Positions 1 through 47,627 are shown, counted from the stretch's first letter. The stretch is DNA of 47,627 nucleotides from a virus (IMGVR_UViG_3300029720_000461); one strand, 5' to 3'. Numbers and translations are program-made. Notes: a model not told the origin generated them from the letters alone.

Positions 1-157
1 AAGTGCAGTTTGGAAGTAAGCAAATTTTGGGATAGATTATTCGATTATTTGGATGATATTTTAAAAGTAATTTCAGAAAATACAATTAAAACTAATATTT
101 TCACTTCACCATCTAATTATTGGAATTTATCAGATTAAGTGAATATACAAAATAATT

Positions 158-196
158 ATAACAGTCTGTATAAGGAAACAGGCTGTTATTTTTTTT
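158..196 (+). terminator. Intrinsic terminator
   Basis: ATAACAGTCTGT...ACAGGCTGTTAT stem followed by a T run. Confidence 0.8.
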
Positions 197-227
197 GCAC
201 TAAAAATATTTTTTCTTGCTGTTATAT

Positions 228-273
228 AAAAAAGTCTTTTTATAACATTTCTAATTTAGTTTCAAGTTAAAAT
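228..273 (+). promoter_or_regulatory. Long-spacer element promoter, copy 1
   Basis: AAAAAAGTCTTTTTATA-N23-TAAAAT. Confidence 0.7.
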
Positions 274-301
274 TATAGCATCAAAAAAAAGGAGATAAGT
301 T

Positions 302-976
302 ATGAAATTTGAGAAAAAGAAATCATTTTGGAAAGTTTTTTTAGATGAGTGTGCAGGGGTAATATTAGCCGGGGCAATTATGATATACATTGCCTTATCT
401 GCCATTATAGGAAATCTGATATTGCCATACATAAATAATGGGGAAGAAATAAATCCGTATATAGAAGATGTAAGCAGTAAGTTTACAATATTTTTAATAA
501 AAACAGCCATAGGTGCTATATGGTTATTTGGTGTTATTTTCATACTATTAATTGCTTTTACTATTATAGGCATAATTGTAATAGCAATAGTAACCGGAAT
601 AACACATATAATAGCCGTAAAACGATACACATATTTACCTCTTACAGTAGATGAGGTAAGAGAATCTATAAATGCAGGATTATTTGAAGATACTCCTGAA
701 AGCTATACAGATTATCTTACAAAACAGATGAAGTATTTTGATGGCAGCGTAATCTTTTCAGTTGATGATATGAAAATGATAACAAAAACAGTAAAGGAAA
801 TATGGGATAAACCATTTAAGCTTAATAAAGATTATCTTATCAGGAATGAAATAGAAAGTTATGATTATTTCCCATTTAGATTTAGGGATGACAGAGATGA
901 TTTATTTCAGTTAAAGAAAGGCAAAACAGTAACTTTTGATATGGATGAAGGCTCTTTGATTCAGACTATTAAGTGA
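302..976 (+). CDS. Hypothetical membrane protein
   Basis: AGGAG RBS; 2-3 hydrophobic segments. Confidence 0.8.
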   Translation: MKFEKKKSFWKVFLDECAGVILAGAIMIYIALSAIIGNLILPYINNGEEINPYIEDVSSKFTIFLIKTAIGAIWLFGVIFILLIAFTIIGIIVIAIVTGITHIIAVKRYTYLPLTVDEVRESINAGLFEDTPESYTDYLTKQMKYFDGSVIFSVDDMKMITKTVKEIWDKPFKLNKDYLIRNEIESYDYFPFRFRDDRDDLFQLKKGKTVTFDMDEGSLIQTIK

Positions 977-1036
977 AAAACTTATAAGGAATGTATGTAA
1001 TAAGAGTTAAAAATGTGATTATAATTGGGAGTTTTT

Positions 1037-1522
1037 ATGACAGCAAAACTTAAATTAAATTTTACAAGAAGCAGATATTTAGAAATTGATTTTGAAGATG
1101 TTACAGATGAAAAAATCATCACTCATAAAAAGATGAAAGTAACAATGAATCTTGCTGCAATTGTTTTTATATTAAGTCTTATTGTGAACTATATAAGTAC
1201 TTCAATACTTGCAGATATTTCATTAATTTTTATAGCTACTTCTATGTTTACATTATGTTTGATTAATATATATTATCAGGGGAATAATTACTTAGATAAG
1301 ATAATACAATTTATTGATATCATTAATATGATAGATACTGAAAAAGATATATATTTTTCATATGATTTTTCAACACTTAAATATTATAAAAAAGGCGGTA
1401 TGTTTTCTACATATAAATTGCCTGTAGATAAGATAGAATATTATGATTCCAGAAATCTTAAATTAACATATGATGAAAAATTGAAAAAAATCATTCTTTA
1501 TCTGCCATATCAATGTGCATAA
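1037..1522 (+). CDS. Hypothetical membrane protein
   Basis: GGGAG RBS before ATG 1037; two TM segments. Confidence 0.75.
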   Translation: MTAKLKLNFTRSRYLEIDFEDVTDEKIITHKKMKVTMNLAAIVFILSLIVNYISTSILADISLIFIATSMFTLCLINIYYQGNNYLDKIIQFIDIINMIDTEKDIYFSYDFSTLKYYKKGGMFSTYKLPVDKIEYYDSRNLKLTYDEKLKKIILYLPYQCA

Positions 1523-1579
1523 TAGCAGCTATATATTAAAGTAACAAAATAATAATAAATTAAAAGGAGAACACAGCAT

Positions 1580-1993
1580 ATGAATAAGGATAATATTTTT
1601 ATTTTGGTTATGCGTATAATATTTGGAATTATGTATATTGCAATTGTAGCAGCATTGATATGGGAAATTGTACAAGTGAATAAAGGTTTTTCAAAAGAAA
1701 CTACAGAAGAAGTCCAGCTTTACAGTATCAGTACGGATAAGGAATATGAAGGTTCATTTGTATTAGGTTCAGGAAGTATTGATTCACAGGAATATATAAC
1801 AGCTTATCGGATTACAGAAGACGGTGGTAAGAAGTATTTCAAGATGAACAGAGATAAAGTAACTATCTATGATACATTAAACAATGATGAACAGGCTTAT
1901 GCCGTGATAAAGAGAGCTTCATTAGGAATTAAAGAAATTAAACTGTATGTTCCTAAAAATACAATTGAAAAGGAAATTAATCTTAGCTTGTAA
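1580..1993 (+). CDS. Membrane-anchored hypothetical protein
   Basis: AGGAG RBS; N-terminal TM; GSFVLGSGSI motif. Confidence 0.8.
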   Translation: MNKDNIFILVMRIIFGIMYIAIVAALIWEIVQVNKGFSKETTEEVQLYSISTDKEYEGSFVLGSGSIDSQEYITAYRITEDGGKKYFKMNRDKVTIYDTLNNDEQAYAVIKRASLGIKEIKLYVPKNTIEKEINLSL

Positions 1994-2024
1994 CGACAGC
2001 TTAATATAAAAAAGGAGATAACAT

Positions 2025-2771
2025 ATGATTCAGATTAAAAATATTTTATGTGACTTGGCAGATTATGCTTACAGGGATAATCCCAAGCTTGAGCAGTATA
2101 AACATTTCTACATAGAAGTAAGCAATGAAAACAGAAAATCTTTGCATGGTTATTATAATGAAAAAACACATCATATAAGAATTTTTAATGCTTATCGTGA
2201 TGATGCAGCTATTATTGCTACAACTATCCATGAATTAGCACATCATATTGATACATGTAACAGAGGCAGGTCAGACCATAGCAAGGAGTTTTATATTGTT
2301 TTTGAACATCTGCTTAAAACTGCTCTGGATATGAAGTTATTTAATAAAGAACAGTTCTTGGCAGCTACGGCTGATGCGTCTGATTCCGGTAAAATAAGAA
2401 ACATGATTAAAGATTATGAACCTGTATCAGTTGGATATAAAGAAAATATATCAATCATAAGAGTACACAACTGCTATGATATAAAAAATGAATTAAAGGA
2501 AAGAGGCTATCATTACAACAGCGTGGAAAAGGCGTGGGAGACTGAGACCAGTGATGTAGTGGCGGAAGAAAGGTATCTTAAACACCTAAAGGCTGATGCT
2601 TCATATGATGTAAGCAATAATTTTATGTCTTTTAACAGAAAGAGCTATATATGTGCAGGGCATGGATTTTTCTTTGATAAGAAACTCAAGGCTTGGAAAA
2701 AGGAAGGCAATTCTAAAGATTTAACTGTATATAGAAGAGAATATCCTAATGTACAGTGGAGCATAATCTAA
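2025..2771 (+). CDS. SprT/WLM-like zinc metalloprotease with DUF5710-like C-terminal modules
   Basis: TTIHELAHH...RSDH zincin motif; YDIKNELKERGYHYNSVEKAW. Confidence 0.7.
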   Translation: MIQIKNILCDLADYAYRDNPKLEQYKHFYIEVSNENRKSLHGYYNEKTHHIRIFNAYRDDAAIIATTIHELAHHIDTCNRGRSDHSKEFYIVFEHLLKTALDMKLFNKEQFLAATADASDSGKIRNMIKDYEPVSVGYKENISIIRVHNCYDIKNELKERGYHYNSVEKAWETETSDVVAEERYLKHLKADASYDVSNNFMSFNRKSYICAGHGFFFDKKLKAWKKEGNSKDLTVYRREYPNVQWSII

Positions 2772-2890
2772 GCATAAACTGACTGCATATTCTATAATGC
2801 ATTAACTTCCTTTTATGAAGACGATAACAACAAAGATATTCTTAAAACATTTCTAAAAACATATTGCATCACTGTTTAATATAAACTTTT

Positions 2891-2923
2891 AAGACATCTG
2901 TTTTTTAACAGGTGTCTTTTTTT
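2891..2923 (+). terminator. Intrinsic terminator
   Basis: AAGACATCTGTT-tttt-AACAGGTGTCTT plus T run. Confidence 0.85.
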
Positions 2924-2964
2924 GTATTCTCAAAAAAAATATTTATTTTTATTTTAAAAACTAT

Positions 2965-3010
2965 AAAAAGGACTTTTTATGATATTTGAAAATAATAAGA
3001 ATGGTAAACT
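2965..3010 (+). promoter_or_regulatory. Long-spacer element promoter, copy 2
   Basis: AAAAAGGACTTTTTATG-N23-TAAACT. Confidence 0.7.
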
Positions 3011-3100
3011 ATATACATAAAAGAAACAAAAAATAACTTATATTAGGATTCCATTAAAGGGGCAATTTTAAATGCTAAAAAGTTATAAAGGAGAGAAATT

Positions 3101-3532
3101 ATGATGTATTTTATGATTGGAGTTATTACATTTGTGATAGGAGCTTGTTTAATTATGGCTGGATTTATAATTACTGGTCATATAGATGTGGGGCATTGTA
3201 CCTTAACTGCATGGGGATGGGCAGACGTAATTGTAGGAATGCTAATAATAGTAATAGCATTGATGAATATAGGTGTTAATGGAAATAAAACTATAAATAA
3301 AAACAGTTCTGAAATAGAAACTGTTATTGAAACACAGACAGAATCAGTAACAAATAGTGCTATAAAAGTTGCAATTCTAAAAAAATATCCAGGAGCAGAA
3401 ATTATTAATACCACAGATTCATCTATTGGTTATTTTTTATATAATCAGGAAAACTATAGTTTTGAATCTGAAAACAATATTTTATTTATAAGTAAAGATA
3501 ATAAAACAATTGATTTTATTTATTTGAATTGA
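3101..3532 (+). CDS. 2-TM membrane protein, paralog A
   Basis: Shares IETVxETQTES..NSAIKVA and ENYSFE with 3551. Confidence 0.85.
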   Translation: MMYFMIGVITFVIGACLIMAGFIITGHIDVGHCTLTAWGWADVIVGMLIIVIALMNIGVNGNKTINKNSSEIETVIETQTESVTNSAIKVAILKKYPGAEIINTTDSSIGYFLYNQENYSFESENNILFISKDNKTIDFIYLN

Positions 3533-3550
3533 AAGGATAGGGAAGAAATT

Positions 3551-3973
3551 ATGTATTATATAATTGGAGTTCTTGTACTGATAATTGGAGTTTGTGGGCT
3601 TATAGCTGGATATATAATTGATGATGATATGTATATTGTCTTATTTGTATGGGGATGGATAGGCATAATTTTAGGAACGATAATGATAGGAACAGCATTG
3701 AAAGATAAAAGCATTAATGAAAATAAGACTATAAATGGAAACAGTACTGAAATTGAAACTGTTACTGAAACACAGACGGAATCAGCAGCAAATAGTGCTA
3801 TAAAGGTTGCATTGATGCAGAACTATCCTGAAGCTGAAATAATCAGTAATGAGAATGATTTGCAGCATGGTATTTTTGTTTATAACAATGAAAATTATAG
3901 CTTTGAAGTAGAAGATAACATTTTGTTCATAAAGCAGGATAAGAAGCTTATTAAATACATCTATTTGAATTAA
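3551..3973 (+). CDS. 2-TM membrane protein, paralog B
   Basis: Clear paralog of 3101. Confidence 0.85.
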   Translation: MYYIIGVLVLIIGVCGLIAGYIIDDDMYIVLFVWGWIGIILGTIMIGTALKDKSINENKTINGNSTEIETVTETQTESAANSAIKVALMQNYPEAEIISNENDLQHGIFVYNNENYSFEVEDNILFIKQDKKLIKYIYLN

Positions 3974-3988
3974 AGGAGTTCTAATTAT

Positions 3989-4447
3989 ATGAAGTTTACT
4001 ACATATTCAGAAGCACATTTAAAAAGTCTGAAAAAAGATAAATTAATAGATTTATATAGGCAGCTTGAAGATAATTTAAAATCGGAAATAGCAGAAAATG
4101 AAACGACAATGAATTATATAAGAGCTGCCAATATAAAAATAACTGAACAGCATAAGAAAGACATTATAAAGGCAAGAAAAGAAGCTGTAAAAGAGTTTGC
4201 TGATACATTAATTTATAAGTTAGACCATTTAAAGTCTATAAAGGTTAATTTAGGATTTGATACTACAGCATTGACATTCAGAAAAGAAGTTTTGCTTGAT
4301 TTAATTTCAGTCACAAAAATAGAACAGTGTTCACAGGCTGATAAACTTAAAACTAATGCAGACAGAATATGCAGCTTATCAGATGAAGAACTGGGAAAAG
4401 GTAATGATAAAACATTGAATAGAAATACAGACAATTATGAAAGGTAG
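3989..4447 (+). CDS. Hypothetical protein with ER tail
   Basis: RBS; TNADRI..SDEEL motif; ends NRNTDNYER. Confidence 0.75.
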   Translation: MKFTTYSEAHLKSLKKDKLIDLYRQLEDNLKSEIAENETTMNYIRAANIKITEQHKKDIIKARKEAVKEFADTLIYKLDHLKSIKVNLGFDTTALTFRKEVLLDLISVTKIEQCSQADKLKTNADRICSLSDEELGKGNDKTLNRNTDNYER

Positions 4448-4455
4448 TGAAAATT

Positions 4456-4851
4456 ATGTTTGGAACGAGAGCAGCAGATAGTAGATTATTTATAGCAATA
4501 AGTATTGCTTTGACATTAGTTTTAATTATATTGTTTTGCATTTGGTTAATGAATATAGAAAATAATATTGCGGGAACAATTTGCCTTACATTGTGCATAA
4601 TTGCAATTGTATATGTAGCTACTATTAATATATATAGTAAAAAGCAGGGAACGGATAATATCAAAGAAGCTATTACTGATAATTATAGTAATGCTGAAAA
4701 CATTTTGGTTCAGTTTGACAGAAATACTAAAAATAATAAAGGCTACTTTACTTCTGACGATGGAAATTTCAGTTTTGAAGTAATCAATAATACACTGGTT
4801 ATAAAGGATGGAGAGACAATAGTTAAGTATATATCGGGAGATAGCTACTAA
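4456..4851 (+). CDS. 2-TM membrane protein, paralog C
   Basis: IKEAITDNYSNAE, GYF, NFSFEV align with 3101/3551. Confidence 0.75.
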   Translation: MFGTRAADSRLFIAISIALTLVLIILFCIWLMNIENNIAGTICLTLCIIAIVYVATINIYSKKQGTDNIKEAITDNYSNAENILVQFDRNTKNNKGYFTSDDGNFSFEVINNTLVIKDGETIVKYISGDSY

Positions 4852-4886
4852 CTGTCTATTAACATTTTAATGAAAGGAAAAGGCAT

Positions 4887-5072
4887 ATGAAGACAGATTT
4901 ATTAAATTATTATTCAGACGGAAAGGCTCATAGTAATGAAGATATGAGAAAGTATTTCAAAACTGCCCCTGACAGTGAAAAGTACCATCAGTTAAGAGCA
5001 GCACAGCAGATGTTAAAAAGAGAAAATAAGATAAGAAGAGTGTCTTATGGTGTATGGATATTAAATGCTTAA
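4887..5072 (+). CDS. Small protein, possibly winged-helix
   Basis: RBS; LKRENKIRRVSYGVW wing-like motif. Confidence 0.6.
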   Translation: MKTDLLNYYSDGKAHSNEDMRKYFKTAPDSEKYHQLRAAQQMLKRENKIRRVSYGVWILNA

Positions 5073-5085
5073 GAAGGAGATTTTT

Positions 5086-5358
5086 ATGAAATGTCAATTT
5101 TGTAATGTAGAAATGGTATATAAACCTAATATGAGAGGAATTTTAGATTGTTCATATTTAGAGGCATCTGATTTTAACACTTTGATGGTTGATTATACAG
5201 AAGAAGTAGAAGAAGATTTTTTGTTTTTTAAAATAAAAAGAAAAAAAGCTGACAGACTTATAATAAAACCTATGTATTATGTGTGTCCTAAATGTGGACA
5301 GATTATAACAAAGATACCGGATGAAATGATAGATGATGTAATTAAAGCGGAGAAATAA
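5086..5358 (+). CDS. Zinc-ribbon protein
   Basis: CQFC...CPKCG; AGGAG RBS before ATG 5086. Confidence 0.75.
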   Translation: MKCQFCNVEMVYKPNMRGILDCSYLEASDFNTLMVDYTEEVEEDFLFFKIKRKKADRLIIKPMYYVCPKCGQIITKIPDEMIDDVIKAEK

Positions 5359-5361
5359 ACT

Positions 5362-5652
5362 ATGAATAAAAGACAATGGAAGAAATCAAGAAAGAAAATA
5401 AATAAGGTCTGTATATTAGATGAGTTCTTTTTATTAGATTATACACCTGAAGAGTATCAAAACTACCTTGAAGATATTGAAGAATACTCCTATAGGCATC
5501 ATAGATATAAGCATTATAAAGATAAGATATCAAGAGTAATAGACTTTAGCTATCGTCCGCCTGTAAGTAAAAGATATAGTGTACAAGAAAGTATGATTAA
5601 AGATATAAGAGCATATATCCAACAATGCTTAAACAGAAAGGTAGAAGTGTAA
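5362..5652 (+). CDS. Hypothetical protein
   Basis: GGAG RBS; operon packing. Confidence 0.7.
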   Translation: MNKRQWKKSRKKINKVCILDEFFLLDYTPEEYQNYLEDIEEYSYRHHRYKHYKDKISRVIDFSYRPPVSKRYSVQESMIKDIRAYIQQCLNRKVEV

Positions 5653-5704
5653 AAAGAAAAGAACGTCCTTTCGGAACAAAGTGTAGAAAGAAAGGTAATA
5701 CATA

Positions 5705-6136
5705 ATGAACAGTAAAGAATATACAAAATGTAAGAAATGCGGTTGTTTACTTGCTGAAAGAAACTTTAAAAAGGGATTATGTGATGAATGTCAGGAAGAT
5801 AGGAAGAACATCAGGAATACTATAGCTATGGTATTTATTGGAATTGCTTTAATTATAAGTATGGCTGTTATCTGGTTCCATATAAACAAGAAATATCCTG
5901 TTACTTATGAAGATTGTGTTATGCAGGTAGTTGATAAAAGAGAAGAAACAACTTATCGGTATTCAGGAAAAGCAATTGTTCCTATTACAAAATATTATCT
6001 TCTTTTTGATGACGGGAAAGAATTTCGTGTATCTAAGTATATATACAATAAAACTGATATAGATGATGGCATAATCGTTACTTATACATATCGAAATAAT
6101 AACATTGAAGATATGCAGATAAAATTTCAAAATTAA
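5705..6136 (+). CDS. Zinc-finger plus TM protein
   Basis: CKKC..CDEC followed by a TM helix. Confidence 0.75.
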   Translation: MNSKEYTKCKKCGCLLAERNFKKGLCDECQEDRKNIRNTIAMVFIGIALIISMAVIWFHINKKYPVTYEDCVMQVVDKREETTYRYSGKAIVPITKYYLLFDDGKEFRVSKYIYNKTDIDDGIIVTYTYRNNNIEDMQIKFQN

Positions 6137-6146
6137 GGAGAAAAGT

Positions 6147-6506
6147 ATGGATGGATTAATTATTAAGCATAAATGGTTAGACCTTATTTTAAAAGGACAA
6201 AAAACCATAGAAGTTCGTGGAAGTGATACAAAGAAACAGGGCGAAATGATTTATCTGTTAGAGAGTAGAACTTCTAAGGTGGTTGGCACATGTAAAATAG
6301 CTGCTACATATCCTATAAGCTGTTCTGATTGGTCAGAAGAAAGAGAAAAACACTGTGTTGATATACCATATAGAGACTTTAAAAAAAGATATCCTAATCC
6401 TTATGCGTGGGTACTGGAAGATGTAAAGCCTTTGGATAAGGAAATGTATTACAAGCATCCTAAAGGAGCAGTAATATGGGTAAAGAATGTTGATGATTTG
6501 TTGTAA
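6147..6506 (+). CDS. ASCH domain protein
   Basis: LIIKHKWLDLILKGQKTIEVRG; YAWVLE; HPKGAVIW. Confidence 0.85.
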   Translation: MDGLIIKHKWLDLILKGQKTIEVRGSDTKKQGEMIYLLESRTSKVVGTCKIAATYPISCSDWSEEREKHCVDIPYRDFKKRYPNPYAWVLEDVKPLDKEMYYKHPKGAVIWVKNVDDLL

Positions 6507-6518
6507 GGAGATGATTAT

Positions 6519-7016
6519 ATGAATTTAATTAGAACCAGTAATTATGAAGAAAATAAAGAAGTTATTGAGAAAAGATTAGAGGAATCAGACAAAAAGACAA
6601 CAATCATCTATAGCATTGTAATGACAGTGATTATATTATTCTTTGTAGCATGTGCAGCATATGCAATATATGGTGAAACACAAAGTATAAAAGAAGCATT
6701 AACATTATGTGGAGTACTTATAGTAGCATTGGTATTACTTATAGTAGATGCAATAATAGACAGTTTTAATTATAAGACAGAATATAAAATAAATGACTTA
6801 AAGTTTATAGAAGCAGCTATGACAGGAAATATAGCTTCAATTGCAACCCAAAAAGATGCAGGAGCTAGGTCAACTCTTGTTTATTATATTGTAGAAACCA
6901 AGACAGGCGAGAAAATTATGACAAGAAATGGATTAATTAAGCCAACAATACATAGCGGAGGTGCAACAGAGACTACATTCGATTTAGATAAATTAGAATT
7001 AAATGTCTATATGTAA
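6519..7016 (+). CDS. 2-TM membrane protein
   Basis: RBS; two hydrophobic helices. Confidence 0.75.
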   Translation: MNLIRTSNYEENKEVIEKRLEESDKKTTIIYSIVMTVIILFFVACAAYAIYGETQSIKEALTLCGVLIVALVLLIVDAIIDSFNYKTEYKINDLKFIEAAMTGNIASIATQKDAGARSTLVYYIVETKTGEKIMTRNGLIKPTIHSGGATETTFDLDKLELNVYM

Positions 7017-7027
7017 GGAGAATTTTT

Positions 7028-8002
7028 ATGAATAACAATAAACCTTTTTACTTAGAAAACAGAAGTACTGTACATAAGCTTACATTTGGATTACCCGGTT
7101 CAGGAATATCTTCCGTTATGGAAAAAGAAATTACAACTATTGCCAACAATACCAAGGATGATAATATTGTTGTTATTGATATTGATGGCGGACAATTTAT
7201 AGAAACTGTTAAGAAGCTAGGGGGAGTAATTATTACTGCAAAAGAAATCTTTGCATGTTTTGATGAAATTGTATTTGGGTCTTTGCAGGAATCAGATAAT
7301 CAAAATTATTGTGAAGTACCTGATATCATAACTGCTATCTTAGAAGATTTAGGACATGGTTATATTACTCCTCATCAGCAAAGTGCTTTGTATGAGGCAT
7401 TGGATGAAATGAAAAAGAACACTGAATCAAATACAATCAATAATTTTATTCAGCGTTTACAGAAACTAGATAATGAAACGGCATCAGTCTTAGAAGTGCT
7501 TAAGAAACTTCCAATTTATGAAAATAGCTATAATGCCATGAATAAATTGAATAATAATTTTGTTTGCTTTGACCTTGGAGATTGCCGACAAGAATTAAAA
7601 AATATTGCATATTTACTGGCATTAAAAATGGCTAAGGACAAAATATGGAAAAATGGGGATAAAGGTATATATACTTGCTTATTTACTAAAATAAGCCGTG
7701 CTTCTTTAACAGAAGGAATCTGTAATTATCTGTCATATTTATATAAGCGTACAAGACAGCATTGGGGGCTAACTTCTTTTTACGCTATTAGTTTTTCGGC
7801 ATTTTTAAATGAACAAACATTGAGTTTATTAAGAAATACAAACGAATTTATTTTCTTAAAGCAAAACGCCTGTGATATTAATAAAGTTTCATTGTATTTT
7901 GATATACCGGATGAATACTTGCAGTTTCTTAGACATGCAAGTGCCGGACATGGTGTTTGGACAGATGGAATACAGTATGATTATGTAGATTACAATAAAT
8001 AG
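7028..8002 (+). CDS. Degenerate VirB4/TrsE-like ATPase domain
   Basis: GLPGSGIS (Walker A without Lys), VVIDIDG, YKRTRQHWG, NTNEFIFLKQ, AGHG resemble the Gram-positive VirB4 C-terminal domain. Confidence 0.7.
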   Translation: MNNNKPFYLENRSTVHKLTFGLPGSGISSVMEKEITTIANNTKDDNIVVIDIDGGQFIETVKKLGGVIITAKEIFACFDEIVFGSLQESDNQNYCEVPDIITAILEDLGHGYITPHQQSALYEALDEMKKNTESNTINNFIQRLQKLDNETASVLEVLKKLPIYENSYNAMNKLNNNFVCFDLGDCRQELKNIAYLLALKMAKDKIWKNGDKGIYTCLFTKISRASLTEGICNYLSYLYKRTRQHWGLTSFYAISFSAFLNEQTLSLLRNTNEFIFLKQNACDINKVSLYFDIPDEYLQFLRHASAGHGVWTDGIQYDYVDYNK

Positions 8003-8014
8003 GAGAGTAAATAT

Positions 8015-8389
8015 ATGAGTGATTATAGGTATATGAGAGTTATCCGCTGTAAGGTGGATATGAATAAGATAGGAGTATCATCTATTTGGGATTTAGAGGA
8101 TAAGTTTCCCGATTTGTTTGATATGAATTTTTCAAGGCACTTTGCAAAAGCCCCTGTAGAAGAAGAGAACTATTTGGATTATGTTCTTGAATCAAAGGTT
8201 AGTTATGATGGTGGCAACTGGGGAAAAGCCAGATATCTTACGAATAGTGAAGCAGTTAAGTATCTTGCTTTATTTAGTCAGATATATCCTGATGTAAGAA
8301 AAGAGGATTTAAGAGCTGTGGAGTTCTGTTGGTATGATTGTTCTGAAGCACCATTGTATTTTAATGTTGTAGAAGAAGAGTGGTTATAG
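8015..8389 (+). CDS. Hypothetical protein
   Basis: AGGAG RBS; FCWYDCSEAP. Confidence 0.75.
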   Translation: MSDYRYMRVIRCKVDMNKIGVSSIWDLEDKFPDLFDMNFSRHFAKAPVEEENYLDYVLESKVSYDGGNWGKARYLTNSEAVKYLALFSQIYPDVRKEDLRAVEFCWYDCSEAPLYFNVVEEEWL

Positions 8390-8405
8390 GAAGGTAATAT
8401 AATTA

Positions 8406-8621
8406 ATGATAAAAATTGTATGCGAACAAAAAAGTACAAGCTTAAAATATAAATATATATGCTTGATAAACTTAGCCCGCTATTGTGAAAGTATAAATAG
8501 TGATTGTAGTAAATGTCAGCGTAAAACTGAGTGTGATGAATTTCAATTTTTTACTCAAGAATATGGACATGAAAATGATAAAGAATCCGTGAAAGAAACT
8601 TTTAAAAGGTGGATTTCTTAA
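8406..8621 (+). CDS. Small Cys-rich protein
   Basis: RBS; C-x5-C-x2-C-x5-C. Confidence 0.55.
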   Translation: MIKIVCEQKSTSLKYKYICLINLARYCESINSDCSKCQRKTECDEFQFFTQEYGHENDKESVKETFKRWIS

Positions 8622-8659
8622 AAATAGATATTTACTTATAAATTATAAGGAGAATAAAA

Positions 8660-8911
8660 ATGGTTAATAAGAAAATCAAAATAGATTATCCATATGAAGT
8701 AAAAACTTTTATCGATGAGTATTTAAAAACGACCCCTTCATCTTCTTGCCATGTACTTATTTATCATGGTTTTATAAAAAAATCTGAAGCTATATATGCT
8801 AAAGGAAAGATACTATACATGGATAGTTTTAAGTATTTAAAATACTATCGGTATGCTTTAATAAAACATGTAAAAATAGATTATTGTCACGATATTAAAA
8901 TATGGATTTAA
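8660..8911 (+). CDS. Hypothetical protein
   Basis: AGGAG RBS. Confidence 0.65.
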   Translation: MVNKKIKIDYPYEVKTFIDEYLKTTPSSSCHVLIYHGFIKKSEAIYAKGKILYMDSFKYLKYYRYALIKHVKIDYCHDIKIWI

Positions 8912-9075
8912 AAGAAAAGGAAGTATAAATATGAAATTTACTAAGAAAGAGATTATGGATGCCTTTCTATTGTTTTTAGATGATGCACTTCCTGAATTTG
9001 AATGTAAGAAGATAGAAATAGAAGGAAACTCCAATTGTGACAGATGTGATATATGTATGATGAAGCAGTATTTAT

Positions 9076-10561
9076 CTAATTTTCAACAGAATACTCCCAC
9101 CTCTATAGATGGCGAGATGAATATGTAAATACTTTTACTGATTTGATAGCATTTTAGTAAAATATATATTATAATAGATACATAGAGATATTCTCTAAAT
9201 CTAACGAAAGGAGAAAAAATATGTATCTTACGGTAAAACAGCAGGTGAAACATTTGTCTAAAGAAGATTACAAGTCAATTAAAAAGCTTTGTCATATAGC
9301 AAAGAATCTTACAAATGAAGCAATATATAATATCCGTCAGTATTATTTTACAGAAGGTGAATTTCTCAAATATGAAAAGAATTATACCTTATTAAAATCA
9401 TCTGATAATTATAAAATGCTTAATTCTAATATGGCACAACAGATACTTAAAGAAGTTGACAGCAGCTTTAAATCTTTTTTTGGATTACTTAAATTAGCAA
9501 AAAAAGGCAAATATGCTTTCAAAGATTGTAAGTTACCACATTATCTTCCTAAAGATGGATATACTACACTTGTTATTGGCTTTGTAAGACTTAATGGAAA
9601 TAAGCTGATTTTGCCATTTTCTAATACTTATAAAAAATCCCATAAACCAGTTGAGATTACTATTCCACCTATATTACTTGATAAAAAAGTTAAAGAAATC
9701 CGTATAATACCAAAAGCAAATGCTAGGTTCTTTGAAATTCAGTACATTTATGAAGCTGGACATATTCAAAGAAATTTAAACACTAATAATGCACTGGCTC
9801 TTGATTTAGGTATTAATAATCTTGTAACTGCTGTGTCAAGCACAGGAAAATCATTTATTATTGATGGTAAAAAACTTAAGTCCATAAACCAATGGTATAA
9901 TAAACAAAATGCTCACTTACAATCTATTAAAGATAAACAGCATATAGGCAAAAGACCTACTAATAAGCAAAAAGCAAATGCTCGCAATAGGAATAACAAA
10001 ATTAATGATTATATGAATAAAACAGCTCGTATTATTATAGACTATTGCATTAATAATGATATTGGAACACTTATAGTAGGTTATAATGAAACATTTCAGA
10101 GAAATAGTAATATAGGTAAGATTAATAATCAGGCATTTGTAAATATTCCTTATGGTCAGTTACGTTCAAAATTAGAATATCTATGTGAACTTAATGGTAT
10201 TGCTTTTGTTAAACAGGAAGAAAGTTATACATCAAAAGCATCTTTTTGGGATAAAGATAATATTCCTGTTTATAACAATGATAATCCTAAGACTTATCAG
10301 TTTAGTGGTAATAGAATATATCGTGGTTTGTATAAAACGGTAAATGGCAAATACTTAAATGCTGATGTAAATGGAGCATTAAATATTATGAAGAAAAGTA
10401 GCGTTGTGGATATGAGTATCCTATACGGTAGAGGCGAAGTGGACACGCCTGTAAGAATAAGGATTGCCTAATTAGTTAGGTGGAAACTTAAATATCAAAC
10501 TTCTTAAAAAGAGTTTTTTTACTCTCTGAAGCTCTGACTTCTATAAGTCGGAGTAGTTCAC
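9076..10561 (+). mobile_element. IS200/IS605-family tnpB-only (IS1341-like) element
   Basis: Left-end hairpin CTCCCACCTCTATAGATGGCGAG; right end GAAGCTCTGACTTCTATAAGTCGGAGTAGTTCAC; inserted after TTTAT; no tnpA. Confidence 0.85.
9221..10471 (+). CDS. tnpB: RNA-guided endonuclease TnpB
   Basis: LALDLGINN, EESYTSK, NADVNGALNI motifs; 416 aa. Confidence 0.93.
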   Translation: MYLTVKQQVKHLSKEDYKSIKKLCHIAKNLTNEAIYNIRQYYFTEGEFLKYEKNYTLLKSSDNYKMLNSNMAQQILKEVDSSFKSFFGLLKLAKKGKYAFKDCKLPHYLPKDGYTTLVIGFVRLNGNKLILPFSNTYKKSHKPVEITIPPILLDKKVKEIRIIPKANARFFEIQYIYEAGHIQRNLNTNNALALDLGINNLVTAVSSTGKSFIIDGKKLKSINQWYNKQNAHLQSIKDKQHIGKRPTNKQKANARNRNNKINDYMNKTARIIIDYCINNDIGTLIVGYNETFQRNSNIGKINNQAFVNIPYGQLRSKLEYLCELNGIAFVKQEESYTSKASFWDKDNIPVYNNDNPKTYQFSGNRIYRGLYKTVNGKYLNADVNGALNIMKKSSVVDMSILYGRGEVDTPVRIRIA

Positions 10562-10581
10562 ACAGGGTTAAATCCGGAGAC
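10400..10581 (+). ncRNA. Predicted TnpB omega/reRNA; 5' end approximate; guide ACAGGGTTAAATCCGGAGAC from the flank
   Basis: Established TnpB biology: scaffold from tnpB 3' end and right end, guide from the downstream flank. Confidence 0.6.
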
Positions 10582-10730
10582 CTTCCTAAAGCTGCATATC
10601 AAAATAATGGAAGAGACTATCCACATATTTAAGTGAGGCATGTAATATATGAAAATAAGAGAATTAGCAGATTATTGCAAGAATATAAATATAAATTATG
10701 ATATCGAAGATGAATATGAAAGGACATTAG

Positions 10731-11003
10731 ATGATAGACAACTATAAGGCTTCAGAGCTTACAGATAAATTAAGTGCAGCGTTTGGCAATGTAAAAGAAG
10801 AGAAGGTTTCAATATTAAAATATAATGAATCCACTCAGACCTATTATGTGAATGAAGCACTGGCAAAACAACATGTAAGGCAGATAAGCAAGGAAGATAT
10901 AAAGACAGTGGAAACAAAGAAGACACTGGATAGCTGTATGAAGGAATTAGAAAAGAAACTGCCTAAAGATAAATGGCACTCAAAGAGACCAAGGAGCAGA
11001 TAA
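10731..11003 (+). CDS. Hypothetical protein with basic C-terminus
   Basis: AAGGA RBS; ends KRPRSR. Confidence 0.65.
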   Translation: MIDNYKASELTDKLSAAFGNVKEEKVSILKYNESTQTYYVNEALAKQHVRQISKEDIKTVETKKTLDSCMKELEKKLPKDKWHSKRPRSR

Positions 11004-11023
11004 AATGGTTAATAACAAATAAT

Positions 11024-11053
11024 AAAAGGGCAGCTTTATAGCTGTCTTTTTTT
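11024..11053 (+). terminator. Intrinsic terminator
   Basis: AAAAGGGCAGCT-ttat-AGCTGTCTTTT plus T run. Confidence 0.85.
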
Positions 11054-11068
11054 ACTTTTAAAACCTAT

Positions 11069-11112
11069 AAAAGCCTTTTTATAACGGTTGAGATTATTAA
11101 AACTGATAAACT
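11069..11112 (+). promoter_or_regulatory. Long-spacer element promoter, copy 3
   Basis: AAAAGCCTTTTTATA-N23-TAAACT. Confidence 0.7.
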
Positions 11113-11148
11113 GTATAAAAAAGAAAAAATAAAAAAAGGAATACATAC

Positions 11149-11385
11149 ATGAAAGACGCAAAATCAAATTATAAATTGTCAGTTAAACTCATTAAAGATT
11201 TATTTTTACTTATATTAGAGATATTTATTGTGCTTGTTATAGCAAAAACCGGATTATTGGGTGAAAGTTTAGGCTCAATTCTTATTTTGTATTATGGCAC
11301 ATCCTGCATAATATCTATGATAGGAAACTATAACGAAGATGGAAACGATACAAATATTATCATGCATGATGATTCTGATGAGTGA
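11149..11385 (+). CDS. Small 2-TM protein
   Basis: RBS; hydrophobic helices; acidic tail. Confidence 0.7.
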   Translation: MKDAKSNYKLSVKLIKDLFLLILEIFIVLVIAKTGLLGESLGSILILYYGTSCIISMIGNYNEDGNDTNIIMHDDSDE

Positions 11386-11469
11386 ATCTGATAATAAGTA
11401 TACAAGTATAAACAAGTATAAATGAATTACACTTATTTAAAGGCAATAACATTATTAAAGCACATACAT

Positions 11470-11513
11470 AAAAGCTTTATTATAAATTAAAAAAAGCTGT
11501 GAAATGTTATATT
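11470..11513 (+). promoter_or_regulatory. Long-spacer element promoter, copy 4
   Basis: AAAAGCTTTATTATA-N23-TATATT with TGn extension. Confidence 0.65.
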
Positions 11514-11545
11514 AAATGTAGCAATAAGAATAGGAAGGATAGATT

Positions 11546-12172
11546 ATGATTGTTAATATAGATGATTATAGTATAGCTGAACTAATTGAAATGAAATTCG
11601 GACTTAAAAAAGGTCAGGAATTTAAACTTATAGCAGACCCGATTCTTCATAAATATTATGCTGTTAAAGCTGATGAAGACGACATAACATACTGCTTTAA
11701 AGATGGTCAGCTTTTACATAAAAATGAAGTTGATTACGACCATTGGTCAGAATGGTATGGCTTTAATGAAAAGCAGCTTGAGTTAATCGTAAGTGGTATA
11801 TATACTCCCGTATCAATTGATAAGTGGAATGAAATACAAGAAAGTAAAAAAAGACAATTTGAATTAGATGAACAGTATAAGAGAAATGCAGTTAAAAAAT
11901 ATCTTAAAGACTATGCAGATAATAAAGGCTGGAAACATATAAAAATTTTAGATGAAAAAGATGGCTTTGATGACTTTTATTTGCTGATAGCTTATACAGA
12001 TGAAACTATGACTGCTGAAATAAAAGACCCTGATAACGGTATGATGATGTTTTTTAATGAAGATGATTATAAGGATTATAAAGAAATGTCTAATGCAAAA
12101 CTTTATTCAGATGTATGTAGTAAGGACAAAAAGATTTCAAAAGCTCCTGTGCATGACGAAATTGAAAAATAG
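11546..12172 (+). CDS. Hypothetical protein with tail
   Basis: RBS; ends KKISKAPVHDEIEK. Confidence 0.8.
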   Translation: MIVNIDDYSIAELIEMKFGLKKGQEFKLIADPILHKYYAVKADEDDITYCFKDGQLLHKNEVDYDHWSEWYGFNEKQLELIVSGIYTPVSIDKWNEIQESKKRQFELDEQYKRNAVKKYLKDYADNKGWKHIKILDEKDGFDDFYLLIAYTDETMTAEIKDPDNGMMMFFNEDDYKDYKEMSNAKLYSDVCSKDKKISKAPVHDEIEK

Positions 12173-12222
12173 AACAAATAAGTATAACTTGGGTAGACTT
12201 ATAAAAATGTGAGGTAATGATT

Positions 12223-12487
12223 ATGGAACATAGTCAGGAAATGATTGATAGTATTAAAAATGCAAGTTATAAGCAAGGACATGATATTGGATATAGTGAA
12301 GGTGTTTTGGAAACATATATAAAAATGCAAAAAAGACATTATAGAAAACTTAAAAAAAGCTAAACATCAAATATCATTAAATAATGAAGCTTTAGAAATA
12401 TACAGACAGGCTATAGATGATGCAATTAACATAGTAGGAACAGCCAGTTTTAAAGAAATTTCAAAAAAGAATGAAATATATATGTAA
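12223..12487 (+). pseudogene. Frameshifted hypothetical gene
   Basis: Removing one A from the A6 run at 12329-12334 gives a continuous ORF MEHSQE...KEISKKNEIYM. Confidence 0.55.
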
Positions 12488-12638
12488 ATTCAAAAAAATG
12501 CGAGGTAATGATTATGGAATATAGTAATAAAGAATTAATATAGATTTTATAGATTTAGATTAAAAATAAGGCTTTAGCTTGAAAAAATAACAGTTAGAGC
12601 CTTCTAAACAAAAAACAAAACAGGAGGAATAAAAAATT

Positions 12639-13601
12639 ATGAACGAATTGAAACTTAAAATAGGAGATAAAGTACTTATAACTAATGGACTTCCAACAGA
12701 AGATAAAATTGGAACTGTAACAAAAATTACTCCAACCGGAAGAACAAAGTTAGATATATATACAGATTATCAATTTGATAGATATGGCAGACAGATGGGA
12801 AACAGGGATATTTGGAGTAGAAGTAAAAGTATAAGAATCCCTGATAAAGAAGATTATAACAGAGTTCATAAAAATGAAATTGTAGGACATATTTATTCAA
12901 AAATTAACCAACTTAATATTCAGAATTTATATGATACTAATATCAGCACACTTGAAATTTTAGATGATTGTCTGGGTTTAATAGGAGAAAGTAAAGAGCC
13001 TGAATATATAAAATCAAATGCAGATGATTCAAAGGTAATGATTATGGAATATAGTAATAAAGAATTAAACGAAATCAGAGAAGCAGGATATAATCACGGA
13101 TATGATGTCGGATATAATGAAGGCATAGAAAGTATTGAATCAGAAGTAAGTAAATTATTAAAAGAAAGTACAGAAAAATCCAATATGGCTGTAGCTGGAT
13201 ACGCTGACTGGTATGCAGGAGAAATGAACGCATATGAGAAAGTATTCAACTTTATTGAAAAATTAAAAGAAAAGGTTTTAGAATCCTCTAAAAGAATCAT
13301 AGGTTATGATGACTGTGGAAAGCCATTACATGAAGGAGATTTCTGCACATTTGATGTAAATGCAGCAGATTGGAGATTTAAACCAGATAATATACGAAAA
13401 TCCGGATTAGCTACTTTAGAAGGACAAGTTACATATAACGAACAGGATAAGTGTTATGAGTTAAGTATTGATAATGATTATTGTCCTGCCTTATACTTCC
13501 ATGCAATAGAACCGGGAACATTAAGCGTAAAAGAATCTAAGGAACAGATAAAATATAAACCGAATGTAAAATCTAAGAAGAGCATTGAAAGAGATATGTA
13601 A
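12639..13601 (+). CDS. Mosaic (fused) hypothetical protein with tail
   Basis: Internal RBS+ATG at 13033-13046; ends KSKKSIERDM. Confidence 0.8.
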   Translation: MNELKLKIGDKVLITNGLPTEDKIGTVTKITPTGRTKLDIYTDYQFDRYGRQMGNRDIWSRSKSIRIPDKEDYNRVHKNEIVGHIYSKINQLNIQNLYDTNISTLEILDDCLGLIGESKEPEYIKSNADDSKVMIMEYSNKELNEIREAGYNHGYDVGYNEGIESIESEVSKLLKESTEKSNMAVAGYADWYAGEMNAYEKVFNFIEKLKEKVLESSKRIIGYDDCGKPLHEGDFCTFDVNAADWRFKPDNIRKSGLATLEGQVTYNEQDKCYELSIDNDYCPALYFHAIEPGTLSVKESKEQIKYKPNVKSKKSIERDM

Positions 13602-13609
13602 AGTATCAT

Positions 13610-13637
13610 AAGGCTGCTATTTATAGCAGTCTTTTTT
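13610..13637 (+). terminator. Intrinsic terminator
   Basis: AAGGCTGCTAT-tt-ATAGCAGTCTT plus T run. Confidence 0.8.
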
Positions 13638-13644
13638 ATTATCT

Positions 13645-13690
13645 AAAAAAGCTTTATTACAATAAAAGCAAAAACAATATTTCGTATAAT
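13645..13690 (+). promoter_or_regulatory. Long-spacer element promoter, copy 5
   Basis: AAAAAAGCTTTATTACA-N23-TATAAT. Confidence 0.7.
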
Positions 13691-13719
13691 TCATTTAACA
13701 AAATAAAAGGAGCAGCTAT

Positions 13720-14508
13720 ATGTTAATTGAAAAGAGAAAAAGAGAATTTAGTAATGGAACAGTATATGCATTATTAACAGAAGACGGATATCCCCTTGAA
13801 GTAACAGACACATTTTTACCTGATTATACAAAGATGGCAGTAAATGAAAATACAAATGCCCTGCATGAAAGAGAACTTGGAAGCAGAAAAAATAGATGGA
13901 TGATAGGAGTAAGCTGTATGAGTGGATGCCCTGTAGGGTGTAGATTTTGTGCAACCGGCAACTTAAAAAGATTCCGTAATCTGACAGCAGATGAAATCGT
14001 GGAACAGGTTGAATTTGTAATAAATAAGAATCCTGACTTTAACCCTGATGAAGCTTATGAATTTAAGATTAACTACACACGCATGGGTGAACCATTTCTT
14101 AATATCGAAGCTGTTAAAGAAGCCATAAGAATAATTGATAGAAGATTCAAGCATGTACATCACTATATAAGTACCATAGGTATTAAGGGCAGTGATTACA
14201 GCTTTATAAAGGATAACATAACCTTACAGGTATCATTACATTCACTGGATGAAGAAAGAAGGCATAACCTGATTCCTATAGGCAGTCTTTTAAGCATAAA
14301 AGAACTAGGACAGATAAGAACTAAGAGTAATTTAAAGACAACAGTTAATATGACACTTGTTGATACGAAAGACTTTGATATAGATAAACTTAAAAGATAC
14401 TTTGACCCTGAATATTTCTTTATCAAGTTAAGTCCTATAAATGAAAATAATATAAGTGAAAAGAATCGTATGGGTAAAGGAATTATAAAGAGTACTAATC
14501 TTTTATAA
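13720..14508 (+). CDS. Short RlmN/Cfr-related radical SAM protein
   Basis: GCPVGCRFCATG, RNLTADEIVEQV, MGEP, ISTIG, QVSLHS. Confidence 0.85.
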   Translation: MLIEKRKREFSNGTVYALLTEDGYPLEVTDTFLPDYTKMAVNENTNALHERELGSRKNRWMIGVSCMSGCPVGCRFCATGNLKRFRNLTADEIVEQVEFVINKNPDFNPDEAYEFKINYTRMGEPFLNIEAVKEAIRIIDRRFKHVHHYISTIGIKGSDYSFIKDNITLQVSLHSLDEERRHNLIPIGSLLSIKELGQIRTKSNLKTTVNMTLVDTKDFDIDKLKRYFDPEYFFIKLSPINENNISEKNRMGKGIIKSTNLL

Positions 14509-14514
14509 GGGGAA

Positions 14515-15408
14515 ATGATGAGCTGGACAAGGAACATACAGTTTAGACATAGTACATGCTATGACTGTAACGGAAAGAACACAGAATTTAATGATAATGT
14601 TATAGACGTATATATCGTTACAACAAGACAATGTAATGTAGCATGTAAGTTTTGTGAATACCATACAGGAAATATAAATCTTGATACTGACTGGATTATA
14701 GAAGCCTTTAAGGAACTGTCAAGGACTGCCACTGTCGGAACAATACATTTTACCGGTGGGGAAACTACTCTTGGTGTTACTGATAAAATGGTTAAAATCT
14801 GTGCTGAAGCAAAGAAGATATTTCCACTGGTTAAAACATCAGTTAATACAAATGGAAGCAGGCTTAAGAGCCTTGAAGGAATTGATGTACTGGACAATAT
14901 AGCATTAAGCAGACATCACTATGATGATGAAATTAACAATCAGATATTTGGTATAAATACAGCAGATACAGATATTTTAGATAACTTTAAGGATAAACAT
15001 AAGCTGCATCTTAGCTGTAATTTAATTAAAGGTTATATAGATAACGAAGAAGAGATAAGAAAGTATCTTGAGTATGTATCCAAGCTTGGCATATGTGATA
15101 TAGGCTTAGTAAGCCTTATGAAGATAAATAAGTACTGTGAAGAGCATTTTGTTGATTTTAATAAGCTGGATTTAGAAAAAATAAATAATCTGAAGCGTAC
15201 AAGATGGTATTGTAACAGCTTAGATAAAATGAGTTGTTCCTGTAAATGTGAAAATTATCTTTATATGGCAGAAAATTATAATCTTTTGTCAGTGTACCAT
15301 AGGCAGGCGATTAAATTAAAAGGCATAGAAGAAATAAGTAATTATCTTGTTTTAGAAGATAAAAAAATTATGCAGGGCTTTAATGGAGCTGTTTTAAACA
15401 AGTTATAA
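14515..15408 (+). CDS. Radical SAM protein (MoaA-like fold)
   Basis: CNVACKFC, FTGGE, NTNGS. Confidence 0.85.
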   Translation: MMSWTRNIQFRHSTCYDCNGKNTEFNDNVIDVYIVTTRQCNVACKFCEYHTGNINLDTDWIIEAFKELSRTATVGTIHFTGGETTLGVTDKMVKICAEAKKIFPLVKTSVNTNGSRLKSLEGIDVLDNIALSRHHYDDEINNQIFGINTADTDILDNFKDKHKLHLSCNLIKGYIDNEEEIRKYLEYVSKLGICDIGLVSLMKINKYCEEHFVDFNKLDLEKINNLKRTRWYCNSLDKMSCSCKCENYLYMAENYNLLSVYHRQAIKLKGIEEISNYLVLEDKKIMQGFNGAVLNKL

Positions 15409-15458
15409 ATTTCAAAAATGATAGAATTAAATCAGAAAAAATAAGAGAGGTAGAAGTT

Positions 15459-16280
15459 ATGGCGAATGTGAAGAATTTGAGCTTTCTGATAGGTTCATAT
15501 AAGGAAATGACAAAGGCTTTTGGCTTTAATGATAAAACAGACCAATTTTTTATAAAACAGATGAATGCATTGTCAGGTATAGCCCAGATTGACTATAAAG
15601 ACGTGCAAATGATACAGCAGATTACCGGTATCGGAACTGAAAAAACAAAAAGTGAAAGAACAAAAAGCATTGATAGCTTTGTACATGCAATGAATATAAT
15701 GGAAGGTTCAATTATAAACTTAAGACCTACAATGCTTTTTAACATGTATCATAATAAGGAAGTAAATGAAGATTTATATAAGATTATAGGAAAGATATAT
15801 GGCATTAATACAAGTATTAGTTTAGACGAATTAGAAGAAAAAGAAGCTAATAATGCCTTTGGAGTACTTCAGGGTTCTGAAATAAGCAATGAAAATGATA
15901 CAGACTTAGATAAGTTTATTAACTTCTGCAATAAAATGTATAAAAAGTTTGGTATTAATGCAGGAATCAGATATAAAAACCCAAATTGTATATGTTCATC
16001 AAACCCTTATTATATATCATGTTCTTTTAAAAGACTTAATAAAGACATGCCGGCTATTATGCACAGGTTTTTAAATTCCATGTATGAAGCGGGCGAAGTG
16101 GAAGAAGTTTATGTTGATTATAGTGATGGCTGTCATGGCGGCACAAGAACCGATTTAGCAGCCACTAAAGAACTAGGAAACTTAAATATAGATTATAAAA
16201 AGGCATGTGATGAGTTAAGAAAAGAAATTGCAAAAGAAACCAATAAAAATAAATCAGTAAATGAAGAATATGAAAGATAG
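15459..16280 (+). CDS. Hypothetical protein with ER tail
   Basis: GAGG RBS; ends KNKSVNEEYER. Confidence 0.8.
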   Translation: MANVKNLSFLIGSYKEMTKAFGFNDKTDQFFIKQMNALSGIAQIDYKDVQMIQQITGIGTEKTKSERTKSIDSFVHAMNIMEGSIINLRPTMLFNMYHNKEVNEDLYKIIGKIYGINTSISLDELEEKEANNAFGVLQGSEISNENDTDLDKFINFCNKMYKKFGINAGIRYKNPNCICSSNPYYISCSFKRLNKDMPAIMHRFLNSMYEAGEVEEVYVDYSDGCHGGTRTDLAATKELGNLNIDYKKACDELRKEIAKETNKNKSVNEEYER

Positions 16281-16293
16281 GAAGGTAATGATT

Positions 16294-16422
16294 ATGGAAC
16301 AGATTATAAGAGAATTAAAGGAAAACGGATATGATTATGCAGTAGCAATTGCTACAGAGGCAGAGATAAATGCAAAGGCTGCATGTGGACAGTTATCAAT
16401 TATAACTGAAGACGAAGTGTAA
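16294..16422 (+). CDS. Small hypothetical protein (42 aa)
   Basis: GGAAGG RBS; MEQIIRELKENGY... Confidence 0.4.
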   Translation: MEQIIRELKENGYDYAVAIATEAEINAKAACGQLSIITEDEV

Positions 16423-16485
16423 AAAGAAAGGCAGTAAGACAACGTACTTTCGGAATGTAATGTAGAAAGAAAGGAACTGATAATT

Positions 16486-17388
16486 ATGGATATGAAATAT
16501 ACAATAACAATTCCAAAGGAATTTAGATATGATTATATAAGAGATAAGTTTAAAGATACATTTGAAAGATTACTGGCGGATATAGAAGGTAAGGTTGATG
16601 ATACAACATTAAAAAAAGTAAATCAGCTTGAACAGGCATTTTTAACATCTGAAGCTATTACTAATGCTAAAGTAACTGTTTTTCTGCCATTTGAGGATAA
16701 GCCTGAAGATATTTTAAAAGCAGCTTCAAGTAAATTAACAACAATCTATCCTTATCTATGTGGCAGATATGAAAGAGAAACTATTGATATGTTAAACACA
16801 GCATTTAAAGATGCCGGTATTAATATTAAGGAGAAAACTATGGAGATAAATATGACTGGATTAGAACGAATAAAAGAAGAAAGTAAAAAGAATGAAAATT
16901 TAAAGCAGCAGGAAGAAGAACTGCGAAACAACAATGAAGGATATGGATATAAAAGAACCGCCTTTGAAAACATTAAGAAGTATTTTGATACATTAAATGA
17001 AGTATTAAAAGACACTGATATAGGTGATTTCAATATTCCTTTAGAAGATGAGATAAAATATAAGCATTATAAGAAAAATGTCCGTACATTAGGTGGAACT
17101 GGATATAAGACTGAATATCAGAATGAATTTGGCTATCAAAGAGCTATTATAAGCTTTAATAAGACATATGGAAAAAATGATGAAGGTAATCCTAACCTGT
17201 TTATAAACAATGGGCTTTTTTCAAAAATAGCATTAAATTGGGATAAAATCCAGAAAATAATTGAAGAAGACATTACAGAGCGACTTCAGAATAGAAATGA
17301 AGAATTAGAAGCATATAAAAAACTTTCTAATACATCTAATACAAATAAAAAGAATAAAGCTAAAGATAATTATGAAATAGGATTTTAA
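16486..17388 (+). CDS. Fused hypothetical protein; C-terminal half paralogous to 17409
   Basis: Internal AAGGAG RBS and ATG 16840; MTGLERIKEE; ends KNKAKDNYEIGF. Confidence 0.8.
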   Translation: MDMKYTITIPKEFRYDYIRDKFKDTFERLLADIEGKVDDTTLKKVNQLEQAFLTSEAITNAKVTVFLPFEDKPEDILKAASSKLTTIYPYLCGRYERETIDMLNTAFKDAGINIKEKTMEINMTGLERIKEESKKNENLKQQEEELRNNNEGYGYKRTAFENIKKYFDTLNEVLKDTDIGDFNIPLEDEIKYKHYKKNVRTLGGTGYKTEYQNEFGYQRAIISFNKTYGKNDEGNPNLFINNGLFSKIALNWDKIQKIIEEDITERLQNRNEELEAYKKLSNTSNTNKKNKAKDNYEIGF

Positions 17389-17408
17389 GATTAGTCAGGA
17401 GAAATAAT

Positions 17409-17969
17409 ATGATTATAGATATGACCGGATTAGAACGAATAAGAGAAGAGACCTGTAAAAGTGACCTTTTACAACAACAGGAAGAAGAATTATATAACAA
17501 TACTAAAGCTGAATATAAAAAGTATCAGAAAAGTGCTTATGACAGCATAAAGGCATATTTTGATACATTAAAAACCATATTAGATAATTCTGATTCTGAT
17601 TATTTAAAATATAATAAGATAACATTCGATATAAAAATAAAAGAATTTCATATGATATATAGTTATTCAAAAAATAGTATGCAGGATTTATCCTATTATA
17701 ACGGCAATTGTGGATTAACTTTTCGGGATTCATATGAAACAGTAGAAAGAAATCATCCTGAATATTTTGAAGATTTAGGCTTTTTTACCAGAATAGCGGA
17801 AAAATGGAATTATATACAGGCTTCCTTAGAACAGGAGATTATTACTCGTATAAGTCTTCAGAATGACTTAAAGCAGGATGAAATAAACAGATATAAGGAA
17901 AATATAGAGAACTATAAAAAGCTTTCTAATGAAGGAAATACAAGAAAGACAGCAGAATATGAAAGATAA
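17409..17969 (+). CDS. Coiled-coil hypothetical protein with ER tail
   Basis: MTGLERIREE; ends RKTAEYER. Confidence 0.8.
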   Translation: MIIDMTGLERIREETCKSDLLQQQEEELYNNTKAEYKKYQKSAYDSIKAYFDTLKTILDNSDSDYLKYNKITFDIKIKEFHMIYSYSKNSMQDLSYYNGNCGLTFRDSYETVERNHPEYFEDLGFFTRIAEKWNYIQASLEQEIITRISLQNDLKQDEINRYKENIENYKKLSNEGNTRKTAEYER

Positions 17970-18023
17970 AAATTTAGCATTACAGATTGCCAAGAAATGA
18001 ATTAATAATTAAGGAGAAAGTAA

Positions 18024-18296
18024 ATGAGTAGCAGTTTAAGAGATACAGTAGAAAAATTAAATTATATCTGGAAACATATTAATGAATTTTTATACGAAAA
18101 TGGAAAACCGACATTAAGACATGGTAAGCCGGGAGTACTTATTGAACATACAGAGCAGGAATACATTGATTTTTTAAATGAATTAGCTCAGGATTCTTTA
18201 GAAAGCTATCGTGATTTTGCAATTGAATACGGCTGGATAGATGCCCCTATTTCTAAATCAAAATCAAATGATGATTATGATGATTATGGAAGGTAA
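18024..18296 (+). CDS. Hypothetical protein with tail
   Basis: AGGAG RBS; ends KSKSNDDYDDYGR. Confidence 0.75.
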   Translation: MSSSLRDTVEKLNYIWKHINEFLYENGKPTLRHGKPGVLIEHTEQEYIDFLNELAQDSLESYRDFAIEYGWIDAPISKSKSNDDYDDYGR

Positions 18297-18303
18297 TGAA
18301 CTG

Positions 18304-19830
18304 ATGAGATTAAATGAAGTATTAAAAGACACGGATATAGGAGATATAAATTACGATTTAGCAGTACAGCTTGCTAAGAAAGTAAATGAAATTGGCGGAG
18401 CTGCTTATTTTGTAGGTGGGTATGTAAGAGATAAACTACTAGGTATTCCAAATAGAGATATTGATATTGAAATACATAATGTAACACCCTATATATTAGA
18501 AAATATATTAAAAGAACTGGGAGAAGTCCAATCAAGAACCGTAGGGAATAATTTCGGGATATATAACATAGATGGTTATGATTTGGATATATCTTTGCCT
18601 AGAAAAGAGAAAGCCACCGGAAAAGGTCATAAGGATTTTGAAATAGTAGTAGACCCTTTTCTTTCCTTAGAAGAATCAGCAAAAAGAAGAGACTTTACTA
18701 TAAATGCTTTAATGGAAGATATACTCACAGGGGAAATTAAGGATTATTTTGGCGGACTGGATGATTTACATAATGGTGTCATAAGACATATAGATGATAA
18801 AACATTTATAGAAGACTCGCTAAGAGTATTAAGAGCCTGTCAGTTTGCAGCAAGGTTTAATTTCACAATTGCTCCTGAAACAATTTGTCTTTGTAAGACT
18901 ATGGATTTAAGTACCCTGCCTAAAGAACGAATTGCCGGGGAGCTTAGTAAGGCACTTTTAAAGACAGATAAACCTTCAGTATTCTTTGATAATCTTTATG
19001 AATGTAAACAGACAGAATGGTTTAAGGAAGTATATGCTCTTAAAGGTATCAAGCAGAATAGTATGTATCATCCTGAAGGAGATGTGTATATGCATACCAT
19101 GTCTGTATTAGACCAGGCTGAAGAGCTTTTCCCTACAGGTATAGACAATCCGGACAGGTATTTACCATTTATGTTATCAGCCTTATGTCACGATTTTGGC
19201 AAGGTAAATACAACTGAAATAAACAGTAAAGGAAGATTATGTGCATTAAATCATGAAATAACAGGTATTCCGATTGCAAATGATTTTCTTAACCGGATTT
19301 ATAACAATAAGAGCTTTATCAAGTATGTTGATAATATGGTTGAATATCATATGAAAGCACATAGCTGTTTTAATAATCGTTCAAGAACAAGAACCACAAA
19401 TCTAATGTTTGATAAGCTGTTATATCCAAAAGATTTTATTTTGTTAGTGTATGCAGATAGCACAGGGCATGATTTAAACAATCTTGATAATAAACAGTTT
19501 AATATGTTTTTAGAAAAAGCGATGATGGAAATTGGGTTCTTAACAGACCGATATCTTGATTATAGCAAGAAAATATCAGAGCCACATATCATGGCTGAGG
19601 ATTTAATTGATATTGGACTTAAGCCATCACCACTGTTTAAAATTATACTTGATAAGGCTTGGGATATGCACCTTAAAGGAGTAAAGAAGGAAAATGTATT
19701 AAAGCAGATTGCAGGTGAACTTGACGGAGAAGATAAAATGCAGCTTTGCAAAGCTATTAAACAATCTGATTTGCAGACAAAGCATCTGGCAGCAACAAAA
19801 AATAAAAATATTTATAATAAAGAACTATAA
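18304..19830 (+). CDS. cca: tRNA nucleotidyltransferase (CCA-adding class II) with HD domain
   Basis: VGGYVRD..DIDIE, RRDFTINAL, EDSLRVLR..QFAARF, HPEGDV..H, HDFGK; start moved to ATG 18304 on RBS evidence. Confidence 0.9.
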   Translation: MRLNEVLKDTDIGDINYDLAVQLAKKVNEIGGAAYFVGGYVRDKLLGIPNRDIDIEIHNVTPYILENILKELGEVQSRTVGNNFGIYNIDGYDLDISLPRKEKATGKGHKDFEIVVDPFLSLEESAKRRDFTINALMEDILTGEIKDYFGGLDDLHNGVIRHIDDKTFIEDSLRVLRACQFAARFNFTIAPETICLCKTMDLSTLPKERIAGELSKALLKTDKPSVFFDNLYECKQTEWFKEVYALKGIKQNSMYHPEGDVYMHTMSVLDQAEELFPTGIDNPDRYLPFMLSALCHDFGKVNTTEINSKGRLCALNHEITGIPIANDFLNRIYNNKSFIKYVDNMVEYHMKAHSCFNNRSRTRTTNLMFDKLLYPKDFILLVYADSTGHDLNNLDNKQFNMFLEKAMMEIGFLTDRYLDYSKKISEPHIMAEDLIDIGLKPSPLFKIILDKAWDMHLKGVKKENVLKQIAGELDGEDKMQLCKAIKQSDLQTKHLAATKNKNIYNKEL

Positions 19831-19874
19831 AAAGGCTTTTTTACAACAAATGAATACTTAATAAAAGATAAAAT
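19829..19874 (+). promoter_or_regulatory. Long-spacer element promoter, copy 6
   Basis: AAAAAGGCTTTTTTACA-N23-TAAAAT. Confidence 0.75.
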
Positions 19875-19938
19875 GTAATTAAGAAAAGAAACAAAGCAAT
19901 TTTAGAGAGTTTCAAATTAAATTACATTTTATTTTTTT
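19868..19938 (+). terminator. Hairpin overlapping the -10 box, followed by T run
   Basis: ATAAAATGTAATT / AATTACATTTTAT perfect 13-bp arms. Confidence 0.5.
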
Positions 19939-19951
19939 AGGAGTGTTGAAC

Positions 19952-21139
19952 ATGACAAAGACAGTTTATATTCGTGGAAAAAAGTTACAGAATTTATTGA
20001 TGGAAAATAATATCACTCAGAAGGATTTTTGTCAGATGCTAGACATACAGATGTCTGAGCTGTCAAAAATGATACATAATAAACGTACTGCACCTGTTGA
20101 TGTGGTAAATAATATGGCAGAGCTTTTATCAGTAAAACCAGAAAGCCTTATTAATACTAATAAAGAAATAAAAAACACATATAGAAAAACCAAATCTATT
20201 GCCGGTATGAAGTGGAATAATGATTTTTATAAAAGAAGGCTTATACAGTGCGGTATGTATCAGTATGAATTATGTGACCGCATAAAAAGAGATGGTTCAA
20301 TCTTTTATTTATATGCAAGTGGAAAGAGTAATCCAAGTGTAGATACAGTTTTAGAAATTTGTAAGGCATTGAAGTGTTCTTCAAAGGACTTGGTAGGATT
20401 AACAGAAGAAGAAATTAATAAGGCAGCAGGAGAGCAGATTTTTACCTGTCATTATGGTACTTCAGTAAAAGATACAGTAGGCACAGATACAGCCAGACCG
20501 GATGAAGAAAGCATAACAGAAGTGAAATCCGAAGTTCTCTCCAAGGCTGAAACTTGTGAAGATAATGAAAATGCCATATGGTTTGATTCAGAAAAATATA
20601 AGAACTTTGAAAGTTCCAATGTAATAGATAACATTGAAACAATCAATAAGAACCTACTTGCAATGGTAGAAGACCTTGGTATGGCAAATTCAGTGTTATT
20701 AAAGAAGATGGATGAGCTTATGAGTATGAATGTTCATTTGGCAGAGCGTATAGACAGCCTTGAAAAAAGAACATCAATCAAGCCAGTATCACAACCGGTA
20801 AAGCCTTTTAAGCCTAACAGTTCAACACTCTGGGGAAATAATACATGTAGTGAAGCTGAAATGAAAGAAATCATTAAGTCAGAAGTTAAGAACTGCACTG
20901 TTAAAGAATATAAGGATAAGATTTATAAATTAGCTGCATATATGGCAAAGAAAGAAAACAGTATATCAAATGCAATACTTAGTAAGAGTTATACACAGTT
21001 CACAAAAATATATGGACTTGCCCCTGATGCATTAAAGAAGGAAACCGGAATGACATGTACAATTGATGCGATATATGCCAATCCATTAAGCAGGGAGATT
21101 TATTTTAATATGATGTGTACAAATGCATCACATGCTTAA
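19952..21139 (+). CDS. Tandem XRE-HTH regulator with antirepressor-like C-terminus
   Basis: Two Cro/C1-like HTH units; coiled coil; helical C-terminal domain. Confidence 0.75.
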   Translation: MTKTVYIRGKKLQNLLMENNITQKDFCQMLDIQMSELSKMIHNKRTAPVDVVNNMAELLSVKPESLINTNKEIKNTYRKTKSIAGMKWNNDFYKRRLIQCGMYQYELCDRIKRDGSIFYLYASGKSNPSVDTVLEICKALKCSSKDLVGLTEEEINKAAGEQIFTCHYGTSVKDTVGTDTARPDEESITEVKSEVLSKAETCEDNENAIWFDSEKYKNFESSNVIDNIETINKNLLAMVEDLGMANSVLLKKMDELMSMNVHLAERIDSLEKRTSIKPVSQPVKPFKPNSSTLWGNNTCSEAEMKEIIKSEVKNCTVKEYKDKIYKLAAYMAKKENSISNAILSKSYTQFTKIYGLAPDALKKETGMTCTIDAIYANPLSREIYFNMMCTNASHA

Positions 21140-21168
21140 GTCAATTTTGTTATAAGAAAGGACACAGT

Positions 21169-21345
21169 ATGAAGATTTTGGTAGATGAAATGCCTGTATT
21201 TGAGCAGGAGTGTCCATTTTATGAGGCATATAAAGAAATGTGCAGATGTGATGGGAATAGATGTGAACATATGCACCTGTCAAGTGAAGAAAGATGTCAA
21301 CAAACTGAGTGCAGGTGGTTAAAAGAGTATAACCGTGAAGAATAA
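21169..21345 (+). CDS. Small Cys-rich phage-type protein
   Basis: MKILVDEMP..CPF; RBS. Confidence 0.65.
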   Translation: MKILVDEMPVFEQECPFYEAYKEMCRCDGNRCEHMHLSSEERCQQTECRWLKEYNREE

Positions 21346-21361
21346 TATAGGAGATGATACT

Positions 21362-21778
21362 ATGATTATAAAAATTAACTTTAAAGATAATGATTATCAG
21401 GAATTAGTTGAAAATTATCTTAAGATATTCAATTTGAATATCTTATATGATTTATCTGTGCAGCTTGATAAAAAAATATCAGTACCATGTATCAAAGCAT
21501 ATGAGAATGCACAGGAAAAGAGTAATTGTATTCTTAATCCTAACATTGATTATAAAGTAACAGCAGATGATTATGACTTTTTAAGAGAAAGAATAAAGGC
21601 TTCTCTTAAAGAGTATTTATTAAGAAATCCAAGATTAAATGAATTATCAAAGGAATATATAGAAAAACATTTTATAGAAGAGATGGATATTTCATTTCCA
21701 AAAGCCTTCTATGATAAATGGGAAAACGGAGAAGTAGGTTACTGGTTTTCACATAGCGGAACGACTGTTATTCAGTAA
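21362..21778 (+). CDS. Hypothetical protein
   Basis: AGGAG RBS before ATG 21362. Confidence 0.75.
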   Translation: MIIKINFKDNDYQELVENYLKIFNLNILYDLSVQLDKKISVPCIKAYENAQEKSNCILNPNIDYKVTADDYDFLRERIKASLKEYLLRNPRLNELSKEYIEKHFIEEMDISFPKAFYDKWENGEVGYWFSHSGTTVIQ

Positions 21779-21791
21779 AAGGAGACAGGAT

Positions 21792-21959
21792 ATGACTTGG
21801 TATACATTGTTTAATAAGTTAAGGAAAATGACATTTAAAGATGCACAGTCATCAAAAGTATACGCAGTACTGGAAAATCCGGCTACAGGTAAAACAGAAA
21901 GATTGATGCTTACATTAAAGTATGATGCAAAAGGAAATCCGTATTTGATAAAGGAGTAG
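21792..21959 (+). CDS. Small hypothetical protein (55 aa, not in ORF track)
   Basis: AAGGAG RBS; MTWYTLFNKL...; fills the gap. Confidence 0.6.
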   Translation: MTWYTLFNKLRKMTFKDAQSSKVYAVLENPATGKTERLMLTLKYDAKGNPYLIKE

Positions 21960-21962
21960 ATT

Positions 21963-22301
21963 ATGAATAAAGAAGAAGCATCAGAAAAATTAGAAAGATA
22001 TCTTGAATGTCAGTCAAATGACTGTAATTTGGAGTGTGATAATTGTGAATTATTTGAAGGACTATTAGATGAACATAAAGAAGCTATCAGGGTAGTAATA
22101 CAGGAGCTTAAGAAATTAAGTATTAAAGAAATTCCAAAGAAAATAAAGAAGCAGGCATATATGGAGACTACATGTAATTGCGGACATGTATTTTCTAAAC
22201 ATCATGGAGATGGATATTATTCAATTCCATATGAGAATATGACAGCATATTGTCCGGATTGTGGTCAGAAATTAGATTGGGGAAAAGAAGAATGGGATTA
22301 A
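21963..22301 (+). CDS. Phage-type zinc-ribbon protein
   Basis: CDNCE; CNCG; YCPDCGQKLDW. Confidence 0.8.
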   Translation: MNKEEASEKLERYLECQSNDCNLECDNCELFEGLLDEHKEAIRVVIQELKKLSIKEIPKKIKKQAYMETTCNCGHVFSKHHGDGYYSIPYENMTAYCPDCGQKLDWGKEEWD

Positions 22302-22594
22302 CAGATACAGATAAATTAATAGAGAGTTTAACAAGAAAATCAATAAAGGAAGAGATACTTGGATTCCAAGAATCAGCAAGTCTTATTAACAGATTAATAG
22401 ATGAGGTTAAAGATGCCCCGACATGTGATATTGAAGATGTTTATAACAAAGCTATTGATGACTTTGCAGCTCTATTAAAGAAGATGGCAAATGAATCTTC
22501 TACATACTATATCAGGCTTGCAGATTATAATACCAATTCTGATTTGAGATTTTATAACATTGATGAATTAGCAGAGCAGTTAAAAAGGAGATAA
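22292..22594 (+). CDS. Phage-type hypothetical protein
   Basis: YNKAIDDFA..IDELAEQLK. Confidence 0.7.
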   Translation: MGLTDTDKLIESLTRKSIKEEILGFQESASLINRLIDEVKDAPTCDIEDVYNKAIDDFAALLKKMANESSTYYIRLADYNTNSDLRFYNIDELAEQLKRR

Positions 22595-22595
22595 T

Positions 22596-22865
22596 ATGGA
22601 TAAAAGAAAGAGAAAACCTATAGCTGTAGATATTAGTAATTGGGGTGGAAGAAGTATTGTATATGAGTGTCCTAATTGTCACACAAGCTTCAGGTTAATG
22701 GGAGATAAAGAACGCTTCTGTCATAATTGCGGAATAAAGATAGACTGGAATGTACAGTTGTTATTAGATAAACCATTTGTAGAAGCAGATAATTTCCTGT
22801 TGTTAAAACAGATTTTATCAGAAGTGAATAAGAAGAATGAAGGGGATAATCAGAATGAAGTGTAA
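22596..22865 (+). CDS. Zinc-ribbon protein
   Basis: YECPNC..FCHNCGIKIDW. Confidence 0.8.
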   Translation: MDKRKRKPIAVDISNWGGRSIVYECPNCHTSFRLMGDKERFCHNCGIKIDWNVQLLLDKPFVEADNFLLLKQILSEVNKKNEGDNQNEV

Positions 22866-23130
22866 CGAGTGTAACAATGCCAATATCTGTTTAGACCATA
22901 TCGAATTACCTAGCCTTATTGGGTGTACGAGTGGAATACCAGACCATAAAGTACCCACCAACGCTGATAGAATAAGGAATATGTCTGATGAAGAGTTGGG
23001 AGATTTGTTGCAGAGTGTAAGTTCTGGTGTAAAGAATGGAAGCCCATTTATCTCTCTTTGTGTTGATGATAATGAAACAACTATAAATTTTAGTGATATT
23101 TCTGAATGGCTTAAATCAGAAGCGGAATAG
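22855..23130 (+). CDS. Phage-type hypothetical protein
   Basis: TNADRIRNMSDEEL..WLKSEAE. Confidence 0.75.
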   Translation: MKCNECNNANICLDHIELPSLIGCTSGIPDHKVPTNADRIRNMSDEELGDLLQSVSSGVKNGSPFISLCVDDNETTINFSDISEWLKSEAE

Positions 23131-23139
23131 GAGATACAA

Positions 23140-23499
23140 ATGAAACGATATAACTTATTAAAGGAAGACGATTTGATAAAAGGCAGGCATTATGAAGTTG
23201 TTAGTACAATTGGACGAAATCCAAATCCTATGAGTGAAACAGCTTATTGTGATAAGTATGGTAATTGGTGTGGCATTCCCGACAATCATACAATTTTAGA
23301 GATTATAGATAATAGTGTTATGTTGGTTTTAGCTAAAGAAAACCCAGAACGATATAAAGAGATTGTATTGGGTGGTTCATATGATGATGGAAAATTTAAT
23401 GATGAGCGTTGTAGGACTTCTTATGTAGATTGCGAAGAAAAATATCCAGTTATTAGCTGTAATTTTAAGCAGAGGGATGAATCTGAAATGGAGCGTTAA
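23140..23499 (+). CDS. Hypothetical protein with ER tail
   Basis: RBS; ends KQRDESEMER. Confidence 0.75.
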   Translation: MKRYNLLKEDDLIKGRHYEVVSTIGRNPNPMSETAYCDKYGNWCGIPDNHTILEIIDNSVMLVLAKENPERYKEIVLGGSYDDGKFNDERCRTSYVDCEEKYPVISCNFKQRDESEMER

Positions 23500-23519
23500 T
23501 ATAAGAAAGGGGATTATAT

Positions 23520-23906
23520 ATGACAGCACATGAGAAAGAGAAAGTCATTAAATATGGGTATGAAAAGTGGAAGAAAAGAAATTATAAAGAGTGCATTATA
23601 GATTTGTTGTATAATTTTGCATCTATAGGCTTATTTGGAATACCATTATTGTTTTATTGTTCTAAGATTATTTCTATTAAATGGGTTGGAATAGCTTTTC
23701 TTATTATAATAATGATAATGATATTGGATATTAAAGCTATTATCTATTATAAGAGAGAAATTAAGGATTATAAGGATTATGCTAATGGACATTGGCTTAA
23801 TGTAACACGATTTGGTAACGACTATGAAATAAGATTTGATGAGTATGTAATGGTAACTTTATCAGATGAAGAAGTGAAGGATTTGTTATATACAGGAATT
23901 ATGTAA
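23520..23906 (+). CDS. 2-TM membrane protein
   Basis: RBS; hydrophobic helices. Confidence 0.75.
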   Translation: MTAHEKEKVIKYGYEKWKKRNYKECIIDLLYNFASIGLFGIPLLFYCSKIISIKWVGIAFLIIIMIMILDIKAIIYYKREIKDYKDYANGHWLNVTRFGNDYEIRFDEYVMVTLSDEEVKDLLYTGIM

Positions 23907-23917
23907 GGAGAAAATAT

Positions 23918-24148
23918 ATGACTCAATTAGAAGCATTAAAAGTAGCTTATGAGGAATTATCAAGTATGATGCCAGATGGTGAAAATGATGAAATTTTTGA
24001 AGCTGCTGAAGTAATTGAAAAAATGATATACACAAAAGAAAGACAGACTCAAAAAAACCAGCTTAAACATGCACCTATGAGCAGAGCCGATAGGAAATAT
24101 AAGCGTGAAATAAACTCCATGTTTAATGATTTATTTGATAGCATGTAA
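23918..24148 (+). CDS. Hypothetical protein
   Basis: AAGGAG RBS. Confidence 0.75.
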   Translation: MTQLEALKVAYEELSSMMPDGENDEIFEAAEVIEKMIYTKERQTQKNQLKHAPMSRADRKYKREINSMFNDLFDSM

Positions 24149-24180
24149 TGTCAATAATAATTTCATAGAGAGGATAAGAT

Positions 24181-24687
24181 ATGAACATATTTAAAAATAA
24201 TGTAAAAGCAAAAAAGATAATAATCATAGGTGGTAAATCTTCAGGCACAATGAGAAAAACTTGTATTAAGCCTTTATCACCAGATATAGATTCACTTATT
24301 ACAGGGCGTACATTAACGGATAGCCTGCTTATAAATGGAAAGTACGCTACATATAATTCAGAGTTTTCAAATGAAGAAATATTAGATGCATTAAAAAAAT
24401 GCAAATTATTACTTAAGCCCTATCGTAATTGTGATTTTTACCATGAAGAATCTGAAATTTCTTCAAGACAGGGATTTTGTGCAAGAGCTGTTTTGCTCCA
24501 TATTGTAAATCAAAGATATAATGCAGCAATGCATGAACTATATGATTGTATAGACGATTATGGGAATGGCAGAATCCGTGTTGTTACAAAGAATGAATAC
24601 ATATTATATGGATGTTTAATTTCATGTTTCATTGAAGCTTTAGAGCATGAAGAGACAAACAATAAAAATAAGGAGATAAAGGCATGA
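24181..24687 (+). CDS. Hypothetical protein with degenerate P-loop-like N-terminus
   Basis: KIIIIGGKSSGTMRKTCIKP. Confidence 0.7.
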   Translation: MNIFKNNVKAKKIIIIGGKSSGTMRKTCIKPLSPDIDSLITGRTLTDSLLINGKYATYNSEFSNEEILDALKKCKLLLKPYRNCDFYHEESEISSRQGFCARAVLLHIVNQRYNAAMHELYDCIDDYGNGRIRVVTKNEYILYGCLISCFIEALEHEETNNKNKEIKA

Positions 24688-25133
24688 ATATAGAAGAAAC
24701 AATAATACAGTTTAAAGAAGATGCAGAAAGCAATCGTGTTGATGGAGATTTAGAATTTGCAAAAGAAAATGAACAGATTGCAAAGTGGCTTGAAGAACTA
24801 AAAGAATATAAGACATTAGAAGCAGAAGGCAAGCTTGTTAAACTGAATTGTAAGGTTGGAGATACAATATGGTATGCTGACCCGTATGGGGAAATTGAAG
24901 ATGATGATGACTACCCTATTAAGCTAGAAATAGATACCATCTCAAGAAATGATAATGATACATGGTATTATGCTTATGATGATGATAGTAATAAATATGG
25001 ATTTATAGATAGTGATTTTGGAGAGACAGCTTTCTTTTCTAAGAAAGAAGCTGAAATGAAGCTAAAGGAAATAACAGAAAATAAAATTACTAAAACACCA
25101 GAACCGGAAGATGATTGGGTAATGGCTAGGTAA
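24684..25133 (+). CDS. Phage-type LEEQG/CKVGDT family protein with tail
   Basis: LEAEGKLVKLNCKVGDT..FFSKKEAE; ends PEDDWVMAR. Confidence 0.8.
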   Translation: MNIEETIIQFKEDAESNRVDGDLEFAKENEQIAKWLEELKEYKTLEAEGKLVKLNCKVGDTIWYADPYGEIEDDDDYPIKLEIDTISRNDNDTWYYAYDDDSNKYGFIDSDFGETAFFSKKEAEMKLKEITENKITKTPEPEDDWVMAR

Positions 25134-25149
25134 AGAAAAGGAGATAATT

Positions 25150-25380
25150 ATGGAAGACTCAAAAAATAAAAAAGCTAAAGATGATTTGACTTATCGTTAT
25201 TTTGTTGCTTTTTCTCATAGCTGCGGCTTTGGAAATATATTTTTAACACTAACAGAACCAATGGATACATCTGAAACAATTAATCAGGTGCATGATTACA
25301 TAGAAAATAATAATAATGTCTCAGATGTTGTTATATTAAATTGGAAAAGAATAAGAGAAGGAGATAATTATGGAAGATAA
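25150..25380 (+). CDS. Hypothetical protein flanked by 20-bp direct repeats
   Basis: RBS; YFVAFSH..VVILNWK. Confidence 0.75.
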   Translation: MEDSKNKKAKDDLTYRYFVAFSHSCGFGNIFLTLTEPMDTSETINQVHDYIENNNNVSDVVILNWKRIREGDNYGR

Positions 25381-25849
25381 ATACTTATCAAAGGCAAGGA
25401 GGATTGACAATGGAGATTGGCTTGTTGGCTATGTTGTAAAATATGGGTATACAGGAAAAGAAAAATATTATATAGTTCCAAGCTATGCTTCTGATTTATA
25501 TGCTATTGAAGTAGACCCATCTACTATCTGCCGAAGCATAGGCTTGAAAGATAAGAATGATAATCTAATTTGGGAAAATGATATTATTCATAAACCATCC
25601 TATACAGATTATGACGCTTATGCTAATTCAGAAGCATATACTGGGCGTATTCAGTATGAAGATGGCGGTTGGTCTGTAGAAATTACAAAGCCTGATGGGA
25701 ATGTATGCGTATCCCCTATTATTGAGATGATTGCTTATTCAAAAGATATAGAATATTGTGAAGTTATTGGCAACATATTTGATAATCCTGAGTTAAATAA
25801 AAGAGAAAAGACATATTGTTGTAAAGATAGTAATGATTATGAGAGGTAA
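25370..25849 (+). CDS. YopX family protein with ER tail
   Basis: GLKDKNDNLIWENDII..EVIGNIFDNPEL; ends DSNDYER. Confidence 0.88.
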   Translation: MEDKYLSKARRIDNGDWLVGYVVKYGYTGKEKYYIVPSYASDLYAIEVDPSTICRSIGLKDKNDNLIWENDIIHKPSYTDYDAYANSEAYTGRIQYEDGGWSVEITKPDGNVCVSPIIEMIAYSKDIEYCEVIGNIFDNPELNKREKTYCCKDSNDYER

Positions 25850-25854
25850 GTATT

Positions 25855-26013
25855 ATGATAGATAAGGAAAGAGTATTAAATGCATTAAATGATTTTAGAG
25901 ATGAGTATGGCACATCATTTTCATCTTGTTATACGGAAGAAACGAGCATTATTGAAGATGCCCTTGATATGTATTATGAAAAGCTTAAGGAAGATAATTA
26001 TTTAGAGAGGTAA
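25855..26013 (+). CDS. Small hypothetical protein (52 aa, not in ORF track)
   Basis: GAGG RBS; ends EKLKEDNYLER. Confidence 0.6.
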   Translation: MIDKERVLNALNDFRDEYGTSFSSCYTEETSIIEDALDMYYEKLKEDNYLER

Positions 26014-26015
26014 GT

Positions 26016-26633
26016 ATGTTTGGAGAAGTTTTTAATAATGAGATAAAACTAAAGGAAGATGAATGTTGTATTGTATTCGATTTTGGATGTTATTTTCCAT
26101 ATGAAGATGCAGACCATCTTTTCTTTGATTTTGAATTTGATGGACAGATATTTAATGATAAGGTTATCAATCACAGATATCCTAATAAATCATATCAGAC
26201 TATTACAAAGAAATACGGCAGGAGATTAAGTAAGGTTGGATATCCATATATTTTCAAACTGGATAATCAGAGGCTTAAAATGCTACATGTAAAAATAGGA
26301 CTACAGGCAGAAGGTCTTAAAGAGCAGCATATAACACTTAATGTTCCAATTGAGACACATATGACAAAGGATAAGCCAGCATGTGCATTAACTTTACATT
26401 ATTTCTTTGATAAAGATGAATTTTTTTTTGAAAGTGATGAATGGGCTGAAGAAGGAGCATGGCATCCTCACGAATGGACTAATTCTGACAAGAAAGAAAC
26501 CGAAGAAAAAAGATTTAATACAGAATATATAACTTTTATGAATCAGCCATGTAAAACAGGAGACCTTGATATAACTTATGAAAATATAATAACACCATAT
26601 GCTTCAAAAATAGATGATTTAATTGTTACATAA
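26016..26633 (+). CDS. Hypothetical protein
   Basis: Long ORF; GAGG RBS. Confidence 0.8.
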   Translation: MFGEVFNNEIKLKEDECCIVFDFGCYFPYEDADHLFFDFEFDGQIFNDKVINHRYPNKSYQTITKKYGRRLSKVGYPYIFKLDNQRLKMLHVKIGLQAEGLKEQHITLNVPIETHMTKDKPACALTLHYFFDKDEFFFESDEWAEEGAWHPHEWTNSDKKETEEKRFNTEYITFMNQPCKTGDLDITYENIITPYASKIDDLIVT

Positions 26634-26674
26634 AAATCAGTTAATGAAAACAAAAATAAGGAAGGCAATATAAC

Positions 26675-27205
26675 ATGAGTAACAGACCTGATATAACAAA
26701 GAAATTATCCTTATCCTTGGAAAAGCATCTTAATCCTAAGAATGATACACGAATATACATAGCAAAGGAATGTACATTTGATTATGCTACTGGTGTAAGT
26801 AAGCGTGTAGATTATTGCCAGTTTAAGCCGGTAAATACATCTGTATCCGGTATCGAGAAGGGAGATTTCTATTGCTATGAGATTAAATCATCTGTAGAAG
26901 ATTTCCATAGTCCAAACGGACATAATTTTCTTGGGGATTATAACTATTATGTTATGCCTGAAGATGTATATATGCTAGTTCAGAAGGAAATTCCTTTCGG
27001 AGTTGGTGTATATATCCCTGATGGGATTAATAAAGGCGGCTGGTATAATTTAAAGGCAGTAAAGAAAGCCCGAAAAATTAACAGAACCAGACCTTTAACA
27101 GAGATACTATTCATGATGTTTCGGTCAAGTAATAGGGAATTATATAAATTGAAAGAAGGTAAAGTAAATAAAGCATGGGTAACTGTAAAAAGAAATGTCC
27201 AATAG
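26675..27205 (+). CDS. MmcB-like PD-(D/E)xK nuclease
   Basis: KE..RVDY..CYEIKSSVEDF..GDYNYYVMP. Confidence 0.75.
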   Translation: MSNRPDITKKLSLSLEKHLNPKNDTRIYIAKECTFDYATGVSKRVDYCQFKPVNTSVSGIEKGDFYCYEIKSSVEDFHSPNGHNFLGDYNYYVMPEDVYMLVQKEIPFGVGVYIPDGINKGGWYNLKAVKKARKINRTRPLTEILFMMFRSSNRELYKLKEGKVNKAWVTVKRNVQ

Positions 27206-27249
27206 CTATAGCAATAATAGTTACTATTTTATAAAGGAGAACAGACATA

Positions 27250-27759
27250 ATGGTAGATATCATGGATTTAAGCGAATATATAATATATTACAGTAATATT
27301 AAAGACTATGGTATATCATGTCTTAAGCTTCAGAAAATATTGTATCTTTTACAAGCTGAATGGCTGATTACAAGAGATGAAAGATTATTTGCTGATAAAA
27401 TAATTGCATGGGATTTTGGAGTAGTCGTACCGGAAGTATATAGAAAATATATACAATGGGGTGGTCTTGATATACCTACATCTAAAGATAAGTCTAATAT
27501 TAATAAATTTAAACTGATGATATCTAAAAAGGACTTAAGACTTATTAATGATTTGCTTGATTATTTCAAAGACTATTCAGCAGTTCTTCTTACAGATATA
27601 ACTTGTGGACAAGCTCCTTGGATTGATGCTCATGTTTACCATCAGGATAATGAAGTAACCTGTGATTCAATCAGAAATTATTTTTTATCTGATAAAGATG
27701 AAAAGCCAAAAAGAAAGAGCTTAAAAAATATACATGATATTGAAGAAATAAAAAGATAA
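27250..27759 (+). CDS. Panacea (DUF4065/SocA-like) antitoxin-domain protein
   Basis: ISCLKLQKILY, LFADKIIAWDFGVVVPEVY, APW. Confidence 0.88.
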   Translation: MVDIMDLSEYIIYYSNIKDYGISCLKLQKILYLLQAEWLITRDERLFADKIIAWDFGVVVPEVYRKYIQWGGLDIPTSKDKSNINKFKLMISKKDLRLINDLLDYFKDYSAVLLTDITCGQAPWIDAHVYHQDNEVTCDSIRNYFLSDKDEKPKRKSLKNIHDIEEIKR

Positions 27760-27779
27760 GATTAGATAGGAGACCAGCT

Positions 27780-28220
27780 ATGAAAGAAATGAGTATTGAT
27801 AGAATTATAGAAAAGGAAACTAAGTATTTTAAAGAGGAACAGCATAAATATGACTGTTACATGGATTTATCAGATGAAGGAAAAAGAACATGGAGTGAAG
27901 GCAAACAGGCTAAATATGAAGCTGAATATCACAGACAGATTATTGAAAAACTAAATAAACTTGCAGAATATGAAAGGTTATATGAAGGATTAATGTCTGA
28001 TAAAAATAAACTCCTAGTCGAAGCTGAACTTTCTGATAGTCAGGTAGAAGCATTAAATAATAAAAATATAGATATTTCTGAACCTTTTGCGACTAATGTA
28101 ACACTTGATTATGGAGATAAAGTAATATATTGTGCCGGTAAAGTACAGTCTTTTTATAAAGCTGAAAAAAATCAGGAGAAAAAGAAACCTGAAAGAAATC
28201 AGGAATACGAACGAGAGTAA
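27780..28220 (+). CDS. Hypothetical protein with ER tail
   Basis: RBS; ends KKKPERNQEYERE. Confidence 0.78.
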   Translation: MKEMSIDRIIEKETKYFKEEQHKYDCYMDLSDEGKRTWSEGKQAKYEAEYHRQIIEKLNKLAEYERLYEGLMSDKNKLLVEAELSDSQVEALNNKNIDISEPFATNVTLDYGDKVIYCAGKVQSFYKAEKNQEKKKPERNQEYERE

Positions 28221-28345
28221 TAACAAAAATTACTCAACATTTGAAAGGAGAACGTAGTAGACAGTATTTTATGTAAAAGAAGTAATAAATGCTTATTTTA
28301 CAATACTTTCATACATACGATACAGTCTGCTACTAAAAATAATTT

Positions 28346-28849
28346 ATGGGGTGTCCTGAAATCAGCTATAATAAAATGTGTTATGAGGCTGATAGAAATA
28401 TCAGAAATAAAGAAAAGATAGATGATACTGTGGATATAAGAGAGATTGAAAAGCGGTTAAAAAATGCAGTACATGACGGTATGTTCTATTACAATTGTGG
28501 AATTGCAGTTGCAAATATTATGAATGAAATCATGGACGAAGATAATATTGATGGCTTTAATGCAGCGTTAGGTGGTATGGCATCTTTTGAATCCTTAATA
28601 GGCTTAAGGAACAATAAAGACTTATTTATTAAAACGGAATGTACGGTTGGTGATACTGTATATGTACCATTCAGAGACACAATACAGGAAATGATTATTA
28701 TTGGTATTATATATGACGGTACTATTGTCTATTATAAGTGGAATGTAAAAGACGATAAAGGTATTTACCCTTGGCTTGATGGTTTTCCTGAACATAATCT
28801 TGGAAACACTGTATTTTTAACCAGAGAAGAAGCTGAAAAAAGCAAATAA
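28346..28849 (+). CDS. Phage-type CxVGDTVY family protein (start uncertain)
   Basis: CTVGDTVY..GNTVFLTREEAE. Confidence 0.7.
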   Translation: MGCPEISYNKMCYEADRNIRNKEKIDDTVDIREIEKRLKNAVHDGMFYYNCGIAVANIMNEIMDEDNIDGFNAALGGMASFESLIGLRNNKDLFIKTECTVGDTVYVPFRDTIQEMIIIGIIYDGTIVYYKWNVKDDKGIYPWLDGFPEHNLGNTVFLTREEAEKSK

Positions 28850-28861
28850 AAGGAGGCTTTT

Positions 28862-29029
28862 ATGAAAATAGTTTTTTTAATATTAGCTGCTCTTATGTTT
28901 GGTTATGCTGCATATTTGTTCTTGATTCAATTTAAAATACATGAACCGGAATCAAAATTAACCGTAAAATGCATTATTGCCTTTGCAGTTTCAATACTGT
29001 TATTTATATTTTTTTACTCTAAACTGTAA
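28862..29029 (+). CDS. Small 2-TM protein (55 aa, not in ORF track)
   Basis: AGGAGG RBS. Confidence 0.65.
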   Translation: MKIVFLILAALMFGYAAYLFLIQFKIHEPESKLTVKCIIAFAVSILLFIFFYSKL

Positions 29030-29074
29030 AAAAGGCTTTTTTACAATATATTCAAATAATAAATAATATAAGAT
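29028..29074 (+). promoter_or_regulatory. Long-spacer element promoter, copy 7
   Basis: AAAAAAGGCTTTTTTACA-N23-TAAGAT. Confidence 0.75.
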
Positions 29075-29114
29075 GTAATCATAAAAATAAAAGCATGATT
29101 GCATCTTATTTTTT
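29068..29114 (+). terminator. Hairpin overlapping the -10 box, followed by T run
   Basis: ATAAGATGTAATCAT / ATGATTGCATCTTAT. Confidence 0.6.
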
Positions 29115-29137
29115 ATATCTGAAATAAAGGAGTTAAT

Positions 29138-29575
29138 ATGAAAAACAGATTGTATTTTGATACAGAAGAGTATGACAGATTTTTTAATACAGTTGGATTA
29201 AGAGACAATACACCGGATAAGCAACTTGTAAGGTTTTATAAGTGGTGTTATGATAATGAATTTTTTAAGAATATAACAGATGATGATATATCAGACTACT
29301 ACATATATAATTGCTTGCCTTGTTTAAAAAATAACGGTATATGTATAGGTGTGTATCCTTGGGCTGATGGATTCCTTATAGGAATTGACCAAAGCAAATG
29401 TTATGAAAAACCTAACAGGTGTTCAATACTTATACAGTTCCCAATTACATCCAAGCGTGAAGAGAACAAGCTTTACAGGCTTCTTGATACAATTGTGGAA
29501 GATAAGCAGAGGCAGGCTAGAGACTGGAAGAAAGCAGCTAAAGAGTTATGGAACGGGGATTATGCAAAGTTTTAA
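29138..29575 (+). CDS. Hypothetical protein
   Basis: AAGGAG RBS. Confidence 0.78.
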   Translation: MKNRLYFDTEEYDRFFNTVGLRDNTPDKQLVRFYKWCYDNEFFKNITDDDISDYYIYNCLPCLKNNGICIGVYPWADGFLIGIDQSKCYEKPNRCSILIQFPITSKREENKLYRLLDTIVEDKQRQARDWKKAAKELWNGDYAKF

Positions 29576-29630
29576 ATGCATAGGAAATTGTTAGCTTACT
29601 GGTATAAATAATAAGAAAGGGAAATTAATT

Positions 29631-29951
29631 ATGAGTGATGAATTAAAAGATATTTTAAAAGCATCTGACCGTTATAAGAATTTTACATTATCTGATAAGC
29701 CTGCATGTTTTAAAGACATGTTTAGGGGTAGAGATTTTGATGCAGTACAGTTACATTCTACCCAGATTATTGATATCGGAGATGGTAAAAAAGACATTGT
29801 TGGATTTTGCGGTATCTTTAGATGGACTGATGGTAAGATTTATCCTCTTGATGGAGATATTTATTATGATGATTTCAAAGTAATAGGCTTTGAAGAGTTT
29901 CAAAATATACCAATGGGCGTTAATACCGGCATTGATATATTAGTTTATTGA
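29631..29951 (+). CDS. Hypothetical protein
   Basis: RBS; GFCGIFRW..PLDGD. Confidence 0.75.
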   Translation: MSDELKDILKASDRYKNFTLSDKPACFKDMFRGRDFDAVQLHSTQIIDIGDGKKDIVGFCGIFRWTDGKIYPLDGDIYYDDFKVIGFEEFQNIPMGVNTGIDILVY

Positions 29952-30028
29952 AAAAACAGTTGATATATCAGAATTTATAAGAAAGATTAAAAATAAGCAA
30001 AAATAATTTATAGGAGATACAATCAAGT

Positions 30029-30604
30029 ATGAAAAAAGTGAAAATAAGTAAACATATGAAAACAAAAGCGGAGAAAATATTAGTTATAGGAAGTTGCGGA
30101 AGTGGAATAGAGAGCAGACTATTAAATCACAATCCGAAGCAGATTAACAGATTTGTCATCTATCAGAGCATAGAAGAAATGAAAAGAGCAGAGGATGATT
30201 TCTATAATTATAACTGCATCATAATATTTTCAGCTTTATTAATATCAAAAAAAGATGATATGGATTATTATAAGGATTTTTTGCTTTATAGAGTTGTTTG
30301 TAAAGATAAATTAGCTGCTTATATTCCACTAGGTCTTGGTTTAAATGAGATTATTGTATTTGAAAAAGGCATAGATGGATATTCAGTATATGAAAAAGAA
30401 AAATTAAAGAGCAAATTTTTAAGTCAGGTAGAAGAATCAGTTCAGATTAAAGCTAAAGAAATATCTACCGGAAAAGTTATAGATTTGAACCCTAACATAA
30501 ATGATACCTATTTTGATACACTTATTTGTAATAAGTTTAAGATAGGTGAGCTTGTATTGGTCGAAGGAAAGCTTCCGGATAAATGGAAATGTACAGATAT
30601 TTAG
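30029..30604 (+). CDS. Hypothetical protein with degenerate VirD4-like P-loop
   Basis: KILVIGSCGSGIESRLLNHNPKQ. Confidence 0.7.
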   Translation: MKKVKISKHMKTKAEKILVIGSCGSGIESRLLNHNPKQINRFVIYQSIEEMKRAEDDFYNYNCIIIFSALLISKKDDMDYYKDFLLYRVVCKDKLAAYIPLGLGLNEIIVFEKGIDGYSVYEKEKLKSKFLSQVEESVQIKAKEISTGKVIDLNPNINDTYFDTLICNKFKIGELVLVEGKLPDKWKCTDI

Positions 30605-30616
30605 AAAGGAACTAAT

Positions 30617-30859
30617 ATGCACAAAAATGAATGGATAGAGATATCCCGAATGAATAAAAATAGAAAATTGGAAAGAGTTCAGGTATTATCTTTTGGACAT
30701 TTTTATGTTATTAAGCTGAGTAAAAACTATTTTGCTGTATGTGATATAGATTTTAATAAAGAAATCACATCCGGTACTACCTTAGATAATGCTTCAAAAA
30801 AAGCCAGACTATTACAGACAGGGTATGAAATGGGCTTTGAAGATGCAGGAATGTATTAA
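30617..30859 (+). CDS. Hypothetical protein
   Basis: AAGGA RBS. Confidence 0.7.
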   Translation: MHKNEWIEISRMNKNRKLERVQVLSFGHFYVIKLSKNYFAVCDIDFNKEITSGTTLDNASKKARLLQTGYEMGFEDAGMY

Positions 30860-30886
30860 AAAAGACAAATAGAAAGGAATTTATAT

Positions 30887-31414
30887 ATGAAGAATACAGA
30901 TAGTAGATTTTTATATAAGGCAAAGAGAACAGTCAACAATGAATGGGTACAAGGCTATATTTTTAAAACTGGAGAACGCTATAAAATTCTTCCGACAGAT
31001 TTTATTAGTCCTGCATTATCTGTACAGGAAGATACAATATGCCAGTGTACAGGTATGGAAGATAATAATTATAAGCTGATTTTTACAAATGATATTGTTG
31101 AGTTTCAGCATAGAAAGAATGATAAGAACCCTGACAGATACCTTTTGTGGTGGAATAAGGAAATGAGTGCTATGACAGCAATTGATGCAAATAAGTGTGT
31201 ATATAATGGATATGATTATACAGGCTTAGATGTATATAGTTCCATTCCTCTTATGGTACAAGACCCTTATGGAGATTTTTATGATATCAAAGTAATTGGA
31301 AATATTATCGACAATCCGGAGCTTGTTAAGGTTAAAGAAGATTATTCAAAGTCTTTCTTAACAAAAGATGCGAATAGAAAAACAGATAAGAATGACATTG
31401 ATTTAGAGTTTTAA
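30887..31414 (+). CDS. YopX family protein with tail
   Basis: TICQCTGMED..IFTNDIV..VIGNIIDNPEL; ends KTDKNDIDLEF. Confidence 0.88.
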   Translation: MKNTDSRFLYKAKRTVNNEWVQGYIFKTGERYKILPTDFISPALSVQEDTICQCTGMEDNNYKLIFTNDIVEFQHRKNDKNPDRYLLWWNKEMSAMTAIDANKCVYNGYDYTGLDVYSSIPLMVQDPYGDFYDIKVIGNIIDNPELVKVKEDYSKSFLTKDANRKTDKNDIDLEF

Positions 31415-31429
31415 TGGTGGGTAATGTGA

Positions 31430-31576
31430 ATGAACTTACTATTACATACTTTGTTAGTGATTATTTGTATAAATAATATCATTACTAAAAAGAATAAATT
31501 ATCTAAGATTTTATGGACTTTATCAGGATTATGCTTTTCGATTTGCGTTATATTAGACATCATACAGATGGTTTAG
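31430..31576 (+). CDS. Small hydrophobic protein (48 aa)
   Basis: Two hydrophobic stretches; weak RBS. Confidence 0.4.
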   Translation: MNLLLHTLLVIICINNIITKKNKLSKILWTLSGLCFSICVILDIIQMV

Positions 31577-31639
31577 TATTTTTACATCTATTTTTAATAA
31601 GGAGATTTAACAAAGCTTGAGCAAAGAAAGGAATTACTG

Positions 31640-31921
31640 ATGAAAAGAAAATTTTTAATTATTATATGTGGATTAATATTATGTTTTGGATGCGTAGGAT
31701 GTGCAACAGAAGGAAGCAAAGATTATAATACACATTCTAAACTGATAGCTATAGAAGGAGAAAAGGACTTATATTATTATTCCACAACACATATAGTTTA
31801 TGTAGTCTTTAATGAGTATGCCGGTGATGCCGGATATGGTTATATGTCACCATATTATTCCGAAAATGGTAAGTTATGTACATATGACGCAGAAAAGAAA
31901 ATGATTATTGAAATAGAATAA
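31640..31921 (+). CDS. Putative lipoprotein
   Basis: Signal peptide with CVGC lipobox-like site. Confidence 0.75.
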   Translation: MKRKFLIIICGLILCFGCVGCATEGSKDYNTHSKLIAIEGEKDLYYYSTTHIVYVVFNEYAGDAGYGYMSPYYSENGKLCTYDAEKKMIIEIE

Positions 31922-31944
31922 ATAGTGTACTGTTAGGAGAGATA

Positions 31945-32199
31945 ATGGAAGTGGAGAAAATAACAGAAAATGAGGCGGCTATTGAGGAATTAAGCGACTT
32001 TGCAATTGGTATAAACCAAGAAGTATCAAATATTACTTTAGGCTTGGCAATCAAAGCACTTGAAGAAAATCAGCAGTACCGAACAATCGGTACAGTAGAA
32101 GAATTTCAAGCATTAAAAAATAGGTTTAATGGATATAAAGTGCCTATTATGGATTATGAGGGAGCAGATAAAAAGTGTTTTTACAGGCACAGATGTTGA
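31945..32199 (+). CDS. Phage-type hypothetical protein
   Basis: AIKALEE..QYRTIGTVEEF. Confidence 0.65.
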   Translation: MEVEKITENEAAIEELSDFAIGINQEVSNITLGLAIKALEENQQYRTIGTVEEFQALKNRFNGYKVPIMDYEGADKKCFYRHRC

Positions 32200-32225
32200 G
32201 ATTTTAGTATGTAAGAGGTAATAAT

Positions 32226-32996
32226 ATGGCTATTTATATAACAGGAGACATACATGGAAATCCTGTAAGTTTAGGAGTAAACAGCTTCTATGAGCAGAAG
32301 AAGTTCGATAAGGATAATAAAGATGAAAATATAGTAATAATCTTAGGAGATTTCGGACTTGTATGGAATAAAGATGGCGAAGATATGAATGAAAAATACC
32401 GGCTTGACTGGTTAGAAAGTAAACCTTTTACAACAGTATTTGTAGACGGTAATCACGAGAATTTCAAACGATTATATACATATCCAATAAAGAAATGGCA
32501 TGGTGGGAAAGTACATGAAATAAGACCAAATGTATTACATCTTATGCGTGGAGAAATCTTTAATATTGAAGATTTAAGTTTCTTTGCCTTTGGGGGTGCA
32601 AGCAGCCATGATATACAGGACGGTATCTTAGAATTTAATGGATGGATAGAGAAGGCTAAGGAACTGGATAAGCGTGGCAAATATATGTACCGTGTAAAGG
32701 ATTTGTCATGGTGGAAAGAAGAACTTCCGACAGAAGAAGAAATGCAGCATGGGTTAGAGGCATTGAAAAGGCATGATAATAAGGTTGATTTCCTGCTTAC
32801 TCATAGTCCATCCACATCAGAACTTATATTAATGGGTGGTAAAGGCTTATATGAGCTGGATATATTAACAGACTATCTTGAAAAGATAAAGGCTGTATGT
32901 GATTATGAGAGGCATTTTTTTGGTCATATGCATGTAAACAGAGCCATTAATGAAAAGGACATATGCTTGTATGAACAGATGATAAGAATAAATTAA
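32226..32996 (+). CDS. Calcineurin-like metallophosphoesterase
   Basis: GDIHG, GDFG, GNHE, TH, FGHMH. Confidence 0.92.
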   Translation: MAIYITGDIHGNPVSLGVNSFYEQKKFDKDNKDENIVIILGDFGLVWNKDGEDMNEKYRLDWLESKPFTTVFVDGNHENFKRLYTYPIKKWHGGKVHEIRPNVLHLMRGEIFNIEDLSFFAFGGASSHDIQDGILEFNGWIEKAKELDKRGKYMYRVKDLSWWKEELPTEEEMQHGLEALKRHDNKVDFLLTHSPSTSELILMGGKGLYELDILTDYLEKIKAVCDYERHFFGHMHVNRAINEKDICLYEQMIRIN

Positions 32997-33010
32997 TAAG
33001 GAGATAATAT

Positions 33011-33181
33011 ATGAATGTATATGAATTAATCAAAGAGTTAGAAAAGATACCTAATAAGCAGCAGAAAATATTCATAAGGGGAAGTAACATGATGCTTATT
33101 CCTGTAGAAGCTGTGTGTACGCTGGATGATAACTGTGTTGGCTTACTGGGAGATTTATTTAAGAAGAATAAAAAAGCCTGA
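33011..33181 (+). CDS. Small hypothetical protein (56 aa, not in ORF track)
   Basis: AAGGAG RBS; MNVYELIKELEKIP. Confidence 0.6.
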   Translation: MNVYELIKELEKIPNKQQKIFIRGSNMMLIPVEAVCTLDDNCVGLLGDLFKKNKKA

Positions 33182-33215
33182 TTAATATAAATCATACTTT
33201 TTAAAAAGGTAAAAT
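33170..33215 (+). promoter_or_regulatory. Long-spacer element promoter, degenerate copy 8
   Basis: AAAAAAGCCTGATTAAT-N23-TAAAAT. Confidence 0.5.
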
Positions 33216-33250
33216 GTAATTGTACTAAACGATTGCATTTTATTTTTTTT
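33210..33250 (+). terminator. Hairpin overlapping the -10 box, followed by T run
   Basis: TAAAATGTAATTGT / ACGATTGCATTTTA with two G-U pairs. Confidence 0.6.
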
Positions 33251-33260
33251 GCTTAATATA

Positions 33261-33289
33261 TTGACATGTACCGTAATAAGGTATATAAT
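33261..33289 (+). promoter_or_regulatory. Consensus sigma-A promoter
   Basis: TTGACA-N17-TATAAT. Confidence 0.85.
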
Positions 33290-33336
33290 ATAATCAATGA
33301 ATGAAGTAAGTGTTTAGTTTAAAGGGAAGTGGTTAT

Positions 33337-33720
33337 ATGAAATGTCCAAACTGCAAAAAAGAGATGAAAATAAAAAGAGAAACCGGATTCATACCTGACT
33401 TTAGTGGAACAGCAGATTACGACTTATATTATGATTATAATATATATCGTTGTCCTGATTGTAAGATAAAATATAATGAAGACAGAAAAAATGATAAATT
33501 GGAAATACCTAAAAAACTGCTGCCGACTGAAAAGCAGAAGAATACGATACTCTTTATCAACAACAGATTAGGAGAAGATTTTGAAAGCTTAACAAAGAGA
33601 CAATGTTGGGAAATCATTAATCAAAACTTTGATAAAGCTAAAAATACTCCAAAGCCTTCAAATTATGACTATGACGATATAGATGAATTATATGGAATAT
33701 CAGAAGAATTTTATTATTAG
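33337..33720 (+). CDS. Zinc-ribbon protein
   Basis: MKCPNC..CPDC; PTEKQ motif. Confidence 0.78.
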   Translation: MKCPNCKKEMKIKRETGFIPDFSGTADYDLYYDYNIYRCPDCKIKYNEDRKNDKLEIPKKLLPTEKQKNTILFINNRLGEDFESLTKRQCWEIINQNFDKAKNTPKPSNYDYDDIDELYGISEEFYY

Positions 33721-33730
33721 GAGAAGAAAA

Positions 33731-33895
33731 ATGGCATATCGAAATTATCATATTATTTATGAAGACGAAAATGATATTAAGCGAACATATTTCACGGTTT
33801 CAAAAACAGCACAGGAAGCTGTCAATGAATTAAGAAGACGTAACGAAGAAATCAGGATAATAATAGTCGGGGAAACTAAAAACGACTGGGAATAA
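33731..33895 (+). CDS. Small hypothetical protein
   Basis: AGGAG RBS before ATG 33731. Confidence 0.65.
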   Translation: MAYRNYHIIYEDENDIKRTYFTVSKTAQEAVNELRRRNEEIRIIIVGETKNDWE

Positions 33896-33908
33896 GGGAG
33901 ATAAAAAT

Positions 33909-34298
33909 ATGTCAAGCAGAGTATATGATTTTTCAAATAATTACGATTGTATAACACAAAAGAAATGTCCTAGATGTGGAATAATTTATGACTTAGAACC
34001 TGAATACAAATATGAATATGATAACTGGTATTTAGGTGACTTTGGATGTCATAGTCCAATAGAGCATAAATCTTTAATAGGTTATAAAGATGAGGGCTGT
34101 CCACATTGCAGAGAAAGAAAAAACAGAGCTATAGAAGAATTTGAAAAAAGGTTAAAGAAATGTCCTGCATGTGGTAAAGCTAAAATATGTGAAGATGATG
34201 GAAAATATTGTATACAGTGTAATTGCATTGTAACTAATAAGCAGGTAACAATTGAGTGGATTCCTTCTCTTGTTAGTGCTTGGAATAAAATACATTAA
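33909..34298 (+). CDS. Multi-zinc-ribbon protein, paralog A
   Basis: CPRC, CPHC, LKKCPACG, WN; near-identical blocks with 34711. Confidence 0.8.
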   Translation: MSSRVYDFSNNYDCITQKKCPRCGIIYDLEPEYKYEYDNWYLGDFGCHSPIEHKSLIGYKDEGCPHCRERKNRAIEEFEKRLKKCPACGKAKICEDDGKYCIQCNCIVTNKQVTIEWIPSLVSAWNKIH

Positions 34299-34313
34299 GA
34301 TGAGGTGACAATT

Positions 34314-34685
34314 ATGGATAAATGGATGTATGAAAGAATAACAAAAGAAAACAGTGAAAAGTCTACAGAAGAACTTACACAAGAAATTTTAGCACTTGAA
34401 GAAATCGAATGTAATGACAGATGCTTTGCTAATCAGTGCGAAGCAGGTAATGCTATAGCAAATATTAATAAATTATTTGAAGCACTAAATACTATGGAAA
34501 ACGTACCTAATTCTGTTCGTTTAATAATAGAAAATGCAGAAATCAGTTGGGAATATATTACTTCTGGAATTGCTGAAATGAATAATGATTCAAGACGTGA
34601 AGTTGCATTAAAAGATTTTAAAGAGAGAGTTTATTATGGAAGCTTATATAACCATTGCCGCAACATATCAAACTTAGAACGATAA
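34314..34685 (+). CDS. Hypothetical protein with ER end
   Basis: GAGG RBS; ends RNISNLER. Confidence 0.75.
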   Translation: MDKWMYERITKENSEKSTEELTQEILALEEIECNDRCFANQCEAGNAIANINKLFEALNTMENVPNSVRLIIENAEISWEYITSGIAEMNNDSRREVALKDFKERVYYGSLYNHCRNISNLER

Positions 34686-34710
34686 TTTTCTATAGAAAGG
34701 ATATATTAAT

Positions 34711-35085
34711 ATGCCAAACTTTTCAAATAACTATAATAAAGAAACACAGAAAAAATGTATTGATTGCGGAATAGTATATGATTTAGCACCGGAATATGAA
34801 TATAGCTGGATTGTAGACTATGGAAAGCTTGAACTTAAAAAATATATAAAAAAATATAAGGATGAAGGCTGTCCTTATTGTAAAAAGATAAAAGAAGAAG
34901 AAATCAGAGAATTTGAAAAAAGGTTAAAGAAATGTCCTATATGTGGTAAAGCTAAAATTAAAGTTTATACTACAGATTCTTATAAAAATTGTTATGGCAT
35001 ATCCTGTGATTGTGTAAGTACTAGAGCTAAGTTTACATATGAATGGATACCAAGACTTATAGGCATATGGAATAAATCTCATTAG
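34711..35085 (+). CDS. Multi-zinc-ribbon protein, paralog B
   Basis: Shares EFEKRLKKCPxCGKAKI with 33909. Confidence 0.8.
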   Translation: MPNFSNNYNKETQKKCIDCGIVYDLAPEYEYSWIVDYGKLELKKYIKKYKDEGCPYCKKIKEEEIREFEKRLKKCPICGKAKIKVYTTDSYKNCYGISCDCVSTRAKFTYEWIPRLIGIWNKSH

Positions 35086-35101
35086 AAAAGGAGAATAAAT
35101 T

Positions 35102-35392
35102 ATGTTAGGATATAAAATCTATTTCAATGGAAACAAATTTGTAGCAGATAATACTGCAACAGAGGTTCAGACTGTACCTTGTGATTCAACTGTTTCATGG
35201 ATGGCTAATAAGATATATGCAGATAATGCCGTAGAAAAGCATAATGCAAATGATTTAAAAGATGTCAAAAAATGTAAAGAGTGTGGCGAATACTTTTGGC
35301 AGACAGAAGAAGAAAGAATCTGGTTTACTGATAGGAATATGAAAGCACCATGTAGATGTTATTCATGTAAAAAGAAAAATAAGATAAAGTAG
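35102..35392 (+). CDS. zf-trcl-like zinc-ribbon protein
   Basis: CKECGEYF..EEERIWF..PCRCYSC. Confidence 0.78.
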   Translation: MLGYKIYFNGNKFVADNTATEVQTVPCDSTVSWMANKIYADNAVEKHNANDLKDVKKCKECGEYFWQTEEERIWFTDRNMKAPCRCYSCKKKNKIK

Positions 35393-35427
35393 AAAATACG
35401 TGTTTCCTTTGATTGGAGGTAAGAGAA

Positions 35428-35577
35428 ATGAATAGAATTGATGAAATAATTTATAAAGAGACACAGAAGGCTGCGTATGAAGAACAATGCGAGCAGGAGT
35501 TTATTCATCAGGAACAACCAAACGAAGATTATTTTGAAGGCTTAAATGATTATTTGGATGGAACAATGAGTATTTGA
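35428..35577 (+). CDS. Small acidic protein (49 aa, not in ORF track)
   Basis: GGAGG RBS. Confidence 0.6.
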   Translation: MNRIDEIIYKETQKAAYEEQCEQEFIHQEQPNEDYFEGLNDYLDGTMSI

Positions 35578-35613
35578 AATTCGCATTTACTTTGGAAAGG
35601 ATGGTAGATAAAT

Positions 35614-35796
35614 ATGTATAGTGGTATAGTTGTAAAACCTTATTGGGGTTTTAAAGTTGGAGATAGGATATACTTGAGAGAAACAAATATTACATTCAAA
35701 TGGAGTGCTGATTTATATAAGTCAAAGGACTTATCATCATTTGTTGTCACGGTATGGGATATTGATGAATTTAGAAAGTGTGTAAAATTAGACTGA
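35614..35796 (+). CDS. Small hypothetical protein
   Basis: RBS; GFKVGDRI. Confidence 0.65.
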   Translation: MYSGIVVKPYWGFKVGDRIYLRETNITFKWSADLYKSKDLSSFVVTVWDIDEFRKCVKLD

Positions 35797-35839
35797 CTGA
35801 TGAAAATAGTCATTGGCTTAGAAAGGATGATAGAAAAAT

Positions 35840-35986
35840 ATGTATAGAGTTGAATGGTTAGATATTGATGGAGAACTAAAAGTCATGAGGGGCTTTAAAA
35901 CAAGCGAGGAAGCTCATGAGTGGATTAGAACGCATCATTTTGATATGGATTTTGAAATGCCGATGGTATTCTATGATGGTGAATAA
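35840..35986 (+). CDS. Small hypothetical protein (48 aa, not in ORF track)
   Basis: AAGGA RBS; MYRVEW..GFKTSEEAHEWI. Confidence 0.6.
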   Translation: MYRVEWLDIDGELKVMRGFKTSEEAHEWIRTHHFDMDFEMPMVFYDGE

Positions 35987-36005
35987 TATAGATTGGAGGA
36001 AAGGT

Positions 36006-36185
36006 ATGTTGGATTTGAATAAGATAGTAAACGATGAAATTCAAAAAGCGTACTTAAAAGGAAGAAGAGATGCAGCAAGTGAGTTAAGAGATATATTATC
36101 AAAGAAAAATAACAATAATGCATATGAAATTGATATGCAAATGATTGATAAAATATCTGAAGAGTTAAACCGTGAATGGTCTTGA
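36006..36185 (+). CDS. Small hypothetical protein
   Basis: GGAGG RBS before ATG 36006. Confidence 0.65.
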   Translation: MLDLNKIVNDEIQKAYLKGRRDAASELRDILSKKNNNNAYEIDMQMIDKISEELNREWS

Positions 36186-36335
36186 AACTAAGATTTCTTT
36201 ATGAGATTGGGGGGTAAAAATTAATGGAAAACAAACCTTATGCAATAGCAGTACGGATTTATGATGAACGAATCAAAGATATAAAACCTTTTGAAGAAAT
36301 TAAATAAGTCTTATGATGAAATATGAGGTATAAAG

Positions 36336-36545
36336 ATGATTAAAACTGTTGGAGATTTACGAAAAATTTTAAACAACTTAGATGATGATTATAAACTTGA
36401 TATCAGAATTATGAAAGAAATTCCTGAAGAAGAGCTTGCAGGCAGAAGCTATCCTTATCCGTGGGAGATGATTGATGGATATTTAGAATTTCAGGATATT
36501 GGATATTCTGATAAAGAGCTTTGCATTGGCGTTTATGAAAAATAA
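36336..36545 (+). CDS. Small hypothetical protein
   Basis: TVGDLRKILNNLDDD; GAGG RBS. Confidence 0.72.
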   Translation: MIKTVGDLRKILNNLDDDYKLDIRIMKEIPEEELAGRSYPYPWEMIDGYLEFQDIGYSDKELCIGVYEK

Positions 36546-36606
36546 GGTAAAGGATATAGTAGACATTATAAAAACAGGCGGCTTAAGTTAAAGGGGGTTT
36601 AAAGTT

Positions 36607-36789
36607 ATGAATACTTGGAAAGATAAAATAGAAGAAATTATAGCTAATGGTGGAACTGATTCAGATATAGAAGAATATTTATATAAACATCCAAACTTTA
36701 ATGTAGATGAAGTATGGGCTTATATAGAACAAAAGAACAATAAGAAAGATGATAACTTAAAGAAAGCTATGAACTATTATGAAAGGTAA
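36607..36789 (+). CDS. Small hypothetical protein with ER tail
   Basis: Ends KKAMNYYER. Confidence 0.68.
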   Translation: MNTWKDKIEEIIANGGTDSDIEEYLYKHPNFNVDEVWAYIEQKNNKKDDNLKKAMNYYER

Positions 36790-36794
36790 CTGTT

Positions 36795-37121
36795 ATGAAA
36801 AAAACAAAAGATTATGAATCATTCTTTGCAATGTATAAGTCAAAAGATATTGTTTATCCAAGTGCAGTAGCAAGATATTTTGGAATAAACATAAAAGCTG
36901 CTTATGAAGTTTGTGAAAATAGACTTAATAAGGATTTAAGAAAGCTATATATGATTAAATGTCCTGTATGTAATTGTACATTACCGGATAGGTTTTATTC
37001 TATTGTTGATATAGATAGAGAAAATGAATACGGATGTAATAACTGTGATACAGTTTTTAAGATTAATCCAAATAAAGATATATATGTATATTATGAGAAA
37101 ACAAAAGGAGATTTATTATGA
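36795..37121 (+). CDS. HTH-like plus zinc-ribbon protein
   Basis: YPSAVARYFGI; CPVC..CNNC. Confidence 0.75.
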   Translation: MKKTKDYESFFAMYKSKDIVYPSAVARYFGINIKAAYEVCENRLNKDLRKLYMIKCPVCNCTLPDRFYSIVDIDRENEYGCNNCDTVFKINPNKDIYVYYEKTKGDLL

Positions 37122-37384
37122 ATAAAGAAGAAATGTGTGATTACCTTATATCTACAGGCTTATATAGGAAAAAAGGATTAGACCTTTCCTATGCAAAGGA
37201 TATGATTGATTCAGATAAAACAATACCTATAAGTGACTTAGTTAAAAGATTCATTGGCATGGATAAGTATTATAAAGGAGAACCGTGGACTATCAGACAA
37301 ATATTAGCCAATATCGACATAATTATTCCGGTAGAGGATAGAAAAGATATCGACATAATTATTCCGGTAGAGGATAGAAAATAG
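37118..37384 (+). CDS. Hypothetical protein; paralog of the 37506 N-terminus
   Basis: EMCDYLIST..KGEPW. Confidence 0.75.
   Translation: MNKEEMCDYLISTGLYRKKGLDLSYAKDMIDSDKTIPISDLVKRFIGMDKYYKGEPWTIRQILANIDIIIPVEDRKDIDIIIPVEDRK
37311..37381 (+). repeat. Perfect tandem duplication with 36-bp period
   Basis: ATATCGACATAATTATTCCGGTAGAGGATAGAAAA at 37311 and 37347. Confidence 0.95.
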
Positions 37385-37389
37385 ATTAT

Positions 37390-37426
37390 AGCACTTAGTT
37401 TAGAAATATCTACTAAGTGCTTTTTT
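37390..37426 (+). terminator. Intrinsic terminator
   Basis: AGCACTTAGT...ACTAAGTGCT plus T run. Confidence 0.8.
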
Positions 37427-37434
37427 AATAATTA

Positions 37435-37475
37435 ATCCTTTTTATAAATGTTATGTTTTTCTATTATGATACACT
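37435..37475 (+). promoter_or_regulatory. Long-spacer element promoter, copy 9
   Basis: ATCCTTTTTATA-N23-TACACT with TGn extension. Confidence 0.65.
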
Positions 37476-37505
37476 AAAAATATAAAAAGAAAGGAATAAA
37501 TTATT

Positions 37506-38045
37506 ATGAAGTCAAAAGAGATGTGCGATTATCTTATATCTACAGATTTATATAAGGAAAAAGGAATAGCCATTTCATGTGTAAAGGATATGATTGAATT
37601 TAATAAAACAATCCCTATAAAAGATTTGGTTGAAAGATTTATTGAAGTTGATAAGTTCTACAAAGGAAAACCGTGGAATATCAGGAATATATTAACTAAT
37701 ATCAGCATGATTAAACCAATAGAAGATAGAAAAGAAAAATGGGAATCTAAAGACAATGAACAGATTATTGAAAAATTGAAAAAATTACCAAATATAGGGG
37801 ATACAGTATATGGTATATTCAGACAGAAAATTATACCTTTAACAATTACCGGTATTACATTTAATGAATTTGGTATTACATTATCTGCTAAAAATGAAGA
37901 AGAACTTGGATACAGTACAATAAATTTACTAGCAGATAATACCGGTACAGAATGGTATAAAACTAGAAAAGAAGCAGAAAAGAGTGTTAAAGAAATTTCA
38001 GCAAGCCGTTTATTAAATAAAAATGGCAATGACTTAGAACGCTAA
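37506..38045 (+). CDS. Mosaic phage-type protein with ER tail
   Basis: N-half like 37118, C-half like 39549; ends NKNGNDLER. Confidence 0.8.
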   Translation: MKSKEMCDYLISTDLYKEKGIAISCVKDMIEFNKTIPIKDLVERFIEVDKFYKGKPWNIRNILTNISMIKPIEDRKEKWESKDNEQIIEKLKKLPNIGDTVYGIFRQKIIPLTITGITFNEFGITLSAKNEEELGYSTINLLADNTGTEWYKTRKEAEKSVKEISASRLLNKNGNDLER

Positions 38046-38058
38046 AAGGAGATAGATT

Positions 38059-38580
38059 ATGGAAAGATTAACAGGAAGAGATGCATATGGAGACATTGTA
38101 GCAAATGAAGAGATGCAGATAATAGCATCAAAAGGTGCTACAAATGATGACTTACATAATATTATAAATCATCTGGCAGAAAAGTTGTGTGAATATGAGG
38201 ATTTAGAAGAGCAGGGCAGAATGATTATTTTCCCATGTAACAAAGGAGATAAAATCTATGAATTTTATCACGAATGTGTAGAATGCAGATTAGAAGCCGG
38301 AGAGACACCGGAAGATATTATCAGCATGAGGAGAGTTCGTTATTTTGGGTATGATGGAGATGAAGCATACATTTACGCGTCACAAGCATTACCGGTTCGA
38401 CTTTTTAATAACGATGAGCCATTTTGTATTCCGGTAAGTGAGATAGGCAAAACAGTATTCCTCACAAAATTAGAAGCAGAAATAAGACTAAAAGAATTGA
38501 GAAATATGGAAAATAAAGAAGCAGAAGCAGCAATGAACAAATTAAAAGGTAAATATAATAAGGATATAGAAAGGGATTAG
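38059..38580 (+). CDS. YEDLEEQG family protein with tail
   Basis: EYEDLEEQGR..IGKTVFLT; ends KGKYNKDIERD. Confidence 0.82.
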   Translation: MERLTGRDAYGDIVANEEMQIIASKGATNDDLHNIINHLAEKLCEYEDLEEQGRMIIFPCNKGDKIYEFYHECVECRLEAGETPEDIISMRRVRYFGYDGDEAYIYASQALPVRLFNNDEPFCIPVSEIGKTVFLTKLEAEIRLKELRNMENKEAEAAMNKLKGKYNKDIERD

Positions 38581-38586
38581 AATATT

Positions 38587-39054
38587 ATGAATACTAATTT
38601 ACATTTTAAAAATTTTTCAGATTTTAAAACAGATGATATTGTATATGCCTGTGCATATGAATACGCAAGTAATAAAGACAATAAAATAAATTATCAGAAG
38701 CTTATTTTAGGGAAATTAACATTAGGAAACTCTCAGAAAAAAGATGAAGAAAGAAGAACAAGTGATATTACTTATCACCCATTTTTAAGCTCCGAAGAAA
38801 CTAAAGAAATACCTTCTTATTTTGTTCCATTTGGAAAGAACGGTACATTAGTCTGGTCTAAAGCCGTTACCGTTTATTCAAGACATTTCTCTTATACAGA
38901 AAAAGAAGCTATAAATTTTTTTAATGCTTCTATTCAGGAAAAAATCAATTGGCATCTTGAAGAAATAGAAAAATTAAAAGAAAATTTAATAAAGGAACAC
39001 GGACAGTCAGAAAAAGAGAAAAACATAAACAAATATGAATGTGAGAGACAGTAA
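38587..39054 (+). CDS. Hypothetical protein with tail
   Basis: Ends KNINKYECERQ. Confidence 0.78.
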   Translation: MNTNLHFKNFSDFKTDDIVYACAYEYASNKDNKINYQKLILGKLTLGNSQKKDEERRTSDITYHPFLSSEETKEIPSYFVPFGKNGTLVWSKAVTVYSRHFSYTEKEAINFFNASIQEKINWHLEEIEKLKENLIKEHGQSEKEKNINKYECERQ

Positions 39055-39105
39055 AACAATGTTCTTTTTTGAAAGAAAAGAAGTGCAAAAAGAGAGATAA
39101 TAATT

Positions 39106-39543
39106 ATGAATAGAGAGAAAATAAGGGAGAGATTAACGATTAATGCGATAATTGAGCATTGCGACAGAAAAACAAGGATGTACGAAAAAGCCTGTGATGT
39201 TAAGTATCTTGAAACAGCAGTTATGGGTAATGGAATAAAAGAATATTGGGAGCATAAACAGGTTGCTGAATATTTAAGAAAGCTAAAAGATTATGAGGAC
39301 TTAGAGGAACAGGGCAGACTTCTAAAATTGCCTTGTAAAATCGGAGATGATGTTTATTACATCTTAGGTATTCCAAATGAAACACCATGTACAATAGATA
39401 AGTGTACATTTAAGTTGTCAGATATAAACAAAATTGGCAAAACATTATTTCTTACAAGAGAAGAAGCTGAAGCAAAACTAAAAGAATTGAGAGGCATCAA
39501 CTCTGAAACTAACAGAAACGAAATTGAAGAAATAGAAAGGTAA
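39106..39543 (+). CDS. YEDLEEQG family protein with ER tail
   Basis: YEDLEEQGRLLKLPCKIGD; ends RNEIEEIER. Confidence 0.82.
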   Translation: MNREKIRERLTINAIIEHCDRKTRMYEKACDVKYLETAVMGNGIKEYWEHKQVAEYLRKLKDYEDLEEQGRLLKLPCKIGDDVYYILGIPNETPCTIDKCTFKLSDINKIGKTLFLTREEAEAKLKELRGINSETNRNEIEEIER

Positions 39544-39548
39544 TATAT

Positions 39549-39989
39549 ATGGATAGATTAACAAAAAGAGGACATAAGAAACTAGCTCTTTTAATTGGAA
39601 CATCATGCAGTTATGGTCATATGTCGTATGATTGCCAACTGGAAGAGGGAAATGAGCTACTTAAATCAGCCTTGGATAAACTTGCTATGTATGAAGACTT
39701 AGAGGAACAGGACAGGCTTCTTAAGCTACCTTGCAGATTAGGAGATACTGTATATATTTTAAATCAAAAAAGAATTATTTCTTTAGAAATTTGTGAAATT
39801 TACTTTGACAGTCATGGAATTGAAATGGCTGCTAAAAACAGAGAAGAACTTGGATATAGAACAATAAATTTAACAGAAGATGGTATTGGCGTGGAATGGT
39901 ATAAAACTGAAGAAGAAGCTAAAGCAGCAATGGACAAATTAAAAGGTAAAGATAATAAGGATATAGAAAGAGATATAGAAAGGGATTAA
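39549..39989 (+). CDS. YEDLEEQG family protein with duplicated tail
   Basis: Ends KGKDNKDIERDIERD. Confidence 0.82.
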   Translation: MDRLTKRGHKKLALLIGTSCSYGHMSYDCQLEEGNELLKSALDKLAMYEDLEEQDRLLKLPCRLGDTVYILNQKRIISLEICEIYFDSHGIEMAAKNREELGYRTINLTEDGIGVEWYKTEEEAKAAMDKLKGKDNKDIERDIERD

Positions 39990-40138
39990 TAAGTTTTTAA
40001 GATGCATTGTGTAAAATCATATATGTCACGAAAGAAGAAAAATAGGGTATGTAAAAACTGTAAATACCATGAGAAAGTGTTTTGGAATAAGCATTTACAG
40101 TGGAGATGTACTTATTAAATAAAATAGGAGAATCAATT

Positions 40139-40378
40139 ATGAAAGTTCCATATATAAAAGCTATAGATAAAGATACAGGTAAAGAAGTTCAAGGATTTTA
40201 CTTTGAGTATCCTGAAACCTCTTATTGCTTTACAGAAGATTATGAAAAGTCTCCGGTTGAAATGATACCATGTGTGGTTTTCTACACAATGACGGACTGG
40301 GGATTGCCTAATAAGCCTATGTTATGCCAGAACATTGATAAAGACAGTATTAAACTTATTAGGTATGTTGATATTTGA
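40139..40378 (+). CDS. Protein resembling the YopX N-terminus
   Basis: IKAIDKDTGKEVQGFY..DWGLP; AGGAG RBS. Confidence 0.65.
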   Translation: MKVPYIKAIDKDTGKEVQGFYFEYPETSYCFTEDYEKSPVEMIPCVVFYTMTDWGLPNKPMLCQNIDKDSIKLIRYVDI

Positions 40379-40469
40379 TGAAAGTAATTATATTGCAAAA
40401 GGCTTAAGTATGTAAATCAGAAGAAAAATATAAAGGATAAAGAAATTGAAAGAATATGAGAGGTAATAT

Positions 40470-40619
40470 ATGGATAAAATTACAACACAGGAAATAGGTG
40501 AAAAAACAGTATATAAAACTTCAGATGGTAAAATTTTTGATTGTGAAAAGGATGCTTTGACACATGAGAAATGGACAGTATTAAAGAAAAAAATGAATAA
40601 AATCAAAAGTATAAAATAA
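40470..40619 (+). CDS. Small hypothetical protein (49 aa, not in ORF track)
   Basis: GAGG RBS; YKTSDGKIF..ALTHE. Confidence 0.6.
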   Translation: MDKITTQEIGEKTVYKTSDGKIFDCEKDALTHEKWTVLKKKMNKIKSIK

Positions 40620-40854
40620 GGCTTAAGCTGCGCATACTTAAGCCCATTGTCGGAATGGCTTACTTATTCGACTTAAGCAAGCCTTCATTGATGTTACTCA
40701 TTATCTTACTGTATTTCAGGTTACTGAAATTAACAATAAGACACATCAATGATTGTGAAGTTAATTGTATGCATACATATTTCTTACCAACACAAATATG
40801 TATGTAGTACTTATTTAAAATAACATAACTAAAAGTATATGTAAATAACTTTCA
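40620..40854. ncRNA. Highly structured non-coding element (ncRNA, leader or ssDNA signal)
   Basis: Five consecutive stem-loops including perfect 8- and 10-bp stems. Confidence 0.5.
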
Positions 40855-40876
40855 AAAAATAAAGGAGAAAATTATT

Positions 40877-41557
40877 ATGAATAGAAATGGGATTAGCAGT
40901 TTAGGAGACAATGGAATATGTATACCATTAAGCACTTCATCATATGATTTTTCAGAATCCGAAAGATATGATGAACAATATAATGAAAGACAGGAGAAAC
41001 AGCCTATGGATAATACATACACATATAGAGCAAAAAGAAAAGACTGGCAGGAATGGGTTAAAAGCTGTCAGTATGTAACAGGAAATATGGTTACTCTGGG
41101 AGACAGATATTTCTTGGTAACACCGGCGTATGGGGGAGATGAACTTTATATTGATGATTTTACAGAGATTGATAAAGATACAATCGAACCGGTAATTAAA
41201 CCTGTTATTGATAAGAAGAAAGAAGTATTAACAAAAGAAGAAATATTAATAAAGGTTCATTCAGAGCTTACAAACCTTTCGGATTCTACAACTGATAAAG
41301 AACTTGCAGCCCTTTGTGATGCCTGTAATTATGATTATGATACATTATCTGAATGGAATAAAGAGTGTAAACTACAAGCTCGTGGCAGTATTATAAGTAG
41401 TAATTTTGTAAGGGCATTAGCTGAAAGCTACTATAATGATAATGCACTGATTGATTATGCTAAAAAGTATAAAGAGTTTATGAATGAACCACCTGTAAAG
41501 ACAAATAATATTAAATCAAAGATTTCTGATAGAGCAATTTCTGACAGAGAACTTTAA
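40877..41557 (+). CDS. Mosaic protein with YopX-like segment and tail
   Basis: YRAKRKD..EIDKDTI; ends KSKISDRAISDREL. Confidence 0.78.
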   Translation: MNRNGISSLGDNGICIPLSTSSYDFSESERYDEQYNERQEKQPMDNTYTYRAKRKDWQEWVKSCQYVTGNMVTLGDRYFLVTPAYGGDELYIDDFTEIDKDTIEPVIKPVIDKKKEVLTKEEILIKVHSELTNLSDSTTDKELAALCDACNYDYDTLSEWNKECKLQARGSIISSNFVRALAESYYNDNALIDYAKKYKEFMNEPPVKTNNIKSKISDRAISDREL

Positions 41558-41562
41558 ATTTT

Positions 41563-41605
41563 GAGACTGGTACTTAAATGTGATACGTTTTTGTACCAGT
41601 TTTTT
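41563..41605 (+). terminator. Intrinsic terminator
   Basis: ACTGGTAC...GTACCAGT plus T run. Confidence 0.7.
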
Positions 41606-41612
41606 ATAATTA

Positions 41613-41652
41613 GTCCTTTTTACAATGTTTTTCACCATAAAATGATTATAAT
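41613..41652 (+). promoter_or_regulatory. Long-spacer element promoter, copy 10
   Basis: GTCCTTTTTACA-N22-TATAAT. Confidence 0.65.
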
Positions 41653-41820
41653 TAAGTCAAGAAATAAAAGAAGGAGAATTATATAGTTGATGAAGTCTTA
41701 TATAAGCAAAAGCTTCAAAAAAACTGTCCTGAGTAATTAGTCAAAGATGAGCAGTTACGAAGTAGATGTAAGAAGAGAATAAACAAGTAAGAATTATTGG
41801 TTTCCTTGGGAGGTAAAAAA

Positions 41821-42105
41821 ATGAGAATAGAAGAAATCGCTTTAAGACAAGAAGCAAGACAAATGTTATGTGAAGCTGGTTTAAGTAAAGAAGAACTTAA
41901 AGAACTGGTATTAAAAGATATAGATGATAAAGTAATTCAAGCGATAGAAAGCAAAATCAAGGGTATTGATTTTGAACAAATGATTAAGGATAGAGTCGAT
42001 AAAGCTTTAACCAAAGCAGTTAATGATATTGTCCGAAAAGAAGTAGAGGGATATTTTTATAACAGAAGGCTCAACATTCGTGCAACTGCTTCATTTGAAG
42101 AATAA
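41821..42105 (+). CDS. Helical hypothetical protein flanked by 20-bp direct repeats
   Basis: GGAGG RBS before ATG 41821. Confidence 0.75.
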   Translation: MRIEEIALRQEARQMLCEAGLSKEELKELVLKDIDDKVIQAIESKIKGIDFEQMIKDRVDKALTKAVNDIVRKEVEGYFYNRRLNIRATASFEE

Positions 42106-42145
42106 ACAAGTAAGAATTTTTGATTTTTTATAAGGAGAAAAATTT

Positions 42146-42883
42146 ATGAGCATTGAATTAAAGGATGCCAGACATGAACTGGATATTTTGGAAAAGTTTG
42201 TCAATAATCCTGAATTAATTATGTCTGATTTATCAGCATATGAAGTAAGCGATTATGATTTTTTATTTAGGAATATAACTGTTAATGGTAAAACATTTCA
42301 TGCAGCCATGATGGAATATTTAAAGCAGATTGAAATATTTAATAATGATGATATATTTTTAACACCTTATTCAGATGTTAATAATGTAACGGTTAAGATT
42401 TCTTCATTTGACGAATTTCACAGTCAAAATATTATGTGCATAGATTTTATAAATCATACTTACAAGATTATTGACGATTGCATCAAATATTATAATAAAA
42501 TAATGAATGATGAACCTGAGTATGAGCCAAATGAAATACAGGGTATTTTAAAAAGATACGAAAATTATACATTTAAAAAGAGACTTGCTAATGCACGACA
42601 TTGTTTATTTAATAAGGATAAGACATGCAGTGTCAGGATATCTGATTTCTTTTTCAGCTTATTTGTGTCTAATAAATATTTAAAAAAGATACTTGATAAG
42701 GAATATAAAAGAGTTGAGAGAATAAATAAAAGTCTAAAAAAGGGCTATGATGAAGACGTTGAAAAACAGAAGCTTTATATACAGAAAGCTCCTGAGCAGA
42801 TTAGGAAAATTGAGCAGAAACAAAAAGAGATTATTAAGTATCTTTCTAAATATGGTTTTAAAGAACAGTCTGACTTAAAATAA
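42146..42883 (+). CDS. Hypothetical protein
   Basis: AAGGAG RBS; 245 aa. Confidence 0.8.
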   Translation: MSIELKDARHELDILEKFVNNPELIMSDLSAYEVSDYDFLFRNITVNGKTFHAAMMEYLKQIEIFNNDDIFLTPYSDVNNVTVKISSFDEFHSQNIMCIDFINHTYKIIDDCIKYYNKIMNDEPEYEPNEIQGILKRYENYTFKKRLANARHCLFNKDKTCSVRISDFFFSLFVSNKYLKKILDKEYKRVERINKSLKKGYDEDVEKQKLYIQKAPEQIRKIEQKQKEIIKYLSKYGFKEQSDLK

Positions 42884-42925
42884 AATGGAAATAAAAATAT
42901 TCTAAATACCTAAATAAAGTAAGTA

Positions 42926-42954
42926 TTGCATGAGATGTTTTTAATATATATAAT
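42926..42954 (+). promoter_or_regulatory. Sigma-A-type promoter
   Basis: TTGCAT-N17-TATAAT. Confidence 0.65.
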
Positions 42955-42977
42955 GGAATTAGAAAGAAGTGATAAGT

Positions 42978-43682
42978 ATGGAAGATAAAATTTTATTTCA
43001 TGGCTCAAGAGGCGGTATTAATGGAAACATTCAGCCACTTAGCAGATTTACATGTGATTTTGGTAAAGGCTTTTACATGGGTACAAACATAATGCAGGCA
43101 AAAGGAATTGTATCTAATGACTTTGACCCTTATATATATACATTAAAATTTAATTTATCTGAAATTCCGGATAATAGGATTTTAGATTTACGAAATAATG
43201 ATATGTGGATATATACTATATTAGCAAACAGAAAAAAAGTAAAAGATTTCAATGAACTTCCACTTGCTAAAAATCTCTTGGATATGTGCAATGATTATGA
43301 TGTTATTATAGGTACAATTGCTGATGATAGTATGAGTAAAGTGATGGAATATTTTAGAAATAATCTTATTACTAACAAAACACTTGAAAAATGTATTAAA
43401 ACCGTTGATTTAGGTACACAGTATGTTGCTAAAACAGAATTTGCATGTAGTAAAATTGAAATACTTGATTGCAAAGAAATAACATATGATATGGCATCTG
43501 AAGCAAAAAGAGCTGAAGAAATCAAAAGATTAGGCAGTAAACAGATTATAGATAAAATGATTGTAGAGCATAGAAATGAAGGGCTTTTTTTAGATGAAAT
43601 TATAAAACGGGAAAAATCTCTTCAAAAAAATCCAGTTAAAAGTTTCCAAAATAACAGAAAGGAAAAACATTATGAAAGATGA
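42978..43682 (+). CDS. DUF3990 family protein
   Basis: LFHGS, R..DFGKGFY, QA, YDVIIGTIADD, LGTQY. Confidence 0.85.
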   Translation: MEDKILFHGSRGGINGNIQPLSRFTCDFGKGFYMGTNIMQAKGIVSNDFDPYIYTLKFNLSEIPDNRILDLRNNDMWIYTILANRKKVKDFNELPLAKNLLDMCNDYDVIIGTIADDSMSKVMEYFRNNLITNKTLEKCIKTVDLGTQYVAKTEFACSKIEILDCKEITYDMASEAKRAEEIKRLGSKQIIDKMIVEHRNEGLFLDEIIKREKSLQKNPVKSFQNNRKEKHYER

Positions 43683-44175
43683 AAACAAGCATAATGATAT
43701 CTTTACAATGCAAAACGATATTGATTATTCCTCAGCCAGAGAAAAAGTAAATTATGAAATATGTGATACAGTTGGAAATATCTATAAAGAACTTTTAGAA
43801 AACGGATATACATTGCAAAGTATATCAGATGAGTTTCTAAAATCTGATTTTTGTAAAAGACAGTTTGATACAAATTATAGTACTTTTCAGCTTGATGATG
43901 ATACCAGTATTTACTATTTCTTAAAAGAATGTGGAAAAAATCTTATAAAAAAGGCAGAAAAGTCTTATGCTTTAGATATTGCTTACTGGATTGGATTTAT
44001 GTACCGATATATATACATCCATACAGGCATAAGCAGCAGTAAAATTTGTGACATAGTACCGTTTGATGATATGTTAAAATATATTGAACGTACAATGTAT
44101 CCATTTGAAGAATATAGTGAAGATGAAGTGTTTGAAATTATTGATAAAGATAAGAATTTTAATCAATATAAGTAG
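43672..44175 (+). CDS. Acidic partner of the DUF3990 gene (antitoxin-like)
   Basis: Overlaps upstream stop; YWIGFMYRY..TGISS motif. Confidence 0.65.
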   Translation: MKDENKHNDIFTMQNDIDYSSAREKVNYEICDTVGNIYKELLENGYTLQSISDEFLKSDFCKRQFDTNYSTFQLDDDTSIYYFLKECGKNLIKKAEKSYALDIAYWIGFMYRYIYIHTGISSSKICDIVPFDDMLKYIERTMYPFEEYSEDEVFEIIDKDKNFNQYK

Positions 44176-44196
44176 CAAAAATTAATAAATTTTTTT

Positions 44197-44239
44197 AAGA
44201 CAGTACTTCGATATCTAAAGATGCGGTACTGTCTTTTTT
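44197..44239 (+). terminator. Intrinsic terminator
   Basis: AAGACAGTAC...GTACTGTCTT plus T run. Confidence 0.8.
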
Positions 44240-44252
44240 GTTGCAATTATAT

Positions 44253-44297
44253 AAAAAGGCTTTTTTATATAAAAAGTTTTTCCTTATTATATATAAT
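44253..44297 (+). promoter_or_regulatory. Long-spacer element promoter, copy 11
   Basis: AAAAAGGCTTTTTTATA-N22-TATAAT. Confidence 0.7.
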
Positions 44298-44389
44298 ATG
44301 ATTACAGGATGCAGTTATTAAAGCAGCTTATCAATGCCTTGCATAAGTTCTAAATACGGGTTTAAAGAGAAAATAGAAGGAGACCAGCT

Positions 44390-44656
44390 ATGAAAATGAA
44401 GAAAACAGATTCAAGGATTAAAGAAATACAAAATGCTTTTAAAAATTTTTCACTTAAGCTTATTTGTATAGATATAATAACAGTATTTTTAACTTTTGTA
44501 TCTATGAAAACAGGTCATATGTCGCTTTATAAGATATGTTTTCTTATTTCAGTAACGGCATGTGTTTACACTATTATGTTTATTACACTTTCCTGTGTTT
44601 GGTTTATTAAGCAAAGAAGAAAGCATGAAAATAAGGAAAATAATATAAAGGAGTAA
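44390..44656 (+). CDS. Small 2-TM protein
   Basis: AAGGAG RBS. Confidence 0.72.
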   Translation: MKMKKTDSRIKEIQNAFKNFSLKLICIDIITVFLTFVSMKTGHMSLYKICFLISVTACVYTIMFITLSCVWFIKQRRKHENKENNIKE

Positions 44657-44661
44657 CACTT

Positions 44662-44922
44662 ATGAAGACACTTAATGTAATAAATGAACTTATAGAAAAA
44701 GCAGAATCAGAAAATGAAAGACGCATATTAGATACAATAAAAAATACCTTAATAGAAGAAGTTAAGGAAGCCTCTAAGAAAATGGATGCTTGCAGCTGGT
44801 GGACTGGGGCTACATATGATGATGACGGATACTCGAATGATGATAATGAAGAAGTTGTAGATGCATACAGGGCTGTTAATATTATTGAGAGTATTATTTA
44901 TGATAATTGTGATGAAGAATAA
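44662..44922 (+). CDS. Acidic hypothetical protein
   Basis: AAGGAG RBS. Confidence 0.72.
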   Translation: MKTLNVINELIEKAESENERRILDTIKNTLIEEVKEASKKMDACSWWTGATYDDDGYSNDDNEEVVDAYRAVNIIESIIYDNCDEE

Positions 44923-44949
44923 TTTTATCAAATACAATGAGGTATATAT

Positions 44950-45702
44950 ATGAACGATAAATTTGAAAAAGATATTGTTGAAGCAATAGAAAGCCTTAAA
45001 GAACAAATATCTGAATATAAAGAGCAGATAGAAGTTGTAAAAAATACAGACTTTAATGCCCCTATAGATGAAGATACTTGGCATAAGATATGTTTTACAT
45101 CACTTCGCACATCTGATTTAATGGGTAGATTATTAAAAAATATATTTCCGGATGCAGAAGATATAAAAGTAGATTGCAATTATGTAATGTTTACTCTATA
45201 TGGCTTTAAATGCTTTTTGCCTACATCTGATTATTATAATATAGAAGTAGATACAAGCTGGTATATTAAGGATAAAGGTTTGGAAACTTTCCATGAGTAT
45301 TGTAAGAGAACAGGAAGAAATGTTACTCTTTTGCAGGAAGAATATCTTAAGATAGAAAAGCCTACATTTAAGCAGAAGATTAATTATGTATTCGATACTC
45401 CAAGATATAAAAAAATGCCTTACTGGAAGAAAAAATTCTTATATATCAGATATCACAGTATATATAAAGCTGCAACGGACAGGGAACAAATAAAAGAAAA
45501 CTGTAATGCCATACATACATTTTATAATAATTATGTAGAAGGATATTATAAAGACCGTAAAAATATGACCTTAAAGGCTAAGGAAATGAATAAATTACTA
45601 TCCGAGCTTATGAAGTTTACTAAGGAAGTAAAAGCTCATGGAAGATATTTGAACGGTTATCTGTCACCACAGCAGATTATAGAAGCTGAAACATATTATT
45701 AA
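44950..45702 (+). CDS. Hypothetical protein
   Basis: GAGG RBS; 250 aa. Confidence 0.8.
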   Translation: MNDKFEKDIVEAIESLKEQISEYKEQIEVVKNTDFNAPIDEDTWHKICFTSLRTSDLMGRLLKNIFPDAEDIKVDCNYVMFTLYGFKCFLPTSDYYNIEVDTSWYIKDKGLETFHEYCKRTGRNVTLLQEEYLKIEKPTFKQKINYVFDTPRYKKMPYWKKKFLYIRYHSIYKAATDREQIKENCNAIHTFYNNYVEGYYKDRKNMTLKAKEMNKLLSELMKFTKEVKAHGRYLNGYLSPQQIIEAETYY

Positions 45703-45717
45703 TACTTAATATTAATT

Positions 45718-45748
45718 TAAGCCCCGGATTATCTTGGGGCTTATTTTT
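45718..45748 (+). terminator. Intrinsic terminator
   Basis: TAAGCCCCGG-attat-CTTGGGGCTTA plus T run. Confidence 0.85.
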
Positions 45749-45868
45749 ATATAAAATATTATTTTAGAATATATCTTTAAAAAGAACTAATTAAGATAAA
45801 AGTACATTATAGACTTGTTATACTGTTTTCACTTAAAGGAAAAAATAAAAAAGGAGTGAAAATAGTAT

Positions 45869-46063
45869 ATGGAAAAGATACCAATATGGGAAAAGCAGAA
45901 TCTTACAATAGAAGAAGCTGCTATATATAGCAATATAGGCATAAACAAGCTTAGGATGCTGATTGACAATCCTGATTGTGATTTTGTATTAAAAGTCGGC
46001 ACAAAAAATCTTATAAAAAGGAAAAAATTTGACAATTTCATTACTCATTGTAATAATTTATGA
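45869..46063 (+). CDS. xis: Tn916-type excisionase
   Basis: IPIWEKQNLTIEEAAIYSNIGINKLR..LIKRKKF; directly upstream of int. Confidence 0.88.
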   Translation: MEKIPIWEKQNLTIEEAAIYSNIGINKLRMLIDNPDCDFVLKVGTKNLIKRKKFDNFITHCNNL

Positions 46064-46094
46064 TTTTACAGATATTAATTTAAAGAAATATTGC

Positions 46095-46123
46095 TTGGCA
46101 GATTAAATTTAATATGTTATCAT
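46095..46123 (+). promoter_or_regulatory. Sigma-A-type promoter of int
   Basis: TTGGCA-N17-TATCAT with TGn extension. Confidence 0.6.
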
Positions 46124-46172
46124 CAGCCCGAAAAGCAATTTTCTTTCTTTATTTAATAAGAAAGAAGGTAAC

Positions 46173-47627
46173 ATGACAAATAAAACATTAGAAAAAAGAA
46201 AGGATGACAAGGGAAGAATTTTAAATAAAGGGGAATCACAATTAGAAGATGGAAGATACCGATATAGATACACAGACTTAAATGGCAAAAGGCATACAAT
46301 ATATTCATGGAGATTAGTAAGTTCTGATAAAACACCTGCCGGAAAGAAAAAAGATAGTCCTTTGCGTGATGCTGAAAAGGAAATAAACAAAAAACTGGTT
46401 AATGGAGTTAAAGATTGTCGTATTACATTAAATGAAATATTTGACAAGTATTTAAGCTTAAAAATTACATTAAATATAAATACAGTGGAAAATTATAAAT
46501 ATATGTATAATAAAGATGTAAGAAATACGATAGGACAATATTTTCTTTCTGATATCAAAAAAAGTGATATAAAAGATTTTTATGCATTATTATATAAAAA
46601 TGGTTATTCAGTATCCACAATACAATTACATCAAAATATTTTATATCCAACTTTTAAATTAGCCATTGATGATGGTCTTATATTTATTAATCCGTGTGAA
46701 GATGCAATGGATTTTTTAGGGAATATTAGTTGTGATGAAAAAGAAGCTTTAACTATTGAAGAACAGGAAGCACTTCAATTATTTTTAAAGGATGATTTAA
46801 TATATAATCGTTATTATCCTCTAATAATGACATGTTTATCAACAGGTGCAAGAATCAGTGAAGCACTTGGACTTACATGGGATGATATTGATTTCAAAAA
46901 TAAGATTATATCCATTAATCATCAAACTAAATATAGAAAAGTAAATGGAAAAATTCAATGGACAGCAGGAAAAACAAAGTGGTCAACAAATAAAAAGCAG
47001 AATATAAGATTAATACCGGTACATGATGATATAATCAATATTCTAAAAAAGCACAAGCAGGATACATATAGATTTTCTAAAGCTTCAGATTTTAAAGTTT
47101 ACACAATACCTAATGAAAAAAATGCATTCGGATTAAAACCTTATTACAGTAATTTTGTTTTTATAAATTCAGAAGGCAAATTATTTACTCCAAATACAAT
47201 TAATCGTACATTAGAAAGTATTACTAAACGATATAATAAATATAAAAATGATGAAGCTGTTATGCTGCCACATTTTTCATCTCATGTTTTAAGGTATACA
47301 TTTGCCACACGAAATGCTGAAAATAAAATGGACTGCAAGGTATTACAAGCGTTAATGGGGCATAAAAATATAGCTACAACAATGGATATATATAATAAAG
47401 TGTCCGAGCAAAGAAAAATTCAGGAAGTAGGTTCAACAGTTTCTCCAATTATAAGTCACACTTCCATCATAAATAATAACACTTCTGATTGTGTTAATAA
47501 CATTAATAATTCCGGCTTAATAGAAATATTAAATGATTTAGTTAATACAATAAAGCAATCAGATAATGATTTAACCCAAAATAAAATTTTAACCCAAATT
47601 TTAACCCAATTGTCCGATAAGTTATAA
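46173..47627 (+). CDS. int: Tn916-family tyrosine integrase
   Basis: GESQLEDGRYRYRY arm-binding domain; TGARISE, HVLR, LMGH, TMDIY catalytic motifs. Confidence 0.93.
   Translation: MTNKTLEKRKDDKGRILNKGESQLEDGRYRYRYTDLNGKRHTIYSWRLVSSDKTPAGKKKDSPLRDAEKEINKKLVNGVKDCRITLNEIFDKYLSLKITLNINTVENYKYMYNKDVRNTIGQYFLSDIKKSDIKDFYALLYKNGYSVSTIQLHQNILYPTFKLAIDDGLIFINPCEDAMDFLGNISCDEKEALTIEEQEALQLFLKDDLIYNRYYPLIMTCLSTGARISEALGLTWDDIDFKNKIISINHQTKYRKVNGKIQWTAGKTKWSTNKKQNIRLIPVHDDIINILKKHKQDTYRFSKASDFKVYTIPNEKNAFGLKPYYSNFVFINSEGKLFTPNTINRTLESITKRYNKYKNDEAVMLPHFSSHVLRYTFATRNAENKMDCKVLQALMGHKNIATTMDIYNKVSEQRKIQEVGSTVSPIISHTSIINNNTSDCVNNINNSGLIEILNDLVNTIKQSDNDLTQNKILTQILTQLSDKL
47570..47610 (+). repeat. Three TTTAACCCAA direct repeats; candidate integrase arm sites
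   Basis: Copies at 47570, 47588 and 47600. Confidence 0.65.

Follow-up and report, generated by a model that had tools for sequence, protein, structure and literature searches.

A short C-terminal tail shared by many proteins of one element: a candidate coupling-protein export tag

Around one sixth of the proteins encoded in the window (the whole 47,627-nucleotide stretch analysed, 29.6% GC, part of a large mobile element of gut bacteria) end in a common short tail, which is very probably a selected C-terminal peptide signal. Judged from sequence, it is likely a short unstructured peptide signal consisting of a polar spacer and (D/E/N)-hydrophobic-Glu-Arg at the free C-terminus, and its most likely role, favored with moderate confidence, is that of a candidate export tag for a coupling protein. 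The preliminary description of this DNA, which proposed a charged tail exporting about 20 unrelated proteins as a possible anti-defence or establishment payload, is partly supported as a whole.

Features of the window

The only conjugation-like gene in the window encodes an untagged soluble protein resembling a VirB4 ATPase half, and neither a relaxase nor a coupling protein was found in the window. The closest whole relative, G001, is circular (244 kb, 30.9% GC) and has 59 of the 96 window genes in common. Features are given below (all on the + strand; percentiles refer to a profile ranked against 2576 control ends).

3989..4447, 152-aa protein, end NRNTDNYER; ER codons in RBS position
7028..8002, VirB4-ATPase-like soluble protein, untagged; matches VirB4 proteins at 22-26% identity (E 1e-9 to 2e-6) and a G001 gene at 95%
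11546..12172, 208-aa protein, end HDEIEK; listed earlier as a variant, tag status unsupported
12639..13601, 320-aa composite protein, end KSKKSIERDM; RBS-independent, 98th percentile; G001 counterpart ends YGNDDIER
15459..16280, 273-aa protein, end KNKSVNEEYER; separate RBS after it; EEYER in 15/15 among the cluster members listed
16486..17388, 300-aa protein, variant tail KDNYEIGF; 97.9th percentile; G001 orthologue NDFDVELD
17409..17969, 186-aa paralogue of 16486, end RKTAEYER; RBS-independent
18024..18296, 90-aa protein, variant tail DDYDDYGR; overlaps next RBS
18301..19830, CCA-adding enzyme-like protein (Pfam PF01743), added variant tail KNKNIYNKEL
23140..23499, 119-aa protein, end RDESEMER, Arg CGT; G001 orthologue (97%) RDESEMEL
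24684..25133, phage-derived family member, variant tail PEDDWVMAR; 97.1st percentile
25370..25849, YopX-family protein (PF09643), tail KDSNDYER past the domain; RBS position
25855..26013, 52-aa protein, end KEDNYLER; RBS position
27250..27759, Panacea (SocA-like) antitoxin domain protein (PF13274), variant HDIEEIKR; G001 orthologue HDIEEIER
27780..28220, 146-aa protein, end RNQEYERE, Arg CGA; G001 homologue RNQEIELD
30887..31414, second YopX-family protein, variant KNDIDLEF
34305..34685, 126-aa protein, end RNISNLER, Arg CGA; 95.9th percentile
36607..36789, 60-aa protein, end KAMNYYER; RBS position
37506..38045, 179-aa protein, end KNGNDLER, Arg CGC; separate RBS after it
38059..38580, phage-derived family member, end YNKDIERD; RBS position
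38587..39054, 155-aa protein, end NKYECERQ; RBS-independent
39106..39543, phage-derived protein with added INSETNRNEIEEIER; RBS position
39549..39989, phage-derived family member, end KDIERDIERD (duplicated motif)
40877..41557, 226-aa protein, variant tail ISDREL; G001 orthologue EEIDEIDR
42969..43682, DUF3990 protein (PF13151), end RKEKHYER; YER codons overlap next start; [HN]YER in 15/15 among the cluster members listed
45869..47627, Tn916-type excisionase and tyrosine integrase, running off the window end; no counterpart found in G001

Enrichment and composition of the tail

All 16 ER ends and all eight variants described earlier are real. Their bearers are unrelated only in part, since four of the 16 ER genes (37506, 38059, 39106 and 39549) are paralogous, which leaves 13 unrelated families, or about 18 with the variants. 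Hydrophobic-Glu-Arg ends occur in 15 of 93 automatically called window genes versus 3 of 1021 chromosomal genes and 4 of 536 and 6 of 1019 phage genes; the chromosomal controls have a higher GC content (34-54%) than the window, and 0 of 109 genes in their low-GC subset (<37%) are tagged. With curated genes the count is 16 of 95; when the last 25 residues of each gene were shuffled 20,000 times, the count averaged 0.47 and never exceeded 5. The motif is 81-fold more frequent at the free C-terminus than at internal positions. A profile trained on 40 G001 proteins without a window homologue placed 14 of the 16 ER tails and four of the eight variants above the 99th control percentile and five more between the 95th and the 99th; HDEIEK (12172) fell outside the top 30 of 96 in this ranking, and its listing as a tag is not upheld.

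In all 16 ER tails a Y, L, I, M or C precedes ER. A hydrophobic residue three or four positions from the end, as described for T4SS signals in the portion of the source used here (PMC5536186), is present in the tails; in KSIERDM this residue stands fifth from the end. The mean identity in the tail alignment is 16%, the tails of unrelated genes have no extended DNA in common, and among the last 66 bases of the 24 tails the only mutual match is between the paralogues at 38580 and 39989. Order-promoting residues make up 0.18 of the tails versus 0.37-0.38, a composition that suggests disorder. The tail had been called Lys-rich and acidic; it is polar and near neutral rather than basic (K+R 3.8, D+E 3.5, net +0.3 over the last 15 residues, with single tails from -3 to +3). 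The claim that membrane proteins are without it holds as a count (0 of 14), which is significant when all 24 tails are considered (p=0.018) but not for the 16 (p=0.12).

Overlap with ribosome-binding sites

The tails might have no function at all, if genes simply run on into AT- and purine-rich DNA between genes and end in the next RBS (GAA AGG stop) or start (T ATG AAA GA), so that YER is accidental. Six of the 16 tails do occupy the Shine-Dalgarno position, with AGG in all six (AGG in 7/16 versus a 16% background, p=0.008), the tail at 43682 overlaps the next gene's start codon, the DNA of the 4447 tail is kept as a non-coding RBS in G001, where the orthologue of 3989 (86%) ends sooner, and tails come and go. 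However, once RBS and start overlaps are removed, 9 of 95 window genes remain versus 6/1021, 7/536 and 8/1019 (p 5e-7 to 1e-4), so that the enrichment over chromosomal and phage ends holds; off-frame stops near gene ends give an ER tail in only 2 of 312 cases; phages that share these gene families and this RBS use are tagged in 6 of 1019 genes, with RGGENE as their end instead; the EL, EM and DL forms of G001 cannot be RBS; and the profile from unrelated G001 proteins detects 18 of 96 window genes where about one is expected. An absence of function is very unlikely and is largely refuted for the whole set, while it may apply to single genes.

The Arg codons of the 10 non-RBS tails are consistent with background use, and the codons other than AGA and AGG read earlier (CGT at 23499, CGA at 28220 and 34685, CGC at 38045) are correct. 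Orthologues replace ER by EL, ELD or DL, none of which is an RBS, which argues for a protein-level signal. The view that selection acts on the protein and not on the RBS alone is borne out by the overlap-free tails and weakened by the 7 of 16 that double as an RBS or start overlap.

Addition and loss of tails

The expectation that phage homologues lack the tail was confirmed in every set, with 0/50 tagged for 39106, 0/41, 0/39 for 38059, 0/26 for 25370 and 0/23 for 30887 (the sets overlap). For 39106 the DNA match to phage homologues stops at 39494-39495. As had been noted, the tails lie beyond the Pfam domain ends; PF09643 in 25370 stops at residue 142 of 159. Among the best 120 homologues of the CCA-adding enzyme, 40 are without the tail, which is also missing from the G001 orthologues of 3989 and 18301, from window gene 30029 and from the shorter paralogue of 37506 (37118-37384). 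Tails appear to be dispensable for some genes.

Relatives and their conjugation genes

G001, although filed in a virus collection, is a conjugative plasmid (Rep3, ParA, MOBV relaxase, VirD4, VirB4 and PrgI) with a complete T4SS. An acidic form of the tail (an acidic run, then hydrophobic-acidic-hydrophobic; D+E 5.5 of 15, net -3.8, Asp and Glu equally common) is found on 52 of its 326 proteins, and Arg-free forms on 29 of 326 versus 2 of 1021 chromosomal proteins. The tag is present on 50 of 257 soluble versus 2 of 69 membrane proteins (p=3e-4) and on none of the 18 T4SS-core proteins; its bearers include UvrD, RecJ, RtcB, SNase, DarA_C and NT5C proteins. That the tail directs proteins into phage particles or to type VII secretion, to which the filing of G001 as a virus and the phage derivation of several tagged genes might point, is extremely improbable, as G001 gave no match to PF03237, PF03354 or PF01580 (two terminase families and FtsK/EssC) and true phages are without the tag.

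Bacterial SSB tails are acidic-hydrophobic, and the G001 form resembles them. The tail could bring many proteins together at a single hub in the cytoplasm (replisome, partition filament or relaxosome) without export, and many tagged G001 proteins do act on DNA. On the other hand, the Rep, ParA, sigma factor and methylase of G001 are untagged, and tiny phage-derived proteins of unrelated families gain the tail, which a replisome hub does not explain; such docking is unlikely.

Small ICEs carry a further form. The 20 stretches analysed around coupling-protein genes of Clostridial ICEs hold 391 genes, of which 31 have an ER end versus 15 of 1021 chromosomal genes, with a tail form of net +1.9, and they include primases, ArdC-N, YodL, DUF3801, helicases, ParB and one MOBQ relaxase. 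The relaxase, the one certain substrate, does not end alike, with the motif in 1 of 39 close relaxase homologues and in 1 of 7 ICE-stretch relaxases; the profile shows a weaker resemblance, placing 5 of 39 above the 99th control percentile and 20 of 39 above the 95th (the relaxase of G001 is at 96.8). This poor fit is softened by the internal signals that several relaxases use, according to the part of the source available (PMC10025392).

These data also bear on the possibility that a soluble ATPase encoded by the plasmid reads the signal within the donor, for instance as a degron, with an anchor-less VirD4 paralogue unfolding tagged proteins and feeding them to ClpP, or that the acidic end shields them from host proteases. 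G001 has three anchor-less VirD4 paralogues, and its ClpP (PF00574, E 9e-53; 63303-63905) lies directly upstream of one such VirD4-like gene (63947-65227); the relaxase fits the motif poorly, and this reading would likewise leave membrane proteins untagged. Against this, ER tails cluster beside the coupling-protein genes of small ICEs, no ClpP was found among the 66 ICE-stretch proteins scanned, and the Clp degrons known at C-termini are for the most part non-polar. It is a conjecture that an ATPase of the T4CP fold would work with ClpP, and reading in the donor seems fairly unlikely. In a third relative, G157 (a 95-kb fragment), strict tags number 0 of 130 and broad ones 6 of 130; neither a coupling protein nor a T4SS is present in this fragment.

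Comparison with known systems

The likenesses below are to those portions of the cited papers that were available. The tfs3 ICE of H. pylori comes close, in that its unrelated proteins CtkA, PZ39 and Fic have acquired a common, disordered C-terminal tail, missing from homologues elsewhere and needed for T4SS-dependent activity (PMC5536186). However, that case concerns three proteins with one homologous 27-residue block ending in KRRR, in a Gram-negative organism and aimed at host cells (PMC5536186), whereas here tens of proteins carry a four-residue motif, neutral to acidic, on unrelated DNA. A single homologous block of about 27 residues was sought among the 24 tails, of which only 38580 and 39989 match. 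Legionella Dot/Icm likewise places an acidic C-terminal E-block on very many unrelated substrates, read at the coupling complex by DotM, but is an effector translocator for eukaryotes with a separate adaptor (PMC5802825, PMC10025392); the present case would concern Gram-positive conjugation with a fixed terminal hydrophobic-Glu-Arg/Leu, and the window tails are not Glu-rich. The Agrobacterium VirB/VirD4 signal is also short, unstructured and C-terminal, with a terminal Arg, and is thought to be read by VirD4, but it is defined by net positive charge (PMC10025392). The earlier analogy to such a basic signal fails for the window (+0.3) and G001 (-3.8), the ICE form (+1.9) being closer.

The F plasmid moves many proteins besides the relaxase, aiding establishment, but without a common motif, its signals being varied and partly internal (PMC11288057, PMC8406263). 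Polyvalent proteins of Firmicute conjugative elements are similar cargo (primases, ArdC-N, YodL and LPD domains) proposed to travel with DNA; no C-terminal export motif is named in the part of that paper drawn on (PMC5512222), and the proteins here are mostly small and single-domain, each tagged. Hodor elements are large conjugative plasmids of gut Bacillota with Rep_3, ParA, VirD4 and VirB4, misfiled as phages; they differ in GC (44.6-47.1%), a MOBH-like HD relaxase and sortases, and the single 'C-terminal' passage in the available text concerns cell-wall sorting (PMC12934698). With 30.9% GC and a MOBV relaxase in G001 and 29.6% GC in the window, neither belongs with Hodor. The ArdC of R388 is required in the recipient and not in the donor, according to the available portion of that work, and this recipient role counts against the export reading (PMC7213743).

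Proposed mechanism

We infer a T4SS on the window's own element. The element would add the tail to proteins it acquires, its coupling protein VirD4 would likely read it, and the tagged proteins would then pass by way of the conjugation channel into the recipient, where they may help establishment. Little is probably needed for a new tail to arise: a gene that extends into the purine-rich DNA between genes meets GAAAGG-stop, which already spells ER, and selection would then keep and tune the result. The untagged phage homologues and the avoidance of the tail by T4SS-core and membrane proteins of G001 speak for export; frequent tail loss, the lack of strict tags in G157 and the poor relaxase fit speak against it. 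None of the tagged window proteins could be assigned an anti-defence function, which leaves that part of the payload proposal unsupported.

A bolder and decidedly tentative extension is that conjugative megaplasmids of one Gram-positive family deliver between a sixth and a quarter of their proteome (50+ proteins) into recipients by a four-residue C-terminal code. Captured phage genes would become effectors by run-on into the next RBS, and tails would be rewritten in each element's dialect after gene exchange (basic in ICEs, neutral in the window, acidic in G001) and possibly sorted by several coupling-protein paralogues, amounting to a Legionella-scale arsenal in a conjugation system.

Concluding remarks

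Substrate choice by Gram-positive conjugation machines is poorly known, and the experimental evidence on protein recruitment by them is called limited in a passage of PMC12857230. Since the motif is short and can be read from genomes, the question could be addressed with one reporter fusion. The tail picks out candidates for injection, 18 to 24 proteins in the window and 52 or more in G001, that could be screened for anti-defence or establishment activity, and it could serve as a tag to deliver proteins into gut Clostridia. It may also represent an inexpensive way for captured genes to be turned into cargo.

C-Terminal Tails in the Window

The window (GC 29.6%) carries about 96 mostly small genes, all on one strand, in a run that closes with a Tn916-type excisionase and integrase, and the sole hint at its host is the name Lachnospira attached to a homologue of its CCA-adding enzyme-like gene (CCA, 18301..19830) at 79% identity. 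The 16 proteins ending in Glu-Arg (ER ends), the 8 variants and the CGN arginine codons listed in the preliminary description were all confirmed in place. The same simple gene caller was used for the window and all control sets, with hydrophobic-Glu-Arg plus at most one further residue as the rule; such ends were found in 15/93 window genes vs 3/1021 chromosomal genes (60 stretches, 1.12 Mb, 18 genomes from the family of Eubacterium sp. UBA3720, GC 34–54%), 4/536 genes of 34 virus loci and 6/1019 genes of 80 gut-phage loci picked for a gene family common with the window. When the last 25 residues of each gene were shuffled 20,000 times, ER ends numbered 0.47 on average and never more than 5, compared to 16/95 observed; the p-values for the window are optimistic because the motif rules were drawn up after it had been seen. 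A less circular test relied on a profile built from 40 tagged proteins of a relative, none with a window homologue: 18/96 window ends exceeded the 99th percentile of 2576 control ends, corresponding to 14 of the 16 ER ends and four variants, and the variant HDEIEK did not qualify as a tag.

It had also been claimed that selection acts on the protein and that overlap with ribosome-binding sites alone does not explain the tails. This stands for the nine tails independent of a ribosome-binding site or start codon, which are still enriched (9/95 vs 6/1021, 7/536 and 8/1019 in the controls), and arginine codons in the ten tails outside ribosome-binding sites follow background rates. It does not extend with the same force to seven others, which could be accidental or serve both purposes. 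Six of the 16 ER hexamers sit 5–12 bases upstream of the following gene's start, where there is no further Shine-Dalgarno site, and all six use AGG for the arginine; the seventh tail, ending at 43682, overlaps the next start codon. Off-frame stops showed the motif in 2/312 cases. The tail is very probably a selected C-terminal peptide signal and can be compared with the SSB tail and the Clp degron.

Relatives of the Window Element

A search with a window protein led to G001, a circular record of 244,052 bases with homologues of 59/96 window genes, most at 80–99% identity. Its genes include Rep3, ParA, a MOBV relaxase, VirD4, VirB4, PrgI, two T2SSE ATPases and an amidase (domain scan of 137/326 proteins, plus 50 more), and two terminase families and FtsK found no match in it; therefore, G001 is a conjugative plasmid and not a phage. 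Membership in Hodor was rejected on comparison with the Hodor megaplasmids, as far as these are described in the accessible part of the source (PMC12934698). Both G001 and G157, a 95-kb fragment of a second relative, are filed as viruses, and in both of them DNA polymerase III alpha is in two pieces (G001 124619–129144, G157 44816–54729), the C-terminal piece bearing a tag in G001. Because the window's integrase was not found in G001, the two backbones differ and it is from G001 that we infer a putative T4SS for the window element.

PLSDB contained no relative of the window element and no close match to the G001 family (best VirB4 37%), and in GTDB the CCA enzyme had 5 distant counterparts at 45–50% identity. 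A family-wide VirD4 search returned 0/151 at E 1e-60 and 35/121 at E 1e-20, the latter only ordinary ICE coupling proteins. Metagenome contigs of up to 668 kb carry VirD4 genes related to that of G001, and proteins of the window element are encoded on contigs of 450–850 kb. VirD4 proteins of this family have acidic-hydrophobic ends such as DDEDSIYA, NDDDF, DDEDFM and EDDFTTF (loci L017:577-3003, L066, L067, L069, L072 and L073); in another locus (L068:8867-11779) unrelated sequence stands in place of the N-terminal third of VirD4, which reflects either a fusion or a chimeric assembly.

A broader, acidic form of the tag (DIELD, EMEM, EIER) ends 52/326 G001 proteins vs 16/2576 controls; one of the 52, on a transposase, is probably due to chance, and under a stricter rule 29 tags lack arginine. 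Membrane and machine proteins are avoided, with tags on 50/257 soluble proteins, 2/69 membrane proteins and 0/18 T4SS-core proteins. The tags are not confined to a leading region but spread across G001, with a maximum density at 90–180 kb. This density is not universal, because the G157 fragment has 0/130 strict and 6/130 broad tags.

Gain, Loss and Variation of Tails

Among the best 120 homologues of the phage-derived protein at 39106..39543, 27 are tagged; the remaining 93 mostly have RGGENE-like ends 5–16 residues past the last helix, some at 84–91% identity, and two nearly identical ones are truncated. In three of five compared loci, similarity to the phage copies at the DNA level breaks off at 39494–39495. 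The tail is missing from phage homologues of tagged window proteins (0/50, 0/41, 0/39, 0/26 and 0/23 in overlapping sets); the best YopX homologue nevertheless ends in ENER. A single shared DNA cassette as the source was rejected, since tails of unrelated genes have no extended DNA in common. The comparisons indicate that the tail is appended and convergent.

Orthologues swap tails (EMER/EMEL, EIKR/EIER, EYERE/EIELD, ISDREL/EIDEIDR), 40 of the best 120 CCA homologues lack one, and the G001 copies of the CCA gene and of the gene at 3989 stop early, with tail-like DNA remaining downstream. The tails are element-specific: their last 15 residues carry a mean net charge of +0.3 in the window, -3.8 in G001 and +1.9 in ICEs, and the window tail is more basic in 10/11 untied homologue pairs (p=0.012), which were paired by hand and include three with bodies just 40–53% identical. 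Contigs aligned to window 36500–43700 revealed gene shuffling, with too few tail changes for a selection test.

Other Features of the Window

Intergenic gaps ahead of gene blocks (229, 2965, 11067–11080, 13645, 19829, 29029 and 44253) contain a recurring palindrome of the AAAAAGNCTTTTT type, which has no clean copy in G001 and may serve the window's lineage as an operator or promoter. A soluble protein (7028–8002) is similar to VirB4 in the ATPase half alone, and its Walker A is degenerate (GLPGSGIS); its G001 counterpart is 95% conserved and distant from the T4SS genes. A 320-aa protein (12217–13601 region) is a fusion whose N-terminus matches a separate 142-aa gene in G001 and G157, whose central part is a repeat of the small 12217 gene and whose C-terminal half matches a different G001 gene. 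Two radical SAM genes (13720–15408) are 97–99% identical to G001, unusual conservation relative to their neighbours, and an IS605-family TnpB gene without transposase (9221–10471) is absent from G001. The DUF3990 protein (42969–44175 region) matches the PADLOC candidate systems PDC-M13, M42 and M10; its gene overlaps that of a 167-aa partner, only the DUF3990 protein is tagged, and the two look like a toxin-antitoxin or defence pair.

ICE Coupling-Protein Loci and Relaxases

In 20 stretches of 20 kb, each centred on a coupling-protein gene of the control family, ER, followed by no more than one residue, ends 31/391 genes vs 15/1021 in the controls, and 6/20 stretches have no ER end. The 34 tagged ICE proteins scanned include 4 Toprim/DUF3991 primases, 4 DUF3846/YodL, 6 DUF3801 and 2 ArdC-N proteins, 3 helicases, 1 ParB and 1 MOBQ relaxase; six relaxases occur among 32 untagged ICE proteins picked from 144, with the ends NDKFR, YEYRR, QEVR, LGGL, GMSR and RDVR. 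A matching end on the relaxase, a check proposed in the preliminary description, found little support: the G001 relaxase ends in QEDKEMDI (96.8th percentile of control scores in the tail profile), and of the 39 homologues closest to it only 1 has the motif, while 5 score above the 99th and 20 above the 95th percentile. Relaxase tails are variable, charged and loosely tag-like, and this misfit is the main result against the export model of the preliminary description. It is less damaging because several relaxases use internal signals, according to the accessible part of PMC10025392.

Possible Role of the Tag

The coupling protein seems, on balance, the likeliest reader of the tag: it would bind the tail, and tagged proteins would be co-transferred into the recipient, presumably to the benefit of the element. 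The best rival explanation is a reader internal to the cell that serves no export, to which three anchor-less VirD4 paralogues in G001 point, one of them directly downstream of a clpP gene.

Anchor-less VirD4 paralogues in G001
63303–65227 (L010:3303-5227): clpP gene, then anchor-less VirD4-like ATPase, then actin-like ParM gene
136361: second anchor-less VirD4 paralogue
224500: third anchor-less VirD4 paralogue

As for the cargo of such a coupling-protein route, the suggested anti-defence role is unsupported so far, the tagged window proteins being YopX, Panacea, CCA, DUF3990 or function-unassigned. The ESM Atlas gave no match for the protein at 15459 and the PDB none for that at 42969, PHROGs matches were limited to families of unknown function, and PADLOC on the window returned only candidate PDC models (DUF3990) and two weak matches. 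Among the datasets listed as containing the window, the sole RNA candidate is one run guessed to be RNA (share 0.06).

A search of mostly open-access full texts yielded no description of the motif, nor of any export tag common to several proteins in Gram-positive conjugation. The closest precedent for a shared tag, in the accessible part of its source, is the tail of H. pylori tfs3 (PMC5536186); PMC11482881, in the part available, has no bearing on protein transfer. The window's contribution lies in the scale, in tags on phage genes of recent capture, and in dialects that vary among gene-sharing elements.
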